A DNA stretch of 64,000 nucleotides from a virus. Shown here piece by piece: positions 1 to 64,000 of the stretch. The stretch covers positions 8,609 to 72,608 of IMG/VR virus record IMGVR_UViG_3300013102_000032, one strand, 5' to 3'. The notes under the pieces were generated by a model. That model had not been told where the DNA came from and did no database searches. It saw only the letters and a list, made by a program, of their open reading frames with translations. How positions within the stretch are numbered: the stretch's first letter is position 1; each line of letters begins with the position of its first letter. Position numbers and translations under genes: made by a program.

Positions 1-105
1 GTTGCGGGGACAGTAGGCATAACTAGAAGTAGTGATGGTTTTACTATACCTTTAAATGCGACACAGTTTCCGAATGGCACATGGACATATGAAGCAACAG
101 AATAG
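1..105 (+). CDS. 3' end of probable tail fibre/receptor-binding protein (partial)
   Basis: Frame 1 open from window start (VAGTVGITRSSDGFTIPL...WTYEATE*). Followed by RBS and chaperone-like/XkdX genes typical of tail-fibre loci. Confidence 0.5.
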   Translation, partial: VAGTVGITRSSDGFTIPLNATQFPNGTWTYEATE

Positions 106-116
106 GAGGGAATAAT

Positions 117-527
117 ATGAAGCGTATATTTTTTGACAATGCAACAGGAGAGATTATTTTAGAGATTCAACCGCAAAACGACATCTTACCGTCAGTAGAA
201 CGGAATATTGAGCAGTTTATCATATTGTCCGAACGTAACAGAGAAACATTTGAAGTAATAGAATTACCATACGGAGCATATACTCAAGATTTTGCAATTG
301 CGATAAGGTATAAAGTAAATATAGAAACAAAAGAACTTGTATTTCAATACATAGACGAAAATGAACCAGAGGTTGAACAACCGTTTCAACCTCCTTTAAG
401 TGAAAAGATCGAAGAGTTAGAAGCGACATTTATGTATGATTCTATGATGAAAGAAATGGCAATCGAAGAATCTAACACACAACACGCAGAGCTAATGTAT
501 CAACTAATGATGAATGGAGTGTTATAA
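117..527 (+). CDS. Putative tail fibre assembly/chaperone protein
   Basis: GGAGG RBS; acidic 136 aa with C-terminal coiled coil; sits between fibre gene and XkdX-like gene. Confidence 0.55.
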   Translation: MKRIFFDNATGEIILEIQPQNDILPSVERNIEQFIILSERNRETFEVIELPYGAYTQDFAIAIRYKVNIETKELVFQYIDENEPEVEQPFQPPLSEKIEELEATFMYDSMMKEMAIEESNTQHAELMYQLMMNGVL

Positions 528-671
528 ATGGATTGGTTTACAAGTATTAAAAAGTTCTATCCTAAGTATTGGGATAAGAAAATGGTTGGAGATGCTGTTG
601 TTGCAAAGAAAATAACAGAAGAACAATATTTTGAGATAGTTGGAGAAGAATACGTTTCTCCTACTGTATAA
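528..671 (+). CDS. XkdX-family small phage protein (not in ORF track)
   Basis: MDWFTSIKKFYPKYWDKKMVGDAVVAKKITEEQYFEIVGEEYVSPTV, 47 aa; typical XkdX pattern (W..IK.FY...V...KIT.E.Y.EI.G..Y). Confidence 0.8.
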   Translation: MDWFTSIKKFYPKYWDKKMVGDAVVAKKITEEQYFEIVGEEYVSPTV

Positions 672-685
672 AATATAGATTTTAT
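668..685. repeat. Palindromic junction element ATAAAA-TATAGA-TTTTAT(C)
   Basis: Copy of the WTAAAA-N6-TTTTAW family; contains the XkdX stop codon. Confidence 0.7.
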
Positions 686-813
686 CAAGAAATAAATGTC
701 AGATAAATACAAAAACATAGTTAAAATGCAACAAATAATTAACACATCACTCTCCTACTTTGATACTTTAGACACATATTATAGAGTGATAAAAATACTA
801 GGAGGAAATAATA

Positions 814-1494
814 ATGACAAATTTTATTTATATTACGCTAGACACTACAGCTCCGTCTAATCCAAGTATCAAAGTAGAAGGAGATGCTATATTCACCACA
901 AGTCAATTAGTAACACTGACAATAGGAACTGGCGATTCGGTTACTACTAATTACCAAATGAAAATTTGGGGAGATGTTGACACCGCTTACAATGCTAATA
1001 TAAAAGGGACAGAAGTACTATCTAACTGGATTCCATATAACGCTAGTCAACAAATTAAATTATCTACTATAGATGGAACAAAAAATGTAAATCTAAAAAT
1101 TAGAGACGATGTACATAACGAATCTTCTATATCTACTGATAGTATTAAATTAGATACTAAAATACCAACAGTAACAGCTACTAGTGCAGATGTTTCAAAG
1201 ATTTCAAAAATCGTAGGGAAAGATACATTCTCATTCACATTTAGCTCAGATAAAGATATCTCAGAATACAAAGTTAAACTTGTTGGATTAACTAATGCTA
1301 CTCATGATACTGGAAATTTAATTCCAACTACTAATGGCTCTGTTAATACAAGTGGGGTTGTTACTATATTGGAAGGTCAAGTTACTACTGTAACTATTAA
1401 GGCTAAAGATCTGGAATTAGCAGGAGCTTCAACAGATGGTCAAAAAGTTGTAAAAATATTTGTAAGAGATGCATTAAACAATTGGAGTGCATAA
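814..1494 (+). CDS. Virion structural protein with Ig-like beta domains
   Basis: Thr/Ser-rich, LDTTAP and LDTKIP linkers typical of Ig-like repeats; tail-module context; GGAGG RBS. Confidence 0.6.
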   Translation: MTNFIYITLDTTAPSNPSIKVEGDAIFTTSQLVTLTIGTGDSVTTNYQMKIWGDVDTAYNANIKGTEVLSNWIPYNASQQIKLSTIDGTKNVNLKIRDDVHNESSISTDSIKLDTKIPTVTATSADVSKISKIVGKDTFSFTFSSDKDISEYKVKLVGLTNATHDTGNLIPTTNGSVNTSGVVTILEGQVTTVTIKAKDLELAGASTDGQKVVKIFVRDALNNWSA

Positions 1495-1511
1495 TCTAAG
1501 GAGAGGGTGGC

Positions 1512-1949
1512 ATGTCAAGTTTTGTTTTAATTGAATTAGATACAAGAGCTCCAGAGGTAGAAATATATGCACCTTCATACTCAGCTACAAATATAACTAA
1601 TAATATTATTGTGAAGTCAGATGAGAATTTGTCTGACTTCCAAGAAATATATTTGATAGATAGTGAAGGTTTAAGATATGATTACACATTTAAAAAAGAT
1701 AAAAACGACACCCTAATAGGAAGTGTTAATTTTCCAAATGATGGCATAGTGACTATATATGCTAGAGTAGAAGATGAAGTTGGTAATATTTCTGAACTAT
1801 ATAGCAAATCAATTAATATCAAAGAGTCTTTATCTTTATTAAGATTGGAAATTAAGGACAAAGGTATGAATATTAATACTGATAACAAGGTAGCAAATAC
1901 ATATATAAAAGAACATGTTAGAGATATAAAAATAAAAGAGGTGCTTTGA
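1512..1949 (+). CDS. Ig-like domain structural protein
   Basis: N-terminus FVLIELDTRAP parallels FIYITLDTTAP of the previous ORF; contains a VEDEVGN motif. Confidence 0.55.
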   Translation: MSSFVLIELDTRAPEVEIYAPSYSATNITNNIIVKSDENLSDFQEIYLIDSEGLRYDYTFKKDKNDTLIGSVNFPNDGIVTIYARVEDEVGNISELYSKSINIKESLSLLRLEIKDKGMNINTDNKVANTYIKEHVRDIKIKEVL

Positions 1950-1950
1950 T

Positions 1951-2244
1951 TTGGGAAAAAGTAATATTAGTACATATCAGTATGGTAATACAGTTAGATT
2001 TGAATGCACATTTTATAATTTCAATAACGAGAAAGTAAATCCAGATTTAGTAAAGGTTATAGTTTATAATTACAAATATGAAATACTGTTAGAAGAGATT
2101 ATAAATAGCGGTATTAATATTGGCGAATATATGTATGATTACACAACAGGAGATAAATCTGAAAAATTGTACTATGAATGGTATGGAGAGATTGACGGAA
2201 ATCCATCTATCAAGCGTAAAGAGTTTCAAACTAGATTTATATAA
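1951..2244 (+). CDS. Hypothetical tail-module protein
   Basis: TTG start after GAGGTG; 97 aa, beta-rich. Confidence 0.55.
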   Translation: MGKSNISTYQYGNTVRFECTFYNFNNEKVNPDLVKVIVYNYKYEILLEEIINSGINIGEYMYDYTTGDKSEKLYYEWYGEIDGNPSIKRKEFQTRFI

Positions 2245-2258
2245 TTGGAGGCATTTTT

Positions 2259-2555
2259 ATGAAATATTCTATTAAGGGTTCTACATTTATAAGCGATGGT
2301 ACAGAGATTATAATTACTATCAATAAATATAAAATATGGAAATTATTACAATCGAATGGAAAGAGCTTAATAACAGACGATGACATATTCGATTTTGAGG
2401 TATGGGTAAATGCTCAAGAAGATAAAGACATGTTGTTTAACGATTTAAAAACGTTTATCAATTCATATGGTGGAAATATTAATTGGCATGAATGTAAACA
2501 TGATGAAGACAGTAATGAACCTTGTGTAATAAAAGAATCATACAGAGGTGAATAA
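2259..2555 (+). CDS. Hypothetical protein
   Basis: GGAGG RBS; 98 aa; C-terminal HxCxHD..C cluster. Confidence 0.55.
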   Translation: MKYSIKGSTFISDGTEIIITINKYKIWKLLQSNGKSLITDDDIFDFEVWVNAQEDKDMLFNDLKTFINSYGGNINWHECKHDEDSNEPCVIKESYRGE

Positions 2556-2557
2556 GC

Positions 2558-4171
2558 GTGTTTGGAATAGTAACAGATAAATTAATTAGATATTGGCATT
2601 ATAATGAAGGTCTAGCTAACAATGTTTGGAGAAGTATGCTTAACGCTGACCATAAAATAATCTTGACTGGTGCTTCAAAATCTACTGATGGAATCTACTT
2701 TGATGGAGTAGATGATTATGGTCAAATGACTCACCCCGAAATTAGTAATACATCACTTACAGTAGAGATTATGGTAACATTAATAAACCCAAGTAAAAGT
2801 GGGTACTCGACAATATTAGGGGAGAATGGAAATACAAAATTTGGGATTTTTAATTCTGATTTAGTTCCTTTGGTAAGATTTAATTCTGAGGGCGGTCTAT
2901 ACCACAACAAAAAGATAGAATGGAGTAAAAAAAGTCATTTAGTTTATGTTTATGATTCAGTCGATAAATTAGATAAATTATATGTTAATGGTATTTTTTC
3001 TGGATCAAAGACAAGTAATACAAGTGTGAAAATACCTTCGATTTTAGATTTATTTAGTGGTTTTATTGCTACAGGAGACATTCATTATTTGAGAATGTAC
3101 AGTAAAGCTCTAACACTCGAAGAAATTTCTCAAAATTATTTAGCAGGCATAGATGTTGGATTACCAAAAAACCCACCCAATGCTGTAACTAACCTGCGTA
3201 CAATACTAGTATCTGGTAATGTCGTGAATATTAATTGGGATTTAACTGCATACACATCATCATATATTATTACTAGAAATGGCACTCAGATTGCAGAGGT
3301 TTATTCTGGCAACTACAGAGACACAGGTTTAAATAAAAATTCAACTTATATTTATGAAGTAATTGCTAAAAATGATATAGGTGTATCTACGCCTACTTCA
3401 CTATCCGTTACTACTGAAAACACAAATTCAGTTAGTATATTTGAAGACTTTGAAGACACAGACTTAAATTTCATATTTACAGGCGATTGGACTATGGTGA
3501 CAAATGTATCTACAAATACTAATCACTCTGGTGTTGGAGCTTTAAGAAGTAAAGTCATTAGTAACAGTTCGAAAAGCATATCAACATTCCAATTAAACAT
3601 TCCAATTGATGCGATTAATATTAAATTTCAATTTAAGTATAAAGTTTCTTCTGAGCAACGTTGGGATAAATTCACTGTATCTATTGACTCCGTAAAAGTG
3701 ATTAATGAAGTTAGCGGTGAAATAGATTGGACAACATATAGCAACACATCTCTCACTGCGGGAACGCATACGGTTACATTAGAATATGCCAAAGACACTT
3801 CTAGTAGTGGTGGTTCGGATTTAGTTTATATAGATGATATTGAATTGATGTATGATACTATTGATCCTACGCCTTCACTCCCACCAACTGTTTTATCTGT
3901 AATCGCTAGCAAATTAATAATAAGTGACGAACTAAATATGAATCAGTCTATTATAACTGTTCAATTTGATAAAGATGTAACACAATATGTTGCAAGATTA
4001 AATGGTATAGACCATAATACAGGAGCATTAGTCCATGATGGCGGATCTGTCATCTTTGGTGAAAATGCTGAGATTGTAGTAGATTGGAATGAGCTATCTT
4101 CCGAAGGTGAAAATAGAATAAACATATATGGAAAAGATGCCAATGGGTTGTGGACACCTTATATAACTTGA
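2558..4171 (+). CDS. Tail-associated adhesin: LamG/ConA-like + FN3 + carbohydrate-binding-like + Ig-like domains
   Basis: FDGVDDY...HLVYVYD...LYVNG...YSKALT (LamG); PPNAVTNL...YRDTGL...YEVIAKN (FN3). Confidence 0.75.
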   Translation: MFGIVTDKLIRYWHYNEGLANNVWRSMLNADHKIILTGASKSTDGIYFDGVDDYGQMTHPEISNTSLTVEIMVTLINPSKSGYSTILGENGNTKFGIFNSDLVPLVRFNSEGGLYHNKKIEWSKKSHLVYVYDSVDKLDKLYVNGIFSGSKTSNTSVKIPSILDLFSGFIATGDIHYLRMYSKALTLEEISQNYLAGIDVGLPKNPPNAVTNLRTILVSGNVVNINWDLTAYTSSYIITRNGTQIAEVYSGNYRDTGLNKNSTYIYEVIAKNDIGVSTPTSLSVTTENTNSVSIFEDFEDTDLNFIFTGDWTMVTNVSTNTNHSGVGALRSKVISNSSKSISTFQLNIPIDAINIKFQFKYKVSSEQRWDKFTVSIDSVKVINEVSGEIDWTTYSNTSLTAGTHTVTLEYAKDTSSSGGSDLVYIDDIELMYDTIDPTPSLPPTVLSVIASKLIISDELNMNQSIITVQFDKDVTQYVARLNGIDHNTGALVHDGGSVIFGENAEIVVDWNELSSEGENRINIYGKDANGLWTPYIT

Positions 4172-4196
4172 CAAATGAAGTAAATAATGATATAAT
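4168..4196 (+). promoter_or_regulatory. sigmaA-type promoter
   Basis: TTGACA-17bp-TATAAT with extended -10 (ATAATGA). Confidence 0.8.
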
Positions 4197-4249
4197 ATCG
4201 TTATATGAGTATTATCGTATAACGATATTTATGAAAGGGGCTAAAGGAT

Positions 4250-7090
4250 TTGTTTATTGATATAAATTATAGTAAAGAGCTAAAAAAAGCTAAATTACAT
4301 TTAAGCAAACCTAGCAAGCAGATTATATCTCATATAAGCGAAAGAAGAGATGGCGAGCTTTCAGCAAAGCTAGGAAATATAAACGAACTTAATTTTTCTA
4401 TTCCATATACTGTTGAAGAAAATGGTAAATTAGTTCATAATAAACATGTTGATATGATAAAAGAAAAGATGCTCATAAAGATGTCTTTTAACAATACATA
4501 CGAATGGTTCATAGTTGAATCCATAAAAGAGAATGGTGATGATGAAACTTTATTCAATGTTCAATGTTTCTCATTAGGATTCGAACTGACTCACAAGAGA
4601 GTGTTGCAGTTGAATTATGAGTCAGTGAATGCAACTAGTTTGCTGAACGATTTGCTAAGCGTTTCTACATGGAAGATAAAAGAAGTTGATCCTAAATTCG
4701 ATGCGATGTTTCGTTCTTTTGATTTCTCAAACACTAATAGATTAGATTGTATAATACAAGCCAGTGAAACATTTGGTGCTTTAATAGAATGGGACACTAT
4801 AAACAAAAAGATATCATTTGTTAAATTCGAAGCGGATGAAGGAGAAATAAGTACTAGAGGTCAATTTAAAGGGTTGACCGCTAATTATGGCAAGCTATTA
4901 CGCTCCGTAGAAAAAGATAGAGTTTCTAACGAACTTACTACTAGACTATATGTTTATGGTAGTGAAGAATTAGGTATACATAGTGTAAATCCTACAGGAC
5001 AAGGATATCTAGAAGATTTTTCATTCTTTATGTATCCGTTTGAACGCAACGAAAGTAAGCAAACGATTAAGAGCAGTCATTATATGTCAGATGAATTATG
5101 TCACGCAATATTAGATTTCCAAGAATTGCTATTATCTGTTTCGGAAAGCATAAGAAGTAATATGGATAGCCAAGTATTAAAATCTGCAGAAGTAGCAAAT
5201 GAAAAACAAGTCTTAACTACTTTAGAACTAGAGATGGATACAATTCTAAATAAACTAGACGTTGCTAAGTCTACTGAGGATGAGTCTTTAATAACGCAAT
5301 TAGAAGGTGATAGAAGTGCTAAGCAAGCACAGATTGACTCTCAGAGAGCAGTAGTAACCTTAAAGACATCTGAGCTAAACTCTATAAAGATGGCTTTAGA
5401 GAATATACATCAACAATTAAATGAGGATAGCAACTTTACTCAAGAATTACAAGATGAGCTTAATTTCTACGTATTAGAAAAAGAGTGGAGAGACGACAGA
5501 TACATAGATGTTAAAGAGTTGTATGACGATGGTGTGAAAAAATTCAAAGAACTTAGAGAGCCTAATGTAGTTCTATCTATTGATATGGAGAACTTCTTAA
5601 ACATACTTGAAGAGCAGTTTTATTGGGATAAGTTGGTTCTCGGAGATTTGATTAAGATTAAATATACAGAAATGAATTTAGAGTATATGGCTAAAATCAT
5701 AGAGATTAAATACAACTTTGATGACAATAGTATCAGTTTGACAATTGCTAATACTACTAAAATTGGTTCAGATATAGAACGTTTAAGAGATTTGCTATAT
5801 AAAACAGAAAACGCATCAACATTAATACAGAACAACAAACATAAGTGGGATAAAGTAGGATTTGTTGAAGATGAAGTTTACAAACTAATCAACGATACTC
5901 ACGATGCTAACAAGCGTGAAATTACAGCAGGAGTAGATAATGAAATAACAATAGGCAAGAGAGGTATTATTGCTAGAAGTCCATCAAACCCTAACGATGT
6001 AGTTATTATACAAAGTGGTATTATTGCATTGTCTAAAACCAATGGAGACAAGTGGGAAACCGCTCTTACTGCAGATGGTGTTATTGCGGATAGACTTGTC
6101 GGAAATGTTTTGATTGGTAGAAATTTAATAATGACAAATAGTAGTGGTCATTTTTACTTTGATGACACTGGTATGAGAGTAAAGACTAATCAGTTCATAC
6201 TCGAATCTGAAACAGAGACAGAAACGTTTGATGTTATTAAATCGAAAATAGATATGTCGGCAGGTAAAATAGCTTTGATTGTAGGCAGTGATAATAAACT
6301 AAATGGTGAAGCTATTGCTTCATCTATAGTAGTTAGTCCTAATGCAATAGACTTAATGAGTCAAAACATCAACTTCACATCTAGAGGATTAGACTTGGCT
6401 TCATCTATAAAGATAAGTCCACAAGCAATAGATTTAATAAGTGAAAGTATAAATTTAACAGGCAAAGTTACATTTTCATCTTTTGATCCTTCTACTAAAA
6501 ATTCATTAGAAACTGTGACAGGATGGAAAGCAACTAATAAGACTACTATTGATGGTGGCAAGATAGAAACAAATACTATTGGTGCTAATCAAATTAAAAC
6601 CAATGAACTTATCGTTGGAGTAAATATAGCTATGGGTGCTAATGCGGTTATAGATTGGAATCAAGTTGGAAGTAAGCCTTTTATTCCTTCTAATGCTAGC
6701 GACATCGGTGCATTATCTAGTAGCTCTCCTATGCTAACATACATAACTGGAACAGGTATATATACAGGAACTCTTTCTGCAGATAAAATTATCGGTGGAA
6801 CTATCACAGGTATAACTATAAATGTTACAACAGATTTAGATGTAGGTAATAACATATATCTGGGCAGAAATACGAATGCCACAAAAATGATTAAGTTTAA
6901 CAGTAGTGCAACGATATATTCTGAAAACTCATCATCTCTAAGTGTATCTGCATTAACCTTCTCTGTTCGAGATGGAGATGTAAGATTGGGAAGTAATGGA
7001 TATTCTGTAGCATTATATGGAACTGTAGATTTATCTACAGCTAGTTCGGTATCATGGGGTTCACATGCCCCTGTAGCAAAATGGGGGTAA
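4250..7090 (+). CDS. Phage tail spike/baseplate hub (prophage tail endopeptidase-like) protein
   Basis: 946 aa; TRLYVYG motif, central coiled coil, ITAG/TADGVIAD and beta-helix-like C-terminal repeats typical of siphophage Tal proteins. Confidence 0.75.
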   Translation: MFIDINYSKELKKAKLHLSKPSKQIISHISERRDGELSAKLGNINELNFSIPYTVEENGKLVHNKHVDMIKEKMLIKMSFNNTYEWFIVESIKENGDDETLFNVQCFSLGFELTHKRVLQLNYESVNATSLLNDLLSVSTWKIKEVDPKFDAMFRSFDFSNTNRLDCIIQASETFGALIEWDTINKKISFVKFEADEGEISTRGQFKGLTANYGKLLRSVEKDRVSNELTTRLYVYGSEELGIHSVNPTGQGYLEDFSFFMYPFERNESKQTIKSSHYMSDELCHAILDFQELLLSVSESIRSNMDSQVLKSAEVANEKQVLTTLELEMDTILNKLDVAKSTEDESLITQLEGDRSAKQAQIDSQRAVVTLKTSELNSIKMALENIHQQLNEDSNFTQELQDELNFYVLEKEWRDDRYIDVKELYDDGVKKFKELREPNVVLSIDMENFLNILEEQFYWDKLVLGDLIKIKYTEMNLEYMAKIIEIKYNFDDNSISLTIANTTKIGSDIERLRDLLYKTENASTLIQNNKHKWDKVGFVEDEVYKLINDTHDANKREITAGVDNEITIGKRGIIARSPSNPNDVVIIQSGIIALSKTNGDKWETALTADGVIADRLVGNVLIGRNLIMTNSSGHFYFDDTGMRVKTNQFILESETETETFDVIKSKIDMSAGKIALIVGSDNKLNGEAIASSIVVSPNAIDLMSQNINFTSRGLDLASSIKISPQAIDLISESINLTGKVTFSSFDPSTKNSLETVTGWKATNKTTIDGGKIETNTIGANQIKTNELIVGVNIAMGANAVIDWNQVGSKPFIPSNASDIGALSSSSPMLTYITGTGIYTGTLSADKIIGGTITGITINVTTDLDVGNNIYLGRNTNATKMIKFNSSATIYSENSSSLSVSALTFSVRDGDVRLGSNGYSVALYGTVDLSTASSVSWGSHAPVAKWG

Positions 7091-7096
7091 TTAAAA

Positions 7097-8248
7097 ATGG
7101 CTTCAATAGGCGTTAATAGTTTAACGTATAATTCCGCTACACTTTATGTGGCAGAGCTAAACACAACGACAACATATAAATCTATTTATATATCATGTAA
7201 TGGTTCTACCTCTCCAAATTTAGCAAAAGGGAGTATCAGTTCTACTTCGAATGGTTGGACTGTGTACGGTCTTAGTGGTGACAGTTATTATTCTGTAAGT
7301 TCTACTATTACATCCTCTGGTGGAAGCGTGGCTTATCCTTCTGGTGGGTTTAGTACTCCATCAGCTCCACAACCGCCAAGTGGCATATCTTCTGTAAGTT
7401 TAACTCCTTCATCTAGTTCGGCTGTGATATATGTATCTTGGTCTTCTGCTAGTGGAGCTACAGGTTATAGGGCTGAAATATATAGAGGTAGTACATTTAT
7501 AGATAGTATAGGAACAAGCGGAACTTCTACTCAGTTCGGAGGTCTATCCGAATATACGGAGTATCGTGTAAAAGTCTATGCTCAAAACGCCAACGGCAAC
7601 GGAGCTCCCAATGATTACAACTATGCAACAACAGGAGATTTTACACCTCCTTCTGTATCTTACTTGGGAGCTTCTGGATTAGGTAGCTTGACATTCTCTT
7701 GGAATGCCAGTGATAGCGGAAGTGGATTACGTTCTAGTAATAGATATAGATTATATATAGGTTCTAGAGATGGCAGTTCTGCTACTTTAGTAGCTAGCGG
7801 TTGGACTAACTCATCTAGTACATCTTGGGTAACTGATTCTGGCGGAAACGGATTGATAGCAAATGCATATTATTGGGTTGGAGTAAGAGCTTACGATAAT
7901 TGGGGAAATGAATCATCACTACTATCATATCAAATACAATTCAAAATAACAAGACCTAATAACTGGACTTGGGACTTCGCTAAAAATAGCGGAGGAACTT
8001 TTACTCTAACTGCTAGCGAATGGAATAATTTCACCGCACGAATAAATCAGTTTAGGCTATACAGAGGATACAATACATATGCTTTCAGCACAGTAGTTAA
8101 AGGAAATACTGCATTTGCTTCTCAATTAAATGAAGCGATAATTGGAATGAGGGCGATGTCTTCGCCTCCTGCGGAAGTATCTAGCGGTGCTTACGCAAAC
8201 GCCAGTTTCATAAATGGTTTAAGTAATACATTAAATTCAATAACTTAA
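7097..8248 (+). CDS. FN3-domain tail protein
   Basis: Ser/Gly-rich; VSWSSASGATGYR...LSEYTEYRVKVYAQN and a second FN3 (WVGVRAYDNWGN). Confidence 0.7.
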   Translation: MASIGVNSLTYNSATLYVAELNTTTTYKSIYISCNGSTSPNLAKGSISSTSNGWTVYGLSGDSYYSVSSTITSSGGSVAYPSGGFSTPSAPQPPSGISSVSLTPSSSSAVIYVSWSSASGATGYRAEIYRGSTFIDSIGTSGTSTQFGGLSEYTEYRVKVYAQNANGNGAPNDYNYATTGDFTPPSVSYLGASGLGSLTFSWNASDSGSGLRSSNRYRLYIGSRDGSSATLVASGWTNSSSTSWVTDSGGNGLIANAYYWVGVRAYDNWGNESSLLSYQIQFKITRPNNWTWDFAKNSGGTFTLTASEWNNFTARINQFRLYRGYNTYAFSTVVKGNTAFASQLNEAIIGMRAMSSPPAEVSSGAYANASFINGLSNTLNSIT

Positions 8249-8271
8249 AAAGATAAAAGGGGAATATACAA

Positions 8272-8436
8272 ATGGAAAATGTTCAAATACAAATGGAAGA
8301 CGTAATTAATAAATTAAAGAAAAGATTGTCATCAGATGCTTACAATATAGCTATCTTAGAAGCTACTATTGATGTTTACAAGTTAGAAGTAGAAAGACTA
8401 AATAACGAATTGTCAGAATTAAGAAAAAATAAATAA
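8272..8436 (+). CDS. Small coiled-coil protein (not in ORF track)
   Basis: MENVQIQMEDVINKLKKRLSSDAYNIAILEATIDVYKLEVERLNNELSELRKNK; AAGGGG RBS. Confidence 0.65.
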   Translation: MENVQIQMEDVINKLKKRLSSDAYNIAILEATIDVYKLEVERLNNELSELRKNK

Positions 8437-8441
8437 TAGGA

Positions 8442-9281
8442 GTGGATATTATGACGAATGCAAAAGATATATTAATAGCTTTAGATGACGGTCATGGAAT
8501 GGAGACGAAAGGCAAGAGAACGCCTGCTATACCAGAGCTAGATAATAGAGTTATTCGTGAAAACGAATTTAACAGAGAGGTTGTTAGATTAACTAATATT
8601 GAACTGAGTCGATGTGGATTCAGAACATTATTGACCGCTCCAACAGATATCGACACACCTCTATCGGATCGTGTAAAGCTAGCAAATGGCAAAAAGGTAA
8701 ACTTGTTTATAAGCTTTCACTACAACGCTAATACAGGTTCTTTTATAACAAATAAAGCAGAGGGATTCTCGGCTCATGTTTTCAAGACAGTTGGAGATAG
8801 TGCTGATTTCGGTAATATACTTTTGAATAATTTATCCAAAGGAACTTATCAAAAAAATAGAGGATTAGTAAAGCAGGATTTATATGTTACTAGAGAAACA
8901 ACTATGCCGTCAGTATTGATAGAATTTGGTTTTATGGATAATAAAAGAGAGGCAATGCTTATGATAGATGCAAACTTTCAAAAGGAATGTGCTATTGAAG
9001 TTGCTAAATCCGTATGTGAATTTTATAAAGTTACATATGTAGCAGAAGTCCAAAAAAAAGAAGATAAGGAGGAGGTAGCAGTATCTAATTTATTCAATCC
9101 AGAATCTTCAAGTGTTGTAGATTCTGTTTCTAATGTCTTATCTGTTTTAGAACAATTCGATAACGGATTGCATAAACAATGGAGACAGCGTTTGACTGAC
9201 AATAAGCTGACAGATTCTCAAGCTATAGGATTGCTATATGTGGCTGTAGAGCGTGGATTAATACAATTAAAGAAGCAATAA
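8442..9281 (+). CDS. Endolysin, N-acetylmuramoyl-L-alanine amidase (Amidase_3)
   Basis: IALDDGHG, E in RENEFN, SFHYNA, SVLIEFGFMDN zinc/catalytic motifs; true start probably ATG 8451. Confidence 0.92.
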   Translation: MDIMTNAKDILIALDDGHGMETKGKRTPAIPELDNRVIRENEFNREVVRLTNIELSRCGFRTLLTAPTDIDTPLSDRVKLANGKKVNLFISFHYNANTGSFITNKAEGFSAHVFKTVGDSADFGNILLNNLSKGTYQKNRGLVKQDLYVTRETTMPSVLIEFGFMDNKREAMLMIDANFQKECAIEVAKSVCEFYKVTYVAEVQKKEDKEEVAVSNLFNPESSSVVDSVSNVLSVLEQFDNGLHKQWRQRLTDNKLTDSQAIGLLYVAVERGLIQLKKQ

Positions 9282-9357
9282 CATGTATGCTTTCTAATAT
9301 GTATAAACAAGGGATGAAAGGGGTTGCAAGCAACAATAGGTAGGAGGAAATTAAGTT

Positions 9358-9687
9358 ATGGATTTCTTGAGAATATTATTAGAAGACACTAGTTGGTTGA
9401 CTGCCGTCTCAGCGATAGCAGGTTCTATTATAACATATTTAATAACAAAAGTTAATAAAGATAAAGACGTTTCTATTAGCGACAGAATGCAATTGTCCAA
9501 AGATCAATATCAACTTATATCTGAACTGAGAGAAATGATGCAGGAGCAGAGAGTTGAAATAGAAAAACTTAGAGATGAAATGAAACAATTACAAGATGTC
9601 AATGTTAGTTTGATTGTTGAGAATAGAGAGCTACGAATAAAAATTACAGAATTAAATTCAAGATTATCTAAATTTGATTCACAATAA
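9358..9687 (+). CDS. Putative holin/antiholin (N-terminal TM + coiled coil)
   Basis: One hydrophobic segment then heptad repeats; lysis cassette position. Confidence 0.55.
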   Translation: MDFLRILLEDTSWLTAVSAIAGSIITYLITKVNKDKDVSISDRMQLSKDQYQLISELREMMQEQRVEIEKLRDEMKQLQDVNVSLIVENRELRIKITELNSRLSKFDSQ

Positions 9688-9720
9688 TTTCAAAATAAAA
9701 AACAAAGGGGAATACATAAT

Positions 9721-10059
9721 ATGGAATCTTTACAAGTTGAAATAGTAAATCTAGTTATCTTAATTGTTTCTGGATTAATGGGTATAGCATCTGGATACGT
9801 AACTTCTTATTTGAAGAAAAAAGGTGTAGTAGCACAACTAGAAGGCAATAAAGAGATTGTTAGAATAGTTGTAAATGCTGTTGACCAGATGTATAAGAAT
9901 CTAAAAGGCGAAGAGAAATTAGATTTAGCAAAATTAGAAGTACTTAAAATGGCAAAATCTAAGGGTTTAAATATCAGTGAGAAAGAGTTAGATTTATTGA
10001 TCGAATCTACTGTAAAAGAAATGAATAAGTCAATAAAGAATGAAATTAAAAATAAATAA
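9721..10059 (+). CDS. Phage holin, LL-H family
   Basis: N-terminal TM; VNAVDQMY...GEEKLDLA...IESTVKEM pattern. Confidence 0.8.
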   Translation: MESLQVEIVNLVILIVSGLMGIASGYVTSYLKKKGVVAQLEGNKEIVRIVVNAVDQMYKNLKGEEKLDLAKLEVLKMAKSKGLNISEKELDLLIESTVKEMNKSIKNEIKNK

Positions 10060-10065
10060 AATATT

Positions 10066-10095
10066 ACTCCCACAAATTAATGTGGGAGTTTTTTT
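10066..10095 (+). terminator. Rho-independent terminator
   Basis: ACTCCCACA-aattaa-TGTGGGAGT followed by T-tract. Confidence 0.85.
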
Positions 10096-10106
10096 GCGTT
10101 TGTATG

Positions 10107-10135
10107 TTGACTTGCTTTATTTATTAATGTATACT
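10107..10135 (+). promoter_or_regulatory. sigmaA-type promoter
   Basis: TTGACT-17bp-TATACT. Confidence 0.7.
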
Positions 10136-10160
10136 CAAAACATATAAAACAAAAGGAGAT

Positions 10161-10799
10161 TTGAAAATGAGTATAAATGAAGAGAAAAAGTTTCTATATT
10201 CGATTCTTGAAAATATCACAGAGGAAAGAAAAAAATTAACTAATGCTTATTTGGATATCGTTAATAAAATTACAGAGCTAGAAAAAGAGTCTAGAAGTTA
10301 TAGAGAACAGAGTGAGACGAAAGACGCTGTAGAAAAAGTTCAGAATATAGAATTTAAAAAAGAAGCTAAGACACCAAGCATAATGATTGAAGAGATAGTA
10401 GAGGCTGAGCCTGTTGAGGTTACTAAGAAAGAAGATGTGAGAACCTTAGCAGAAATAATAGAAGAACATAATAGAATGCGTGGAGAATCAGACGATAAGC
10501 CAGATGAATTATCAGAGAGTAAAATACCAAAAGAAGAAATAGAAAGAGAAAAAGATAAACTACCTAGAAAGTCTCCGTATTTGAATATTGATAAAGTGAA
10601 TGGATTGATATCTCAGATATTAAAAGAAAAGGGCTCTCCTATGCATGTAAAGGAGATATTTGCTAAATTAAATTCTATGCTAGATAACGATGTTAATATT
10701 CAGAATCTACGCAATAACATTCTTCCTAGAGTGTGTAAGAGTAATCCTAAAATAGAAAGAGCATTGCGTGGTTATTATCAATATAATTATAATGGATAA
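10161..10799 (+). CDS. Rok-like DNA-binding protein (N-terminal coiled coil, C-terminal winged helix)
   Basis: C-terminus ILKEKGSPMHVKEI...NLRNNILPR...KIERALRGYYQY resembles the Bacillus Rok wHTH; N-terminal helical oligomerisation segment. Confidence 0.6.
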   Translation: MKMSINEEKKFLYSILENITEERKKLTNAYLDIVNKITELEKESRSYREQSETKDAVEKVQNIEFKKEAKTPSIMIEEIVEAEPVEVTKKEDVRTLAEIIEEHNRMRGESDDKPDELSESKIPKEEIEREKDKLPRKSPYLNIDKVNGLISQILKEKGSPMHVKEIFAKLNSMLDNDVNIQNLRNNILPRVCKSNPKIERALRGYYQYNYNG

Positions 10800-10813
10800 A
10801 ATTACACTTTTAT
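10796..10813. repeat. Palindromic junction element (G)ATAAAA-TTACAC-TTTTAT(C)
   Basis: Contains the stop codon of the Rok-like gene. Confidence 0.7.
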
Positions 10814-10822
10814 CTATAAAGT

Positions 10823-10864
10823 TACCCCCTCTAAATTACCTTATTAGAGGGGGTTTTATTTTTT
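10823..10864. terminator. Terminator hairpin between convergent genes
   Basis: ACCCCCTCTAA...TTAGAGGGGGT followed by T-rich tail on +. Confidence 0.8.
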
Positions 10865-10869
10865 GTATT

Positions 10870-11484
10870 CTATGTATTTTTGTCCTTCTTAACCCTTTTC
10901 TTAACCGTAGTAGGCTTTTTAGGTTTCTTAGGCTTTTCTTCTTTAGGTTCTCGCATTGCAACAATATCAGACCAAACTGGCTTATCCCACTGAATAAGAT
11001 CGTGCTCTATCAGACAAGTCAAGCAAACTGCAAAACTATCACTCTCGTCATCATTCCTAAAAGTTATATCATTATATTTTGTTTTTATTGAATTTGCTAC
11101 GTCTTCTTTCGTAGCATTGCCGTGGACTATTTTTAATTTTACTTCTTTTGGTGCATATAAGAATTGTGGCACATCCCATAATAGATGTTGTATTACTCCT
11201 GTAGCTTTCGCTATTGCTTGAGTCTCCATAGGGAATCGGCTAAACATCCTCTCAATAGACACGACATAAGGAGGATATTTTTCTATGATGTCGCTCATCC
11301 ATAAAGATATCATATGAAGCTTTAACGCATTTAGGTGTAGGTTTTTATGTTCTTTCGTAGCGTATATTTTCTCAGTATTAAAACTGTCAACAAAGACAAA
11401 TTCTTTCTTTTCTAGATCGTATATGGTTACTCCTGTATCCTTTAAGGATATGTCTAAACCATATAGAAATTTACCTTTAGTCAT
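10870..11484 (-). CDS. Holliday junction resolvase, RuvC-like
   Basis: GLDISLKDTG, SIERMF, GNATKEDV, DDESDS acidic motifs; Lys-rich tail. Confidence 0.85.
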   Translation of the reverse strand: MTKGKFLYGLDISLKDTGVTIYDLEKKEFVFVDSFNTEKIYATKEHKNLHLNALKLHMISLWMSDIIEKYPPYVVSIERMFSRFPMETQAIAKATGVIQHLLWDVPQFLYAPKEVKLKIVHGNATKEDVANSIKTKYNDITFRNDDESDSFAVCLTCLIEHDLIQWDKPVWSDIVAMREPKEEKPKKPKKPTTVKKRVKKDKNT

Positions 11485-11487
11485 TTC

Positions 11488-11661
11488 TTACTTTTTATCT
11501 TCTTTTGCTTTGTTGTTGTGGCATGAGAGATGAAATAATTCCTCATCTTTTTCTACGAATAAATTATCTTCATATATGTTTTCTTCACAATAAGGGCATA
11601 CACATAATACTTCTTTTTTAACGAATGTGTGGATGCGGTTCTTTACATTTTTATCTTTCAT
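11488..11661 (-). CDS. Small zinc-finger protein (not in ORF track)
   Basis: 57 aa, CPYC...HLSC; GAGG RBS and its own promoter upstream. Confidence 0.65.
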   Translation of the reverse strand: MKDKNVKNRIHTFVKKEVLCVCPYCEENIYEDNLFVEKDEELFHLSCHNNKAKEDKK

Positions 11662-11721
11662 AATCAAAATCCTCTCTATAAACGCAAATAAACTAGGCAG
11701 TAATTTCTACCACCTAGATTT

Positions 11722-11750
11722 ATTATATCATAATCTTTTGCTAATGTCAA
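11722..11750 (-). promoter_or_regulatory. sigmaA-type promoter
   Basis: TTGACA-17-TATAAT, TG extended. Confidence 0.75.
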
Positions 11751-11762
11751 GTTATTCAACAC

Positions 11763-14700
11763 TTACATTTCTGTGCTCACATGTTGACGTTGTGGACTAC
11801 TTCTAATTATCTTAGCTTTTGTCAGATGCCACTCTAAAACATTAGGATTTCTCTTCCATTTATTATCTTCCATTTTCCATCCTTCTTGCTGTTCGATATC
11901 TACTACTTGTATAACATCTCCAACATACAACATCGGCTCGTCATCTTTCCAGAATTGCTTCTTGTTAATTTTAACGGTAAACTCTTCGCCTGTCTTAATC
12001 TTGTAAAGTAATACTTTTGGTGTGTACTTCTTATCAATCTCCATAACTAAAGCGTAAGAAGGACTTACAGAATCCCATACAGAAACAGCGTAACCTAAGT
12101 TTTCTTTTTCAAATGCAATCTGTTCGTACAATTCGATCTTACGTGGAGGATTATTTTTCACTGCAATTTCATATTCACGAAGATTCTCAAGACGTTGTGC
12201 CTTAGAAGCATCAGAAAGTTTGTTATCGTATTTCAATGGTCGTTTGATTGTCTTAGGCGTTTTTCTTACTTCGCCTGTTCTTTTCATAACCTTAGTTTCG
12301 ATTATTTCTTTATCTGCAAACTCTGGATACAATTCGAAATTCGCTTTTCTAGGCTTGCCGTTTTCATCATCCTTTGCAACCATTGTTGTATAGATTTCTA
12401 ACAAAGCTTCTCTAGTTCCAAATTCCTTGAAGAAGTCTAATCGTATTAAAATTTCCATTTGCTTAGTGTTGGCGGATGTTTGCAATATGTCTACCAATAG
12501 ACCAACCCAATCATTTCTATCATAGTAATTTTTAGATAGTTCAAATAGCTCTTCTGCAACTTTCGCACTAATAAATTTAATAGATGAGATACCTTTATAG
12601 ATGTTGTTATTATCTCTGTTGAAGCTATAATACGCTCTAGACTGACCAAATTGAATAGGCTTAATTTCAATACCTCTCATTTTAGCGTAACTGATAATCT
12701 CAGATGTCTTCTCCTTGTCTCCCTCTTGCAAGTTAAGATAAGAAGATAAAAATTCTAATGGATAGTAATATCGTAACCAAGCACCAATATATCCAATGTA
12801 ACTATAAGGTTGTGAATGATTGATAGAGAATCCATAACGACTAGCATCATCGATAACCTGTAAGAAAGATTCTAAGATTTGTAATGCGTGTTCCTCAGAT
12901 TCATCATACACTTCTTTCATGAAGCTAATAAATCCTTCACGTACTTTAGGTAAGTATTGCTCAGTACCTTCTTTCTTAGAAAGCCCTCGTCTCACCGTAT
13001 CAGAATCCGCTCCAGTGTGTTTACAGAAATCAGTCAAGAATAACATGATTTGTTCTTGATATATTAAATAACCCAAAGTAGGTTTTAAAGAATCATTAAG
13101 TGCGTGATGTCCATTGTCTTTAAATATACCCTTTGCTAATTCATATCTGTACGATGCTCCAGAAGGTCGGATAGCTCCATTAGCCATAGACAATAAATCA
13201 ATATAATCAACATCGCCTACGTTGTTCTTAATGTAGTCAAGAGTTTCATCGCTAAACAACTGTTTTAGATAATTGAATCCCAAATCACTCTCAAATTGGA
13301 ATATACCTAATGTCGATTCACGCAACGACTTCCAAACTTTTTCATCGCTTATATCGATATTGTCTGGTGTCAATCGAGTTATTCCTGCCTTTTTGCAAGT
13401 TTCGTTTATTAACTCGATATTATCTAATCCTAAGATATCTAGCTTTACATAATTCTGACCATCCAATTCTTTCATATTTACAGATGTTACACGATATTTA
13501 CTTTCTTTTGTATACAGAGTAGATACATTAGTGTCTAAGTCAATAGGAGATACTACGAATCCACTAGGATGACTACCCATAGACTCTATAACGCCACTCA
13601 ACAAATCAACATATTCAAACATTTCTGGATACTTTTCTCTAAACTTCTTGTCAATGTGGTCTTTTCCGTTGAATGTCTCTACTGATTTAGCTATAGTATC
13701 TACTACATCTAACGGCATGTCCATCCCTTTACCAACTAATCGTATTGATCCTTTTAGGGCTTTTGTATTGAAAGTGATAATCTCTGCAAAATCTATTCCT
13801 TCTAAAGTTGACAAATAATCTATAACCTCTTGTCTACGAGTTGGAGGGAAATCTATATCAATATCCGCTAATGAAATTCTGTCTGGATTCAAGAATCGGA
13901 AGAAGTTTAGTTTATGCTTAATAGAGTCCATTTCTGTGATTCCTAAAACATATGCTATTAAACTACCATTCACAGAGCCACGACCATACCCTTGATAAAT
14001 ATCTTTTGAATGACACCAGTCAATGATATTCTTTTGTAATAACATATAATCTACTGTATCTAATTTTACGTATGTATCAAATTCTTCTTTTATTCTGTTG
14101 AAGTATTCCTTCTTTTTGTCAGCAGGAAATTTATTAATTCCACGTTTTACAACGCCTTCATTAATCATTTCTTGAAACACTTCTAGTGGCTTGTCGTACA
14201 TCTTTGGATACTTAGGAGTTCCATCTAAAGTGAACTCTTCAACCATGTCAGCCATTACGTTCGTATTATGTATAGCTTCTAAATATATATGTCTTGGTAG
14301 AGCACCCTGCTTTTCAAACATATCAACTAGCTCTGGATATGATTTAAAAGTTAAATCAAAAACATCTTCATCGCCATAACTAGCACCTTTAGACTTCAAG
14401 TACAACTGTCGTGCTCTTGCATGTTCTCTATTAAGAGAGTGAGTATCTGTCCCTGCAATCAGAGGAATATTTAACTCTTTAGACAATCTCATCAACATCT
14501 GATTGAATTGCACTTGCTCTGGATGACTATGGTATTGCACTTCAAAAAACATACGATGCTTATTTCTAGCCATCCAATTTAATAAATCTTCCAACTCTCT
14601 CTTAGCATTCTTATCTTTTACTCCAAATTCTCCATATGCTCTATTCTGTAGTCTCCACAAAGGAGAGGCTAAGCAAGCGGATGTCATAAGTATGTTATCT

Positions 14701-15137
14701 GAGGTATTTTTAAGCTCATCAAATGTCATCCGTGGATTATAGTAATAGTGACCATCTTTCTTAAAAGAGTCAGAAGTCATTTTGTTTAATTCCATTACAC
14801 CGTCATAGTTTTTAGCTAACAACATGTAATGGAAATTATCTCTTTCTAATATTAGCTTTCCTGTTTCTTCGCCAAACTCATCTCGCTCTTTGTCGATTTT
14901 TTGAGTTAAGTAAATCTCATTAGCGTGGATGTATTTCATTCCACGCTTTTCAGTATCCTTCTTCTTATTAATCCAGTTCATTACACTACCATGTTCACTT
15001 ATTGCGAAAGCAGTCATACCTAATTCTTGAGCTTTATCTAGGTAGTCTGTGTATTTTGTAATTGAATCTGCACCTGTACCTGCGGTAAGATTCGACAAAT
15101 CACTATGGTCATGATATAATACGTAGTTATCCGTCAC
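11763..15137 (-). CDS. dnaE: DNA polymerase III alpha subunit (DnaE, family C)
   Basis: PHP domain (HDHS, SEHG, TDTH), GRGSVNGS, DIDID, KLDILGL, IFQFES, YQEQIM. Confidence 0.96.
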   Translation of the reverse strand: MTDNYVLYHDHSDLSNLTAGTGADSITKYTDYLDKAQELGMTAFAISEHGSVMNWINKKKDTEKRGMKYIHANEIYLTQKIDKERDEFGEETGKLILERDNFHYMLLAKNYDGVMELNKMTSDSFKKDGHYYYNPRMTFDELKNTSDNILMTSACLASPLWRLQNRAYGEFGVKDKNAKRELEDLLNWMARNKHRMFFEVQYHSHPEQVQFNQMLMRLSKELNIPLIAGTDTHSLNREHARARQLYLKSKGASYGDEDVFDLTFKSYPELVDMFEKQGALPRHIYLEAIHNTNVMADMVEEFTLDGTPKYPKMYDKPLEVFQEMINEGVVKRGINKFPADKKKEYFNRIKEEFDTYVKLDTVDYMLLQKNIIDWCHSKDIYQGYGRGSVNGSLIAYVLGITEMDSIKHKLNFFRFLNPDRISLADIDIDFPPTRRQEVIDYLSTLEGIDFAEIITFNTKALKGSIRLVGKGMDMPLDVVDTIAKSVETFNGKDHIDKKFREKYPEMFEYVDLLSGVIESMGSHPSGFVVSPIDLDTNVSTLYTKESKYRVTSVNMKELDGQNYVKLDILGLDNIELINETCKKAGITRLTPDNIDISDEKVWKSLRESTLGIFQFESDLGFNYLKQLFSDETLDYIKNNVGDVDYIDLLSMANGAIRPSGASYRYELAKGIFKDNGHHALNDSLKPTLGYLIYQEQIMLFLTDFCKHTGADSDTVRRGLSKKEGTEQYLPKVREGFISFMKEVYDESEEHALQILESFLQVIDDASRYGFSINHSQPYSYIGYIGAWLRYYYPLEFLSSYLNLQEGDKEKTSEIISYAKMRGIEIKPIQFGQSRAYYSFNRDNNNIYKGISSIKFISAKVAEELFELSKNYYDRNDWVGLLVDILQTSANTKQMEILIRLDFFKEFGTREALLEIYTTMVAKDDENGKPRKANFELYPEFADKEIIETKVMKRTGEVRKTPKTIKRPLKYDNKLSDASKAQRLENLREYEIAVKNNPPRKIELYEQIAFEKENLGYAVSVWDSVSPSYALVMEIDKKYTPKVLLYKIKTGEEFTVKINKKQFWKDDEPMLYVGDVIQVVDIEQQEGWKMEDNKWKRNPNVLEWHLTKAKIIRSSPQRQHVSTEM

Positions 15138-15646
15138 TTACTCATCAACTCCAGTTTTTGAATTTCTTTCATTCGTTTTATGACAATCTCTTTGCTGTCT
15201 AAGTACTCCTTATCTCCGAAAGCATCGTGAAGCATGTTTAAATCATTTATAACATCTAAACATTCATCGATAGTTTTAAATGTGGTGTAATCGACAATGC
15301 TCTTGTCTATTTTAGACTCATGAAAATCTCTGCTATCATTAGCAATTCTTACGAAGTCTGGCACACCATACAATCCCATATCTTCTCTATCTTTCTTAAT
15401 GATATGATGAAGCATTTCATTATTGACACTACCTAATCTTGAATGGATAGCTAGTTCATCATATTTTACAATCTCAAAACTCGCATCTTCTTGTACTGGA
15501 TATATCTGCATAATCTCATAATCCTTATCTTCTGCGACTTCATCAGTTAGAAATTCTTGATACTCAAGGAAATCAACAACCATAAAGATTTGAGTTCCGC
15601 CCACTTTTTTCAAGTAGACGGCATCTCCTATGTTAAACCAATTCAT
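15134..15646 (-). CDS. Hypothetical protein
   Basis: GGAGG RBS; 4-bp overlap with dnaE; C-terminal IDECLD helix. Confidence 0.65.
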   Translation of the reverse strand: MNWFNIGDAVYLKKVGGTQIFMVVDFLEYQEFLTDEVAEDKDYEIMQIYPVQEDASFEIVKYDELAIHSRLGSVNNEMLHHIIKKDREDMGLYGVPDFVRIANDSRDFHESKIDKSIVDYTTFKTIDECLDVINDLNMLHDAFGDKEYLDSKEIVIKRMKEIQKLELMSK

Positions 15647-15679
15647 AATAGCACCCTCCTTAATTTTATTGTTAAATTA

Positions 15680-15708
15680 ATTATACCACATAACATCAAA
15701 TAAGTCAA
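15680..15708 (-). promoter_or_regulatory. sigmaA-type promoter
   Basis: TTGACT-17-TATAAT, TG extended. Confidence 0.7.
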
Positions 15709-15744
15709 CGGTTTATACTATTATTAGTTGCTATTGTAACTTTG

Positions 15745-16353
15745 TTAAAAACTATGTAATTGAATTAAATTCTTATAACAACTAAAACATACTGATTCAT
15801 ACTTTTGTTCTTTATTTTCAAAGTCTTCCACATTCACAGATTCGCCATCTTTTTGAATTTCTCCGTTTAGATATAGAGTGTGATGTGTGGCATAATTATT
15901 ACAATGATCGCATGACATATCTAAAGTAGTCAATCTAAAACCGCACTCCATAGCTCTTCTAACAGGTTCAAACATCTTGCCATTATAAGACATCATAAGT
16001 CCATAAGCGTAGATGTCAACATTGAAAGATATAGATATTTCAGCAATCATCTCTACCTGTTCTACTGTAAAGAATTGTAATTCATCTATTAGTATTACAT
16101 CTGGACTTTCAATCAATGTTGCTTCAAACATAATAACTCCATCGTCATCTTTTGGCACTACGATAGCAGGTCTTTTAATTGGCAAAGCCCTAGAGACAAC
16201 GTTAGCACCATCTCTAGTGTCTGTTTCTGGTTTGAATGTCAATACTTTTTTACCTTGTTCGTCTAGTAGATAACCTTTCATAATTAACTGTGCCGACTTT
16301 GCCGATTTCATAGTTCCTAATATTAAATCTCTAACTCTCAAATCTCTAGACAT
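15745..16353 (-). CDS. tdk: Thymidine kinase
   Basis: GTMKSAKS P-loop, KPETDTR, LIDELQF, CxxC...CxxC. Confidence 0.92.
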   Translation of the reverse strand: MSRDLRVRDLILGTMKSAKSAQLIMKGYLLDEQGKKVLTFKPETDTRDGANVVSRALPIKRPAIVVPKDDDGVIMFEATLIESPDVILIDELQFFTVEQVEMIAEISISFNVDIYAYGLMMSYNGKMFEPVRRAMECGFRLTTLDMSCDHCNNYATHHTLYLNGEIQKDGESVNVEDFENKEQKYESVCFSCYKNLIQLHSF

Positions 16354-16368
16354 AATAACTCTCCTTGT

Positions 16369-17205
16369 TTATAGAATTTCTTCAATAAAAAATTCAACAT
16401 TCTTCTTAGCTTCTCGATTATACCAATCCAATGCAAACGGTTCGTATTTAATCTTATGAATCTTTATTAGCTCTGTCATGTCTAATATTGGATTCAAGTT
16501 ATACAATTCAAGAGCAAATTCTTCCGCATATTTCAAAGCCTCTTCCTTACTGTCGAATTGCATATTTTTAACTTCATTAATTTTATAATTATCCGTCTTA
16601 ATGCTCGCATAGATATTAAATCTTCTACCCTTTGCAATTCCAGTATACTCCGCCATTAAATCTTCAAAAGCCTCTACTAGTAGTGAGTTAATATCATTAC
16701 CATATTTGCACCGTTCTTTGTTGATAGAGAATGACGGATCGAAAATCACATTAGTATATGTAAGCTCATTAATAAATTGAGAGTAGTCATGTAATGTTAA
16801 GTCTCTCATTTCTAAGACCAACATAGTGTTGTCGATTCGCTTAACCATCAATTCATCTTCTTCCGTCAGTGGTTCTAATAATAAATGCTCTTCGATTGCT
16901 CTCTCTACAGCATGTTCAATAGCCGAAAATTCTTTTAACAATTTCTTTAATGGTGTTGGACAGTCGCCTACATAAGCTTCTGTAAAATCGTGCTTAAACC
17001 AATGTAATTTTTGTAAAGTTGTATATCCTAGTTTTTCAGCTAATTTCAATCCTAAATAAGTATGTTCTCCAACGCTATAAGGTCTAATAGAATGTCCTAA
17101 AAATCTATTAATATTAGGCAAAGAGTGTAGAATATCTGGAATATGAATACTGTCTTTTTTAATGTTTAAATAATCAAAGTTTCTTCCTGTGTTCGTTACT
17201 AACAT
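16369..17205 (-). CDS. HD-domain phosphohydrolase (YfdR/5'-deoxynucleotidase-like) with C-terminal extension
   Basis: NRFLGH...YSVGEH...HDFTEAYVGD.PTPLK. Confidence 0.8.
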   Translation of the reverse strand: MLVTNTGRNFDYLNIKKDSIHIPDILHSLPNINRFLGHSIRPYSVGEHTYLGLKLAEKLGYTTLQKLHWFKHDFTEAYVGDCPTPLKKLLKEFSAIEHAVERAIEEHLLLEPLTEEDELMVKRIDNTMLVLEMRDLTLHDYSQFINELTYTNVIFDPSFSINKERCKYGNDINSLLVEAFEDLMAEYTGIAKGRRFNIYASIKTDNYKINEVKNMQFDSKEEALKYAEEFALELYNLNPILDMTELIKIHKIKYEPFALDWYNREAKKNVEFFIEEIL

Positions 17206-17234
17206 AACATCACTCCTAAATAAGTTTATAATTT

Positions 17235-17263
17235 ATTATATCATTATTTTTTACTTTTGTCAA
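17235..17263 (-). promoter_or_regulatory. sigmaA-type promoter
   Basis: TTGACA-17-TATAAT with AATAATGA. Confidence 0.8.
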
Positions 17264-17264
17264 T

Positions 17265-17295
17265 AAAAAAATGATAGATTTCTCTATCATTTTTT
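17265..17295 (-). terminator. Terminator hairpin
   Basis: ATGATAGA-tttc-TCTATCAT flanked by A/T tracts. Confidence 0.6.
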
Positions 17296-17303
17296 AGTTT
17301 TTA

Positions 17304-17921
17304 TTAAATTGCTTCTAAGCTTTCTGACAACTTTTCGTATTCTTCTTCTGTAATAATATCATACTTCTTTTCTGGCTTTAACATGATATCGTCAGCCACA
17401 CCAAGGAGTACTGCTTTCTTTCCAGAGAAGAAGAAGTCTCTTTTTTCTTTACGTATTTTAGCCATATGTTCAGCATTAATTTTAGTCTTATCTAAGAATA
17501 TACTGTCGTACATTTCTTGAAGAATATTAGCCTCCTTAATGCCGTCTTCATGGTCTTTGATATGACCTTCATTGCCATAGGCTACAGAGTGATACATAAA
17601 TCTACAGAATCGATGTGCAATTCTAACGTCTCCAGAGATAAAGATCGCCAAAGCCATAGATGCTACAACTCCTAAACCGTAAGTGATAATAGGAGTGTCT
17701 GACATTTCCATAGCACCAATAATGGCATTTCCTGCCGTAGCAGAACCGCCTCCACTATTGATAAACATTTCGATAGGCTTTGGTTCGTAAGTATTGATTA
17801 CAGACATTTGTTCATCGTAATCATTAATTGCAGTAATAATGCTTACAATTTCTCCTGCCAAGTTATCTGTAATTTGCTCTGAAATAATTATTTTTCTACT
17901 AAACTCTTGTGCTTCGACCAT
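17304..17921 (-). CDS. ClpP-like protease 1
   Basis: FINSGGGS, VASMA (catalytic Ser), FMYH (His), RDFF (Asp), GVAD. Confidence 0.85.
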   Translation of the reverse strand: MVEAQEFSRKIIISEQITDNLAGEIVSIITAINDYDEQMSVINTYEPKPIEMFINSGGGSATAGNAIIGAMEMSDTPIITYGLGVVASMALAIFISGDVRIAHRFCRFMYHSVAYGNEGHIKDHEDGIKEANILQEMYDSIFLDKTKINAEHMAKIRKEKRDFFFSGKKAVLLGVADDIMLKPEKKYDIITEEEYEKLSESLEAI

Positions 17922-17939
17922 ATGGCGACACCTCTTCTT

Positions 17940-18449
17940 TTATGATTTTACCAACTTTTCAACTCTTTCATATGTTGCAATTGTAAAAGAGTACTTGTGT
18001 GATTTGTTAGCCTTATTGGGCTTTACGTTGGTCAACTTCCAATCTTGTACCCCAAAATTGGGGAAGTAAGTAGTCGCTTTGTTACTTGCGTTATGTACAT
18101 GTGTTAATATTAACTTTTCAGCATATGGAATAAATTGACGATATACTTCACCGCCACCTATTACATAAACATCTTCTGTTAAAGCTTTTGATAAAACTTC
18201 CTCTATAGAGTTAATTATTGTAACTCCATCGATACTTAAAAGAGGATCTCTAGTCAACACATAGTTATCTCGATCTTTTAGAGGTTTCTTTTTTAATGAG
18301 TCATATGTCTTTCTTCCCATAACAACCGTATGACCTTTTGTTGTCTTTGTAAAGTGAGCCATATCTTTAGGTAGATTGTATAGTAAATTACCTTTTTCAT
18401 CTCCGATACCGTTATTAGTATCAGTCATTGCAATTAAAATAATTGGCAT
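17940..18449 (-). CDS. dfrA: Dihydrofolate reductase
   Basis: GIG, LPKDMAHF, VVMGRKTYDS, YVIGGGEVY. Confidence 0.95.
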   Translation of the reverse strand: MPIILIAMTDTNNGIGDEKGNLLYNLPKDMAHFTKTTKGHTVVMGRKTYDSLKKKPLKDRDNYVLTRDPLLSIDGVTIINSIEEVLSKALTEDVYVIGGGEVYRQFIPYAEKLILTHVHNASNKATTYFPNFGVQDWKLTNVKPNKANKSHKYSFTIATYERVEKLVKS

Positions 18450-18685
18450 TAATCCGTCTCTCCTTCTTCGTACTCTATAGTGAAGCTTTCTCCTTTTTTA
18501 CCTGCCTCCCAAGCCATACGTAATATCTCTGGAATGTCGTAGCAGTCTGAGAAGTTCTCTGACAGAGTATTATCTTCTGGAAATTCAGAGTTATGCACGC
18601 TGAATTTAGTTGCATCGTTAATAGTAATTTCTAATACCTCATGCAAACCATTGCAACTGTTCTCTCTTAATACTGTTACTCTCAT
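18449..18685 (-). CDS. Hypothetical protein
   Basis: GGAGG RBS; 78 aa acidic. Confidence 0.6.
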   Translation of the reverse strand: MRVTVLRENSCNGLHEVLEITINDATKFSVHNSEFPEDNTLSENFSDCYDIPEILRMAWEAGKKGESFTIEYEEGETD

Positions 18686-18703
18686 ATCTGTTTCCTCCTG
18701 TTG

Positions 18704-19558
18704 TTAAATTCCTAGTTCAAATTTCAATTGTGGAATACTAGGCTTATAGTCAATTAATTCGAAGTCATCTACGGTTATTTCATAAAAGTTAGTGCCGTCT
18801 GGTACATTCAACTTAAAAGTAGTTTGCATGTCAGAAGGCGTTCTTTTAATTAACTCTTTAGCTTGTTCAAGATGTCTTGAATATACATGAAGATTTTGTA
18901 CAAAGTGAGAAAACACTCCTACTTGATATCCACAATGTTTTGCTACCATCATCATAAATGCTACATATTGCATTTTATTAATGTGACCTGCTACCAAATA
19001 GTCAGAAGATCGTTGAATCAAAGTCATGTCAAGAAACATAATTCCATTCACTTTTCTAACAGAGAATAAAGTAAGAAAAGCACATGGTAGCAATCCGTCT
19101 GTTTCACTAAAGTTATCTTCTTGCCATAATGATATAATATGTCGTCTGCTATATGGATCTTTTACAAGGTTAGTTAGCAACTTGTTCATTAAGTCATATC
19201 TATCAACAGTTGCTCCATATCGAAGACCAATAGTATCGTCCTTTTCCTCACCATCTCCAACTTCCCATTCTCTCCACCACATGATGCCGTATTCCCCTTC
19301 TAGTCTTGACAGGTTGGAAGTTTGGTCTTGATAAATCCATCTAATCTCGTTGATGCCGTTTTTGATAGCAATCTTTCTTAAGCTAGTTAGAGGCATTTCA
19401 CCTTTGCTTAAATCATATTTCTCAAACACTTGCGTTATGTATACTGAATGTGCAGGCTCTCCGTCACTTTCATATCGAGGGCGTGGGTTTTCGTCCCAAC
19501 ACCCATTTTCTAAGATTTCTCTGATATTCTCTTTGAATAAATCATCTGCTTTTTTCAT
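18704..19558 (-). CDS. thyA: Thymidylate synthase
   Basis: SRRHIISLW, LPCA (catalytic Cys), QRSSD, NLHVY. Confidence 0.95.
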   Translation of the reverse strand: MKKADDLFKENIREILENGCWDENPRPRYESDGEPAHSVYITQVFEKYDLSKGEMPLTSLRKIAIKNGINEIRWIYQDQTSNLSRLEGEYGIMWWREWEVGDGEEKDDTIGLRYGATVDRYDLMNKLLTNLVKDPYSRRHIISLWQEDNFSETDGLLPCAFLTLFSVRKVNGIMFLDMTLIQRSSDYLVAGHINKMQYVAFMMMVAKHCGYQVGVFSHFVQNLHVYSRHLEQAKELIKRTPSDMQTTFKLNVPDGTNFYEITVDDFELIDYKPSIPQLKFELGI

Positions 19559-19571
19559 TTAATTTAACTCC

Positions 19572-19826
19572 TTATTTCTTGCTGTTTTTACTCCAATGTT
19601 CAAGAGTTTCTTTTATGCTATCTTTTTTCTCTCCAGTCTTAATCAATGGTCGTTTAGCTAAAATAACAAGACTCTTAATCGCTCCAAGTCCTCCAAATAA
19701 GAAATAATATCCTAATGTATTAAGAGCAACTCCAAATAATTGTGCCATTCCTGCTATTACTACTCCTTGAAAACCAAACAAACTTAAAATCCATCCACCT
19801 AATAAACTAAATGCGATTGAAAACAT
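19572..19826 (-). CDS. Small membrane protein
   Basis: Two hydrophobic Gly-rich segments; RBS. Confidence 0.6.
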   Translation of the reverse strand: MFSIAFSLLGGWILSLFGFQGVVIAGMAQLFGVALNTLGYYFLFGGLGAIKSLVILAKRPLIKTGEKKDSIKETLEHWSKNSKK

Positions 19827-19841
19827 ATTATCATTCTCCTT

Positions 19842-20171
19842 TTATTTTAATTTAATTTTATATACAGTTACACTTCTATCAGTAAATTGACATTTCTTTT
19901 TGCCAACAGTTTCTACTAGTCCACTAGAGATTAATTCATTGAGTCTAGGGTGTACGCTATTTCTCTCATTGAATGCCACTAATCCTTGATTGTATAGTGC
20001 TACAGAAAGCTCTTTAGCGGTTGCTCCATTGTTGTAATTAGCAAGACTTTCATATACTAGCTTTTGTCTATCTCCTAAGAAAGTATATTCGTTTGACTTC
20101 TTGACCTTATCAACAATCTTCTTACTTATTTGACTTATATCAAAATTAGGTAAGATTTTAGAAATATCCAT
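19842..20171 (-). CDS. Winged-helix DNA-binding protein
   Basis: GATAKELS...SVHPRLNELISSGLVETVGKKKC. Confidence 0.6.
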   Translation of the reverse strand: MDISKILPNFDISQISKKIVDKVKKSNEYTFLGDRQKLVYESLANYNNGATAKELSVALYNQGLVAFNERNSVHPRLNELISSGLVETVGKKKCQFTDRSVTVYKIKLK

Positions 20172-20182
20172 ATCGTCATCTC

Positions 20183-20659
20183 CTATTCTATGTATTCAAA
20201 ATTTATTCGTAAAACATAACCTTTGCCATCTTCACCTTCATAATATTCATGCTCTGAATCACAAGACATGCAGAATGTAGTAAATTCATCCACTAAGTTA
20301 TTCTTTCTACTTCCACAACTAGGACATATATCAAGAGTAAACTCGCCATCAATCCTAGTATAAACACTCTCTTCACTAGGTTTCTCCTTGATGGCTTGAC
20401 CAAATTTAACACATGCTTTTTTAACTGTATTTGCATTAATATTTAACTCTCTTGCAATGTCGCTTCTAGAAGCACCGTTGATATCACGCTCTGCTACAAT
20501 CTTTTTAAATTCATCGTTGAAGGTATTCTTTGTACGACTTTCATCTTTATATTTTAGCAACTCTTCTATTACGTTATCTTCGCTCAGCCCAAGCATTTCA
20601 GAAATAACTTGTATTGAGTCTCCGCTAGAGTAAGATTCTAAAATTCTATCTAATGTCAT
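20183..20659 (-). CDS. HTH + zinc-ribbon protein
   Basis: SRSDIARELNINANTV HTH; CPSC...CMSC. Confidence 0.65.
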   Translation of the reverse strand: MTLDRILESYSSGDSIQVISEMLGLSEDNVIEELLKYKDESRTKNTFNDEFKKIVAERDINGASRSDIARELNINANTVKKACVKFGQAIKEKPSEESVYTRIDGEFTLDICPSCGSRKNNLVDEFTTFCMSCDSEHEYYEGEDGKGYVLRINFEYIE

Positions 20660-20683
20660 AACTGTTGCAACCTTCCTGTATGA

Positions 20684-21124
20684 TTATTGCTTAGATTTAT
20701 ATAAATCACTCGCCATCTTTGAAACTACTTTCATATCAGTCTTTCCTTTTAATTTACTTGACAATTCTTTAATAGCATCTCCGATTTTACCATTAGATGC
20801 AATAATAGAATCAACAACCTGTTTTACAATTTCAGAAGCTTCTTCTAATGTAAGTTGCTTTGGCAAGTAAGAGAATAGCAATTCTTTCTCTGCGTTTTGG
20901 CTTTCTACGCTACGACCTACCGCAACATATGATTCGATCTCTTTATCTAATTCTTTGATACTCTTAGAGATAACAGATTCAACTTGTTCATTAGTCAAAG
21001 TGGATTTGTTTGCAATCTGTTCTTTCTCAATCTTAGCTAAAAGTAATTGCAATGTAGCACGTTTAGCCTTGTCTCCACTCTTCATAGCCTCAATACGATT
21101 TTGTTTAATTTTTTCTAACAACAT
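20684..21124 (-). CDS. GatB/YqeY domain protein
   Basis: AMKSGDK...YLPKQLTLEE...LKGKTDMKVVS. Confidence 0.88.
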   Translation of the reverse strand: MLLEKIKQNRIEAMKSGDKAKRATLQLLLAKIEKEQIANKSTLTNEQVESVISKSIKELDKEIESYVAVGRSVESQNAEKELLFSYLPKQLTLEEASEIVKQVVDSIIASNGKIGDAIKELSSKLKGKTDMKVVSKMASDLYKSKQ

Positions 21125-21155
21125 AACATCAAATCCTCTCGTTTAATATATACTA

Positions 21156-21184
21156 AGTATATCATTATTTTTTATGTTTGTCAA
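21156..21184 (-). promoter_or_regulatory. sigmaA-type promoter
   Basis: TTGACA-17-TATACT with AATAATGA. Confidence 0.75.
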
Positions 21185-21237
21185 CACTTTTTAAAAATTA
21201 AACACTTTATATTTTTCTATAAAGTGTTTAATAGTAA

Positions 21238-21543
21238 TTACTTGAAATGAATTTTAACTTCTTCGATAATGCTAAACTCTAACTCTTCTGTTTTTCGCTC
21301 TAATCGTTTTCCGATTAAGAATACGTCAATCAAAGCCCAGATTCCAAGACCTCCAAGAGTTAGAAGTTGTCCTATGCCAACTCCAACATCGCCTAAGTAG
21401 AATCGATGTCCTCCAAATATTCCTAAAAACCACCAAAGCAGATACATTACAACTTTGTTCTTCTGTTTCTTTTCTAGTTCACTCTGCACAATAGATAATT
21501 GCTCAGAAGACAGTTGTCTTTTTAAGAAAATATTATGACTCAT
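21238..21543 (-). CDS. TM2 domain membrane protein
   Basis: YLLWWFLGIFGGHRFYLG...LTLGGLGIWALID. Confidence 0.9.
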   Translation of the reverse strand: MSHNIFLKRQLSSEQLSIVQSELEKKQKNKVVMYLLWWFLGIFGGHRFYLGDVGVGIGQLLTLGGLGIWALIDVFLIGKRLERKTEELEFSIIEEVKIHFK

Positions 21544-21584
21544 AATAAAGACCTCGTTTCTATATGTTTTTTTACTACATTAAT

Positions 21585-21613
21585 AGAATATCATAATCTT
21601 TATCTTTTGTCAA
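21585..21613 (-). promoter_or_regulatory. sigmaA-type promoter
   Basis: TTGACA-17-TATTCT, TG extended. Confidence 0.6.
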
Positions 21614-21616
21614 CTA

Positions 21617-21850
21617 TTATTTAATCTTTTTACCATCTTTAAATCGTTGGATGTTGCTAGGTTTTTCTAGGGTAGCCATATGTTGTACAATCTTTACTTT
21701 AAGCAACATTAACTCATCGGTTTCTTTGTCTTTATTAATATAAAGACTAGGGTGACGGTCTTTCATCTTATAGTTTAATGAAATGCTACCGTCAATTAAG
21801 TCTCTGAGAGTCTCTAGTTCATAAAATGTAAAACTGTTTAAGTCTATCAT
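21617..21850 (-). CDS. Hypothetical protein
   Basis: Start reassigned to ATG after AGAGGTGG RBS (MIDLNSF...). Confidence 0.55.
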   Translation of the reverse strand: MIDLNSFTFYELETLRDLIDGSISLNYKMKDRHPSLYINKDKETDELMLLKVKIVQHMATLEKPSNIQRFKDGKKIK

Positions 21851-21869
21851 GTATCCACCTCTTATGATA

Positions 21870-23381
21870 TTATCCGTGTAGGATTTGTCGAATCTCAGCA
21901 AGCGATTGGTCACGCTTTAACTCACCATCTTCAAATACTGTTTCAAGAAGATTAACAAACGATTTCTCCAATTTTGCTTCTGATTCTTTAGTAAGACCAT
22001 CTTGGAAGACAATATTAGCACCTGTAGTCTTGGTGACAAATACTCGCCCACGCTGACTACGCTTAGTGCCATCATCAGTCTTAGGGTCTTTAAACAGTAA
22101 TTTCTCTTCGCCATTTACCTGTGTCCATGTAGCTTTGATCGCCTGTCCCCAAGTATCTCTAGTTACGTATTGGTAAGTATAACTTCCGATACCTAGTACA
22201 ATATTGGTTGATGCAAATCCTTTAGCTTCTAATCTACTCATAATTGTTTCAGCACGCTCTAGAGTAATAGAATCTCCATAGATTGCACCAATATGAGGGT
22301 CTAGTAATTTATATCCTTTATCAGTGATTATACCACCAAAGATATCCCACAATGCTTCAATCAAACCTTTTCTTTCTAATTCAGTTTCAGCATTTGGACT
22401 ACCGCAAATGATATCCTCTGGTGTTCCACTATCTGGTCGAATAACAATTCGTCCATCACGATTCATAATTTCATTTTTAAGTCGTGGAAGGGTTTCTCCG
22501 ATTACTTTCCAGAAGTCATAAGTATCGGATACGATAGATAAGAATCCGCTTGGCACTCTATTTAAAAGATGTTTATAAGCATCATACTCATCTCGCTCGC
22601 CATCCGCAAGAGTTAATGAAGACATGATAGAATGCTCTGTAGCAACAATACTAACGCCTACAATTTCTTTCTCAACATCTGCATTGTAATAGTTTTCAAG
22701 ATAAGAAATAGAAGGAATGCTATCAGTACCATAAGATGATAATAAGTGACCTGCTCCACTAGACATTGCAGACTCTAAAGAAGACATTCCACGCATACTG
22801 AAATCATGTGCTTGAAACTCTACTCCATCTGTATTACCAACTGTTTTCATAGCATACTCATTTAATATTTTACGATATTGATATGCAGTAGTGGCAGATG
22901 TAATCGGCAACCAAACCTCGGTAGAAATTAAAGTCTCTAAATAGTTTGTAAGCCAGAAAAAGTTATTATGAGTATTTTCGATTGTTAATACAGGCACTTT
23001 GACTGGTGAAAGAGTTCCCTCTTTTAAAGCTTTGAGTCGGATAGGTAAATATCCTAAATCATGCAATTCAGCAATATGAGAAGCATCTGGATTCTCTACT
23101 CCTAAAGCATACTTGATAATTCGTACATACTCAGCGATCACATCCGCTTTTGGTCTACTAAAGAAGTATTCGTTGAAGTAGTTGATTAAATATTTCTTAA
23201 CGAATCCTTGAATACCAAATACCACAACTTTATTTGCAATTGGGAAGTATTTATTACTTCGTGGTGTTAGTGTACTATAAATTCGTTCTGTTCCATTGGG
23301 GTATAAATCCTTATGTCCGACCTTATAGAAATCGCAGAGTAATGTTGGTGGTACTAAGAATTTTTCTGTTGTTTTTTTCAT
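21870..23381 (-). CDS. Nicotinamide phosphoribosyltransferase-like protein (NadV/Namat)
   Basis: CDFYKVGH, HDFSMRG, ATEHS, SIVSDTYD, IRPDSG, IYGDSIT, KDPKTDDGTK. Confidence 0.92.
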   Translation of the reverse strand: MKKTTEKFLVPPTLLCDFYKVGHKDLYPNGTERIYSTLTPRSNKYFPIANKVVVFGIQGFVKKYLINYFNEYFFSRPKADVIAEYVRIIKYALGVENPDASHIAELHDLGYLPIRLKALKEGTLSPVKVPVLTIENTHNNFFWLTNYLETLISTEVWLPITSATTAYQYRKILNEYAMKTVGNTDGVEFQAHDFSMRGMSSLESAMSSGAGHLLSSYGTDSIPSISYLENYYNADVEKEIVGVSIVATEHSIMSSLTLADGERDEYDAYKHLLNRVPSGFLSIVSDTYDFWKVIGETLPRLKNEIMNRDGRIVIRPDSGTPEDIICGSPNAETELERKGLIEALWDIFGGIITDKGYKLLDPHIGAIYGDSITLERAETIMSRLEAKGFASTNIVLGIGSYTYQYVTRDTWGQAIKATWTQVNGEEKLLFKDPKTDDGTKRSQRGRVFVTKTTGANIVFQDGLTKESEAKLEKSFVNLLETVFEDGELKRDQSLAEIRQILHG

Positions 23382-23427
23382 ATTTGTAATCTCCCTTTTG
23401 TTTGTTTTTAGTTTTTATAATTTTATA

Positions 23428-24270
23428 TTATCCGTTTAATACTTCTTCGATATTATAGATTTGTAATTGCTCTTTAAATTTAGCATTCTCCCAATTTCCT
23501 TGCTCTGTTAAAATCGTGTCTGTTGTGAATACTTTATCAACATGGTCAAATAGCTCACCTTTGAAGATACTGTTTTCAGCATGTGCCACTAGTAAATAGA
23601 TTTTCTCAAAACCTTCCGCACGTAAGCGTTTAGCACTATGTACAAAAGTTCCTCCATAAGACGATAAATCATCAACAATTATAGCAGTTTTTCCTTGCTT
23701 GTCTTTGTTTCCAATTAAATCTAATCCTTGGATTTCACCTGTTTTAAAATCTCTTACCTTATGACCAATTAAAACATTGTCTGTCTTCATATTTTTATAC
23801 CTCCGTGATGCACCTAAATCTGGAAACATGATATAATCTTTCTCTATATCAAATCCAACCTCTTCCATCACTTTAGGCAATAAGTCAAAGTTGATAAATT
23901 TAGATTCAACGTTATTTAGTAAAGCAGGAGTAACGTCAGAATGAGGTTCAATAACTACGACCTTACTAAAATTCATTTCGTTAATGAAATTAGACACATA
24001 CTTTAACGTAAACGGAGATCCCTCTTCACTTCTATCCATTCGACTATAAGGCATGTAATAGATTGTCAGTTTAACTGCATCTATTCCAAAGAATGAATCT
24101 AGATAATTTTTTACAAACCGTAGTTTAATCAAATCTGAATCGTCTTCGAATTTGAAATGTATCTTTGGAAACATTAGCGGAATACCTTTTTCAATACTGT
24201 CATGTACTAATTTTGTTTCTCCGTTTGGAAATTTCTCGAATACAACTTCTTTACCGTTTACTTTAATCAT
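23428..24270 (-). CDS. Ribose-phosphate pyrophosphokinase-like protein (PRS/Adps)
   Basis: FPNGET, YMPYSRMDR, EPHS, FPDLGA, IVDDLSSYGGTF. Confidence 0.9.
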   Translation of the reverse strand: MIKVNGKEVVFEKFPNGETKLVHDSIEKGIPLMFPKIHFKFEDDSDLIKLRFVKNYLDSFFGIDAVKLTIYYMPYSRMDRSEEGSPFTLKYVSNFINEMNFSKVVVIEPHSDVTPALLNNVESKFINFDLLPKVMEEVGFDIEKDYIMFPDLGASRRYKNMKTDNVLIGHKVRDFKTGEIQGLDLIGNKDKQGKTAIIVDDLSSYGGTFVHSAKRLRAEGFEKIYLLVAHAENSIFKGELFDHVDKVFTTDTILTEQGNWENAKFKEQLQIYNIEEVLNG

Positions 24271-24493
24271 TTGTCTTACCTCCGTCTTTTAATTTATTCC
24301 CCACTGATATCAAAGCCCACGATAATAAAACTATAATAATACTACTAGTAATCATCGTTAGTATTAATGGTGTAAGCATTCCTGCAATTGCAAATATTAA
24401 AATTTCTAAAGCATATATAAAAGCTAAAGTTGGATAGAAGTGCTTTGAATTAATGACCTTATAAAGTTTTTTAATAAATTTCATTGTCACCAT
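24263..24493 (-). CDS. Small membrane protein
   Basis: Two TM segments; overlaps PRS-like start. Confidence 0.6.
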   Translation of the reverse strand: MVTMKFIKKLYKVINSKHFYPTLAFIYALEILIFAIAGMLTPLILTMITSSIIIVLLSWALISVGNKLKDGGKTND

Positions 24494-24511
24494 CTCCTTT
24501 TCTATATACTT

Positions 24512-24540
24512 AGTATATCATTATATTTTGTTTTTGTCAA
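24512..24540 (-). promoter_or_regulatory. sigmaA-type promoter of PRS/NAMPT operon
   Basis: TTGACA-17-TATACT with ATAATGA. Confidence 0.75.
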
Positions 24541-24544
24541 CAGT

Positions 24545-25009
24545 TTATTTACTTCTTTTAAATAACTTTTTAAACCATGATTGAGATTCTTTTTCTATCA
24601 TTTCTTCTACTTCTACTTCCATTCGTTCTTTATGCTCTCGATAAGCTCTCTCCGCAATCTCCTTGCTCTTCTCTGTTTTATCATCTATAATTCTTTCGAT
24701 AATATGAGAAGTAGAGTATATGAATAGATTCTCAGTAGTCCTAATACGCTTTGTAATTGTAACATGCTCATCTATTTCATTAATATATATACTATCTCCC
24801 ACTTCCATTATAGGCAGTGTTAATATTCCTTCCCATAACTTTTCTTCTCCTACTATATTGTCATATTCATAGATGCGAGAATCTGCATTATAATCATAAC
24901 AACGATGGTAATTCATGTGTGACATAAAAAACATACCACTATATCTTCCATATTCGTACATCTTCCTTACTTTCATACCATTTATTATTGAATTATATGT
25001 TTGATTCAT
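24545..25009 (-). CDS. Hypothetical protein
   Basis: AGGAGG RBS; C-terminal amphipathic WFKKLF. Confidence 0.6.
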   Translation of the reverse strand: MNQTYNSIINGMKVRKMYEYGRYSGMFFMSHMNYHRCYDYNADSRIYEYDNIVGEEKLWEGILTLPIMEVGDSIYINEIDEHVTITKRIRTTENLFIYSTSHIIERIIDDKTEKSKEIAERAYREHKERMEVEVEEMIEKESQSWFKKLFKRSK

Positions 25010-25024
25010 TTTGTTTCCTCCTGT

Positions 25025-25042
25025 ATAAAATTCCTATTTTAT
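25025..25042. repeat. Palindromic junction element ATAAAA-TTCCTA-TTTTAT(C)
   Basis: Directly upstream of the RBS of 24545..25009. Confidence 0.7.
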
Positions 25043-25084
25043 CAAGTATTCTACATGCTTAAAATCACCTCAAAAGAGATGATT

Positions 25085-25438
25085 TTAATTTTCGTAAATT
25101 ACCTGTTTTAGCTTAAACCATATCATACAATCGAAATCTGATAAATAATGAGATTTATCTAGGTCATCTACTATGTATTGTCCATCATTGTTTTCATATA
25201 CAAAATATTCTTTTCCGCTTGTTATGTTTACTGGATTACTACAGTTTAGGACAGCTATTAAAATATGATTAGTTTTGTTTCTTTCATATTCTTCCATTTT
25301 CTTTGCCTGCCCAATTATCCAAGACAATAAATCATAATCCTCTGTAGAGAAGTATACTGGACTGTCGAGCGTATAGGCGAATTTAATATAATCTAAAAAT
25401 AATTCGGCATCTTTAATCTTATCGATATTATTCTTCAT
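25085..25438 (-). CDS. Hypothetical protein
   Basis: RBS and promoter upstream. Confidence 0.6.
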   Translation of the reverse strand: MKNNIDKIKDAELFLDYIKFAYTLDSPVYFSTEDYDLLSWIIGQAKKMEEYERNKTNHILIAVLNCSNPVNITSGKEYFVYENNDGQYIVDDLDKSHYLSDFDCMIWFKLKQVIYEN

Positions 25439-25458
25439 AATCTCAACTCCTTATATAC

Positions 25459-25487
25459 ACTATATCATTATTATACTTTCTTGTCAA
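25459..25487 (-). promoter_or_regulatory. sigmaA-type promoter
   Basis: TTGACA-17-TATAGT with ATAATGA. Confidence 0.7.
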
Positions 25488-25502
25488 CAACCAAATCATC
25501 TC

Positions 25503-25802
25503 CTATTTTATCGGCTTTGTAAAAATAAAATATCCTTTAGTTGAATTATTGCTTGACAAATTTGGATCTGATTCTACGTCTAAGATCTCTAAGTCGGTAT
25601 TTTCATTTAAAAACGTCTTATAACTTTTAGGAAAGTCCATATTAGAATCTCCTCGTTCTATATAATAAAGATTACCATCTATCAAGGTAGTGTATGCGGA
25701 TATAGAATTTTCACCAACGTTGTCTACATTAGTATACGGTTCGCCTTGACATCCAATTAACATAAATGCAGAAATCATTGTAATTGCTATAAGTTTTTTC
25801 AT
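25503..25802 (-). CDS. Lipoprotein
   Basis: MKK-hydrophobic-LIGC lipobox. Confidence 0.75.
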   Translation of the reverse strand: MKKLIAITMISAFMLIGCQGEPYTNVDNVGENSISAYTTLIDGNLYYIERGDSNMDFPKSYKTFLNENTDLEILDVESDPNLSSNNSTKGYFIFTKPIK

Positions 25803-25813
25803 CTAGTCATCTC

Positions 25814-26317
25814 CTATTTTAAAAATAGTCTCTTTATTAAATTTAAGTCTTTATTTAATTCGCTTCTAATTCTAGTCAGTCTTCCGCAAAATTCACTATT
25901 AGTTAATACAGTTTTACTAGGGTCTTTCTTGCCCATTGAATGCGTTAGAGTTGCTTTGCCTGTGGCTAATAGAGCTTTGCAAAACTTATCGTTCTTAGCC
26001 AGTCGATCAAACGCTTTATCTAAGAGTTCTTGATAACGATCACTGTGACGGTCAATTTCTTCGCCCTTCCAGTATAATGTCTGAGTACGATACCAATTCT
26101 TTTTCTTGCCTTTAAACTTGGCTTGCTTGCCAACCAACGTGCAAACGTGTATTTGCATTTCTGGATTAGAATATTTTAATGATTGCAAAAAACCTTCCAT
26201 TGAAGCACATTGAACTCCATCAATCTCAAAATTATGAGGTGAAAAGTTGCTAAGTGCTGATTCTGGATATCCATTACCGCTACCTATGTCCATATTTATC
26301 TCTCCTTTATAGTTCAT
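25814..26317 (-). CDS. NADAR-like protein (T4 gp30.3-like)
   Basis: ALSNFSPH.FEIDGV...SMEGFLQSLK...KALLATG..LTH. Confidence 0.7.
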   Translation of the reverse strand: MNYKGEINMDIGSGNGYPESALSNFSPHNFEIDGVQCASMEGFLQSLKYSNPEMQIHVCTLVGKQAKFKGKKKNWYRTQTLYWKGEEIDRHSDRYQELLDKAFDRLAKNDKFCKALLATGKATLTHSMGKKDPSKTVLTNSEFCGRLTRIRSELNKDLNLIKRLFLK

Positions 26318-26622
26318 CCTTTTAATGATTTTAAGAAATCTATGTCATCCTCTATCTTTTTTAACTCTGATTTTTTCAAAGTCAATTCTTCGTCTAATTT
26401 TTTTAATCTATCAAATTCAAGAGTCCATCTCCAAACGTCATTTTTTATATAACGCCTAATCATAACTCCTTTAAGCCATACTTGTAGGTATAAAACTTTA
26501 TAAGGTAAATCGATATTAATATTAAAAGCAAACACTTTATCTTGCCCTGCATATAATGTATCTTGCTCTTTTTTGTCTATTTTTGTTCCGATTACAACAT
26601 ATGTTTCTTCCATTATTATCAC
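26314..26622 (-). CDS. Hypothetical protein
   Basis: ORF with RBS, C-terminal coiled coil. Confidence 0.55.
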   Translation of the reverse strand: MIIMEETYVVIGTKIDKKEQDTLYAGQDKVFAFNINIDLPYKVLYLQVWLKGVMIRRYIKNDVWRWTLEFDRLKKLDEELTLKKSELKKIEDDIDFLKSLKG

Positions 26623-26721
26623 TCACCTTTTATTTTTGTTAAAGATTCTACCTTGCATAAATCCCAATACGTATACAAACACTGAATATAAGACGAATAC
26701 AATCACTGGAAGTGCAACCAT
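26623..26721 (-). CDS. Small single-TM peptide (not in ORF track)
   Basis: MVALPVIVFVLYSVFVYVLGFMQGRIFNKNKR; GAGG RBS. Confidence 0.5.
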   Translation of the reverse strand: MVALPVIVFVLYSVFVYVLGFMQGRIFNKNKR

Positions 26722-26757
26722 AAGTTCTTCCTCTCTATGTAATTAGTTTTTATAAAT

Positions 26758-26976
26758 CTATAATCTAGTTAAATCGAAAGGAGTAGCTTCTCTTTGTGCT
26801 ATGATAGCAAATAACTCCTGTTCATGACTGTCATTAAGACATTGGTATGTTGCAATACTTTTAACCATCTTCATTCCAAAAACATTTATAAATTCTCTTT
26901 TGCTATTCCAATAAATGCCTTTATCACCGCATCTAGGACATTTGTTTTCGTTCACACGCCAAACGGTTAAATCCAT
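26758..26976 (-). CDS. Hypothetical zinc-ribbon-like protein
   Basis: CPRC...C..H. Confidence 0.55.
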   Translation of the reverse strand: MDLTVWRVNENKCPRCGDKGIYWNSKREFINVFGMKMVKSIATYQCLNDSHEQELFAIIAQREATPFDLTRL

Positions 26977-27007
26977 TACATCATCTCCAATTCATAAAAT
27001 TCAGTTT

Positions 27008-27238
27008 TTATCTAATTGTCATTCTTTCAATGTGAAAAGGATAAGTACCTTCTGAGTATTCTGCACAAGTTTCACAATCGAAACAATTAACTTTAAAGCC
27101 TAAAGGTTTTAGCTTTTCGTTAATGTAGCTTTTTTCTTCTTCGGTTATGATTCGTTTAATACTTCCTTCAACAGTACAATTACTCTTTTCACTCATAGCT
27201 TCATCTAGAAAGCCTTGCAAAGCACTATCTAATTTCAT
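27008..27238 (-). CDS. Hypothetical protein (cassette-like)
   Basis: Stop TAA inside junction element; Cys cluster. Confidence 0.6.
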   Translation of the reverse strand: MKLDSALQGFLDEAMSEKSNCTVEGSIKRIITEEEKSYINEKLKPLGFKVNCFDCETCAEYSEGTYPFHIERMTIR

Positions 27239-27267
27239 ATGTCCACCCCATTCATAAAATTGAGTTT

Positions 27268-27414
27268 TTATACATTTGTGTCTTTTATTCTAATTTTCAA
27301 TATATCCAATGTATCTATAACTCCTTGTGCGAATCCTTCTCCCCATGCACCATCATAAGGGTCAACATCAATTAATTCTAGCAACTGTTTTCGTTGTTCT
27401 TCTGTAATCTGCAT
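27268..27414 (-). CDS. Small hypothetical protein (not in ORF track)
   Basis: MQITEEQRKQLLELIDVDPYDGAWGEGFAQGVIDTLDILKIRIKDTNV; GGGTGA RBS; stop inside element. Confidence 0.65.
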   Translation of the reverse strand: MQITEEQRKQLLELIDVDPYDGAWGEGFAQGVIDTLDILKIRIKDTNV

Positions 27415-27442
27415 ATTATCACCCTTTCATAAAAGTAAACTT

Positions 27443-27592
27443 TTATCTATCATAATCCTTTACGATTACTTCTGCTTCATCAAGCCATTCACTTATATCG
27501 CCATATGAATCGTGAGGAATATCGCCATGCGACCTTAAATCATCGACTTCATTTCTAATATTGTTGATTAATTTTAATAATTCACCTATCAT
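27443..27592 (-). CDS. Small acidic protein (not in ORF track)
   Basis: MIGELLKLINNIRNEVDDLRSHGDIPHDSYGDISEWLDEAEVIVKDYDR; GGAGGG RBS; stop inside element. Confidence 0.65.
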   Translation of the reverse strand: MIGELLKLINNIRNEVDDLRSHGDIPHDSYGDISEWLDEAEVIVKDYDR

Positions 27593-27623
27593 ATTGTCAC
27601 CCTCCATAAAAGTAAATTTTTAT

Positions 27624-27854
27624 CTATTGTTTCCATCTGTCTAATTCGTCTTGATAGTTAGAAATTACAGTATCGAAGCCATTCGACAATTTACCTATCA
27701 CATCTTTACGATGAATATCTTCTGTCCAAATACACTTAGGAAACCAATACTTCCTAGGTTTGTACAACTTATATTTGTACATTGGCGTTATAGAATCTCC
27801 CCAAAATGACACCTTGATTATAAACCCTTTATATTCTTCTTTCATTGTCATCAC
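27624..27854 (-). CDS. Hypothetical protein (cassette-like)
   Basis: TAG abuts element; GGAG RBS. Confidence 0.6.
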   Translation of the reverse strand: MMTMKEEYKGFIIKVSFWGDSITPMYKYKLYKPRKYWFPKCIWTEDIHRKDVIGKLSNGFDTVISNYQDELDRWKQ

Positions 27855-27877
27855 TCCTGTTTAAAATTAAGATTTTA

Positions 27878-28546
27878 TCAATGTGCAGGTACGAATTTAT
27901 TACGGTTTAACTCTTCTATTTCCGCTTTCAATCTAGCTACTTCTTCATAATGCTCTTTGATTTCCCATAAGTGAGGTTCAATTGTAGTCTTTGCTGAATT
28001 GAAATATCCTGCATATCGTGGATATCTAATTCTTCCTTCTTTGAATAATGGGATGAAATGCTTTTCAGTTTCCATAGCTTGTCTAAGCTTTTTCTCTGGC
28101 GTAGCATCTCGTAGCGTTCCGAAATTGTGCTTTCTGTCAGAAGTCTTCAATAATAAAGCTCTTACATCTAATAAAATAGGCTGTAGATAAGCTACCATAT
28201 TCTCATCTATCTTATAGTCAATTCCTTCTTTTTTAGTAACCAAGTCCACCATAACTGCAACATTGCTATTAAATTTATCTTCAATCATTCGATTAGTTAC
28301 TCCGTAGATATCTTCTGGTGCATCGTGCAATAACATTCCAGTAAGAATATCTTGGTTTCTTATTCCATGATTGAATAAATCTTGCGTGGTGGCTACGAGA
28401 TGATAGTAATAGTGAGTGCCGTTATGCCTTGAGAATCCTTTTTCCGTACACATCTCTTCTATCATCCAATCCAAAGCTCTTAGTGAATCATCATACCCTA
28501 AATTAGATAATGACCTTTCTAAATGTCTAACTAAACTTTCACTCAT
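27878..28546 (-). CDS. RelA/SpoT-type HD hydrolase (small alarmone hydrolase/Mesh1-like)
   Basis: RHNGTHYYYHL, LLHDAPED, VDLVTK, LLKTSDRKHN. Confidence 0.8.
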   Translation of the reverse strand: MSESLVRHLERSLSNLGYDDSLRALDWMIEEMCTEKGFSRHNGTHYYYHLVATTQDLFNHGIRNQDILTGMLLHDAPEDIYGVTNRMIEDKFNSNVAVMVDLVTKKEGIDYKIDENMVAYLQPILLDVRALLLKTSDRKHNFGTLRDATPEKKLRQAMETEKHFIPLFKEGRIRYPRYAGYFNSAKTTIEPHLWEIKEHYEEVARLKAEIEELNRNKFVPAH

Positions 28547-28576
28547 ATTCTCGTCCTCCCCATTTGCTTATATCTT

Positions 28577-28605
28577 ATTATATCATTATTAAAAGCTTTT
28601 GTCAA
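28577..28605 (-). promoter_or_regulatory. sigmaA-type promoter heading the cassette-like array
   Basis: TTGACA-17-TATAAT with AATAATGA. Confidence 0.8.
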
Positions 28606-28611
28606 CAGTTT

Positions 28612-29169
28612 TTAAATCTTTTCTAACATTTTAACATCTAATGTCTTTGGATGTAGATGGGTTATATTTCTCTGTCTTTTGACCGCATATTTTACAGTTC
28701 CCCAAGTGCCTCCATCTTTACCTTCATCCCATACTGCTATAACAAGCTTAGCATTGTCAACCATCCATTTGTCTCTCACATGCATACACCAAGGGGTATA
28801 AGGCTCGTCTGAAACATAATATACTAAGTCTGCTTGTTTTATTACTTTATGATAAACCTCTATATCGTTTTTATTCCATCTAGAATATTGCTCTGCACAT
28901 GGAATGGCACAGACTAGCTTTATGTGAGGGTATTTTTCTTTTAACTTAAGTACAATCTGTGCAGACCAAATATCAACACCAATAGCCATGCCAGTTATAA
29001 ACGTATCAATTCCTCTTCTTTCGATCTTATCAATGATTGTCTCTTTTAACTTCATAAGCATCTTAACATTTTCTGGATGGCGATAATCATAACTAGGAAA
29101 TTTATCTGGTCTATGTCCAGTGAAGCACAGAGTTTTATCGAAATTCATATCATAAACTGTATGTAGCAT
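28612..29169 (-). CDS. SLOG-family (YspA/DUF1273-like) protein
   Basis: CFTGHRP, FITGMAIGVD, RDKWMVD, GGTWGTV.YA. Confidence 0.88.
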   Translation of the reverse strand: MLHTVYDMNFDKTLCFTGHRPDKFPSYDYRHPENVKMLMKLKETIIDKIERRGIDTFITGMAIGVDIWSAQIVLKLKEKYPHIKLVCAIPCAEQYSRWNKNDIEVYHKVIKQADLVYYVSDEPYTPWCMHVRDKWMVDNAKLVIAVWDEGKDGGTWGTVKYAVKRQRNITHLHPKTLDVKMLEKI

Positions 29170-29185
29170 ATTATTCCTCCTATAG

Positions 29186-29218
29186 AAAATGGTAGTTCAA
29201 TTATGAACTACCATTTTT
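29186..29218 (-). terminator. Terminator hairpin
   Basis: AAAATGGTAGTTCA-atta-TGAACTACCATTTT. Confidence 0.7.
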
Positions 29219-29223
29219 GTTGT

Positions 29224-29610
29224 TTATAATTTTTCCTTTACAATGACATTATCTTTAATGCTATATACTTGCATTCTGTCTCCGCCTAGATTGAATAATC
29301 CATTGTTATCACTCTGTAGCAAGGTTGGCTTTATTACTTTTGCAACTAGATCTTCTCCATCTTTCATTGATAGTATAGATTTATCTATCAGAATGTGAGT
29401 GGCGTAAAGAGCCTTTGCACCCTTTCCAATTGGATTAGAAGTAACTGTACTACCGTCTTTAAACGAAGTATAACCAATGGTATCTTGATTAATCTCTCTT
29501 CCTTCATCTAATAAATCATTGACTACTCTATTAAACATAACTTGTCTAGAGACTGTATTTTGTAAGCTTCCATTATCTAAATAAAATATAGACACTCTTT
29601 TTACGCTCAT
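29224..29610 (-). CDS. Hypothetical protein
   Basis: Start reassigned to MSVKRV after AAGGAG. Confidence 0.55.
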   Translation of the reverse strand: MSVKRVSIFYLDNGSLQNTVSRQVMFNRVVNDLLDEGREINQDTIGYTSFKDGSTVTSNPIGKGAKALYATHILIDKSILSMKDGEDLVAKVIKPTLLQSDNNGLFNLGGDRMQVYSIKDNVIVKEKL

Positions 29611-29623
29611 TCTTATCTCTCCT

Positions 29624-30928
29624 TTATTCATAATTAATATCTTCAATACCCTTGTCTGTACGTATTGATTTGAAAACAGGAAATCTCAATGAAGGTAATT
29701 CTGTCTTTTCGTCTTTACTTTCCTCGAAGAATTGGACTTCAATAATCTTGCCAACAATTTCGCTTGGATTTGCAATAAATTGTCTACGTTGCTCCAGTGT
29801 AAAGCCAGAGCCAACGCCCACGGAATTGCCTTTGTACTCAACATTTACACGACCTAGCAACCCTTTGAATTGTCCGTCAATAGCTTCTTCTATATCTAGT
29901 ACAAGTAAATCAGCAGTCTGCATAGTTTTTACTTTTTGCAAACCAACAATACGCTTATTCTCATAATATCCATTAGCAGTATTGACCATCAGACCTTCGT
30001 ATCCATCTTTCTCAACTTGCTCTAACAGTGTTGGAATTACGGATTTATCTGTTCCTACGTATAACACAGGGAGAATGCTGATATTTTTAGTTGATTGAAT
30101 AAATTTAGATATCATTGTATCTAAATTATATCTTCTCTCTTCGTAAGTCTTTTCTGATTTTCCATTTTGAAATTCTGAAATAGATAGATAGTCAAAGATA
30201 TGAAATTTCAAACCCTTTTTATCTCCATCTTTTCTTACGACTTTTTGCGTAGCTCTGAATAATTCATCAGATGGAAGGTTGTTTATATTGAATAATAGCA
30301 ACTCACCGTCATAAACACCATTTGGTAAATTGGCAAATTGCTCTTCTAACTCTACCATCCCCTCAACAGGCTGTCCTTTGCGACTGAAAAACTTAACAAC
30401 ACTATTGTCTACAATTGCAACACATCTGTTTCCATCTAGTTTGAGAGTAACGTAGAATTTTCCAGTAACTTTGTCAGATTTCTTAGCGAATGATTCAGCT
30501 AACATTACTGCAAAACTAGGGATAGTTCCTTTGCCATAAACTTTATTGACCGTCTTTTCTGAGATGCCTAGTTTTAAATCTTTTGTTACAAACTTCTTTA
30601 CAAATGTTTGCAGTTCTTCGCTTTCAAGACCTTCTATGTATCGCTGAATCAATGCTATATCTTCATCCCTACCAGTGTTACTTACAGAAAGATGTTCAAT
30701 AATATCGTCCAAACTTCGGATAGGATGATATTTTTCACTAATACCGCTAACATCTTTATTCATTTTCTTAGTTGAAATACCTGTGACTATGTATGGATTT
30801 AGCAAGAAGATAAGAGCTTCACGGAAATCCATGTCGCCCTTATTATTCTTAAGTATCTGTTCTTTTGCTAGTTTTCCGCTCTGATTCTCTAAGCTAGTCA
30901 TTATATTATATATATTATGTATATTCAT
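29624..30928 (-). CDS. ATP-dependent DNA ligase
   Basis: KLDGNR, YDGEL, FHIFD, EGLMV, KVK, VGSGFT, SLRFPVF. Confidence 0.95.
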   Translation of the reverse strand: MNIHNIYNIMTSLENQSGKLAKEQILKNNKGDMDFREALIFLLNPYIVTGISTKKMNKDVSGISEKYHPIRSLDDIIEHLSVSNTGRDEDIALIQRYIEGLESEELQTFVKKFVTKDLKLGISEKTVNKVYGKGTIPSFAVMLAESFAKKSDKVTGKFYVTLKLDGNRCVAIVDNSVVKFFSRKGQPVEGMVELEEQFANLPNGVYDGELLLFNINNLPSDELFRATQKVVRKDGDKKGLKFHIFDYLSISEFQNGKSEKTYEERRYNLDTMISKFIQSTKNISILPVLYVGTDKSVIPTLLEQVEKDGYEGLMVNTANGYYENKRIVGLQKVKTMQTADLLVLDIEEAIDGQFKGLLGRVNVEYKGNSVGVGSGFTLEQRRQFIANPSEIVGKIIEVQFFEESKDEKTELPSLRFPVFKSIRTDKGIEDINYE

Positions 30929-31518
30929 TATACCGAAGCTCCTTTTTTCGTTGGGCGAGTAATCAACTCATCTACTAAGCCTAATTCCAATGCTTCTTCT
31001 CCTGTAAAAAACCAATCTATCTTTCTATCTCTTAGTTCTAATAGCTTTCTTTTCTTAATATCTGTTTTATCAACTAGGAAATTATCTAACATTTCTTGAA
31101 GCCTAACACTCTCTTCAACGTGTTGAATTTCATCCATTAGCTTCCCATGATGCCCACTAGTTAATTGATGTTGCATAAACGTAGCCAATTTGTGTGCAAA
31201 TCTCTTATGACCTGCGGAGAAAATAGTTAAACCCATGCTCATAGCTTTGCCATAACAATATGTATGTATTGGAGTTTCGCTAGTCTCAATCATGCCTACT
31301 AGAGCCATTCCGCTATAGCAACTTCCACCAAAAGAATCTATAATTATTTTAATTGGTTGACGAATATATCCAACAGTAATTTTGCTTTGTTTGTCATCGT
31401 AGTCATTGAATTTACGAATACCTATAATCACATCTTTTATTGACTCTGCTGAAATTTCTTTATTTAATAGAAACTCTCTATCTGGAAGCATGTTTGGATT
31501 AATGTTGTTGTTTGTCAT
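30928..31518 (-). CDS. ClpP-like protease 2
   Basis: IDSFGGS, AMSMG (Ser), FMQHQ (His), IDWFF (Asp), EALELGLVD. Confidence 0.85.
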   Translation of the reverse strand: MTNNNINPNMLPDREFLLNKEISAESIKDVIIGIRKFNDYDDKQSKITVGYIRQPIKIIIDSFGGSCYSGMALVGMIETSETPIHTYCYGKAMSMGLTIFSAGHKRFAHKLATFMQHQLTSGHHGKLMDEIQHVEESVRLQEMLDNFLVDKTDIKKRKLLELRDRKIDWFFTGEEALELGLVDELITRPTKKGASV

Positions 31519-31538
31519 GATTAATCTCTCCTTTTTCT

Positions 31539-32537
31539 TTAGTGAGACAGAGTATCTGCCTCACGTAGAAATTCTAATTTATTGTAGAAATCTTCTCCTA
31601 CACGTTCTTTTAGCTTTTCTCTATTTGCATTGTCGTCTAATAGATACATATGGAATTGGATAAGTATAGATACATCTTCGATGAATCTATCTTCAAAGTT
31701 CATTTGCTTCAAGAAGTTTACGGCAATTTGAGATCCAACACACTCATGACCAATGAATTGTGCATGTCTCATTTCTTCGCCCTTTCGACTAATGAAAGTC
31801 TTGCAAAACTCCTTGCCGATATCATGTAGCAATGCAGTCCAAAGCATTAACTCTTTATCTTCGCCATCGTAGTTATCTAAAACATGTTTATAGACATAAT
31901 AAATATGTCGGCTCACCGATAAGGTGTGCCATTTTGAATCTTGAGACAAATCGTAGATTTTAAAGAAGTCTTCAAAGTAGGAGGCTAGAAACTTCATCAA
32001 ATCATATCCTTCTCTACCTAGTAAAACCGCTACTCGAATCGCATCTGTAAACTGTTTTGGCAAATCGGTTTCAATAATCTCGTCTGTGTATTCGAAGATG
32101 ATATTATCCCAACCCTCAGACTTAATTGGAATTTGCATAGTTTTATACATTCGCTCGATAACATCAACTGGCACTTTTCTATCTCGACCATCATTACGAA
32201 TAAGAATCTCTTCGTATGGAGTTGCAACGTAGATAGCAATCTTTTTTACTGACTTTGGAAGTTGCTTAAGCAATCCTTGTCTTTTCTTTCGTGAGATATT
32301 GGTAGCATCATAGATTACACTTCTACCATTCTTCAAAGATTCCTTAGTTCTAGTAGCCATAGTTGCAAATACTTCACCATTGATATCTTGTCTATTGACA
32401 TCTCCTGTTAGCTCTTCTCTAATTGCATCGGAAGAGATGTAGTCGATATCATCTCTCCCTTTCATTAGATCTTCTGCAACAGTAGATTTACCACTTCCTG
32501 CAATTCCTACTAGCATAATAAATTTTGATTCATTCAT
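31539..32537 (-). CDS. Polynucleotide kinase (AAA_33) fused to HD phosphohydrolase
   Basis: GIAGSGKST, ISSDAIR, YDATN; H...LLHDIGK...GHE...HM...AD. Confidence 0.88.
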   Translation of the reverse strand: MNESKFIMLVGIAGSGKSTVAEDLMKGRDDIDYISSDAIREELTGDVNRQDINGEVFATMATRTKESLKNGRSVIYDATNISRKKRQGLLKQLPKSVKKIAIYVATPYEEILIRNDGRDRKVPVDVIERMYKTMQIPIKSEGWDNIIFEYTDEIIETDLPKQFTDAIRVAVLLGREGYDLMKFLASYFEDFFKIYDLSQDSKWHTLSVSRHIYYVYKHVLDNYDGEDKELMLWTALLHDIGKEFCKTFISRKGEEMRHAQFIGHECVGSQIAVNFLKQMNFEDRFIEDVSILIQFHMYLLDDNANREKLKERVGEDFYNKLEFLREADTLSH

Positions 32538-32547
32538 GTTATCACTC

Positions 32548-33819
32548 CTATTCTGCAGATTCAGCTTCTTCCATATCTAAAACATCGTCAGATTTAATAA
32601 TTCCTTCTAGTACTTTGAAGTTGAAGTTCTTATGTTTCAAAGCTGTGAATTTTTCTTTTCCTTCGATTCGCACAATGATACCTTCACGTAAATGTGTTTT
32701 GCCAATAGGGTCAACACCATCTTCATACTTAGCAACTCGTTCTAATAAATCGTTATTTGTTGTATATGTGAATCTGTCTAACTCTGGTGTATATTTAACT
32801 CCCATTTGCTCACAACGAATTTTTACTAAATCTGTCGGATACTCTACAACATATCCATCTTCGTTAGTCATAGTCATTCGGTAAGCATAGATGTCACTTT
32901 GTCCAACCGCACAACCATATGTGAATCGAGTTTTATCGCCATATTGTTTAATAAACTCTTTATCTCTAGTTTTCTTATTATCACATTCTGGCATAATCAA
33001 ACCGCCATCTTCTGTATATCCTACTACTTCATAGAAAATAGTTTCGCCTTTTTTCAATTTTCCTTCAAACAAATCGTGCCACTGTTTACGAAATTGATTG
33101 CCACCATAAAATCCGCCATCAAAGCTCTCAAGATTTACTCTTCGAGTACCTGTGGCTAACTCCCACTTATTCTGTTTAGGTAACTTGATGCCAACTTTTT
33201 TCAACAAATCTCTTAATTTAGATGTCTCTTTTTTAATAGTATTAGTTGTACGCTGAGAAGTACCATGCATTTTTAAAGTAATTACACATTGGTCGCCTTC
33301 TTTAAATCTATTAGTATTGTAAGCTAGTTGTGCAGTATCAATGTGTTGCTCAAACAAAGGATACAAATTCTCTTTCTTTTTAGCATTACCCTTAGTGCTT
33401 ACAGTACCACCTTTAGCTTTGCCTTTAGGTACGTATTTCTCACAGATTAAGACACCGTTGATAGTAGAGATATTATCTCCTTCTTTTAACTTTGTAACAT
33501 CTGTAAATTTAGAAAGGCTATTTACTGATAAAAATAAACCATCAGATTTTTCTCCACGCAATTTAAGACTAGTAATATGACGCTTTTCTGGATCTAAATA
33601 TCCACCTTCATTACTTCCGCTAATACGTACTAAGTTGTTCTCTGTTGCAAATTCTACACTCAACTTTCCGTCAGTTGGGAAGTACACTCCTAAATCTCCA
33701 ACCTTAACATCTAATCCAACGATAACATCGTTCCCAAATAATGTAGCAACTTGTAATCGGTCTGCGTTAGAATGCTTTCTCAATTCTTTAACTGTTGTAA
33801 CATATCCACAATAACTCAT
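32548..33819 (-). CDS. RNA ligase (DRB0094/Rnl2-like)
   Basis: HSNADRLQ N-terminal OB, KLRGEKS, KMHGTS, FYEVVG, EGIIVR, ALKHK. Confidence 0.85.
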   Translation of the reverse strand: MSYCGYVTTVKELRKHSNADRLQVATLFGNDVIVGLDVKVGDLGVYFPTDGKLSVEFATENNLVRISGSNEGGYLDPEKRHITSLKLRGEKSDGLFLSVNSLSKFTDVTKLKEGDNISTINGVLICEKYVPKGKAKGGTVSTKGNAKKKENLYPLFEQHIDTAQLAYNTNRFKEGDQCVITLKMHGTSQRTTNTIKKETSKLRDLLKKVGIKLPKQNKWELATGTRRVNLESFDGGFYGGNQFRKQWHDLFEGKLKKGETIFYEVVGYTEDGGLIMPECDNKKTRDKEFIKQYGDKTRFTYGCAVGQSDIYAYRMTMTNEDGYVVEYPTDLVKIRCEQMGVKYTPELDRFTYTTNNDLLERVAKYEDGVDPIGKTHLREGIIVRIEGKEKFTALKHKNFNFKVLEGIIKSDDVLDMEEAESAE

Positions 33820-33861
33820 TCAACATCTCTCCCTTTTATATGTTTCTTCTCTACTTATATT

Positions 33862-33890
33862 ATTATATCATTATATGTTGCACTTGTCAA
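33862..33890 (-). promoter_or_regulatory. sigmaA-type promoter
   Basis: TTGACA-17-TATAAT with ATAATGA. Confidence 0.8.
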
Positions 33891-33901
33891 CAACTAATCT
33901 A

Positions 33902-34711
33902 TTATTTTATTAATTTTGATAAATCTAATCTTCCTTTAATCATTTCTTTAATCTCATCATTAGATAATTCTATACCTTTTTTTCTGTAATAAGAGATTAA
34001 TAACGCTATGCTACCTGCTACCAAAGGCGATGCCATACTTGTGCCATTCATAATAGCGTATTTACCATCTTTATACGTACTTAATACTTCTACAGATGGA
34101 GCTAGTACATCATATCCATAGTTAGAGAAATCCGCAACATTACCATCTAGGTCTAAGCCACCAACAGATATTACTTCATTCATAGAAGCAGGATATCTAG
34201 AAGGAGAATTTATGTCATTGCCAACCGCACAAACTATAGTAACACCTGCCTCATAAGCTTCTATTATTCTCTGTATTAATATCTGAGGGATATAATGTTG
34301 CACTCCTAGACTAATAGATAATACATCTGCTTTTAGATTAATCGCATGAGTGATGCCATCCATAACATTGCTAATACTACCATTTCCATCTTTGTCTAGC
34401 ACTTTTATAGCATGTAGTTTAGCCATCGGTGCAACACCTGTACGCTTGCCAACTAACAATCCTGCAACATGAGTTCCATGACCAAGCTCGTCAGATACGT
34501 CAAGGCTCTTTTCTATCATATTGAATCTACTAATAACTCTATCGCTAATGTCTTTGTGATTTACATCTACACCTGTATCCATTGTTACTATTGTAACGCC
34601 TTCGCCCTTTGTTTTACTATGAGCTTTACTAACATTTATAAAGTCTAATGCCCAACTATTTTGATCCTTTTTTAATCTGTCCAATACTTCAACCCTGTTT
34701 AAGTCTCTCAT
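33902..34711 (-). CDS. Subtilisin-like S8 serine protease (no signal peptide)
   Basis: DTGVD, HGTHVAG, GTSMASP catalytic triad. Confidence 0.93.
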   Translation of the reverse strand: MRDLNRVEVLDRLKKDQNSWALDFINVSKAHSKTKGEGVTIVTMDTGVDVNHKDISDRVISRFNMIEKSLDVSDELGHGTHVAGLLVGKRTGVAPMAKLHAIKVLDKDGNGSISNVMDGITHAINLKADVLSISLGVQHYIPQILIQRIIEAYEAGVTIVCAVGNDINSPSRYPASMNEVISVGGLDLDGNVADFSNYGYDVLAPSVEVLSTYKDGKYAIMNGTSMASPLVAGSIALLISYYRKKGIELSNDEIKEMIKGRLDLSKLIK

Positions 34712-34914
34712 TTAGTAGCTCTCTCTTCTTCTATTCTCTGTTTTGCCATGATTGTATCATGCTGATACTTTAGTACCTCTATTTCTTTTTTGCACTTAGG
34801 ACAATACATAACAAATAGTTCTTCTAGGTCATAACCTACTCCAGAATCTATGTCCTTCTTATGTGTGGTAAGAAGGACATATTTGTGCTTGCAAAAATAT
34901 CGTCTAAGTGTCAT
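34708..34914 (-). CDS. Small zinc-binding protein
   Basis: CKH...CPKC. Confidence 0.55.
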   Translation of the reverse strand: MTLRRYFCKHKYVLLTTHKKDIDSGVGYDLEELFVMYCPKCKKEIEVLKYQHDTIMAKQRIEEERATK

Positions 34915-34916
34915 AA

Positions 34917-35183
34917 TTATTCGTTCTCCTTAACTGTAACAGTTCCCTCAAACACTCCAAATACTGAATCCGCTTGGAATTTATATTCCTTTGGCTCATA
35001 TCCTTCTTCCATAGGCTCTGTAAGATACCATATGGTATCATCTTTCCAAGTTATATTGATAAGTTTTTCGCCTTGTGGCAATTCTACATCATAATCTCCA
35101 CCAAAGCTTTTAGCTCCTATTTGACTACATCCTGTTGCTAACAATGTTGATGCGATTAATAATGTTAATATAATTTTTTTCAT
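34917..35183 (-). CDS. Lipoprotein
   Basis: MKK-hydrophobic-ATGC lipobox. Confidence 0.75.
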   Translation of the reverse strand: MKKIILTLLIASTLLATGCSQIGAKSFGGDYDVELPQGEKLINITWKDDTIWYLTEPMEEGYEPKEYKFQADSVFGVFEGTVTVKENE

Positions 35184-35184
35184 A

Positions 35185-35808
35185 TTATAATTCCTCCTTG
35201 GTTTCTAGTTCCGATTTTAATGGTGCTAGTACTCTTAATTCAGATTTAAGACTGTTGTAGATTGGCTTAAACATTGGGTCTAAAACTTTCCAATCTGGCT
35301 TAGTGCTCATGATAACCCCTAATAACACATTGACAGAAGAGTAATTAACAATCCTGCCGTGTTTCGCAATTTGAATAGCGAAATCTAGAATGCGGAGTGA
35401 ATGGAATAAGCTCTTTAGACCAATATATACCTCTCCATCTCTAATCTTCTTTTTGCATTTGACATAACTATTAGAAGCCACTGCCGAAAACTTTCGTCTA
35501 AGCTTCTCTAAGTCAAGGTCAAAATGTATAAGATATCTATCATCTTCGCTCTGAAAAATACATTCTAAAATATGTACATCATGCTCTTTAATCATATCTA
35601 TAAATAAAGGCTCGCTATATACTGTGTAATCGGAGTCCTCATTTCTTACGTTGTAAGAAAACTTCTCTTCTGATTTAACAACTACTATATAATCTCTGTC
35701 GGAATTTATCGTTCTAGTACGATATACAGATGAGCCATATTCATACAGTCGAATAATTGGCTCTGTAATTCTTTCTTTTTCAATAAATGTGCCGTTGGCG
35801 TTATTCAT
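35185..35808 (-). CDS. Pol-beta superfamily nucleotidyltransferase
   Basis: YGSSVY...SDRDYIVV; helical C-terminus KSLFHSLR; start reassigned after GGAGTG. Confidence 0.75.
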   Translation of the reverse strand: MNNANGTFIEKERITEPIIRLYEYGSSVYRTRTINSDRDYIVVVKSEEKFSYNVRNEDSDYTVYSEPLFIDMIKEHDVHILECIFQSEDDRYLIHFDLDLEKLRRKFSAVASNSYVKCKKKIRDGEVYIGLKSLFHSLRILDFAIQIAKHGRIVNYSSVNVLLGVIMSTKPDWKVLDPMFKPIYNSLKSELRVLAPLKSELETKEEL

Positions 35809-35821
35809 GTTTATCACTCCC

Positions 35822-36484
35822 TTACATTCTCTCTGATAAGTAATCATAAGCTTTTTTAAGCTTTTTAAAGTTGGCTTCTAGACCGCCAACATCTGGATGA
35901 TGTATTTTAGAAAGCTTTCTATATGAAGACTTTAAATCACTAGCAGTAAATCCATCTTGAAGACTCATAAGCTTCATAGCATTAACTCTATTATTGTCTA
36001 CTGTTCTTTGTTGCGTATAGCTTTGTTGTCGTTGGTTCTGTTGTTGTTTTTGTTGTTGCCGTTGATTATTAATATGATCTCTCAATAGTCTTTCAAACAA
36101 CTCGTCCATCTCTCTTTGTTTACGCTCTTCATCCCATTTACGTAGTTGCTCTTCATACTCTCTCATTCTACGTTGTTCTGCTTTCTCATACTCGACATAT
36201 TCTTCTTCCTTTTTCTTTCTGTCTCTTGTAATCTTGCTATCTCTAAGATAGAATACATATGATGTATTTAGTAAAATGACAGGAATAAATAGAAATAAAT
36301 ATACAATAAGACTAGGAAACATTATTAATGATGAGATTAAATATGCAAACATAAATATAAATGGCGTTAAATTAATATAGAAAGCAGTGTTATCATCCAT
36401 AACATCTTCATATATCTTAGGACTTCTTCTTATTACGTTGTAGTAAAATCTGAAAAATGAAAAAATAGGTGATTCAAATTTCAT
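35822..36484 (-). CDS. Membrane-anchored J-domain protein
   Basis: Two TM segments, coiled coil, Q-rich linker, LKSSYRKLSKIHHPDVGG. Confidence 0.85.
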   Translation of the reverse strand: MKFESPIFSFFRFYYNVIRRSPKIYEDVMDDNTAFYINLTPFIFMFAYLISSLIMFPSLIVYLFLFIPVILLNTSYVFYLRDSKITRDRKKKEEEYVEYEKAEQRRMREYEEQLRKWDEERKQREMDELFERLLRDHINNQRQQQKQQQNQRQQSYTQQRTVDNNRVNAMKLMSLQDGFTASDLKSSYRKLSKIHHPDVGGLEANFKKLKKAYDYLSERM

Positions 36485-36499
36485 TTGCGTTCACTCCTT

Positions 36500-36667
36500 C
36501 TATTCGTGTTTTAGTAAGCTCTTTATATACCAATGTAACTCTAATTCGATATTTGCCATTCGAATATTACGCTCCAGTAATTGTTCTACAGATTCTTTAA
36601 TTGCTTCTTTTGCTTTGTTTAAGATTGCAATATCTTCTTCGTCTAAGATATGTTTTCCATCGATCAT
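36500..36667 (-). CDS. Small hypothetical protein (not in ORF track)
   Basis: 55 aa MIDGKHILDEED...; GAGGTG RBS. Confidence 0.55.
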   Translation of the reverse strand: MIDGKHILDEEDIAILNKAKEAIKESVEQLLERNIRMANIELELHWYIKSLLKHE

Positions 36668-36676
36668 AATTTCACC

Positions 36677-36934
36677 TCATTTAACACATCCGTAAATATT
36701 GGTCTTGCCTTGTTTATCTACGATTATATATTCTCCGTCAATCTTTTCACAATCATTTCTATTATCTTTATGCGACATTGATGACGCTATTACTAAAGCG
36801 AATACTACCGCAAAACCAAATGCTATAACTAATCCCACAGACATATAAGTATAGTCAACAGGTGTTTTATTCTTTTCTTTCCATTCTTTTAACTCACGTT
36901 TTTTTCTCTTTTGATATTCATATCCGTCTAGCAT
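36677..36934 (-). CDS. Single-TM protein
   Basis: Central hydrophobic segment; C...C ectodomain. Confidence 0.55.
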   Translation of the reverse strand: MLDGYEYQKRKKRELKEWKEKNKTPVDYTYMSVGLVIAFGFAVVFALVIASSMSHKDNRNDCEKIDGEYIIVDKQGKTNIYGCVK

Positions 36935-36969
36935 TTATGTTTCACCGCCATCCTATAATTTTCAACTGT

Positions 36970-36987
36970 ATAAAAGAGTCGTTTTAT
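36970..36987. repeat. Palindromic junction element ATAAAA-GAGTCG-TTTTAT(C)
   Basis: Intergenic, between gmk and accessory genes. Confidence 0.7.
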
Positions 36988-36992
36988 CAATT

Positions 36993-37030
36993 TTTAAGTA
37001 CCATATAATTCGAATTATATGGTACTTAAA
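36993..37030. repeat. Perfect 38-bp palindrome
   Basis: TTTAAGTACCATATAATTC|GAATTATATGGTACTTAAA. Confidence 0.85.
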
Positions 37031-37039
37031 GTGTTAATT

Positions 37040-37582
37040 TTAATATTGTTTCGCAATATTAATCAATATATCAACAGTTTTTCCACTTTTACCTCGTACA
37101 TTTTTTACAACATAATCAAACTCGCCCTTATTAGAAATTTCCTCATCATATGTAGAAATTCTTCTCAATGCTTTTTCTAAAGAGTCGCCACGCAACAACA
37201 TATTAGCCATGCAATCCTCTTTGCTCATATGTAGGAAGATCCCTACTGCATCTGGATACAATCTTTTAATCTGACTATAGCCATTGTATTCTGCAATAAT
37301 AAATACATGTGCAGATTTATCCATTACTCTAGCAATCTCTTCATGAGAGATAGCATACTTGTAACCGTCATACTCTACATATTCAGCAAACTTTCCGCCT
37401 TTTAGATTTTCATCAAACGTCTGGTCTTTAACAAAATAATAAGTCTTCCCATCGATTTCACCTTTTCTAATAGGTCTTGTAGTATGAGAAATACATTCAC
37501 TCCATACATTTAACTCTGACACTCTATGAGATAACGATGTCTTACCGCTTCCACTTGCACCAACTATAACAAATAATGACAT
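37040..37582 (-). CDS. gmk: Guanylate kinase
   Basis: GASGSGKT, SHTTRPIRKGEIDGKTYYFV. Confidence 0.9.
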   Translation of the reverse strand: MSLFVIVGASGSGKTSLSHRVSELNVWSECISHTTRPIRKGEIDGKTYYFVKDQTFDENLKGGKFAEYVEYDGYKYAISHEEIARVMDKSAHVFIIAEYNGYSQIKRLYPDAVGIFLHMSKEDCMANMLLRGDSLEKALRRISTYDEEISNKGEFDYVVKNVRGKSGKTVDILINIAKQY

Positions 37583-37594
37583 ATATATCTCTCC

Positions 37595-37816
37595 TTATTT
37601 ACGATTCTTCCTACGTGATGCTTTAGCTAATTTACGTCTTGCTTTTGTCTTTGCTTTAGTCTTATTACTTACTTTATTAATTCCATTGACATTCTTTAAT
37701 CCTTGTTTAAATAACGCCATCGTTTCATCAAATGTCATACCTTCTTCGTCAGCAATTCCTTGAATTATCTCTTCTAATGTTTGATTCTCTTTTGGCAATA
37801 CTTGTTCTTTTTCCAT
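37595..37816 (-). CDS. Hypothetical protein with basic C-terminal tail
   Basis: KARRKLAKASRRKNRK; promoter at 37844-37872. Confidence 0.6.
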   Translation of the reverse strand: MEKEQVLPKENQTLEEIIQGIADEEGMTFDETMALFKQGLKNVNGINKVSNKTKAKTKARRKLAKASRRKNRK

Positions 37817-37843
37817 TGTAACATCTCCCTCTCTTATACTACT

Positions 37844-37872
37844 ATTATATCATTATTTTTATCTTTTGTCAA
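37844..37872 (-). promoter_or_regulatory. sigmaA-type promoter
   Basis: TTGACA-17-TATAAT with AATAATGA. Confidence 0.8.
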
Positions 37873-37878
37873 GCGTTT

Positions 37879-38415
37879 TTAAAATGGTAAGTAATTCCAA
37901 TCGTAACTATTCTTAAATGTAGTTACCGTAGGCTTTCCTTCCCAATCTCCAGAAACATTTCTTTTTCCATACTTGACCATATTCTCTAATTGCTCCTTGT
38001 TTAATATTGCAAACTCTGGAGTATCTGTTTCCCATCCTAACACAATCAAGACATCTGCATTTTGTTCTATGTATGATTTGATAAGATTTAACTTCAACCT
38101 AAATTTCAATAGATTGTGCTTTATAATCTTAACCTCCATAGGCTTTCCATTTACAATAAAGTCGGCATCATCTTTAACCTGTGTAACCTCTATAAATTCT
38201 CCAGAGTTATCGACACCGTTATCAACAACGTCTAAATCTTTACCTGTTTTAGATTTATAAAACTTGGCATAACGATTTATAACTTCTCTTTCATTTGTAT
38301 GTCCTTGTTTTATATCTTCTTTAAACTGTTCATATGTACGACCAGATAGCCGTCTGTACTCAGCCTTATCTACACCTTCGTGATGCTCTATCAAATGTGC
38401 ATTTGTAACCCTCAT
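37879..38415 (-). CDS. Putative PD-(D/E)XK nuclease-fold protein
   Basis: G..NE...ADFIVNGKPMEVK motif. Confidence 0.55.
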   Translation of the reverse strand: MRVTNAHLIEHHEGVDKAEYRRLSGRTYEQFKEDIKQGHTNEREVINRYAKFYKSKTGKDLDVVDNGVDNSGEFIEVTQVKDDADFIVNGKPMEVKIIKHNLLKFRLKLNLIKSYIEQNADVLIVLGWETDTPEFAILNKEQLENMVKYGKRNVSGDWEGKPTVTTFKNSYDWNYLPF

Positions 38416-38442
38416 CCTATCACACTCCTTTTATATAAATCT

Positions 38443-38471
38443 ATTATATCATTATTCTTTATACTTGTCAA
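38443..38471 (-). promoter_or_regulatory. sigmaA-type promoter
   Basis: TTGACA-17-TATAAT with AATAATGA. Confidence 0.8.
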
Positions 38472-38513
38472 TAGAAAAAGAAGAGATAAATTAATATCTC
38501 TTCTTTAAATTAA

Positions 38514-39305
38514 TTACTTACCACTTTGACCAAGCATAGTTTTTCCACGCTCAGATTCAATATCTTGTAATTTATCATATGTAATTTCGCTAACAGTTGC
38601 TTTTGGCACTAGATCAACTGTTCCTTGTGCGATTGCCTTTGAAAGCGGATAGTATATGTATTTCTCATCTTCTTCTACTTTATCTACTAAACTTGAAATG
38701 ACAACTGATTTGCGTAATGGAGTTAATGCAATAAACATTTCATTACGGAATCCACTATCGACAACACCTGCAAGTACGCTCATAGACTGCACTCCTGTAC
38801 TACCTCGCTCATGCTTCAAGTTTAGATAATGAGTATTCGGCATCGCCACCGCTAATCCTGTTGGTACTAATGTCGTTGTTAATACAGGGCATAATGCCTC
38901 GTAGTAAACAGTTCCATCTTCTAACTTGTTTGGGTAAGCTTCTAAATTAGCATAGATGTCATACCCTGCATCCTCATCACGCTTAGATGGAATAATTGCA
39001 TCTTCACGTACCTTTGCAAAGTATACTTGTGGATAGAAGATATTATTAATTAACTTGATAGCTTCATCTATCTTGTTTCCACCTGTAGATTTTACTAGCT
39101 TTTCTTTAGCAGAATACTTTAACTTGTCGAAGCCCCACATTTTATCTGTGTGTTCTTTTGTTTCGTTGCCGTCTTTATACGTTACAGTCATAGTTAAGTC
39201 TTCTTTGTTGATACTCTTAACTTTTCCTTCTTTTTTCAGCTCAACAATCCATACAACCTCGCTATCTTTGTAGAATCGTTTTTGTTTTTTATTTTCGTTT
39301 GTCAT
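38514..39305 (-). CDS. dut: Trimeric dUTPase with N-terminal extra domain
   Basis: DAGYD, VPTG, ERGSTG, GVVDSGFRNE, IAQ, SERG..LGQSG. Confidence 0.9.
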   Translation of the reverse strand: MTNENKKQKRFYKDSEVVWIVELKKEGKVKSINKEDLTMTVTYKDGNETKEHTDKMWGFDKLKYSAKEKLVKSTGGNKIDEAIKLINNIFYPQVYFAKVREDAIIPSKRDEDAGYDIYANLEAYPNKLEDGTVYYEALCPVLTTTLVPTGLAVAMPNTHYLNLKHERGSTGVQSMSVLAGVVDSGFRNEMFIALTPLRKSVVISSLVDKVEEDEKYIYYPLSKAIAQGTVDLVPKATVSEITYDKLQDIESERGKTMLGQSGK

Positions 39306-39364
39306 TGTGGAATTTCCCCTTTTGTTTTAATTAATAATAGAGTAGACTATTTATCTACTCTATT

Positions 39365-39393
39365 ATTATATCATTATTTTTTGCGACTGTCAA
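39365..39393 (-). promoter_or_regulatory. sigmaA-type promoter
   Basis: TTGACA-17-TATAAT with AATAATGA. Confidence 0.8.
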
Positions 39394-39417
39394 AGTATCA
39401 TGCTACGTTTTTATTAA

Positions 39418-40392
39418 TTAATAATCATAATCACTATCTCTCATTGATTCTGCAGGCGACATAAGGTATCCATTACCAACCGAAGAAAAGAAGTCATGAT
39501 TAGATGTACTTGTAGACAATCCATTTAGTACGATTGGATTTATATCATTTGCACCCTCTGGAAATAAAGGAGATAAGCCTAGGTTCATTAAAGCTTTATT
39601 CGCATTATATCTAAGGAATACTTTTACATCTTCTGTCCAACCAATTTCATCATATAGATACTCAGTGTACTTTGCTTCATTTTCGTATAGTTTATAGAGT
39701 AATGAGTAAGCCCATGCCGACAGTTCATCTTGCTCTTCCTTACTTAGCTCTTTAAATCCTAACTTAAACTTATAACCAATATATCCACCATGCTCTGACT
39801 CATCACGAATTATCAATCTAATAACTTCCGCTACGTTCATCAAAGTTTTATTTCCTAAGTAATATAGTGGAGTATAGAAACCACTATAAAACATAAACGA
39901 CTCTAGGAATACACTTGCTACCTTCTTCTGTAGAGGCGTTCCGTTTTGATAGATGTCATCGATGATAGTAGCTTTATTTTGAAGAAACTCATTCTCAGTG
40001 ATCCATTCGAAAATGTCACGAATTTCTTTGTTGGTATTCAATGTACTATAGATAGAAGAGTAACTTCTTGCATGTTCTGTTTCCATCCACTGTATTTGAT
40101 TTAATACATCGACTTCCATATCAGTTCTAGCATCATCACGAAGAGATGCTACGCCACTACGAGATTGTAGTGTGTCTAACAATGTTAATCCACCAAAGAC
40201 TTTCTCTACCAAACGCTTCTCAACGTCTGGTAGCTTACTCCAATCCGACTTATCTTTCGACACTGGCATACGTGTTGAAAACCATGTCTGAGCAGTCAGT
40301 TTCTCATATGTAATCTTATCAACTATATCTTCTACTGCATTCCAGTTTACACCTTCATACACCTTTAATTCTTGCAGTTCTTTCATTGCCAT
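39418..40392 (-). CDS. nrdF: Class Ib ribonucleotide reductase beta subunit
   Basis: GLTLLDTLQ, METEHARSYS, LESFMFYSGF, IIRDESEH, NHDFFS. Confidence 0.96.
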   Translation of the reverse strand: MAMKELQELKVYEGVNWNAVEDIVDKITYEKLTAQTWFSTRMPVSKDKSDWSKLPDVEKRLVEKVFGGLTLLDTLQSRSGVASLRDDARTDMEVDVLNQIQWMETEHARSYSSIYSTLNTNKEIRDIFEWITENEFLQNKATIIDDIYQNGTPLQKKVASVFLESFMFYSGFYTPLYYLGNKTLMNVAEVIRLIIRDESEHGGYIGYKFKLGFKELSKEEQDELSAWAYSLLYKLYENEAKYTEYLYDEIGWTEDVKVFLRYNANKALMNLGLSPLFPEGANDINPIVLNGLSTSTSNHDFFSSVGNGYLMSPAESMRDSDYDY

Positions 40393-40406
40393 TTCCGTTT
40401 TCCTCC

Positions 40407-42593
40407 TTAGATTGAGCAGTTAGCACATTCATTTACTGATACTGATTCACTTCCGTCATCAGTATAGGTACGAATATAGTAAATACTCTTAATACCATGT
40501 TTCCAAGCGTAGTTTCTAAGGATACTCAAATCTCTTGTAGTTTTTGTAGTCGGATACTCACTGCCAACTTTCCACTCATACATTCCTTCTGGTAGTTCTG
40601 ACCTCATAAACATAGTCATCGATAAACCTTGGTCTACGTGTTTCTGTGCCGTTGCATAAATATCGATTATTTTTCTTTGGTCGATATCGTAAGCCATTGT
40701 ATAATATGGAATTGTTTCATCTGACAAGTATGGTGCAGGGTAGTAAACCTTACCACGCTTACCTTCTACCCTTTCCTCAATACGTTGAGTAATCGGATGA
40801 ATACTTGCCGTAGCTTCATTCACATAAGATATACTTCCAGTAGGAGCTACCGCTAATCTATAAGCATTGTAAATTCCATGCTCCATAACTGATTCTTTTA
40901 ATGCTTTCCAGTCCTCAATAGTTGGAATATAAATTCCTTTAAATAACTTCTTAACTACTTCAAGTTGTGGCGTATATTCTTTTTCTAGATACATATTGAA
41001 GTATTCGCCAGTAGCATATTTAGACTTATCAAAATCAACGAATGTCTCTTTTCTCTCAATAGAGATGTTATTGCTCTCTACTAGAGTCCAGTAATTAAGC
41101 AACAAGAAGTAGATGTCTACAAATTCGATAGACTCTGGCGAGCCGTAATGTATCTTATTTTTAGCTAAGTAGCCATGTAAATCCATAGCTCCAAGACCTG
41201 TTGAATGATTTCTATTATTGCCGTTTACAACAGATGGCACTACGTCTACATTAGAGCTATCTGAAACTTGAGTTAAGGCTCTATGCATTACTCTAATAGA
41301 TTTTCCAACGTCTTTTGATGCCATTAGATTAGTTGTATTTGTTGATGCAAGGTTACAACTAATATCATATCCTAACTCTTTATAAGTTTGGTCATTATTA
41401 ATTACAGAATCTTTCATTACTTGAAAAATTTCTGTGCATAAATTACTCATAGTGATAATTCCGTTAATAGGATTAGCACCGTTCGCAGTATCTATATTAA
41501 TAATATATGGATATCCACTTTCATTTTGAAGATTACTAATTTCTTGTTCTAAGTCACGAGCTTTGACTTTAGATTTTCGAATGTTAGGATTATCAACCAT
41601 ATTGTCATACTCTTTTGTGATATCTACATTAGAGAATGGTACACCGTATTCTTTCTCTACATCATGAGGACTGAATAGATACATGTCAGAATTTTTCTTA
41701 ACAAGTTCGTAGAATTTGTCTGGCACTACTAACCCTAATGATAATGTTTTGATACGAGTTTTCTCATCTGCATTTTCTTTTCTTACAGATAGAAAGTCAA
41801 CAACGTCTGGATGGAATATGCTTAAGTAAACTACTCCTGCTCCGTCTCTTGCTCCGCCTTGATTAGCGTAAGAGAAAGCATCTTCTAGAATCTTCATGAT
41901 TGGTACTATACCATCAGCAAGACCTAGTACACCTTTGATTGGATCGTTGTTGGCACGCACGTTGGTAAGCACTACTCCTACACCGCCACCTATTTTAGAT
42001 AGTTGCAATACAGAGTTCTGCAGTCTGCCGATACTATTCATGTTATCGCCTACAGTCAATAGGAAGCATGACACCATTTCCCCTGCTCTCTTCTTGCCTG
42101 CGTTCAAAAATGTGGGTGTTGCAGGTTGGAATCGTTGATTAATAAGTTCATCGGCAATATCCAATGCCAACTCTTCACTACCATTAGCTAAAAGCATGGC
42201 ATTAAAAGCCAGTCGGTCTTCAAATCTCTCTAAAAACAACTTCTTATCATCTGTTTTCATTGCGTATTGTTCATAGAATTTATACGCACCCATAAAAGAG
42301 CGGAATCTATGCTTCTTGTTGTATATTTTTTGGAATAGTTTTTTTACAAACTTTCTATCGTACATTTCTACTAAATTCTTATGTATGTAATCATTTTCTA
42401 CTAAGTAGTCTAACTTCTCATCAAGCGTATGGAAAAACATTGTATGCGTATTCACATACTCTAAGAAGTAAGCCTTGACTGCTTCTTTGTCTTTATCTAA
42501 CTGAATCTTTCCATCCTTGGGAATATTAATTAAGTTATTCAACTTAAAATATGTATCCTCTTTAGCCTTACTCTTTAACTCTGGTGATTTCAA
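40407..42593 (-). CDS. nrdE: Class Ib ribonucleotide reductase alpha subunit
   Basis: QPATPTFLN, VSCFL, SNLCTEI, APTGSISY, YYIRT, C-terminal CxxC. Confidence 0.97.
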   Translation of the reverse strand: MKSPELKSKAKEDTYFKLNNLINIPKDGKIQLDKDKEAVKAYFLEYVNTHTMFFHTLDEKLDYLVENDYIHKNLVEMYDRKFVKKLFQKIYNKKHRFRSFMGAYKFYEQYAMKTDDKKLFLERFEDRLAFNAMLLANGSEELALDIADELINQRFQPATPTFLNAGKKRAGEMVSCFLLTVGDNMNSIGRLQNSVLQLSKIGGGVGVVLTNVRANNDPIKGVLGLADGIVPIMKILEDAFSYANQGGARDGAGVVYLSIFHPDVVDFLSVRKENADEKTRIKTLSLGLVVPDKFYELVKKNSDMYLFSPHDVEKEYGVPFSNVDITKEYDNMVDNPNIRKSKVKARDLEQEISNLQNESGYPYIINIDTANGANPINGIITMSNLCTEIFQVMKDSVINNDQTYKELGYDISCNLASTNTTNLMASKDVGKSIRVMHRALTQVSDSSNVDVVPSVVNGNNRNHSTGLGAMDLHGYLAKNKIHYGSPESIEFVDIYFLLLNYWTLVESNNISIERKETFVDFDKSKYATGEYFNMYLEKEYTPQLEVVKKLFKGIYIPTIEDWKALKESVMEHGIYNAYRLAVAPTGSISYVNEATASIHPITQRIEERVEGKRGKVYYPAPYLSDETIPYYTMAYDIDQRKIIDIYATAQKHVDQGLSMTMFMRSELPEGMYEWKVGSEYPTTKTTRDLSILRNYAWKHGIKSIYYIRTYTDDGSESVSVNECANCSI

Positions 42594-42948
42594 TTCTTTC
42601 CACTTCCTTCTTAAATGCTAAAACATCGTTGTCTCCACTAAATTCAAAATCAAATATTAATGGTTTATTGTATTTTTTTGATAAATCTTTTGCATTAAAA
42701 ACATATTCTGTACCGAAGTTTCTACTTCCACTTCCCACGATTCCTTTGAGATGCTTAAGATTATCTTTGTATTCTATAAAATCACTGAAAGTATTAGTTA
42801 TACTGTCATCATACGTTGGCACAATGACAATATAATCTCTATTTACCTCTTTTAAAGAATCATTAAAATCTATCTCCAAAGAATCCATATCTAGAAAGCT
42901 AACAAATTTGTAAACATTCCCTGTAACAGACATGAATACTATCAGCAT
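42568..42948 (-). CDS. nrdI: Flavodoxin NrdI
   Basis: SVTGNV, VPTY, GSGSRNFG, FEFSG. Confidence 0.93.
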   Translation of the reverse strand: MLIVFMSVTGNVYKFVSFLDMDSLEIDFNDSLKEVNRDYIVIVPTYDDSITNTFSDFIEYKDNLKHLKGIVGSGSRNFGTEYVFNAKDLSKKYNKPLIFDFEFSGDNDVLAFKKEVERIEITRVKE

Positions 42949-42950
42949 TA

Positions 42951-43193
42951 TTACTTCAATGCCTTTAGTTTTTCTGGTTGGAAGTCAAAGAATGGCTCTA
43001 CACCCTCTGCAACTACCACTGGCATAGTACGAAATTCTAATTCTTCAACAACGAAACGATAGCCTTCACGACCTTTATCTGTATCGTCTTCTATATTGAT
43101 TAAATCAAATTCGATCCCTTCACCTTTTAAAACTGCTTTAGTCATATCGCATTTTGGACAACCATTCTTCGTATAAACTGTAACTTTACTCAT
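42951..43193 (-). CDS. nrdH: Glutaredoxin-like NrdH
   Basis: YTKNGCPKC, MPVV, FQPEKL. Confidence 0.9.
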   Translation of the reverse strand: MSKVTVYTKNGCPKCDMTKAVLKGEGIEFDLINIEDDTDKGREGYRFVVEELEFRTMPVVVAEGVEPFFDFQPEKLKALK

Positions 43194-43195
43194 AA

Positions 43196-43462
43196 TTATA
43201 AATCTCCCTTTTCGTTTGTTTTAATCCAGTATCCTTCTGAGATGCTTTCAATCATTTCACTTCTGTCGTAAAATAATTCGACAGTAGTATTATCTTCTAA
43301 TTTAAAAGTTACAAGATAATTGCCATCGGCTAATTCCAATACTCTGAATATAGTGCTAGAATCATTCTTTGATACCCATTGTGAAGGGTGTAATCTAAAG
43401 TAGCTCATTGAATACCTCGCTTTTGTTCTATGTATTTTATTAAAGATAAGAATTTTCACCAC
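43196..43462 (-). CDS. Hypothetical protein
   Basis: Likely starts at ATG 43408 after GAGG. Confidence 0.5.
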   Translation of the reverse strand: MVKILIFNKIHRTKARYSMSYFRLHPSQWVSKNDSSTIFRVLELADGNYLVTFKLEDNTTVELFYDRSEMIESISEGYWIKTNEKGDL

Positions 43463-43516
43463 CCTCTAATAAATATAGTGACGGCATCTAACGAATACCG
43501 CCACATCAGTATAACC

Positions 43517-43545
43517 ATTATATCATAATCTATTATACTTGTCAA
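43517..43545 (-). promoter_or_regulatory. sigmaA-type promoter of nrd operon
   Basis: TTGACA-17-TATAAT, TG extended. Confidence 0.75.
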
Positions 43546-43566
43546 TTAGTTGGCTACATCTTAATA

Positions 43567-45057
43567 TTAATAATATGCTTCTATTAAACCTTTTTCTTCT
43601 GCCCATTCTTTTATAAATTCCTTCTCTTCTTCTCTGACTGGACGATTAGCAAATCCTCTTGCTTGACGTATATTAAAACCACGTACTTCAATCGTAGCTA
43701 ATGGTTTGTCAATTTCTTCTACATCACGTAAGAATAGAATCTTACATTTATCGCTAATAATATCTTTAGAGTAAGAAGCGACACAATGGGATAGCTGATT
43801 TCCTTCTTTCATAAGGTCTTCGGAAGACTGTGGAGATACAATCGCATATTTACTCTTTTTCTTTTCATAGACTAGATTTTTATAAGATTTTTTATCTACA
43901 GACAACTTAAATAACTTATGTTGCTCTTTTCCGTCATTAATTAGCTTGTAGTTCATCTGTACGACATCATGCTCTTTCTTGAGAGATTTAGGGTATTTCT
44001 CATAATCTAATCCCATACTTCTAGACATTCGTATGTAATCTCTTAAATATGTACAAGCGTTCGTGGGCGACTCGATCCCTTGAGTTAATCTACATTCTCT
44101 AAACAGGTATAATACTAGTTTTTTGATATTAGTATAATCATAGTCAACATGAATTTGCATCAGTCTCTCTATAGTATTAGAAAGTTCTTTGATGTTACTT
44201 TCATCTTTGACTATAGCCATGATATCTTGAAACTTGTTATTATCAAGATGCTTGAAGTGTCCTTGAAGCTCTTGTAATACTCTTCTGTCAATAGAAATAT
44301 CTTCTCTAATATAAGACATCATGAATCTAGGCACTTTAAGTATCTCATGAGGTTTTGTCTTAGTTGTATCTACTAAAGTATCTGCAGTTCCACTACGATA
44401 ATGATTTCCTCTAAAGAATCTATTAACGTTTGGCACACCTGCATTTGCTAATATTTGCAACCAACTATGCTCATCCGCCATAAGCCTAATTAGACCTCTC
44501 ATTATATTATTCTTTTTATTATAGCTAACGTGAGATAAGCTATTAACAACTTTATAAAGACCCTCTGTAACCTCTGTTGATATATATTGAATAAATGCAC
44601 TATCATCTAAACCAGTAAAAAACAATCTATTGGTATCGTCTAATCTATTATATCTTACATTGTCTGCATCATAGTCGTACTCAACCTCATCATTTCTCCA
44701 CACTTTAAGAGTTTTATCTACGATATCATACTCCATCTCTCGCTTAAGGTTCTCTTTTAAAGTAATCAGAAATCCTTCATCATACCTAATGCTTAAGTTT
44801 GTACGCTTTATTTTAAAACCACGATTATCTCTTCTAGAATACTCTAGATACGGAATAACAAATCTACCGCTATTGTTACAGTGCTTTCGATCAACAAAGT
44901 AATCGTTCTTACAACCTTCGCATTGTATTTTATTATCATAATAGCCATTTATTAAAGTATGTACTCCACAACTGCATACACCCACAGCTTGATGGTATCG
45001 ATTATTCCTTTTAACTATAATACCAAATCTATAATTGTCAGTTAGAGACTTGCTCAT
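43567..45057 (-). CDS. PcfJ domain protein
   Basis: DYIRM, YPKSLKKEHD, EGNQLSHCVASY, ILFLR, TIEV, QARGFANR; N-terminal Cys pairs. Confidence 0.88.
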   Translation of the reverse strand: MSKSLTDNYRFGIIVKRNNRYHQAVGVCSCGVHTLINGYYDNKIQCEGCKNDYFVDRKHCNNSGRFVIPYLEYSRRDNRGFKIKRTNLSIRYDEGFLITLKENLKREMEYDIVDKTLKVWRNDEVEYDYDADNVRYNRLDDTNRLFFTGLDDSAFIQYISTEVTEGLYKVVNSLSHVSYNKKNNIMRGLIRLMADEHSWLQILANAGVPNVNRFFRGNHYRSGTADTLVDTTKTKPHEILKVPRFMMSYIREDISIDRRVLQELQGHFKHLDNNKFQDIMAIVKDESNIKELSNTIERLMQIHVDYDYTNIKKLVLYLFRECRLTQGIESPTNACTYLRDYIRMSRSMGLDYEKYPKSLKKEHDVVQMNYKLINDGKEQHKLFKLSVDKKSYKNLVYEKKKSKYAIVSPQSSEDLMKEGNQLSHCVASYSKDIISDKCKILFLRDVEEIDKPLATIEVRGFNIRQARGFANRPVREEEKEFIKEWAEEKGLIEAYY

Positions 45058-45085
45058 TCAATCACTCCTTTTTGTTTGTATGATA

Positions 45086-45114
45086 ATTATATCATTATTT
45101 GTGTTACTTGTCAA
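45086..45114 (-). promoter_or_regulatory. sigmaA-type promoter
   Basis: TTGACA-17-TATAAT with AATAATGA. Confidence 0.8.
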
Positions 45115-45117
45115 TGA

Positions 45118-45369
45118 TTATACAGTTTTAAATTCAAAAATATCAAGCACAGTTCCTATTTGATTAAATGATTTACGTACTGATTCTCCGTTTTGTAAAT
45201 TCTCAACTTTTATATAGCTAGCGTAAGTACCTCTGTTTCCGCCTGCATACTTAACTGGAATTGAAAGCATTATCTTGTCACCAATTAAAAGGTCTTTAAA
45301 CATTTCTGCCTTGGTATTCTTTTTAATATTTACTATTTCTAGAATTTCACTTTTTAAGATAATATCCAC
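45118..45369 (-). CDS. Hypothetical protein
   Basis: GTG start after AGAGGTG (start reassigned from ORF track). Confidence 0.55.
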   Translation of the reverse strand: MDIILKSEILEIVNIKKNTKAEMFKDLLIGDKIMLSIPVKYAGGNRGTYASYIKVENLQNGESVRKSFNQIGTVLDIFEFKTV

Positions 45370-45409
45370 ACTGTCACCTCTATTCTTATTAAAATAAATA
45401 CCGTAAGAT

Positions 45410-47539
45410 TTACTTACGGTATTTTCCAATGCCTGCCGATTTAACACGATAATACTCTAGGTCGTCTGAATCAAAATTGCTAGACAATACGTATTCGACA
45501 GTCGTGCTTTCATTTTTAGTCTTCTGAATCTGTACTCCAATTGTGGTTTTACTAGTCTTAGAGTTGACTAAAGATGTGTTAAATAACAATACTTTGTCAA
45601 TAGATGAAACTGTAACCAAATCAATGTCATCATGGATATGATTAAAGTAAATTGCTTTTTTGTCGGCATATGCATTTTTAAGCATACTTCTATTTTGCTT
45701 TGTTTGATATGCTGATAACTCAATCTTAGCGACCTTACCATCCTCAAAGCCAATCAATAGATTTCCTGTGTAGTCATTTGTGACTGTTACGAATTGAATC
45801 TCTTCATCATCCAGTTTTAATAGTGATGGTAAGTATTCGCCCATTACAGAAGGTTTATGGTCTTCTAGTTCATGAGCCTTATATTTGTACACATTCTTTT
45901 TATCTGTAAATACTAATATATCAGAATTATTAGTAGTCTCAAACTCGCTAACAATTTCATCTCCATCTTTTACCTTGATAGCGAAGCCACCACGTAATGA
46001 TGTTAATGGAATTTTCTTCAAGTAACCTTCTCTAGTTACGAATACTTTTACATTGTAATCTTCAATAGATTCTTCTGCAATGTTGATTGTAGGAATTTCA
46101 CTAACTTCAATTATTTTGCTCTTACGATCTTCTCCGTATTCCTTCTTGACACTTTCTAGTTGACTGATTATCAATTTAGCCAATACAGATTTGTTATTAA
46201 TGATTTCGCCTAACTTCTCAATCTCTTTATCCAACTCTTCAATCTCAGAAATACGATTGATTAAGTATTCTTTATTAAGATGTTTTAACTTGATTTCAGC
46301 AACGTACTCCGCTTGCTTCTCATCGATACCAAACTCTTTGATTAAGTTTGATACAACGTCTTTATTAAGCTTAGTTTCACGAATGATATGAATTGCTTTA
46401 TCAACATCTAATAATACTTTCTTCAAAGCTAGTAATAGATGTTTCTTCTCTATTTTCTTATTGATGTCAAAGTTAGCCCCACGCTTAATTGCGTTGGCTC
46501 TAAACTTAACCCACTCGCTAACTATTTGTTTTACGCCTAGTACTTGTGGACGACCATCAACAACGATATTGAAGTTACAAGAAAAAGCATCTTCTAATGC
46601 AGTCATTTTATATAATTTCTCAACCAATAGCTCTTTGTTAGTGCCTTTTTTAACAATGACTTCGATACCCTTAGTTTCATTGCCATAAATATCGTCAACA
46701 TCAACTACCTCTTTTAAACTACCGCTCTTTACAAGTGCTGAAATTTTATCAATGATAGCTTCATACTTTGTTTCATATGGCAGTTCCTCAAAGATAATTG
46801 AGTTCTCTGTTATAGTATGGGTAGCACGAATCCTTACAGAGCCTACTCCTGTATCTAGAATCTTATCCATCTCTTTCTGATTATAGATTATATTACCACC
46901 TGTAGGAAAGTCTGGTGCTTTGATGTAGTCAGATACCACAACATTTTTAGGATTCTTGATGAATGCTACTGTGAAATCAATAACCTCTTTCAAATTGAAA
47001 GATGCAATATTAGTAGACATACCAACGGCAGTTCCAGTTTGCACATTCGTCAAAATATTAGGGAATGTAACTGGCAATAACTTAGGCTCTTTCATTTCTG
47101 AATCATAGTTATCTACCATTTCAACAGTGTCTTTATTAATATCTGCAAATAGCTCTTTTGCTATTTTTGCCAACTTAACCTCTGTGTAACGTGCAGAAGC
47201 GTATTTCATATCTCTAGAATATTGCTTACCAAAGTTCCCTTTAGAGTTAATATATGGCAATAGCAAGGCTTCGTTATCTGTAGCCATACGCACCATTGCT
47301 TCATAAATCGCTCCATCACCATGAGGATGTAGGAACATCGTAGAACCTACAACCCCTTGTGATTTTTTACGATTACTATTTAATAACCCCATCAGATACA
47401 TTGTATACAATATTCTTCGTTGAGACGGTTTAAATCCATCGATCTCTGGTAACGCTCGATACAAAATTACGTATGCTGAGTACGGCATGAAATTTGTAAC
47501 CAAGCTATCTGTAATATTATGTTTTAACATTTGTGTCAT
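45410..47539 (-). CDS. Type IIA topoisomerase subunit A (GyrA/ParC-like)
   Basis: RALPEIDGFKPSQRRILY, HPHGD, GNFG, ARYTE, PDFPTGG. Confidence 0.95.
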   Translation of the reverse strand: MTQMLKHNITDSLVTNFMPYSAYVILYRALPEIDGFKPSQRRILYTMYLMGLLNSNRKKSQGVVGSTMFLHPHGDGAIYEAMVRMATDNEALLLPYINSKGNFGKQYSRDMKYASARYTEVKLAKIAKELFADINKDTVEMVDNYDSEMKEPKLLPVTFPNILTNVQTGTAVGMSTNIASFNLKEVIDFTVAFIKNPKNVVVSDYIKAPDFPTGGNIIYNQKEMDKILDTGVGSVRIRATHTITENSIIFEELPYETKYEAIIDKISALVKSGSLKEVVDVDDIYGNETKGIEVIVKKGTNKELLVEKLYKMTALEDAFSCNFNIVVDGRPQVLGVKQIVSEWVKFRANAIKRGANFDINKKIEKKHLLLALKKVLLDVDKAIHIIRETKLNKDVVSNLIKEFGIDEKQAEYVAEIKLKHLNKEYLINRISEIEELDKEIEKLGEIINNKSVLAKLIISQLESVKKEYGEDRKSKIIEVSEIPTINIAEESIEDYNVKVFVTREGYLKKIPLTSLRGGFAIKVKDGDEIVSEFETTNNSDILVFTDKKNVYKYKAHELEDHKPSVMGEYLPSLLKLDDEEIQFVTVTNDYTGNLLIGFEDGKVAKIELSAYQTKQNRSMLKNAYADKKAIYFNHIHDDIDLVTVSSIDKVLLFNTSLVNSKTSKTTIGVQIQKTKNESTTVEYVLSSNFDSDDLEYYRVKSAGIGKYRK

Positions 47540-47563
47540 TCATATCATCCTTTCATTACTACA

Positions 47564-47592
47564 AGTATACCATTATTTTTTGCATTAGTCAA
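47564..47592 (-). promoter_or_regulatory. sigmaA-type promoter overlapping topo B stop
   Basis: TTGACT-17-TATACT with AATAATGG. Confidence 0.65.
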
Positions 47593-49543
47593 GAGGTTCA
47601 TCAATATATTTATGAAGATTGTCTTCAATATATTGTTTACGTCCAGACAAATCATCTCCAAGAAGCATGTCGAAGTAATCCCTCATCTTCTCATCTGTAT
47701 CTGCTTGAATTTGAATTAGCTTACGAGTCTTAGGATTCATCGTTGTGTCCCACATCATTTTAGGTGTATTCTCACCTAGTCCTTTTGATCGTTGGATGTT
47801 AATTTTTCCTTTTAGATTTGCCACAATTTCATCTTTTTCTTTGTCATTGTAGGCAAAATATGATACATCGTCATTCTCAATCTCGTATAATGGAGATTCT
47901 ACAATGAATACCTTACCTTCATGAATAAGCGTAGGCATTAAGGCATATATAAGAGTTAGTATTAAAGTCCTAATATGGAATCCATCAACATCTGCATCTG
48001 TTGTGATAACAATCTTAGACCATCGTAATTTTTTGATATCAAACTCGCCAATGTCTTTAGTAAACTTAGACTTGACTTCTACTCCACATCCTAATAATTT
48101 AATAATGTCTAAGATTATCTCATTACTGAATATTCTACTATGGTCTGCTTTTAAACAGTTTAATATCTTACCACGAATAGCAAGAATAGCTTGTATGCGA
48201 CTATCTCTACCTTGTTGCGTAGATCCTAGAGCAGATTTACCCTCTACTATGTATAACTCTGTTTCTGAATTATCTTTTGACTTACAGTTTACAAAACCAT
48301 CTACACGATTAGTTAAATTATTAACTGTACCACCAAGCTTTTTCTTAACATTTAATCGTGTCTCTTCGGCTTTCTCGCGACTACGCTTATTAACAAGTAC
48401 TTGAGATAAAATCAATTTAGCCTCATTAGGATTTTCAATAAGATAGATTGACAATTGCTCACGTAGCCATTTAGTTATTTCTGTCTTCATGAAATCAGAA
48501 TCAATCTTCTTCTTAGTTTGGTCTGAGAATAAAGAAATTGTAGAAGCGGTACTTGAAATAATGATAAGACTGTCTGAGATATCTTCGAAAGTTACCTTCT
48601 TCTCATTCTTATTATATAAACCTTGGTCTTTTAAGAATTTATCAATTACAAATGTAAATGAGTTCTTAATAAAGTCTTCTGGTGTTCCGCCATTTTCTAA
48701 CCATGAAGTATTGTGATAATATCTATTAAATGAAGTTTCACGATTAAAGCTAAAATGAATATCTGCCTTAATCTTATAATCTTTATCCGACTCGTTATCC
48801 TTACCTCTTCGCTCAGTAGACAACGATATAACATCGGTTAAAATATGGTCTGCATTAGATAAAGACTTAATATAGTCAACGATACCGTTCTCATAGTAAA
48901 ACTCTATAGTTTCACCGTCTTTGGCATTTAATATAAATTTCAATCCACCATTTACAATAGCTTGGTCACTAAGAGTAGAAACAATAAAGTCGTCACTAAT
49001 TTCTCCTTTACCACGAAATACTTCTGTGCTAGGAATCCAAGTAATTTCAGTTCCATCCGCTTCACCAGTATCATTTTTCGATTCAGTGAATGATTTCTCT
49101 ACGCCTTTTTCATATTCAACTGTGTATTTCTTACCATCACGATATGATGTTACTTTGAAGAAGTCAGAAGTATAGTTAGTACCTGTAGCACCAACACCGT
49201 TTGTTCCTAAACTATACTCATAATTTCCACCGTCTTCATCATTGTTCTTGTATTTTCCACCTGCCCAAAGCTCATCGAATACCTTCTTGTAAGCAAATTC
49301 TCCGTCACTATTCTTACCCATAGGTACTCCACGACCAAAATCTCTTACAGTCGTAGAGCCATCGCTATTCTTAGTTACACGAATTTCATCGCCATATCCT
49401 GCACGACCTTCATCTATAGAGTTACCTCCAATCTCTAGAAATGTATGGTCATTACTTTCTAAACCAATCGAAGCAGGTTTCTCCCTTACTCCGCCTAATA
49501 TTCCTAGAGATTTCATGGAATCAGCATTATATTGTTTTGTCAT
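47585..49543 (-). CDS. Type IIA topoisomerase subunit B (GyrB/ParE-like)
   Basis: EIGGNSIDE, DFGRGVP, GTNGVG, VEGKSA, RGKILN, TDADVDG, RSKGLGE. Confidence 0.95.
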   Translation of the reverse strand: MTKQYNADSMKSLGILGGVREKPASIGLESNDHTFLEIGGNSIDEGRAGYGDEIRVTKNSDGSTTVRDFGRGVPMGKNSDGEFAYKKVFDELWAGGKYKNNDEDGGNYEYSLGTNGVGATGTNYTSDFFKVTSYRDGKKYTVEYEKGVEKSFTESKNDTGEADGTEITWIPSTEVFRGKGEISDDFIVSTLSDQAIVNGGLKFILNAKDGETIEFYYENGIVDYIKSLSNADHILTDVISLSTERRGKDNESDKDYKIKADIHFSFNRETSFNRYYHNTSWLENGGTPEDFIKNSFTFVIDKFLKDQGLYNKNEKKVTFEDISDSLIIISSTASTISLFSDQTKKKIDSDFMKTEITKWLREQLSIYLIENPNEAKLILSQVLVNKRSREKAEETRLNVKKKLGGTVNNLTNRVDGFVNCKSKDNSETELYIVEGKSALGSTQQGRDSRIQAILAIRGKILNCLKADHSRIFSNEIILDIIKLLGCGVEVKSKFTKDIGEFDIKKLRWSKIVITTDADVDGFHIRTLILTLIYALMPTLIHEGKVFIVESPLYEIENDDVSYFAYNDKEKDEIVANLKGKINIQRSKGLGENTPKMMWDTTMNPKTRKLIQIQADTDEKMRDYFDMLLGDDLSGRKQYIEDNLHKYIDEPLD

Positions 49544-49572
49544 TTATTCCACCCTTTCATTAACACTCTATA

Positions 49573-49601
49573 AGTATACCATTATATTATACACTTGTCA
49601 A
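49573..49601 (-). promoter_or_regulatory. sigmaA-type promoter
   Basis: TTGACA-17-TATACT with ATAATGG; -35 lies in the last codons of the upstream gene. Confidence 0.75.
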
Positions 49602-50324
49602 CATCTTTCTCTTAATGAGTCTCATGATGCTATTTTCAATCGTTTCTTTTAATTCAAGATTCAACGATTGTTCTCCATACTTCTTGCCTAACGGTAGGAA
49701 TGTATGTTCATAGTAATCTTTAGCAAGTTCTTCATATTCACCTCTAGTAAGCTCTCCGTTTCTAATCGCAGACATAAATCTTAATTCGCTACCAAAGTAT
49801 CTAATGCTACCTTCAAAGTCTTCAAAATTAGTCGATTCAAATTTCACTATAGTCTTCATCGATCTAAAAGCATGAAGGGCTTGTTTAGTATCATATCCAT
49901 ACTTGTCTACTAGATGTTGAGTTCCCTCTGTACCTTTGCCAATGGCATTAAATTTGTTAAAATACATTCCCTTACACGCATTGAATAGGTGTGGTAGGTT
50001 CATCTTATATATATCCTTTTTTAATCTAACAAGATTGAGAATTTCAATGTTGCCACTAGGGATATACAAATCATCAGAAGCTAATACTTCTAGGTAGTTA
50101 ATATTCGCCTTGAAAAACAAATCACTTAACTTTCGAATGTCATGAATATCGTTATCTTCTGTTGGTGTTATAATTGACTTAGCATACCTTTGTCCCAAGT
50201 ATAATTCCTCAAACGTAGGAAGTACGAAAACCTTGTAATCCTTATCTGACTCTTCATTAGCTAAGTTGTAGTTATGTGAGCCAACCAATGCTTTTAACAC
50301 TATATCTCGTCCGTTTATTTTCAT
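49587..50324 (-). CDS. Nucleotidyltransferase (Nuc-transf/RlaP-like)
   Basis: LVGSHNYNLANEESDKD, KANINYLEVL, GYDTKQALHAFR, IRNG. Confidence 0.82.
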   Translation of the reverse strand: MKINGRDIVLKALVGSHNYNLANEESDKDYKVFVLPTFEELYLGQRYAKSIITPTEDNDIHDIRKLSDLFFKANINYLEVLASDDLYIPSGNIEILNLVRLKKDIYKMNLPHLFNACKGMYFNKFNAIGKGTEGTQHLVDKYGYDTKQALHAFRSMKTIVKFESTNFEDFEGSIRYFGSELRFMSAIRNGELTRGEYEELAKDYYEHTFLPLGKKYGEQSLNLELKETIENSIMRLIKRKMLTSV

Positions 50325-50348
50325 GCTATCATCTCCTTTTATTCTATT

Positions 50349-50377
50349 AATATATCATTATTTTTTACTGTTGTCAA
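50349..50377 (-). promoter_or_regulatory. sigmaA-type promoter
   Basis: TTGACA-17-TATATT with AATAATGA. Confidence 0.7.
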
Positions 50378-50400
50378 TAGGCAAAATAAAAAGCAACCAA

Positions 50401-50616
50401 TTATGATTGCCAACTCTCTCTATCTACTACTCCATCATGTACGATATATGGGTCTGGGTCGCCCTTTACCCACACATCGAAATCCATTGTATCTCTAAAA
50501 GCAATCTTAGTCCAATCTCCACCATACCATTTTCTAAACCATGCTAACTGAGTAAATCCGTACATATCTAATTTATAAACAAACTCTTTTAGTTTTCTAT
50601 TTTTCAAAATAGTCAC
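50401..50616 (-). CDS. Hypothetical Trp-rich protein
   Basis: WFRKWYGGDW motif; short ORF. Confidence 0.5.
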   Translation of the reverse strand: MTILKNRKLKEFVYKLDMYGFTQLAWFRKWYGGDWTKIAFRDTMDFDVWVKGDPDPYIVHDGVVDRESWQS

Positions 50617-50627
50617 TCCTAGCCTTA

Positions 50628-51530
50628 TTAATATCTGTCAATTAATTCAAAATTATCTAAATCTTCATACATAACTGTTTTATTAAGTCCTCCAGACACA
50701 TAAGAATCACTATTTCTATACAGTATAGGCTCTAGCCAACAACCGCCTAATTTATTTATAAATCGTAAAGCATAATCTTTGCCTTCTATATTGAATATAT
50801 CACCTTCTCTATAATCGATAGGTGTAACGGTTTTGAATCCTAAGTTTCTAGCTTCATTAATATCAAAGCTCTCATCTAAATGCATACAATAAACCCTATC
50901 TCTAACGCTCTTATCTACTAATTCATCTAACTTTCTTAAAGATAGATGTACATTTCCTTCGTAATCAGCTTTGCAAGTATCTTGATAGAAATAGTCATAC
51001 CATCCACCTTTTAATAACTCTAAAACATTACTAGGAATCTCATTTGAATCTCCGCTATAATAACCATTATCGCCTTTAAAAGAAATGCCATATCCATAAC
51101 ATGTAAGCTCTGGTACATGATTAACTTTTAGAGCACTTATTAATAAACGCTCTCCATTCATATCAATATTTGCAAAAACATCCATTCTTACAAAGTTATA
51201 TAATTCACCTCTAACTCCCATTGCTTTTAATGTAATCATAACATTAACATCTTTCGGAGCTAAGACGGTTAAACATGGTTTCATTATTTCACCCATAGAG
51301 TAATAACTGTAGAAGATCAAATCTCCCAATGAGCCTACGTGATCTGGATGAGTATGCGTAATCAGTACATAGATTTTTTCTACGCCATCTAATAAGTTCA
51401 TCTTTCTAATTCTGTCAAAAGTATTACTTCCGCAATCGATCAGAAATAATGTACTTCCATCTTTTATGTATGCACTATTATTTCCAAGCTCTGTATTAAA
51501 CGCACTTCCATATCCTATAAACTTCAACAT
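50628..51530 (-). CDS. Metallo-beta-lactamase-fold hydrolase, Apyc1-like
   Basis: G.GSAF...NNSA...LIDCG...ITHTHPDH...HV...YSGD...VHLS...MH; same motif order as the anti-Pycsar phosphodiesterase Apyc1. Confidence 0.8.
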   Translation of the reverse strand: MLKFIGYGSAFNTELGNNSAYIKDGSTLFLIDCGSNTFDRIRKMNLLDGVEKIYVLITHTHPDHVGSLGDLIFYSYYSMGEIMKPCLTVLAPKDVNVMITLKAMGVRGELYNFVRMDVFANIDMNGERLLISALKVNHVPELTCYGYGISFKGDNGYYSGDSNEIPSNVLELLKGGWYDYFYQDTCKADYEGNVHLSLRKLDELVDKSVRDRVYCMHLDESFDINEARNLGFKTVTPIDYREGDIFNIEGKDYALRFINKLGGCWLEPILYRNSDSYVSGGLNKTVMYEDLDNFELIDRY

Positions 51531-51649
51531 TTTACCATTCTCCTTTTTGTATAAAACATTATTTCATTACATATAATATCAATACGAACTAGAGCTGAAA
51601 GCAATCTTGGGAAAGGGTTGTTTGATTTCAGCCATCTTAGGCTCTAGTT

Positions 51650-51796
51650 TCATTTTCTTGCTGTTTGGATGAATCTTCTCACTAGTCCATCTTTAGAGTC
51701 TATATCTACCTTCTTTGCATTATGAGGCTTAATATCCTTGTAATGCTTTAATTTTTCTTCGGCTCTTTTAATTAATTCATCTTTATTCAAATTCAT
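51650..51796 (-). CDS. Small basic protein (not in ORF track)
   Basis: 48 aa MNLNKDELIKRAEEKLKHYK...; AGAGGTG RBS. Confidence 0.45.
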   Translation of the reverse strand: MNLNKDELIKRAEEKLKHYKDIKPHNAKKVDIDSKDGLVRRFIQTARK

Positions 51797-51843
51797 CACC
51801 TCTTAACTGATTTTAAAATCCACTATTACTGAGGTGCGTAAAA

Positions 51844-51960
51844 ATGCCGTCATGGCTATACCAACACTTTATAAACACTCCGTTATTTCCTGCACTTTGT
51901 TTTATAACAATCGCAATGTTTCTTGTTTATATGATAAAGTCAAAAAATACAAATGACTAA
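51844..51960 (+). CDS. 38-aa hydrophobic peptide, type I toxin-like (not in ORF track)
   Basis: GAGGTG RBS; MPSWLYQHFINTPLFPALCFITIAMFLVYMIKSKNTND; followed by hairpin 51962-51991. Confidence 0.55.
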   Translation: MPSWLYQHFINTPLFPALCFITIAMFLVYMIKSKNTND

Positions 51961-51988
51961 GTAGTTCGCAGTTTGGTCGAAAGGCGAA

Positions 51989-52249
51989 CTAATCTTTTTT
52001 CATTACAATTTCTAATCTATATCCTAATGCTTCTGCTAATTTATATAACGTTGAAAATGAAGGAATGTCTACACCGTTCTCAATTCTTGAAATAGTCTTT
52101 TGTGCCACAGTTGATAGTTCTGATAGTTTTCTTTGAGATATACCTTTTTCTGTTCTTATATCTATGATTTCACCAACAAGTTCAAGTTTTGCGTATAGTT
52201 CGCCATCAGTGTTTTTTAAAGCTTCTTTGATTTCTTCAAAAGTGCTCAT
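51989..52249 (-). CDS. XRE-family HTH protein (HigA-like)
   Basis: IRTEKGISQRKLSELSTVAQKTISRIENG...TLYKLAEALG; start reassigned after AAGGAG. Confidence 0.85.
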   Translation of the reverse strand: MSTFEEIKEALKNTDGELYAKLELVGEIIDIRTEKGISQRKLSELSTVAQKTISRIENGVDIPSFSTLYKLAEALGYRLEIVMKKD

Positions 52250-52296
52250 GAAATATTCACTCCTTCGTAGTTTGTGTCTACTGTGCAATACGATTG

Positions 52297-52314
52297 ATAA
52301 AATTGATGTTTTAT
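52297..52314. repeat. Palindromic junction element (G)ATAAAA-TTGATG-TTTTAT(C)
   Basis: Perfect 7-bp arms upstream of the XRE gene. Confidence 0.7.
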
Positions 52315-52324
52315 CCATTTACAA

Positions 52325-52373
52325 ACACAACATATAGTGTGTCAATCGGTATATCATACACTATATGTTGTGT
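52325..52373. promoter_or_regulatory. Pair of NrdR-box-like sites in inverted repeat
   Basis: ACACAACATATAGTGT and ACACTATATGTTGTGT match the NrdR consensus acaCwAtATaTwGtgt; starts 33 bp apart. Confidence 0.55.
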
Positions 52374-52379
52374 TTTGAC

Positions 52380-52667
52380 TCAACCAATATGTAAATCCCA
52401 ATAATCATACGCATCTTCGATTAATTTAACCAAATCTTTATCTGGTTCACTATACCATATTCCATAATCGACAAATAATCTATGATAGAATATTGTAGCC
52501 GACCTTCTATAACTTCCCTTGCGGATATAAGTCTCACCATTACCCATACGACAGAAGTAATAATCCTTCCATCTAAACCAAGTTTCACCATTTCTCCCTA
52601 ATACTTCTTCGTGAGGCAGATATGTCATTAGCCTTACGATTCCACTATAGTCTAGCTTCATTGCCAT
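52380..52667 (-). CDS. Hypothetical protein
   Basis: ORF with GGAG RBS. Confidence 0.55.
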   Translation of the reverse strand: MAMKLDYSGIVRLMTYLPHEEVLGRNGETWFRWKDYYFCRMGNGETYIRKGSYRRSATIFYHRLFVDYGIWYSEPDKDLVKLIEDAYDYWDLHIG

Positions 52668-52982
52668 TTATATCCGCTCCTTGTTAGCCATTTTCTTATA
52701 AAGATAAGGGTATTTCTTTCTCAAAATAAATTCCTTTACTGTTCTGGTGGTGCGTGGATATATATCTTTAAAGTATATAATAAGAAACATAAGTGTGAAA
52801 ATCATAGTTAATATAAATGGTGCTAGTATTGATACTGGCGTTCCCAAGCTCATTATAAACCATGTCAAACCTATGAATACTGGATACATCTTGAAGAAAT
52901 CTCTCACATACTTAAACTTTCTAATGTCATAGTATAATGCGTATGAGTAGTGTTTTAGTTTTGCTATCATGTTTTCTCTCAC
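52668..52982 (-). CDS. Membrane protein
   Basis: Two TM segments. Confidence 0.55.
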   Translation of the reverse strand: MRENMIAKLKHYSYALYYDIRKFKYVRDFFKMYPVFIGLTWFIMSLGTPVSILAPFILTMIFTLMFLIIYFKDIYPRTTRTVKEFILRKKYPYLYKKMANKERI

Positions 52983-53000
52983 TCCTTATCATCTATATAT

Positions 53001-53029
53001 AGTATACCATTATTTTTATCGTTTGTCAA
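53001..53029 (-). promoter_or_regulatory. sigmaA-type promoter
   Basis: TTGACA-17-TATACT with AATAATGG. Confidence 0.75.
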
Positions 53030-53032
53030 CAG

Positions 53033-54805
53033 TTAATTTTCATCTTCGGATAATTGAAAGCCTTCTAGTATCTTATTCTCTTCCATATCTATATAAAAAT
53101 AAATGTCAGTATCTCTAAGTCTATATAAACCTACAATACCAACATTATCATATCCTACTTCATCGCCATTCCAATCCGATGACCATAGCAAATCTTTATT
53201 AAATTCTAATACAATTGTCATAAATTTGCTTCCTCATCAAGTGTTTCAGCATTGTCTTTCATGTATTTGGACAACTTTTTGTATCCATCTGTATTTATAT
53301 CTTCTGAAAACCCTCTGAAACCAACTCTTGCAGGATATACATTTGTTATTTCTGTTACTTGACCACCTTTGCCATCTGGACACCTTACCTCTTCCACAAC
53401 TAAAGCCCATCCAAACGCATGTAATGTTGTATTTATAAACCAAAATAATCCTGTGTCTCTAAACTCTTGCCATGATTTTTCTTCCATCATATTTTTCACT
53501 CCTTATTCATATCCTACAATCTCTGTTTTGATCTTTGGATTCATCTGCCTTGCGGTATATCCTATACTATTACAAACATCGCAATCGCTATTTAAAGGTT
53601 GTAAATCTTCTGCCCATCCGCTATCTGGAAGACCTCTAGGATACATGTTTATAATTTTGGTAGTAAATCCAAAACCTTGACACTTAGGGCATTCAAATTT
53701 ATTTATACCCTTCTTTTTCTTAATAATCTCTTCTATTTGTATATTTCCATATTGCTCCATCAAAATCTCTAGGTCACGTATCCTCATGATATACCTCCTA
53801 TGTGAATCTTAAATACAATCTTTCTTCGTTACGGTACACTTGTACATCTCCTATATCAACTACTGTTTCAATGTATTTTCCACCATAATCTTCGCCAATA
53901 TCAGTTCGAATTTCAATATCTCCGCTTAAAAACATTTCTTTAAGAGCCTTCTTCAACTGTTCTTCAAAATTCAATATCAACACCTCTTATTTTATAGAAT
54001 TTTACTAATCTTTAATAGTATCTCTTTTCAATTTTAATATAATCATATTCAACTTCATCTTCTTTTGAAAGTTTAACATGTAGTGCAATTTCTGTTTCAT
54101 TTGGATAAAAATCGAAAGGAATAGACTCTTCTACAATTCCTTTTCCGATAAATTTATTTCGCCAATGTCCACCAATAAGCATGTCTATAAATATATTTCC
54201 GTAATAACAGATTACAAATTTCTCCTTCAAATTTATTCCTCCTAGTTAAAATGAGAATTTTATTCATCTATTCTTAATTCTAATGCTTGCCTCCAACAGT
54301 TATAACATTGTAAAGATTGTGCTTGCCATCCATGCACATCTTCCTTTTCACACAATCCTTCAAAATCATCAAGTCCAAAGTTCATTGGACACCCTGCTAA
54401 AATTGATAAGTCACCATTTTTAATATCTTTCTCATTATCTAAACAGTTCTGTAAATGTTCAATATCATGAGTTTTAATAGTCTCGCAATAATTTAGAATA
54501 ACATCTTTTCCTGTTTTCATATCTTCACCCCTTATTAAAATAGAAGTTTTATCAATTTATCGTCTTATGTATTCTTGTCTTCCACTAGCGTAGTATTTTA
54601 CTTCTTTATACATAGGGTCATCTAGTTTTTCTACTCTCAAAACTATATTATCTTTATGCCTGTCTCTATTAACAATTGCTTGACAAGGGTTCTCTTTGGT
54701 GCAAGTGCATTTTGATTTATTCACATACCCTTGCCCACCTTCTTTTGCATAGCAGAATTTATTTTCTTTTACTATTTTTTGTATCATATCAAGTATCTCG
54801 CTCAT
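53033..54805 (-). CDS. Run of seven small hypothetical genes (53033-53221, 53218-53499, 53503-53787, 53798-53983, 54012-54230, 54260-54520, 54557-54805)
   Basis: Tightly packed co-oriented ORFs with RBSs; 53503-53787 has a CxxCxGxG zinc motif. Confidence 0.6.
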
Positions 54806-55608
54806 AGCTTTCCTCCTTTATAAAACTCGCATTTTATCTATTAACTTTTACTAATTTTTCACTAGATTTTGTTATCGCCTTATGGCTCAAGTTAGAATTA
54901 TGCACTTTTTCCCATAGAATTTCATGCTCAACATACTGTGGTATATCACATTCAGAAACTAGCACAACATTATTTTTACTCATTTCTTTGCACCAATTCC
55001 AAAAATCTTCATGATTAAAATCATCACTATCATATCTGGTACTTTTTTGAGTTGTATTTGCATATGGTGGGTCACAATATAATACAGCATTTTTAATATC
55101 AGAATAGTCACGATAATCTTTGCAAGTAAATTCAACATCTATTAAATTACTCATCTGTTTTATGGTTTTTTCGATACTACCCTCTATATGATTATCATAT
55201 CTACTTCTCGCAAATCCTCCCCACCATTTGCCACCATATGAATAGTGAAATCCAACTAATCCCACAAGATACTTTGGTAAATTGTTCTGATTATTTTTAA
55301 CATAAGTATAATACTCTTTTGTAAATTGTAATTTATTTGGTTGCCAACCGCTCTGTAATTCTTTCCACATTTCTATTAAGAATGAATGACTGTCATTAGC
55401 AATTCTATTCTTTGTATTGTCAATTTTGTCAATAATATTGCACCCACCACAAAACAAGTCTATAAAAATCGTTTTATCATCTTTGATATAGGATTTTATT
55501 ATAGGTGTAATATGTTTTGAGAGTCTAATTTTACCACCCAAATACCACAAATATATCAACCTCTTCTAATATTATTATTTATTACAATAGATAAAATGGA
55601 AACTTTAT
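54246..55608. repeat. Four consecutive junction elements at 54246-54263, 54535-54552, 54820-54837, 55591-55608
   Basis: Spacers TGAGAA, TAGAAG, CTCGCA, TGGAAA; three contain the upstream stop codon; last has one arm mismatch. Confidence 0.8.
54834..55559 (-). CDS. DNA adenine methyltransferase (Dam/D12 class)
   Basis: YLGGK, DLFCGG, AND, YCDPPY. Confidence 0.9.
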   Translation of the reverse strand: MIYLWYLGGKIRLSKHITPIIKSYIKDDKTIFIDLFCGGCNIIDKIDNTKNRIANDSHSFLIEMWKELQSGWQPNKLQFTKEYYTYVKNNQNNLPKYLVGLVGFHYSYGGKWWGGFARSRYDNHIEGSIEKTIKQMSNLIDVEFTCKDYRDYSDIKNAVLYCDPPYANTTQKSTRYDSDDFNHEDFWNWCKEMSKNNVVLVSECDIPQYVEHEILWEKVHNSNLSHKAITKSSEKLVKVNR

Positions 55609-55865
55609 CTATCTTTATAATACTCTCTCTCCAACTCTAAGACTGCTTGATACTGCTTATTTTGTAACTTTCTTAAATCTTGCGAGTCTGCATAGTGACT
55701 ATGGAATGTAACTCTGCCTAATGTTTCTTCAGTAGCTCCATATGCATATTGATAGCTATATTTATGATGTTCATCCTCGCATTTCGCATATTCTTCGCAC
55801 AATATATGTTCCATATAGTCATCGCTATATTCTTTTACTTCATTATCGCAAATTGGACACTTCAT
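55605..55865 (-). CDS. Hypothetical zinc-binding protein
   Basis: CPIC...C..H; stop inside junction element. Confidence 0.55.
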   Translation of the reverse strand: MKCPICDNEVKEYSDDYMEHILCEEYAKCEDEHHKYSYQYAYGATEETLGRVTFHSHYADSQDLRKLQNKQYQAVLELEREYYKDR

Positions 55866-55897
55866 GCTATCACCCCTGTATAAATTTGAAATTTATC

Positions 55898-56083
55898 CTA
55901 CTTAAGTTCCGCATCAATGTCGTCATCATTTAGAAATTCACACAATATTTCCATGCTATTACTATTCTTAACTACGTCCCAAGCGAGTCCTTCATATCCA
56001 AATTCATATTCCAAAACTTCAATAGCTTTATGAAAACTATAAAATTCATATTCGCCAAAATTAACGATCAACTTTCTACCCAT
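55898..56083 (-). CDS. Small acidic protein
   Basis: Start reassigned to MGRK after AAGGAGG. Confidence 0.55.
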   Translation of the reverse strand: MGRKLIVNFGEYEFYSFHKAIEVLEYEFGYEGLAWDVVKNSNSMEILCEFLNDDDIDAELK

Positions 56084-56096
56084 AATTAATTCCTCC

Positions 56097-56924
56097 TTAA
56101 ATTTCAAAAGTTTTAATACCAAATGACTTATATGTGTCTATACTTCCATCTGGAATAGTATTTCTATTTGGATAATTATCATAATGTTGCGGATAACCTA
56201 TAGCATTCATATGAAAATTAACTCCTGCCTTGTTAAATTGACGTTGCATATGGTCGTGACCACATATCCAATTGTTAGCATTTATAAATGGCACATCTAC
56301 CATATAGCAAGTATTCGGATCGAATGGAGATAATGGATTGTGAATAGGTGGCACATGAGACACAAATACATCTATATTAGTGCTTTCCAAGGTGTCATAC
56401 CAGTCCATCGATTCTTTCCACATTTTTCTAGTGGCATCCTCATTAGTGTATCCGTTAATCTTAATGTAATTAGAATCATTTGACACATTGTTGAAAAACT
56501 CCCAATCTTTCATTGTTTTAGGGAGATACCACATAACATCGCCTGCAAACACTTTTCCTTTGTAGATGTCAACGACTTTAGCTAGAGGAATTACATTTTC
56601 TATTTTGGAAGCTTCTTCGATTAATTCATTAACTCTACTAATCGAGTCACTATACTTACGTTGTTGATTCTTAGACAATAGATATAAGTCATGGTTTCCA
56701 TATGTGAAATACACTCTTTCGTATGATTTGGAAGCTTCTTCCAAAATCCATAAAGCTTGACAATTCCATTCTCCAAAATCGCCTGCAATAACCAGTACTT
56801 CGCCATTGCCGTTTTCAATCAATTTATTCGTCAAAGCTCTTGTTCGTTTCTCCCATTTTATCTGATTCTCTGTCCAAAGCATCCAGTGATTAAAATGCAA
56901 ATCACTAACGAAGTCTATCTTCAT
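56097..56924 (-). CDS. Calcineurin-like metallophosphoesterase
   Basis: SDLH, AGD, GNHD, SHVPP, CGHDH. Confidence 0.9.
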
Positions 56925-56939
56925 GTTATCACCTTCATT

Positions 56940-57650
56940 CTATTTGTCTTGTAATGATTTATGTATAAATAATTTCTCAACTCTAGCTTCTCTTTTGTTC
57001 TTGCCGTTTCTTATGTCTGTGATTGTTTCTTTTTCCCAAACACATACAAAATCTTCTGGAGCATTGTATTCGCTAACAACTACAAAGTTGTCTTTAGACC
57101 ACTCTCTAACCTTATTCCAAAACTCATTAGAATCAAACTCTCCTACTAATCCGTAGCCTGTTGTACCTTTGTATGGTGGGTCGCAGTATATTAATGCGTT
57201 CGATAGATTTAGATCAGTATAATCCTTCTCTTCAAAAGTAACGTCTTTAAGGTTGTCCATCTTTTTCAGAATAGAATTATGTGCTGATAGACAATAGTTG
57301 GTTTTTCTGTTTGGAGATGTTCTAGCGTATCCTCCAAACCACTTACCTGCGAAGCTACAACCAAATCCAACGAAACCTGTTAGATGAGGATTCTCGTCTT
57401 TATTATCCTTAATATGAAAATACTCTTGTTCTGATATAGTAGTTGGTGGAATCCAATCATTCTGTAATTCTTTAAACATAGCAATAAGATACTTATGTTT
57501 GTCGTAGCCAAATCTTACTCCATCCATACGCTCCATAACCCAACCGCTACCAACGAAAGGCTCTATGTAAACCTGTCCGTCTTTTCTTTTAGATTTCAAA
57601 TACTTAACTAATTCTTTTGCAATTCTAGCCTTGCCACCAAAGTACTGCAT
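56940..57650 (-). CDS. DNA adenine methyltransferase (Dam/D12 class), second copy
   Basis: YFGGK, EPFVGSG, YCDPPY; start reassigned to MQYF after AGGAGG. Confidence 0.9.
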   Translation of the reverse strand: MQYFGGKARIAKELVKYLKSKRKDGQVYIEPFVGSGWVMERMDGVRFGYDKHKYLIAMFKELQNDWIPPTTISEQEYFHIKDNKDENPHLTGFVGFGCSFAGKWFGGYARTSPNRKTNYCLSAHNSILKKMDNLKDVTFEEKDYTDLNLSNALIYCDPPYKGTTGYGLVGEFDSNEFWNKVREWSKDNFVVVSEYNAPEDFVCVWEKETITDIRNGKNKREARVEKLFIHKSLQDK

Positions 57651-57688
57651 AAATCTACCTCCTACCAATCTCTTATGTTTATAATATT

Positions 57689-57717
57689 ATTATACTATTA
57701 TTTGTTACGTTTGTCAA
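57689..57717 (-). promoter_or_regulatory. sigmaA-type promoter
   Basis: TTGACA-17-TATAAT. Confidence 0.75.
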
Positions 57718-57795
57718 CAGTTAATTTTTACGACTTCTCCGTCTTTTGTAATTACGAGTATAAAGCATTCATCTCTTGTGAAAGAGTCTTCAAAT

Positions 57796-60136
57796 TTACT
57801 TCTCATACTTTTGTAATGCTATTAAAATATTAGACTTGGCGACTTGTAGCATAGCTCTTTTCTCTGTATATCCAGTCATTTCAAGTTCTATATTAACTTC
57901 TTCGAGCTGTTTAGTTAGTTCGTCTTTTATATTCATAGTGTTCATTGTCAATCACCCTTTTCTAAAGAATCCTTTTGGTCGTTCTTCTTTGTTAGGTCTT
58001 TTATTCTGTTCTTTCTGTTGTATTGCAACCATCATGTCAAAGATCAAAAACTCCCTTGTCTTCAAGTCTAGGTTGAGACTTTCGAATTGCTCTATCTTTT
58101 TATTTCCAAATTTCAATAAGTGTCTCAAAACCATAACTTCCGTCTCTGTTAAATGATTGTTATTCATATTGCTTCTTCTTTCATCTTTACCGCATGATAG
58201 AAGTCTGTCATTGATGGAGATTTGATTTCTAATATTGTCATCTTCAATCCTCCACCTTCTAAGTAATCTATAGCATCTCTAGGGTTCAAGCTTTCAAATC
58301 CAGACATTACTGTAAATCCGTCACTTAATAATTTGAATGACATCGATTGTCTACCGTTATCTCTAATTAAAGTATATCTGTGCAAGCTATTAGAATAACT
58401 TGGTCTAATACACGTAATAACGCTACCTGCTTTTAGATTTTTAATTGCTTCGTCAATAGTTTTACTCATTTGAATCACTCCTTTTTCCTTTATAAAAGGG
58501 AAATTTTATTCATTGTCATTAACAAATTTAACGATTGTTCTACCTTCGTGACCATGAATATGTTGTACAGATTGTATATTTGGATATATGTTATGAGAGA
58601 TAACATATGACTGTGACCATTCATGAATACATTTACCACTAGGCATAATAACTCCTTCTGCAACAATTCCAGTACCGCTTACTCCGCTAAAATCTTCATT
58701 TCTTTGTAGATAATATTCACGTAATCTATCTTTACTTTTAGGTTTTAATAAAACTAATTTTGTATCTTTATTATCATTACATACAAACTCTTTTACTTGT
58801 TCAATACTATCGTAGAAGGATAATGTTTTTATAGCACTAGTCCATTCTAGTAATGTTATATGCGATTTAAGAATTACACCTAAAGCCAAAGTATTATCAT
58901 GTTTGTCAATAATTTTAAATTGCTCCAATGTTTTCGCTCCTTTTATAAAATAGATTTTTTATCCATTACCAATCGTATATTACGCTACCGAATTTAGTAT
59001 CAATAAGATATTGTCTAATTGTTTGATATTTCTTTAATTTTGCTTCATAACCATCTTCTTCTACGTCTAAATACTCTTCTCTGTCTGCAAGAATATCTAA
59101 AACGCAATCTAAATCAATAGTCTCTCGTCTTTCACAATACATGTCGTCAGTAAGAAAAGACTTTAGAGGGTCTTCAACCCATGTTATAAAATCAATGTGA
59201 TTTCGCATATTGTCTGGTATTGCTAATAAATCATCTATAGTTTTAGGATTGTCATATTTTTTTAGAAACTTATATACCTCTTTTGTATCAATACCTTGTG
59301 AAACTGCAAATTCTTTTAATAGTTCAACACTCATATTATCGTCTCCTATTCTTCTTAATAAAAGTAAGATTTTAACTAGCGTTGCCAATTAGCACTCCAA
59401 CCAATTTCTACCCACATATTCTTGTAATTGCCCCACTCATTACTTCCACCCACATCGACCTTTTTCACTTCTTCGATGATTTCAGCATATTCTAGCCATC
59501 TCAATTCTCCATCAAAGGTCTTTGGAATAAAGAGAAATTTTGTCACCTTTCTTCTATCTCCTTCTCTAAGCTTCTTGAATGTGTATCTCATGTTTTTCAC
59601 TCCTTTTAAAAACAAAATTTTAATTATAAATCCAATGCTGTTTGTAACAATTTATACACCCAAGATAATCATAAAATCCATTAATATTATATAGATTGTC
59701 ATATTCATGTGCTCCCATCTTACAATGGAAAGGTCTTTTTAAATATGGCAATACTTTACCGTGATCTTTTCTAAGTTCGGTATTTTTCTTTTTCATTTAT
59801 TCAGTCTCCCTACCATATATCTTATTTAATCTTTCATACTCTTCTCGCTCCATATCACCTATGTTTTTATAGGTATTATACATATAGCCTATATCAACCT
59901 TTTCTCCGCAGTAACAAATTAGAATTGTGTTCTCTGGTTTTACATAAGGGATATACACCCTTCCATCACGCTTACAGTGAGGACAAGTATGCTCTTTAAT
60001 CATTCCATTCATGTAATTACCTCGTCTTCTATATAATCCATGCTAATAATTTAGATATTGCAAAGATTAACGTACCTGTACCAATTATTGCTAATACACC
60101 AATCAGTCCTACTAATAAAGTTGCTAATTCAAACAT
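57796..60136 (-). CDS. Run of small hypothetical genes (57796-57945, 57952-58167, 58164-58478, 58506-58928, 58966-59334, 59376-59591, 59620-59796, 59797-60012 and a TM peptide starting at 60136)
   Basis: Co-oriented ORFs, most with RBSs; several read manually below the 60-aa track cutoff. Confidence 0.55.
58492..59623. repeat. Four consecutive junction elements at 58492-58509, 58945-58962, 59358-59375, 59606-59623
   Basis: Spacers GGGAAA, TAGATT, GTAAGA, ACAAAA; each between a stop and the next RBS. Confidence 0.8.
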
Positions 60137-60342
60137 TTTATTTCCTCCTTTAAAACAAATTTCATTTATTCTGTTCTATAACTTGTTTTGAAATTTTATC
60201 ACTTAATTTACCGAAATGTACCATATCTCTATGAAATATAAAAGACTTCTTATCTTGATTATTTAAAGCAAATACTAGAGTCAACGCTTCATTTTCTGTC
60301 ATCTCTAAAGTTACTTCCCTCACATCAATTCCTCCTTATCTA

Positions 60343-62889
60343 TTATTTTCGACACTTATAACATATAGGCTCTTGACCATATCCTAGCTCCCTATATGGC
60401 TTATCTTCTCCGCATTCAACACACATCTCTTTTGGCTCATATTTTAAGTAGGTTCTACTTTTTTCATCTTTAAGCATATCTACATCTGACCTCTTCTTTA
60501 GCCATTCCCATGTGAAAAATTCTGCCTTCCTAAATAAAGGAAAGTCTAATTTGTCATAGATGTTAATAATCTCATCGAAACTCAGCTCTCCATTTTTGCT
60601 CTCTTTTAATTTCGAGTAAAGCAGTTTTGCAACTCGTTCGCCATCTTCTCTAAACATAGCTCCACCTCTTTAATTAAAATTCAAAGTTATCTATTTTATT
60701 TTCTAGTTCTTCAATATCATTTCTTAAATCTTCAATTTCTCTATGTAATTCATCTAGTTCATTTTCTACTTCAATAGCTTTGTCGTCAATGTATTCAAAT
60801 ACCGAATTTAACTCCGCAAACATGTTTGGAGATAAGTCGTCTCTTTTATTCTCTAAAAACGTTTCTAATTCACTAGCTATATTTGATTTACTCAACCTAA
60901 CATTCGTCATATACATTCTCCTTTTATTTTAATAGTAAATTCCGTAACCAATCTGATGATTTAATCCATTTCCCCAACCGTTAATAGGTTCTGCATCAAT
61001 CTTAAATTGTTCATATTTGAAGTCCTCTGGCATACTATATGAAATAAACCACATGAATAAGTCAAACACACTTTCTGAGTCAAAGTAAGCTTCTTGTACA
61101 ATGAATCTATCAATTTCATCACGCTCACCATCAACACGAGAGAAATCAAATCCATGTTCTAATAGAATTTCAACTGCTTCTTCTGAGATGCTAGATTGCT
61201 CGTATTCAGTTAGCAACTGTCTCCATTGCTCTCCGCTACGCCATTCGTCTAACTGCTTAATATCAGTATAGTTAGCGTTATGATTAAGTTGAAGACCAAT
61301 CTTTTTACAAGTATCTTTATATGCTTGTCGCATTTCTTCGCCAGAGTAGTTTGATGATACGTAGTATATTTCTGATTGGCTATGTCCATCGCCACTCCAA
61401 TCGCCCATAATTACACTAAACAACTTTTTTGTCATATAATTCTCTCCTTTTATAATAGATAGTAGATAATAGATAAAAACATTATTTTATCTATTTATTT
61501 TTCATGAATTTTACCTTCACGCATTAATAATTCATGATAATCGCTTACTCCTTTGAATTTTCCAACCACATATCCAATAAACAATGTAGTAAAGCTAATC
61601 ATTACAGTAAAAAATATACTCATATTATCATCTCCTTATCTTTCTTGAATACCTAAAACAATCTTATCGATGTTTGGATTAATCTTTTTGACTCCGTGAC
61701 ATGTTACACCAACTAATCCTTCTCTAATATTAGTAGTATACTGTCTACGTGATGTATCATATCCTTTTATCGCCATATACATATATATTGCAAAGTCAAT
61801 CTCGTCAGCAGTTAAAGTTAAATCCATTATTTATCACTCTCTTTCTTATCTTGGAGTAAAGGAAATTCTATTTCTTGTACATCATAATACCTATCGTATG
61901 TCACGTTAATAACTGCACCCACCTTAAGTACGTCATATTGACTTTCTGATATATCTAAAACTACTTCATGACCATTTTTTTCAAGAGTTACTTTGTTGTA
62001 ACTCCATCTTCCTACTTCTTCTATGTTCTTCTCTTTTACAATCATGTTATCAAACCTACCATATTCTTCACATCCTACTAATAATAGTATTAATGATGAA
62101 ATTATAAAAACAGATATCAACTTCTTCATGTTTATCGCTCCCCACTCTATTATTATATCATTATCTTTATCACTTGTCAATAGCTAGAATTAATTTTTTG
62201 GTTTAAACGTATATCTTCCAAAGAAATTCTTTCTAGACATCACAGGCTTACCATCTTTATACAAAGGAATCACATGAGACTTAATCGACTGACCGTTAAT
62301 CATTTCGTTTTCACCTTCATGCGTAGAGAGAGAATATATAAAAGGTGTATTATCTTTTCTCAAAAACTCAATTCTATCATCGAAAATGTTATTAGCAACC
62401 ATATACGTCCAACTAGCAACATCGTTGCCCTCTGACATCCATACCAACTCAGCCATTTGTCCAACTACAAAATTCATATTATTTCCCCTTTTCTCATCTA
62501 TTAGTTTTTGATTCTTTGATTAAATGTGAAATTGCACTAAATCCGAATATAAGCCAAACAGAAAGCATTATCCAAAACATAATCATATATTATCTCTCTT
62601 TCTTGATTTTACTTAAGAAGAATTTCTTAATCTTTTTAAAGGTAGCGACAACATCTAGTATTGCTCCGATAAATCCTAATAGCGTAAATACTGCAATGAC
62701 ATTAGATTTCTTTCGTACTATATTTAATGCTATCATGGCAGTTTCATCATTCGAATGCTCTTCTTCAAATTTCTTCATAGCTTCTTTAAACTTTTCGTTA
62801 CTAAAAGCTTCGTCTACGAATATAATTTTAACACCTGTTATAAAACCTACTGCTAACCATATTAGAAGTGCCAATCCAAACAAATTCAT
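60343..62889 (-). CDS. Run of small hypothetical genes (60343-60657, 60674-60916, 60929-61435, 61495-61623, 61636-61827, 62190-62477, 62590-62889)
   Basis: Co-oriented ORFs with RBSs; include a Zn-finger, an acidic coiled coil and TM proteins. Confidence 0.55.
61473..61490. repeat. Palindromic junction element (AATAG)ATAAAA-ACATTA-TTTTAT(CTATT)
   Basis: Arms extend to 11 bp here. Confidence 0.75.
61827..62129 (-). CDS. Lipoprotein
   Basis: MKK-hydrophobic-LVGC; start reassigned because the ORF-track TTG is the promoter -35. Confidence 0.75.
   Translation of the reverse strand: MKKLISVFIISSLILLLVGCEEYGRFDNMIVKEKNIEEVGRWSYNKVTLEKNGHEVVLDISESQYDVLKVGAVINVTYDRYYDVQEIEFPLLQDKKESDK
62152..62180 (-). 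promoter_or_regulatory. sigmaA-type promoter
   Basis: TTGACA-17-TATAAT with ATAATGA. Confidence 0.8.
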
Positions 62890-63128
62890 ATTTTAACCTC
62901 CGTTTTCATATGAGAATCTACAATTAGAATAAGCTTAATAATTTCATCTCTTTCAGACTGTGTTTGAGCCGTCATCAGCTTTTTCTCTAATCTTTTTCTA
63001 AGTTTATGCTTTCTTTTCTTTTCTGCGTTGTTAAGGAATTGTTTAATCATTAATATCACAAACCTTTCGTGTTTAGTTTTTCTCTTACCTCCATAAGCAC
63101 TTTGCCTAAAAGATTTAAACCTCTCCAC
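62886..63128 (-). CDS. Small basic hypothetical protein
   Basis: ORF; true start probably near 63050, after the NADAR stop. Confidence 0.4.
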   Translation of the reverse strand: MERFKSFRQSAYGGKRKTKHERFVILMIKQFLNNAEKKRKHKLRKRLEKKLMTAQTQSERDEIIKLILIVDSHMKTEVKI

Positions 63129-63550
63129 ATTGAAGGGTTTTCAATATTTGGATCGTTTACTCCCATTTTAATACCCCAAATGCCGTCAAATGGACTAGCC
63201 TCAACAAGTGTTTTGTTCATTGTGTATAATAGTTGAGACATAAGAATATCACTGCTACTAAATTTATCTAATAAAACCTCTTTGTAAATTGTTTCACGTA
63301 CTTCTATCCATTCAAAATCCTTAAAAGGTATTTCTCGACTTCTGCCTAAGTCTTTGCATTGTTTTGGAGTTTGTGCCAATAGGATTTGCTTTGCGATGTT
63401 ATCAGCTCCGAAAAACTTAGCTTTACGGTACATAATAGCCTGTTCAGACCATTTGAATAAATGTCCTTCATGCTTAAATGGAGAGTAGTAGAAATTTGAA
63501 AAAACATCATCATTTCCCCAAAAAAATACAAATTTATCTGTTATTTTCAT
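63056..63550 (-). CDS. NADAR family (YbiA-like) protein
   Basis: FSNFY.SPF, SEQAIM..KA, K.LGR, KF, LVEASPFDGIWG, GLNLLGKVLMEVR. Confidence 0.92.
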   Translation of the reverse strand: MKITDKFVFFWGNDDVFSNFYYSPFKHEGHLFKWSEQAIMYRKAKFFGADNIAKQILLAQTPKQCKDLGRSREIPFKDFEWIEVRETIYKEVLLDKFSSSDILMSQLLYTMNKTLVEASPFDGIWGIKMGVNDPNIENPSMWRGLNLLGKVLMEVREKLNTKGL

Positions 63551-63837
63551 GATTTTTCACCCTTTCTAGCCCAATTCAAATACAATGCGTATTTAGTATC
63601 GCTCTCTCTGTGTTCGCCTATATAGAATCCGTATCTCTTAAAAATGTCTCTTAATAGCATAAAGTCTCCATAACTGATATCATCTTTATAGAATGGTATA
63701 GTTATATCGAAATGTCCCTCTCTAGCACTTTCTAATGTCTTAGACAATATAACATCTACTCTTTCTGCTGTTTTACCCTTGGTAATTGCAATGTCAAATA
63801 GGCTATTAGTTAAATCGTTCATATTCTCACCCCTCAT
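63547..63837 (-). CDS. Hypothetical protein
   Basis: Probable start ATG 63822. Confidence 0.5.
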   Translation of the reverse strand: MRGENMNDLTNSLFDIAITKGKTAERVDVILSKTLESAREGHFDITIPFYKDDISYGDFMLLRDIFKRYGFYIGEHRESDTKYALYLNWARKGEKS

Positions 63838-64000
63838 GATATTTGTGTAATGTTACTTCATATCCGTCAAATGCGGTTAATAATAAATCTTCTACCTCTT
63901 TCCAATCAGCACCTCCACGATAGCAACCAATCATATATGGAAGGTGTACAGACATTCCATGACGTTCAGCCATCTCTCTTACTATCTTGAAGCATTTATA
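63827..64000 (-). CDS. C-terminus of macrodomain protein (partial)
   Basis: ...SVHLPYMIGCYRGGADWKEVEDLL... matches the macrodomain P.IGCG..G..W motif. Confidence 0.7.
   Translation of the reverse strand, partial: YKCFKIVREMAERHGMSVHLPYMIGCYRGGADWKEVEDLLLTAFDGYEVTLHKYHEG

Follow-up and report, generated by a model that had tools for sequence, protein, structure and literature searches.

The window analysed here is a 64,000-nt stretch of a 72,608-bp viral contig that is 44% complete and related to the Bacillus siphoviruses PJN02, Kirov, PBC2 and Sophrita (~165 kb). Its accessory genes are punctuated by a palindrome, for which the preliminary description listed 19 copies of WTAAAA-N6-TTTTAW. 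Eighteen of these are exact and the nineteenth, at 55591, carries one mismatch in its right arm, against 0.45 copies expected (mean of 100 dinucleotide shuffles, maximum 3, none reaching 18). The spacer is indeed always 6 bp: in a scan of N0–N15 over the whole contig, N6 gives 18 copies and any other spacing 0–1. The narrower form ATAAAA-N6-TTTTAT has 13 exact copies, seven with one mismatch and 20 with two, compared with 0–1, 0–6 and 22–46, respectively, for the same arms at spacings N2–N11. The arms, initially given as 6–7 bp, reach 9 bp: across 133 sites from six genomes, 80% have T at −3 and 87% have A at +20. The complete palindrome, T-N2-ATAAAA-N6-TTTTAT-N2-A, is thus 24 bp long, with seven specified bases per arm. 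The ATAAAA-N6-TTTTAT element also ranks first among the palindromes found de novo in the contig, PJN02 and SPbeta. N6-specific enrichment is found in 11 phage genomes, with 16–33 copies each in PJN02, Kirov, PBC2, Sophrita and SPbeta. A literature search found no paper describing the palindrome.

Palindrome copies in the window, with the features on either side (separated by a slash) and the occurrence of the same 6-bp centre in other phages
Coordinates	Setting	Centre	Adjoining features	Centre in other phages
668..685	solitary junction, tail operon	TATAGA (+ strand)	overlaps stop of ORF 528-671	
10796..10813	solitary	TTACAC	overlaps stop of ORF 10161-10799 (weak Rok-type winged-helix match), end of plus-strand late block; beyond it a terminator-like hairpin, then a convergent RuvC-like gene	
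25025..25042	solitary	TAGGAA (sense)	after terminator-like hairpin, 15 nt before ORF 24545-25009	
26994..27011	array A joint	ACTGAA (sense)	ORF 27008-27238 / ORF 26758-26976	PJN02, PK-3, Sophrita
27254..27271	array A joint	ACTCAA (sense)	ORF 27268-27414 / ORF 27008-27238	Kirov, PBC2, BcoS-136, Sophrita; flanks unrelated
27429..27446	array A joint	GTTTAC (sense)	ORF 27443-27607 / ORF 27268-27414	five phages
27606..27623	array A joint	ATTTAC (sense)	ORF 27624-27854 / ORF 27443-27607	rank held by TTTTAC in three relatives
27861..27878	array A joint	TCTTAA (sense)	HD-domain gene 27878-28546 / ORF 27624-27854	six phages
36970..36987	solitary	CGACTC (sense)	terminator-like hairpin 36992-37031 / ORF 36677-36934	
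52297..52314	solitary	CATCAA (sense)	ORF 52380-52667 / ORF 51989-52249	
54246..54263	array B joint	TTCTCA (sense)	ORF 54260-54520 / ORF 54012-54230	PBC2
54535..54552	array B joint	CTTCTA (sense)	ORF 54557-54805 / ORF 54260-54520	PJN02, FADO
54820..54837	array B joint	TGCGAG (sense)	D12 adenine methyltransferase gene 54834-55559 / ORF 54557-54805	PJN02, PK-3, BcoS-136; flanks unrelated
55591..55608	array B joint, one mismatch (CTTTAT, + strand)	TTTCCA (sense)	ORF 55605-55865 / methyltransferase gene	PJN02, PK-3
58492..58509	array C joint	TTTCCC (sense)	ORF 58506-58928 / ORF 58164-58478	Kirov, PBC2
58945..58962	array C joint	AATCTA (sense)	ORF 58966-59388 / ORF 58506-58928	
59358..59375	array C joint	TCTTAC (sense)	ORF 59376-59615 / ORF 58966-59388	PBC2, PJN02, FADO, PK-3
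59606..59623	array C joint	TTTTGT (sense)	ORF 59620-59796 / ORF 59376-59615	
61473..61490	joint; sole copy with arms extending to 11 bp	TAATGT (sense)	ORF 61495-61623 / ORF 60929-61435	PBC2

The palindromes lie inside operons, with a stop codon on one side and the ribosome-binding site of the next gene on the other, much as first described. According to our gene calls, the upstream stop codon overlaps the palindrome or lies at most 4 nt from it in 15 of the 18 exact copies, and the next start codon is 9–17 nt beyond the palindrome in 12 of the 16 minus-strand copies; the Shine-Dalgarno sequence is found 2–5 nt past the palindrome. The segments between sites are, as proposed, single promoterless ORFs within operons, and array A lies downstream of a consensus promoter at 28605. 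The placement at accessory-gene boundaries holds for arrays A, B and C but not for the five solitary copies, which stand at core-module boundaries. Some copies precede terminators, separate convergent genes or fall within a coding region. The 14 consensus sigma-A promoters of the window are all located away from palindromes, which bears out the earlier statement that the sites are not positioned as operators and rejects a role as promoter or promoter operator; a terminator function was also ruled out. Window promoters carry a box (AATAATGA-TATAAT) resembling SPBRE, which upstream of the ten ChAP-seq targets reads roughly ACAAAWAATATGTATA; its sequence differs from the palindrome, which is therefore not the SPbeta repressor site. 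Nor is the palindrome a stable RNA hairpin: in 11 of 12 folded copies the minimum free energy is 0 to −3.4 kcal/mol, only six of the 12 form the arm hairpin, and the z-score is below −2 in only three. This weak folding, together with a symmetric T(−3)/A(+20) extension that shows no covariation in the flanks or centre, suggests that the element works as a double-stranded DNA site rather than as a hairpin.

The spacer was said to differ at every copy, which is true within a genome (no centre repeats in the contig, and all are distinct inside each of nine genomes) but not between genomes. For 12 of the 19 window copies, another phage has a copy with an identical centre; the order is often preserved as well, and the genes on either side are unrelated. 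Centre sharing between genomes amounts to 61 pairs, versus 5.6 ± 2.5 in column shuffles, and centre order is kept across genera with unrelated ORFs in between. Same-centre pairs from 10 genomes number 244; in 157 of them neither flank is homologous, in 41 one flank is and in 46 both are. Flank homology is absent in all 37 pairs that involve the contig. Centres have drifted by 1–5 changes at those core sites whose flanks are orthologous, so that centre identity in the arrays does not reflect a general constraint on the centre. De-duplicated centres show no orientation relative to transcription. One palindrome lies within the tape-measure gene of Kirov, Sophrita, PJN02 and PBC2. In all seven relatives examined, the centre of the site that follows the tail-tube gene is a −35 hexamer (TTGAAA, TTGAAG or TTGACA), and an extended −10 sits 17 nt downstream of it.

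Homology breakpoints in relatives fall in the palindrome or at its edge, and they are enriched at palindrome junctions in two of three clades. Between PJN02 and FADO/PK-3, 21 of 31 palindrome junctions are broken compared with 34 of 192 others (odds ratio 9.8, p = 4e-8), and the excess persists within the same accessory region and gap class (18/25 vs 14/51, p = 4e-4). Conserved-promoter junctions are broken in one of 11 cases, versus 20 of 30 for palindromes. Between SPbeta and phi3Ts the counts are 14/35 and 21/142 (p = 0.0017), an enrichment that fades on the phi3Ts side when the comparison is restricted to junctions whose gap is 20 nt or longer (p = 0.35). It is not reproduced in PBC2/Thrax3/Kirov (4/24 vs 33/230, p = 0.76; 10/25 vs 56/246, p = 0.08). 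Homology block ends cluster 0–8 nt from the palindrome, and clean site-to-site deletions, insertions and replacements are found in relatives. About half of the indels (12–17 of 23–32 per close pair) leave the palindromes untouched. At non-motif junctions between genera, adjacency loss is 63–70%, and gene clusters 105 and 233 have no adjacent palindromes in other genomes. A methyltransferase cassette is flanked by different centres in PJN02 and PK-3; thus, exchange between unlike centres also happens. Laboratory phi3Ts × SPbeta hybrids show no sign of crossovers aimed at palindromes: none of the three crossovers resolvable to 39–55 nt contains one, and the remaining crossovers fall in identical tracts of 1.4–18 kb.

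No tyrosine recombinase is encoded in the contig, in line with what had been seen in the window. Such enzymes do occur elsewhere in the lineage, at two to three per genome in five complete relatives. Homologues of YomM, YopP and YopR are present in all seven complete relatives, and the YomM-like protein of PJN02, aligned with solved XerC-like and XerA proteins, retains the R, HxxR, H and Y residues. In Lysinibacillus phage LC76P1 a tyrosine recombinase adjoins the tape-measure gene, yet no palindrome is enriched. Beside the arrays there is no module of the integrase, attI or Pc type. An annealing protein similar to Sak4 is encoded by SPbeta. With homologues of MrpR, ParM and Rep among their genes, the relatives have a temperate or plasmid-like appearance.

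The explanation we tentatively prefer, with a probability of roughly 0.4, is that the palindromes are cassette joints at which a phage Xer-type tyrosine recombinase, the most likely catalyst, exchanges DNA between phages at sites with the same centre. The 24-bp palindromes would form a lineage-wide family of double-stranded DNA sites, probably read as a dimer by a phage protein, and in the accessory arrays they would be fixed joints where small promoterless genes come, go and get replaced. Recombination in the palindrome or at its edge would alter the DNA on either side but keep the palindrome and its own 6-bp centre in place. The enzyme may be YopP-like or YomM-like, candidate genes for which every complete relative carries and which would lie beyond this partial contig. 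It would act mainly between equivalent sites of co-resident related phages, with the centre as a putative address. The preliminary description had proposed a site-specific system that inserts, excises or shuffles single accessory genes. Gain, loss and replacement at palindromes agree with this in part, the recombinase being putative. With no two centres alike in a genome, classical exchange by a tyrosine recombinase would be blocked among the copies of that genome, and within-genome shuffling is unlikely. The arms of dif, lox and FRT sites are 11–13 bp, longer than those found here. The absence of a recombinase from the contig, the differing centres within each genome, this length difference, the unlike-centre exchange, the PBC2/Thrax3/Kirov result, the indels away from palindromes, the laboratory hybrids, LC76P1, clusters 105 and 233 and the core sites, which speak for a different primary role, all count against the cassette-joint explanation.

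Several known systems share some of these features. Integron cassette arrays are likewise rows of single ORFs that have no promoter of their own, are expressed from one further upstream and carry a palindromic element by the stop codon. Their attC sites, however, are imperfect palindromes of 57–141 bp recognised as folded single strands, and it is structure, not sequence, that is conserved in them. In the phage sites the sequence is conserved, the hairpin is weak and the integrase module is missing beside the arrays. Heterospecific lox and FRT sites, which are man-made, have the same arms and differing centres that pair only with a like centre. Such pairing would keep exchange in register and matches the conserved centre order, but the sites described here are natural, have only a putative enzyme and have also undergone unlike-centre exchange. 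In pdif sites the arms are 11 bp, the XerC and XerD sides differ and the sites alternate in orientation. The palindromes share with them the multiplicity of sites, inverted arms around a 6-bp centre, flanked accessory genes and a presumed Xer-type recombinase, and differ in their symmetric 9-bp arms, phage host and a centre specific to each site and conserved across genera. The pdif sites of Acinetobacter plasmids flank adaptive accessory genes, with Xer-type recombinases presumed to act (Mindlin et al. 2019, PMC6449649). PeSL (promoter-early stem-loop) cassettes of T4-type phages combine a sigma-70-like promoter with a terminator stem-loop. Like the palindromes, they are short conserved intergenic repeats in regions rich in small non-essential genes, and recombination at them accounts for the insertions, deletions and replacements that separate close phages (Arbiol et al. 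2010, PMC2839356). Unlike PeSLs, the palindromes are neither promoter nor terminator; each is strictly palindromic over 24 bp and has a centre of its own. SPBRE, which occurs in the same phages, is the operator of the SPbeta master repressor MrpR/YopR/SroF. It is a long, asymmetric box located at promoters, and its monomeric reader has a tyrosine-recombinase fold (PMC10516654; bioRxiv 10.1101/2025.11.27.690993); the fold is thus used for DNA recognition in this lineage.

It is a real possibility that the palindrome is instead a regulatory or architectural protein-binding site, for example a stoperator-like roadblock that silences read-through or a genome-structure organiser, and the breakpoints a by-product. 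The invariant 18–26 bp would then be all the identity that diverged phages still share, or a bound protein would stall replication forks, and general or illegitimate recombination would resolve there. This fits the arms kept at core sites while centres drift, the tape-measure site, the 10–15 kb spacing of solitary sites, the temperate or plasmid-like relatives, the Sak4-like protein and the formation of laboratory hybrids by ordinary homologous recombination; at the tail-tube site, a bound protein would occlude the promoter. Longer conserved promoter or operator elements are not break-prone, however, and because centres drift at core sites, the 157 same-centre pairs with both flanks unrelated are hard to explain by binding alone. 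Stoperators are orientation-dependent, unlike the centres described here. Stoperators of Cluster A mycobacteriophages resemble the palindromes in number, with some 20–30 per genome, and in placement, in the short gaps between genes of long co-directional arrays in temperate phages. They are described as numerous genome-wide repressor sites that stop elongation, but they lack symmetry and their reader is a monomeric repressor (PMC9283540), and the known repressor site of the present lineage is another element. The ten MrpR ChAP-seq peaks in SPbeta are all at SPBRE (PMC10516654).

Passive punctuation by a conserved intergenic signal that takes no part in recombination, with breakpoints coinciding only since both sit at gene boundaries in variable regions, is improbable: adjacency loss at non-motif junctions, the PBC2/Thrax3/Kirov comparison and the fading phi3Ts-side signal favour it, but the matched-junction excess, the tight clustering of block ends and same-centre sites with unrelated flanks do not. 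An action in mRNA, as a small AU hairpin 5′ of the ribosome-binding site that serves in processing, translational control or stabilisation, would suit transcription within operons and the tight placement relative to stop, Shine-Dalgarno and start, but is very improbable given the marginal folding, outer-arm variants (TTAAAA...TTTTAT) that break pairing rather than compensate, the lack of covariation that would lengthen the stem, the symmetric T(−3)/A(+20) positions, which flank unpaired ones, and the copies that precede terminators, stand between convergent genes or fall within a coding region.

As judged from genome comparison, the palindromes mark spots of small accessory-gene gain, loss and replacement in related phages. 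We infer that a protein binds them. Core sites whose flanks are orthologous, among them the site within the tape-measure gene of relatives, suggest that the palindromes serve for more than the exchange of cassettes.

The palindrome WTAAAA-N6-TTTTAW occurs in 18 exact copies in the window, against 0.45 on average and at most 3 in shuffled sequence. The preliminary description had listed 19 copies, of which 18 are exact and one, at 55591, carries one mismatch; its claim that the spacing is fixed holds in full, with 18 copies at N6 and 0–1 at any other spacing from N0 to N15. The motif is sharp, with 13 exact and 7 one-mismatch copies in the contig and a number of two-mismatch copies equal to background. 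At the N6 spacing there are 33 copies in SPbeta, 31 in PJN02, 23 each in Kirov, Sophrita and PBC2 and 16 in BcoS-136, with 0–5 at the other spacings in each of these genomes, and exact ATAAAA-N6-TTTTAT is found 30 times in FADO, 26 times in PK-3 and 21 times in Thrax3 (0 for the reversed-pattern control). Lysinibacillus phage LC76P1 has one motif copy and no other enriched palindrome. The palindromes are real and lineage-wide.

A logo of 133 sites from six genomes, oriented by transcription, displays T at position -3 in 80% and A at position +20 in 87% of the sites besides the invariant arms. By this symmetry, the element is a 24-bp palindrome (T-N2-ATAAAA-N6-TTTTAT-N2-A), whose arms have 7 specified bases per 9 bp; positions farther out carry less than 0.3 bit each, and no further fixed element flanks the palindrome in the logo. 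Complementarity outside the arms and in the centre (the 6-bp spacer) does not exceed the base-composition expectation: positions -1/+18 are paired in 29 sites (36.0 expected) and positions 6/11 in 47 (46.9 expected). As RNA, 11 of 12 window copies fold with 0 to -3.4 kcal/mol, and the arm hairpin is absent in 6 of 12. An extended hairpin was rejected, given the absent covariation and the weak folds. The sole copy with 11-bp arms, TAGATAAAA...TTTTATCTA at 61473, is also the only one stable as RNA (-9.2 kcal/mol, z-score -6.4). Strand orientation of the centre was rejected as well (YY over RR 50 vs 22 in raw counts, 29 vs 19 with duplicates removed, p=0.19). Nor is the palindrome an intrinsic terminator (a G+C-rich stem with a run of T after it): none of the 15 terminator-like sites in the window coincides with a palindrome, although two adjoin one (the palindromes at 25025 and 36970). 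The simplest reading of these features is a double-stranded DNA site recognized by a symmetric protein, and the palindromes are most likely read by a protein.

The window comprises bases 8609–72608 of an IMG/VR virus contig, which is 72,608 bp long and 44% complete according to CheckV. Its plus-strand genes up to ~10.8 kb encode tail proteins, including a minor tail protein, and the rest of the window carries minus-strand genes, among them those of a DnaE-type polymerase, NAMPT, DNA and RNA ligases, NrdE and two topoisomerase II subunits. In PJN02, a ribose-phosphate pyrophosphokinase gene adjoins the NAMPT gene, a pairing that suggests a phage NAD salvage module. The PJN02 record is also annotated with ParM-like, ParG-like, TrwB-like, Xer-family recombinase and replication-initiator genes, and the PJN02 group is suggested to have a plasmid-like prophage state.

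Within this gene order (gene calls and ortholog clusters are from our own heuristic scripts), 15 of the 18 exact contig copies overlap the upstream stop codon or lie within 4 nt of it. The next start codon follows 12 of the 16 minus-strand copies at 9–17 nt, with a GGAGG-type ribosome-binding site directly 3' of the palindrome. The palindrome is tied more closely to the stop codon than to the next gene, and in the relatives a terminator or a full promoter sometimes intervenes between palindrome and next gene. The 14 perfect or near-perfect sigma-A promoters of the window (TTGACA-N8/9-AATAATGA-TATAAT, with a conserved AATAATGA spacer box) span 21156–62180. None of them is at a palindrome, and array A, the palindrome series between accessory ORFs from 27861 to 26994, lies downstream of the 28605 promoter; the palindromes are therefore operon-internal, as the preliminary description had proposed. 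Its placement of the motif at accessory-gene boundaries does not hold for five window copies, which are solitary, 10–15 kb apart, and border core modules.

Coordinates of genes, promoters, palindromes and segments in the contig and its relatives
Feature	Genome	Position	Strand	Remark
Minor tail protein gene	contig	4250-7090	plus	
Last late-block gene	contig	10161-10799	plus	weak C-terminal Rok winged-helix match
NAMPT gene	contig	21870-23381	minus	
Sigma-A promoters, first hexamers	contig	62180, 57717, 53029, 50377, 49601, 45114, 39393, 38471, 37872, 33890, 28605, 25487, 24540, 21184	minus	
Solitary palindromes	contig	668, 10796, 25025, 36970, 52297		
Palindrome with 11-bp arms	contig	61467-61496		
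D12-class methyltransferase slot	contig	54834-55559		between centres TTTCCA and TGCGAG
D12-class methyltransferase slot	PJN02	111173-111898		between centres TTTCCA and TGCGAG
Plasmid-type genes	PJN02	8544-16940		
Solitary core-genome palindromes	PJN02	28853-105092		about 10-15 kb apart
Solitary core-genome palindromes	Kirov	21895-108619		about 10-15 kb apart
Palindrome after tail-tube terminator	PJN02	41030		
Palindrome after tail-tube terminator	Kirov	33767		
Palindrome after tail-tube terminator	PBC2	132297		
Palindrome after tail-tube terminator	Sophrita	129204		
Palindrome after tail-tube terminator	BcoS-136	72274		
Palindrome after tail-tube terminator	FADO	101376		
Palindrome after tail-tube terminator	PK-3	36113		
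mtbP methyltransferase segment	SPbeta	113663-115060		locus L080; hybrids Hyb2/Hyb3; 1404 nt

The contig polymerase is 67–72% identical to those of PJN02, FADO, PK-3, Kirov, 2S-4, Thrax1/3, PBC2 and vB_BcoS-136 (~165-kb Bacillus siphoviruses) and about 29% identical to that of Sophrita. Megablast of positions 26000–34000 returned just short matches (73–88% identity) and a protein-seeded IMG/VR scan found no relative, so that nucleotide-level breakpoints could be studied only in the related phages. In the trio PJN02, FADO and PK-3 (95–98% identity in alignment), a palindrome is found within 25 nt of 22–33% of block ends, mostly at 0–8 nt, compared with 1.4–1.5% of random positions. A breakpoint is present at 21 of 31 palindrome junctions (boundaries between adjacent genes) and at 34 of 192 others (odds ratio 9.8, p=4e-8); for gaps of at least 20 nt in the 104–160 kb accessory region, the counts are 18/25 vs 14/51 (p=4e-4). 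Junctions with the longer conserved promoter box have a breakpoint in just 1 of 11 cases, which makes it less likely that just any conserved intergenic stretch can serve. Among the trio events are a site-to-site deletion of 1.6 kb, an insertion of 365 nt between two palindromes and replacements with palindromes at each end; the indels that do not contact a palindrome number 17 of 32, 12 of 23 and 12 of 23.

SPbeta and phi3Ts (96.7% identity) provide a weaker replicate of this result. Breakpoints fall at 14/35 vs 21/142 junctions on the SPbeta side (p=0.0017; 14/35 vs 19/93 for gaps of at least 20 nt, p=0.04) and at 11/29 vs 25/143 on the phi3Ts side (p=0.022; p=0.35 for gaps of at least 20 nt). 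The junction test found no enrichment among PBC2, Thrax3 and Kirov at 84–90% identity (4/24 vs 33/230, p=0.76; 5/24 vs 38/230, p=0.57; 10/25 vs 56/246, p=0.08). The expectation that breakpoints in relatives fall at the sites was thus borne out in the trio and, less strongly, in the SPbeta pair, and failed in the third group. Between genera, 133 of 171 motif junctions and 2028 of 3227 others have lost gene adjacency, in comparisons that are not independent of each other, and members of clusters 105 and 233 are present elsewhere with no palindrome next to them. In the accessory arrays, the palindromes act as joints that stay in place while the cassettes around them turn over.

Some centres are shared between phages. 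The 134 sites of six genomes have 97 distinct centres, 22 of them common to at least two genomes, and identical-centre pairs between genomes number 61, compared to 5.6 +/- 2.5 (maximum 16) in 1000 column shuffles. One series (TCTTAA, [A/T]TTTAC, GTTTAC, ACTCAA, ACTGAA) has this order both in Sophrita and in the window (27861 to 26994), and parts of it are kept in PBC2, Kirov, BcoS-136 and PJN02; TCTTAC, TTTCCC, TTTCCA, TGCGAG and CTTCTA make up another. The ORFs between shared centres are singletons, and of ten cassette ORFs searched nine have no PHROG match and nine no Pfam match, the sole Pfam match being under its cut-off. Lax pairwise BLAST found no similarity in either flank of same-centre sites, while flanks of core sites are 42–71% identical. 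Across ten genomes, 157 of the 244 same-centre pairs have no homologous flank (at least 70% identity over 120 nt; background maximum 64%), 41 have one and 46 both; none of the 37 pairs with a contig site has any. For 12 of the 19 window copies, one or more of eight other phages have a site with the same centre.

Centres of core sites whose flanks are orthologous differ by 1–5 bases, even between Kirov and PBC2, so there is no general constraint on the centre; identical centres in the arrays reflect either recent common descent of the joints or selection for matching. No centre recurs within any of nine genomes. A classical tyrosine recombinase therefore could not recombine two copies of the same genome, so that shuffling, one of the activities proposed in the preliminary description, is unlikely within a genome.

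An informative cassette is a D12-class adenine methyltransferase gene, present between centres TTTCCA and TGCGAG in both the window and PJN02, even though the two enzymes have just 24% identity over 70 residues. PK-3 carries the PJN02-type methyltransferase one slot further on, between TGCGAG and CTTTTC. Homology at this cassette stops at the border of arm and centre, and identical 18-mers mask the exact crossover point. Laboratory crossovers could not be placed at palindromes: in three phi3Ts x SPbeta hybrids, three switches were resolved to 39–55 nt with no palindrome inside, and the remaining ones fall into tracts of 1.4, 4.9 and 18.2 kb that are identical in both phages. These tracts have six ends, four of which are exactly at palindromes; this is natural history and not the laboratory event. 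The 18.2-kb tract starts at a palindrome, and the SPbeta mtbP segment, identical in phi3Ts, has palindromes exactly at each end, beyond which the two phages differ. The one sequencing run found with this DNA consists of contigs of the probable source metagenome and contains no RNA. Three joints were obtained from it (50379>60914, 53029>61428 and 58881>59353, with sides of 20–29 nt). Two start at the promoter consensus, one matches only 26 nt around the 59358 palindrome, and none of the three is evidence of excision.

Our best guess, with a probability of about 0.4, is that a dedicated Xer-type recombinase acts at the palindromes. Inverted arms around 6–8 bp were correctly recognized earlier as the architecture of tyrosine-recombinase core sites, the 6-bp spacing being exclusive and the arms symmetric out to position 9. 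The arms of dif, pdif and lox sites are ~11–13 bp long, whereas those of the palindrome have 9 bp with 7 specified bases. The window was said to hold no recombinase, and a PF00589 match is indeed absent from the whole 44%-complete contig; recombinases are found elsewhere in the lineage, with two to three of PF00589 type in each of five complete relatives. The tyrosine-recombinase fold is found in three SPbeta proteins, YopP, YopR/MrpR and, encoded in the tail module, YomM, and all three have homologues in all seven complete relatives. In alignment with XerC-like (4a8e) and XerA (5hxy) proteins, the PJN02 YomM-like protein keeps the Arg, His-x-x-Arg, His and Tyr residues. In LC76P1, the tape-measure gene has a tyrosine-recombinase gene as its neighbour, yet the palindrome family is absent, and SPbeta queries detected no YopP or YopR homologue there. 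If the reader is one of the three proteins, YopP would be a better match than YomM to this small phyletic pattern. A core gene of SPbeta-like phages, YopP is listed with no function in the relevant passage of PMC10516654, and the accessible text of the Tsamsa genome paper reports three tyrosine recombinases and mentions neither promoters nor the motif.

The main alternative is that a tightly bound regulatory or architectural protein turns the palindromes into hot spots for ordinary recombination, which we consider only slightly less probable. Both this and the dedicated recombinase fit the data. Cassette exchange cannot be the sole role of the palindromes because core sites are conserved: the relatives have equivalents of the solitary copies upstream of the terminase genes, downstream of the tail-tube gene, within the tape-measure gene and where the late operon ends. 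The tape-measure gene holds a palindrome in Kirov, Sophrita, PJN02 and PBC2, and one interval between solitary sites in relatives reaches ~18–20 kb. In 7 of 7 relatives, the centre of the palindrome that follows the tail-tube gene is a -35 hexamer (TTGAAA, TTGACA or TTGAAG) with an extended -10 element 17 nt downstream, and this palindrome heads an operon with the YomM-like recombinase and tape-measure genes. Autoregulation of the recombinase operon at this site is speculation.

A more elaborate form of the recombinase reading, which we regard as unlikely, is a natural "addressed socket" system in SPbeta-like and Tsamsa-like Bacillus phages, in which sites with identical arms and their own 6-bp centres would be read by a phage Xer-type recombinase and exchanged in register where the addresses agree. 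Co-resident phages would swap DNA between like-centre sites, and distant phages could trade anti-host genes with no sequence homology. Such a system would be the natural counterpart of recombinase-mediated cassette exchange.

The repressor MrpR (YopR) adopts a tyrosine-recombinase fold but is not active as a recombinase; its ten ChAP-seq peaks are all at SPBRE, a 15-bp motif (PMC10516654); its homologue SroF binds a 24–26 bp operator as a monomer (bioRxiv 10.1101/2025.11.27.690993). The SPBRE sequence inferred here from the SPbeta genome itself, a box common to the upstream regions of ten MrpR targets (approximately ACAAAWAATATGTATA), differs from the palindrome, which rules the latter out as the MrpR operator; a palindrome is found 20–100 bp upstream of the box at only 3 of the 10 targets. 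The AATAATGA promoter box of the window resembles SPBRE and may be the operator of an MrpR-like repressor of this lineage. Stoperators, which stop transcription elongation once bound, are asymmetric and read by the immunity repressor, whereas the palindrome is symmetric and the site of the SPbeta repressor homologue is SPBRE. The Rok-like product of the last late-block gene was rejected as the binder, as its Pfam match is below the cut-off (22.9 vs 27.6 bits) and homologues are present in only five of nine other genomes (none in Sophrita, BcoS-136, SPbeta or LC76P1). The stop codon of its gene overlaps a palindrome in the contig, PBC2, Kirov, PJN02, FADO and PK-3. Promoter identities were dismissed, given a logo with no fixed -35/-10 partner and window promoters located elsewhere (sigma-A), no Sigma70_r2 match in five relatives (phage sigma factor) and no YonO homologue found in a search of the relatives (phage RNA polymerase).

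Short conserved elements bound exchangeable genes in integrons too. The suggested resemblance to integron cassettes is incomplete: no IntI, attI or Pc adjoins the arrays, there is no PF00589 match in the contig, and array A is preceded by an ordinary consensus promoter and an HD-domain gene. An attC site is a long imperfect palindrome that folds as a single-strand hairpin, whereas the palindrome described here is 18–24 bp long and folds weakly. PeSLs combine a strong sigma-70-type promoter with a terminator stem-loop; the palindrome has neither and lacks a G+C-rich stem. Exchangeable genes are likewise bounded by short elements in the case of the PeSLs of T4-type phages (PMC2839356) and the pdif modules of Acinetobacter plasmids (PMC6449649).

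We found no published account of the palindrome in large Bacillus siphoviruses or SPbeta. Because the SPbeta prophage of Bacillus subtilis 168 carries the element, the question can be answered by standard genetics in that strain. If the palindromes are the sites of a genome-wide regulator, they would constitute a second layer of control beside MrpR and SPBRE. If they are true exchange sites, they would account for the way in which the phages replace small accessory genes (probably for host takeover and counter-defence) even between genera.

Follow-up and report, generated by a model that had tools for sequence, protein, structure and literature searches.

A dispersed 24-bp dyad lies at the junctions of a variable small-gene operon in a Tsamsa-like Bacillus phage

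Stoperators are repressor-binding sites that occur in many copies across a phage genome, in short intergenic gaps within operons, where the bound protein blocks elongation. Each stoperator is asymmetric, binds a monomer, and points in the direction of transcription. They have been described for Cluster A mycobacteriophages (PMC9283540). The Cluster O mycobacteriophages (Corndog and its relatives) have 17-bp dyad repeats with over 30 copies per genome; in the accessible part of that report, the authors suggest that a dimeric protein of unknown role binds the repeats and explain insertions and deletions of small genes by recombination between neighboring copies (PMC4351075). In T4-type phages, there are PeSL (promoter-early stem-loop) cassettes (PMC2839356; PMC4122927). 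As the available text describes it, a PeSL combines a sigma-70 promoter with a terminator hairpin, which makes every cassette a separate transcription unit (PMC2839356). We analyzed a phage locus for which, going by these partial descriptions, the Cluster O repeats are the closest known system.

The locus lies in a 64,000-nt stretch (the window) of a 72.6-kb viral contig (IMG/VR record IMGVR_UViG_3300013102_000032, positions 8,609 to 72,608). The contig is a member of the Tsamsa-like large Bacillus siphoviruses (“Tyroviruses”). The only sequencing run listed for the stretch is of metagenomic DNA and may be its source; no RNA run is listed. The original prediction described a strong promoter that reads into an HD hydrolase gene and then into five unrelated ORFs of 48–76 amino acids, with a site at every junction and no internal promoter or terminator, and likened this arrangement to an integron array driven by a Pc promoter. 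The physical description held up. A host-type, early sigma-A promoter at 28605..28577 (minus strand) matches the consensus at 12 of 12 positions (TTGACA-17-TATAAT), has a TG before the -10 box, and heads the operon; between 20000 and 38000, the minus strand has three such perfect matches, of which this is one. The first gene (27878–28546, minus strand) encodes a 222-aa HD-domain (SpoT/RelA-hydrolase-like) protein (Pfam HD_4, E = 1e-10), whose homologs in Tsamsa-like phages are 46–58% identical and are annotated as (p)ppGpp synthase/hydrolase. Five small ORFs follow, all on the minus strand: 27624–27845 (73 aa from an ATG with good Shine-Dalgarno spacing or 76 aa from a GTG; no family), 27443–27592 (49 aa), 27268–27414 (48 aa; no family), 27008–27238 (76 aa, Cys-rich), and 26758–26976 (72 aa, with a CxxC). 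None of the five has a match in Pfam, and no two of them are related (best pairwise blastp E = 0.54). The 73-aa ORF has a 41% identical homolog in phages FADO and 2S-4, the 76-aa ORF has full-length homologs (46–50% identity) in Chewbecca, Skywalker, and MrDarsey, and the 49-aa ORF has a weak homolog in vB_BcoS-136 (32% identity over 41 aa, pairwise E = 9e-6). With tblastn, there was no match to the 48-aa ORF in three full relatives and 14 related loci, and none to the 72-aa ORF in the phage collection (E <= 0.01).

The only internal promoter-like matches (10 of 12 positions, at 27845 and 27600) are of a kind that occurs at chance level (84 found versus 82.9 expected), and there is no terminator-like site on the minus strand between 20000 and 38000. 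The transcription unit probably runs on through four more genes without sites to about 25503. This remainder (25503–26721, minus strand) comprises a 32-aa ORF, a 102-aa ORF, a T4 gp30.3-like protein (PF08010, E = 4.5e-56), and a 99-aa protein with an apparent lipoprotein signal at its N-terminus. The next consensus-like promoter downstream is at 25487.

All five junctions in the array, which have stop-to-start gaps of 28–32 nt, carry ATAAAA-N6-TTTTAT on the minus strand, four of them exactly and one with a single mismatch. The site after the HD gene (27861–27878) has the spacer TCTTAA and the imperfect right arm TTTTAA, and it overlaps the TGA stop codon of that gene; this 18-mer, mismatch included, is identical in Tsamsa, Thrax4, Izhevsk, KoopaTroopa, and Nate. 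The four exact sites follow at 27606–27623 (spacer ATTTAC, abutted by a TAG stop codon), 27429–27446 (GTTTAC), 27254–27271 (ACTCAA, with a TAA stop codon within the left arm), and 26994–27011 (ACTGAA). At the next junction (26722–26757, minus strand), only a decayed copy is present, with the left arm ATAAAA kept and the right arm lost. Read on the plus strand, neighboring spacers pair as TTCAGT/TTGAGT and GTAAAC/GTAAAT, as originally noted. Some spacers contain -35-like words, and we rejected these junction copies as promoters because there is no -10 box at 16–18 nt.

The sites extend beyond the array. A pattern in the style of the original prediction matched the window 31 times on both strands (3.11 expected; at most 8 in 100 shuffles), the exact 18-mer is present in 13 copies (0.05 expected), and 20 sites in the window have at most one mismatch. 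Overall, the junction sites are copies of one dispersed 24-bp dyad, T-n-G-ATAAAA-N6-TTTTAT-(C/a)-n-A. Exact copies with the 6-nt spacer number 13 in the contig, 20 in Tsamsa, 30 in FADO, and 14 in vB_BcoS-136 (0.05–0.4 expected), versus 0–2 copies for other spacings from N2 to N10 in the same four. Five further relatives have 22, 15, 18, 13, and 18 exact copies, which gives a range of 13–30 per genome over eight related Tsamsa-like Bacillus phages; a reversed control pattern was absent from all nine genomes. When we scanned viral contigs with the 24-bp pattern, the matches listed included scattered single copies in unrelated AT-rich contigs, which do not allow a taxonomic range to be inferred. 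The boxes of several host transcription factors (CodY, ComK, Fur, ArgR/AhrC, and others) do not seem to match the element in arms or spacing.

Usually, the stop codon of the upstream gene lies in the left arm and a Shine-Dalgarno sequence lies 3–5 nt past the right arm; 68 of 112 sites are within 30 nt upstream of a start codon. In these 68 junction-type sites, the dyad symmetry continues past the arms (position -3 is T in 80% of them and position +3 is A in 94%). Among the 30 exact sites that are not near gene starts, 21 have G at -1 and 19 have C at +1; the +1 position thus differs in type, with A in junction sites and C in the others. Most copies are within operons and far from promoters. 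Some follow the last genes, beside terminators, and Tsamsa and FADO each have a single exact copy inside a long gene (the tape-measure gene in both). Promoter overlap is limited to one site per genome: Tsamsa, FADO, and vB_BcoS-136 each have a copy whose spacer is -35-like (TTGAAA or TTGACA) and lies 17 nt upstream of TATAAT, and this copy heads a conserved tail-module operon.

Integron attC sites are imperfect palindromes of about 57–141 bp with the cores RYYYAAC and GTTRRRY. Neither core is present in the junctions (matches in the array are in coding sequence only, at 28531, 27911; 26972, 26774), and the gaps of 28–32 nt hold sites of 18–24 bp and no imperfect palindromes of attC size. No tyrosine recombinase (PF00589, E <= 0.001) was found in the 72.6-kb contig, which represents about 44% of a genome, and none adjoins the array; as a control, the same search was positive in 14 of 14 genomes. 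Furthermore, the element is genome-wide and occurs in non-cassette places, and (as described below) spacers mark the slot rather than the ORF. The integron reading is already contradicted on the defining features that we tested. What stands of the proposed likeness is a single strong promoter heading co-oriented, promoterless small ORFs, with a site at each junction and content that varies in relatives. We give almost no credence to a true integron-like platform, with an integrase encoded elsewhere, folded single-stranded attC-like sites, and expression from the promoter at 28605.

To compare the locus across phages, we used several searches. Megablast of the 2.4-kb region against 50,697 phage records gave a single match, to Thrax4 (55 nt, 87.7%), which consists of the GTTTAC-spacer site with its Shine-Dalgarno sequence and start codon; the ORFs that flank it in Thrax4 are unrelated. 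Scanning viral contigs with a single protein gave no close relative, and a profile scan found 14 related loci at 46–58% identity. Near relatives of this phage were not found, so we used the Tsamsavirus clade as a proxy for changes in gene order.

In these phages, the spacers stay and the genes change. In Thrax4, Tsamsa, and vB_BcoS-136, the same ordered series of spacers surrounds ORFs that are unrelated, and the order is common to phages with only about 50% protein identity. The ORFs between conserved spacers differ even among phages that are 94% identical. For example, five Tsamsaviruses have five different ORFs behind the TCTTAA site; the shared segments of these phages are 81–95% identical to Tsamsa (94–95% for Thrax4 and Izhevsk). 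There were 22 identical spacer pairs between genomes versus 4.1 expected; within genomes, 0 of 1232 pairs were identical, and this zero is not significant (1.4 expected). We also found one presence/absence difference that falls exactly between two near-identical sites: an 81-aa gene lies between the ACTCAA and ACTGAA sites in Tsamsa and Thrax4 and is missing in Izhevsk, which has one hybrid site in its place.

Homologs of the small ORFs are site-flanked elsewhere too, as a cassette-like arrangement would lead one to expect. In Chewbecca, the homolog of the 76-aa ORF has a site on both sides, with other spacers (TGATAC and GGATAA); in FADO, the homolog of the 73-aa ORF has an upstream site with a different spacer; and in vB_BcoS-136, the weak homolog of the 49-aa ORF lies between TTTTAC and ACTCAA sites. 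Judging from these comparisons, spacer identity is tied to the position and not to the gene, and the genes between sites appear to be swapped among related phages with no sign of integron machinery. The original suggestion was that the paired spacers could record the duplication of a site when a cassette was inserted. The near-identical spacer pairs are older than the split of these phages and do not record recent insertions in this phage.

The conserved, ordered spacers raise the possibility that the sites are the core sites of a Xer-like tyrosine recombinase and that the array undergoes a natural form of recombinase-mediated cassette exchange. Only sites with equal spacers would recombine, so that each junction would be a unique address at which co-infecting relatives could swap cargo and the order would stay unscrambled. 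The site has the geometry of a Xer-type core, with inverted arms (6 bp, extended to 9 bp by the flanks) and a center of strictly 6 bp. Its spacers are all different within a genome, are collinear and shared between genomes more often than expected, and enclose cargo that varies even in close relatives. In the six Tsamsavirus segments and in FADO, a site also lies shortly before the gene of the early-region recombinase, within a long non-coding stretch. Relatives encode two to three tyrosine recombinases, with no roles assigned to them in the available part of the description (PMC9703825). One of these, in the tail module of Tsamsa, FADO, and vB_BcoS-136, has a downstream inverted repeat that fits what the same partial source describes as a putative attP (11-6-11) (PMC9703825). 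That repeat is unrelated to our element in sequence, and we rejected the element as this putative attP.

Several other observations also speak against a recombinase. Tyrosine-recombinase core sites usually have arms of 11–13 bp, and arms of 6–9 bp are below this size. The contig itself has no recombinase, although it covers only about 44% of a genome; the lack of identical spacers within genomes is not significant; and the copies in the tape-measure gene and at promoters are unsuited to cargo exchange. The deletion in Izhevsk fuses two sites with unequal spacers, as homologous recombination over about 30 nt would. Finally, homology breakpoints in six Tsamsavirus segments fall at 33 of 49 sites and at 132 of 266 junctions without sites, a weak difference among sequences that are not independent, so that breakpoints are nearly as frequent where there is no site. 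We consider the Xer-like recombinase unlikely. The broader idea of a natural “addressed” exchange, in which a recombinase or another dedicated dimeric protein reads the arms and the conserved collinear 6-bp spacers are the addresses, seems to us similarly doubtful.

Phage T7 has RNase III sites between its early genes, and the element could instead act as RNA, as an intercistronic hairpin that is a processing site, a stabilizer, or the binding site of a translational regulator of the gene that follows. The 68 sites that lie close to start codons, in a constant frame with the stop codon and the Shine-Dalgarno sequence, would suit such a role, as would the strand asymmetry of the spacer (in sense orientation, T-rich at positions 7–10 and A at 11–12) and the difference at +1 between junction sites and other sites. 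The hairpin is barely stable, however. In the 68 junction-type sites, the mean minimum free energy (MFE) is -1.5 kcal/mol (0.0 to -3.4 for the window's five sites), and the MFE structure has the arms paired at 41 of the 68 sites. Spacer and flank positions pair in 23, 17, and 13 cases, versus 24.3, 20.8, and 13.8 expected from column frequencies. The weak folding and the lack of excess pairing suggest that sequence is conserved rather than structure. There is no covariation in the arms and no variation in loop length; copies lie at a promoter -35 box, after last genes by terminators, and in a coding region; and we found no known RNA families (Rfam) and no tRNAs in the window. A role as RNA is thus improbable in our judgment.

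The junctions might also be passive linkers with no protein partner, spread by recombination between islands of shared sequence. Such a junction would persist because it combines a strong Shine-Dalgarno sequence with an AT-rich spacer and with stop codons in several frames, and because of the recombination itself. In fact, two or three reading frames are closed by stop codons in the left arm and its flank, there is one indel between sites, and mosaic breakpoints are found at gene junctions generally. However, passive linkers do not explain the strict 6-nt spacing, the invariant right arm, the dyad symmetry of the non-junction copies, or the absence of the reversed pattern. We consider it quite improbable that linkage is all that these sequences provide.

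The explanation that we favor, with about even confidence, is that the sites are docking sites for a dimeric DNA-binding regulator of the phage and that they also serve as linkers for recombination. Three parts of this are inferred: the binding of a protein to the element, an action on DNA and not on RNA, and a role in regulating transcription. A dimeric, phage-encoded, sequence-specific protein would dock on the 24-bp dyad and act as a global regulator or as a transcription roadblock, like the mycobacteriophage stoperators or the KorB operators of plasmids. We counted the strict geometry, the invariant arms, and the dyad symmetry beyond the arms in favor of DNA binding, and the copies at a promoter -35 box, in the tape-measure gene, and near the gene for an XRE-type HTH protein fit a DNA operator. 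Because the copies are mostly within operons and far from promoters, transcriptional control would need a roadblock, and a stoperator-like block of elongation is the mechanism that we would propose for this group of temperate phages.

In the early operons, the upstream stop codon, which is inside the left arm or abuts it, and the Shine-Dalgarno sequence 3–5 nt past the right arm form a fixed frame, which gives each small gene the same 28–32 nt of punctuation. In this region, which changes fast, nothing but the junctions is conserved, so in a second role they would also be linkers, at which small genes would be lost, gained, or replaced by recombination between phages, and this would give the array its cassette-like look. 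Two aspects of the data do not fit so well. A regulator that is blind to the spacer does not explain why the spacers and their order are conserved. Also, overlap with a promoter is seen at one site per genome, and strong Bacillus promoters commonly have A-rich and T-rich flanks around the -35 box anyway. As for linkage, the breakpoint counts suggest that it is not specific to the sites, as junctions without sites are breakpoints too.

We identified three candidate binding proteins in the window. The XRE-type HTH gene (51989–52249; HTH_3, E = 6.7e-16) has a copy of the element (52297–52314) 47 nt upstream. A sigma70-region-4-like HTH protein (20183–20659) is conserved in all three full relatives. 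The third candidate is a Rok-like winged-helix protein (10161–10799); the stop codon of its gene lies in a site, as it does in the Tsamsa and FADO homologs. Its Rok-like matches are under the Pfam cutoff (22.9, 17.4, and 16.7 bits versus 27.6), and a comparison by sequence with solved structures gave nothing at E <= 1. A search for a ParB/KorB-like binder (PF02195) in the contig and three relatives gave no match.

The element appears to be undescribed for Tsamsa-like phages: word searches of the main texts of the Tsamsa, Tyrovirus, Kirov, and Izhevsk papers turned up no passage about it, and their mentions of motifs, repeats, and inverted repeats concern other things. Among the large temperate Bacillus phages to which this one belongs are phages of the B. 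cereus group, which are of interest for detection and biocontrol. Dozens of their small early genes are unexplained, and one conserved 24-bp element that punctuates these genes would offer a handle on the control of the early program or on prophage silencing. It would also offer a handle on the exchange of “ORFan” gene pools between phages and on the boundaries of small genes, which matters because many small genes are misannotated. That the spacers are conserved more strongly than any flanking protein is unusual for operator-type repeats, and it poses a testable question: do the junctions serve regulation alone, or are they recombination addresses too? If addressed exchange were true, then relatives would swap small host-takeover genes at matching junctions and their early operons would be neither scrambled nor deleted. 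This would be a natural counterpart of the laboratory exchange with heterospecific lox/FRT pairs.

Heterospecific lox/FRT pairs are engineered for recombinase-mediated cassette exchange in the laboratory. They share with the array common arms, neighboring spacers that differ, and the same ordered pairs in different genomes, around different cargo; the sites described here are natural, and the action of a recombinase on them is only putative. Integron attC arrays under a Pc promoter likewise have one promoter, co-oriented promoterless ORFs, recombination-prone junction sites, and variable content, but our sites are a quarter of the size, lack the attC cores, and have no integrase nearby. Moreover, site identity goes with the slot, the reverse of an attC, which travels with its cassette.

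Stoperators differ in that our element is a dyad, which is asymmetric only in the +1 flank and in the composition of the spacer, and here there are candidate binders rather than an assigned repressor. In the available account of PeSL cassettes, small non-essential ORFs of hyperplastic regions are bordered by intergenic motifs that recur, and recombination at the motifs gives insertions, deletions, and replacements among close relatives (PMC2839356). The array resembles these cassettes in its repeated motifs between small ORFs; a gene loss that ends exactly at the sites was seen once, in Izhevsk, one slot has five different cargos, and breakpoints fall at 33 of 49 sites and at 132 of 266 junctions without sites. 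Unlike the PeSLs of that account, none of our five junctions has a promoter match of 11–12 out of 12, and all are inside one operon; nor do the junctions form stable hairpins (MFE 0.0 to -3.4 kcal/mol), and none is terminator-like.

As far as the accessible description of the Cluster O repeats goes, both elements occur in tens of copies (13–30 in the nine genomes here) and have invariant inverted arms, a fixed spacing, and a variable center. Both lie mostly in short intergenic gaps near gene starts, are concentrated in one long operon region, and have a few copies inside genes or near promoters. Positions are kept among relatives in both cases; here, the series is collinear. The Cluster O repeats have a 7-3-7 geometry with GC-rich 7-bp arms and a host of another phylum, versus 6-6-6 with flanks here, and in our element the arm incorporates the stop codon. 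Individually conserved, collinear 6-bp spacers at about 50% protein identity are a further difference, as that description does not report them for Cluster O. On this partial comparison, the two motifs are unrelated in sequence, so that the elements agree in kind but do not belong to one family.

The genes in this part of the window are coded on the minus strand, where a perfect extended sigma-A promoter (TTGACA-17-TATAAT with TG; 28605..28577, minus) heads a run of six genes. The first encodes a 222-aa HD_4 protein (27878-28546, minus; Pfam E = 1e-10). It is followed on the same strand by five small ORFs of 73 (76 from GTG), 49, 48, 76, and 72 aa (27624-27845, 27443-27592, 27268-27414, 27008-27238, and 26758-26976). 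None of the five matched a Pfam family, and we found no relatedness among them (best pairwise E = 0.54). The stop-to-start gaps are 28-32 nt, and each of the five contains one ATAAAA-N6-TTTTAT site: four exact copies (27606, 27429, 27254, and 26994) and one copy with a single mismatch (27861, right arm TTTTAA). In gene sense and in order, the N6 spacers are TCTTAA, ATTTAC, GTTTAC, ACTCAA, and ACTGAA. Weak promoter-like matches within the array are about as many as chance predicts (84 found versus 82.9 expected), and no terminator-like sites were found on the minus strand from 20000 to 38000. The array and its sites are thus real and far beyond chance, and the original prediction described them correctly: unrelated small ORFs behind one promoter, a site at every junction, no internal promoter or terminator, and near-identical neighboring spacers (its pairs are ours read on the opposite strand). 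The operon probably continues past the array through four further genes that lack sites, one of which encodes a T4 gp30.3-like protein (PF08010, E = 4.5e-56); the next consensus-like promoter downstream of the array is at 25487.

At the last four junctions, the base after the right arm completes a TTTTATG, which places an additional ATG ahead of the Shine-Dalgarno sequence. At the second junction (27593-27607), this ATG is in frame with the 49-aa ORF and would give a 54-aa form; at the other three it opens mini-frames of 3-6 codons. These additional ATGs may be accidental.

The palindrome is a genome-wide element and is not peculiar to the array. Allowing up to one mismatch, there are 20 sites in the window; 13 of these are exact, versus 0.05 exact copies expected under a first-order Markov model. 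The source is a 72.6-kb viral contig that is rated 44% complete, and its HD protein shares 46-58% identity with the HD proteins of the Tsamsa-like large Bacillus siphoviruses (named Tyroviruses in PMC9703825). Exact copies are also found in vB_BcoS-136 (14), FADO (30), Tsamsa (20), Thrax4 (22), Izhevsk (15), KoopaTroopa (18), Chewbecca (13), and Nate (18), while the reversed pattern, used as a control, had 0 copies in each genome counted. The spacing is strict: other spacings from N2 to N10 gave 0-2 copies each in our contig, Tsamsa, FADO, and vB_BcoS-136.

Across those four genomes there are 112 sites with at most one mismatch, and 68 of them are followed within 30 nt by a start codon with a Shine-Dalgarno sequence. 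In these junction sites, the upstream ORF very often ends at the TAA of the left arm or at a stop codon abutting the arm; the Shine-Dalgarno sequence starts 3-5 nt past the right arm, and the start codon lies 12-18 nt past it. A logo of the 68 sites widens the dyad (T at -3 in 80%, G at -1 in 60%, and A at +3 in 94%), and at +1 A predominates. Exact copies away from gene starts, 30 in number, have more symmetric flanks (G at -1 in 21/30, C at +1 in 19/30). Because these flank preferences extend the arms, the full element is a 24-bp dyad, T-n-G-ATAAAA-N6-TTTTAT-C-n-A.

Small ORFs with many palindrome junctions also form a block at 52000-64000, and further perfect (12/12) sigma-A promoters head small-gene runs on the minus strand at 62180, 57717, 37872, and 33890. 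The gene at 58506-58928 (minus), with palindrome copies on either side (58945 and 58492), encodes a 140-aa protein of no known family. Its identity to a Tsamsa protein (at 28915) is 80%, far above the 45-65% that is typical for this contig's replication enzymes.

The element's position-specific spacers are unusually conserved. Reading in order, Thrax4 has TCTTAA, TTTTAC, GTTTAC, ACTCAA, and ACTGAA; Tsamsa has TCTTAA, TTTTAC, ACTCAA, and ACTGAA; vB_BcoS-136 has TCTTAA, GTTTAA, TTTTAC, ACTCAA, and a two-mismatch copy with ACTGAA; and FADO has TCTTAA and then GTTTAC. Considering all sites, we found 22 identical spacer pairs between genomes versus 4.1 expected from column frequencies, and 0 within genomes versus 1.4 expected. 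Paired spacers had been proposed to record site duplication upon cassette insertion. Since near-identical neighboring spacers are shared by Tsamsa, Thrax4, and vB_BcoS-136, they are old and are not traces of recent insertion here.

In Tsamsa, FADO, and vB_BcoS-136, the three relatives with full genomes, the HD gene lies about 18-25 kb downstream of the spacer series and is followed by other small genes than in the window. In relatives, the HD gene adjoins a RecJ-like exonuclease gene instead. The counterparts in Tsamsa of a YpsA/SLOG-like gene (28612-29169) and a 280-aa gene (23428-24270) lie side by side (87338-88788), so the stretch of about 4.3 kb that separates them in the window, with the HD gene, the array, the gp30.3-like gene, and three consensus-like promoters (28605, 25487, and 24540), sits at a different place here.

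The genes between the sites vary. ORFs beside sites with equal spacers are unrelated (0 pairs homologous at E ≤ 1e-4), and permissive pairwise BLAST of 11 chosen pairs gave one weak match, between the 49-aa ORF and a 58-aa ORF of vB_BcoS-136. Five Tsamsaviruses (the Tsamsa clade), whose shared segments are 81-95% identical to Tsamsa, have five different ORFs in the slot after TCTTAA (47 [annotated], 59, 57, 133, and 108 aa). Homologs of the 76-aa ORF are present in Chewbecca, Skywalker, and MrDarsey (46-50% identity). In Chewbecca, the homolog is flanked by exact sites whose spacers are different (TGATAC and GGATAA), and in Tsamsa this pair of sites encloses a different, 54-aa ORF. The spacer thus goes with the slot, not with the gene. 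As for what the original prediction looked for in relatives, order and content do vary, and homologs do carry flanking sites, with different spacers.

The resemblance to an integron array driven from a Pc promoter is limited to the formal layout, a single promoter followed by promoterless co-oriented ORFs. The contig has no match to PF00589 (tyrosine recombinase), and the relatives have 2-3 recombinases each, far from the arrays. The array has no attC-sized palindromes, and the attC core motifs GTTRRRY and RYYYAAC are absent from its junctions. Site identity is tied to the slot and is not carried along with the ORF, and the element is genome-wide. An integron mechanism is therefore not supported.

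The cassette-like behavior of the array is nevertheless real. Izhevsk lacks an 81-aa gene that Tsamsa and Thrax4 carry between the ACTCAA and ACTGAA sites; in its place is a single hybrid site, which has the ACTCAA spacer and continues into the flank downstream of the ACTGAA site. The indel is exactly the size of a gene, and the two copies that bound it have about 30 nt in common. In pairwise comparisons of six Tsamsavirus segments (18-22 kb), homology breakpoints fell at 33/49 sites versus 132/266 junctions without sites, which is a weak test as the segments are related and the counts are not independent. Since site-less junctions are also breakpoints, mosaic joints sit at gene junctions generally: recombination uses the sites but does not require them.

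Does the element act as RNA or as DNA? Its RNA hairpin is marginal (mean MFE of -1.5 kcal/mol for 24-mers; 0.0 to -3.4 kcal/mol for the array's five sites). There is no covariation in the arms because they are invariant, pairing at the spacer and at flanks -1/+1 and -2/+2 is not above the column-frequency prediction, and no Rfam family matched. Tsamsa (132272), FADO (101376), and vB_BcoS-136 (72274) each have one copy whose spacer is exactly a -35-like hexamer (TTGAAA or TTGACA), 17 nt ahead of TATAAT. This copy belongs to a conserved promoter heading a tail-module operon, which comprises two small genes and a tyrosine recombinase gene and precedes the tape-measure gene. Tsamsa (121918) and FADO (111644), which are distant relatives, each have one exact copy within the tape-measure gene of about 3,100 codons. 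Some copies follow last genes, beside terminators, and in the window the copy at 52297-52314 precedes an XRE-type HTH gene by 47 nt. None of these copies is placed where an RNA element between cistrons would make sense. The constant spacing, the invariant arms, and the dyad symmetry together suggest recognition by a dimeric sequence-specific protein on double-stranded DNA.

The element is most likely a docking site for a dimeric phage DNA-binding protein. The predicted binder would mark nearly every junction of early small-gene operons, and once bound it could keep transcription from reading through the junctions, either in the prophage or at a late stage of infection. Published work describes Tsamsa as temperate (PMC3903500), and the Tsamsa-like group may live as plasmid prophages (PMC9703825). 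A docking site does not explain why individual spacers are conserved, which keeps alive an improbable alternative, in which the sites serve a recombinase as addresses for cassette exchange.

For the putative docking protein, we identified three candidates and no ParB-like protein (contig and three relatives). One is the XRE HTH protein (51989-52249); just upstream of its gene and of site 52297-52314 is a perfect 16-bp inverted repeat (52325-52373; arms 17 nt apart, with a TTGACA hexamer between them), which could be a second, different operator or a hairpin at a likely regulatory gene. Another is a 158-aa HTH protein (20183-20659, minus), which resembles sigma-70 region 4 or LuxR (25.6 bits versus a cut-off of 25.7), is conserved in all three full relatives (37-48% identity), and is possibly a phage transcription factor. 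The third is a 212-aa protein (10161-10799, plus) with a Rok-like winged helix in its C-terminal part (Pfam scores under the cut-off) and what looks like a coiled coil in its N-terminal part. Its stop codon is inside an extended palindrome copy (10796-10813) that is followed by a terminator-like hairpin, and its homologs in Tsamsa and FADO likewise end in a palindrome copy.

We did not find the element described in the main texts on Tsamsa, the Tyroviruses, Kirov, or Izhevsk, whose few mentions of motifs, repeats, or inverted repeats concern other things. Among described elements, a 17-bp dyad repeat in the Cluster O mycobacteriophages comes nearest; it has over 30 invariant copies and is of no known function (PMC4351075). 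Like our element, it is mostly in intergenic gaps close to gene starts, with indels between copies (PMC4351075). The PeSLs of T4-type phages share a role in shuffling but are promoter-terminator units (PMC2839356), and stoperators share the mechanism proposed here but are asymmetric, unlike the dyad (PMC9283540). Dispersed phage repeats of this type are known; this element differs in that its position-specific spacers are unusually conserved.
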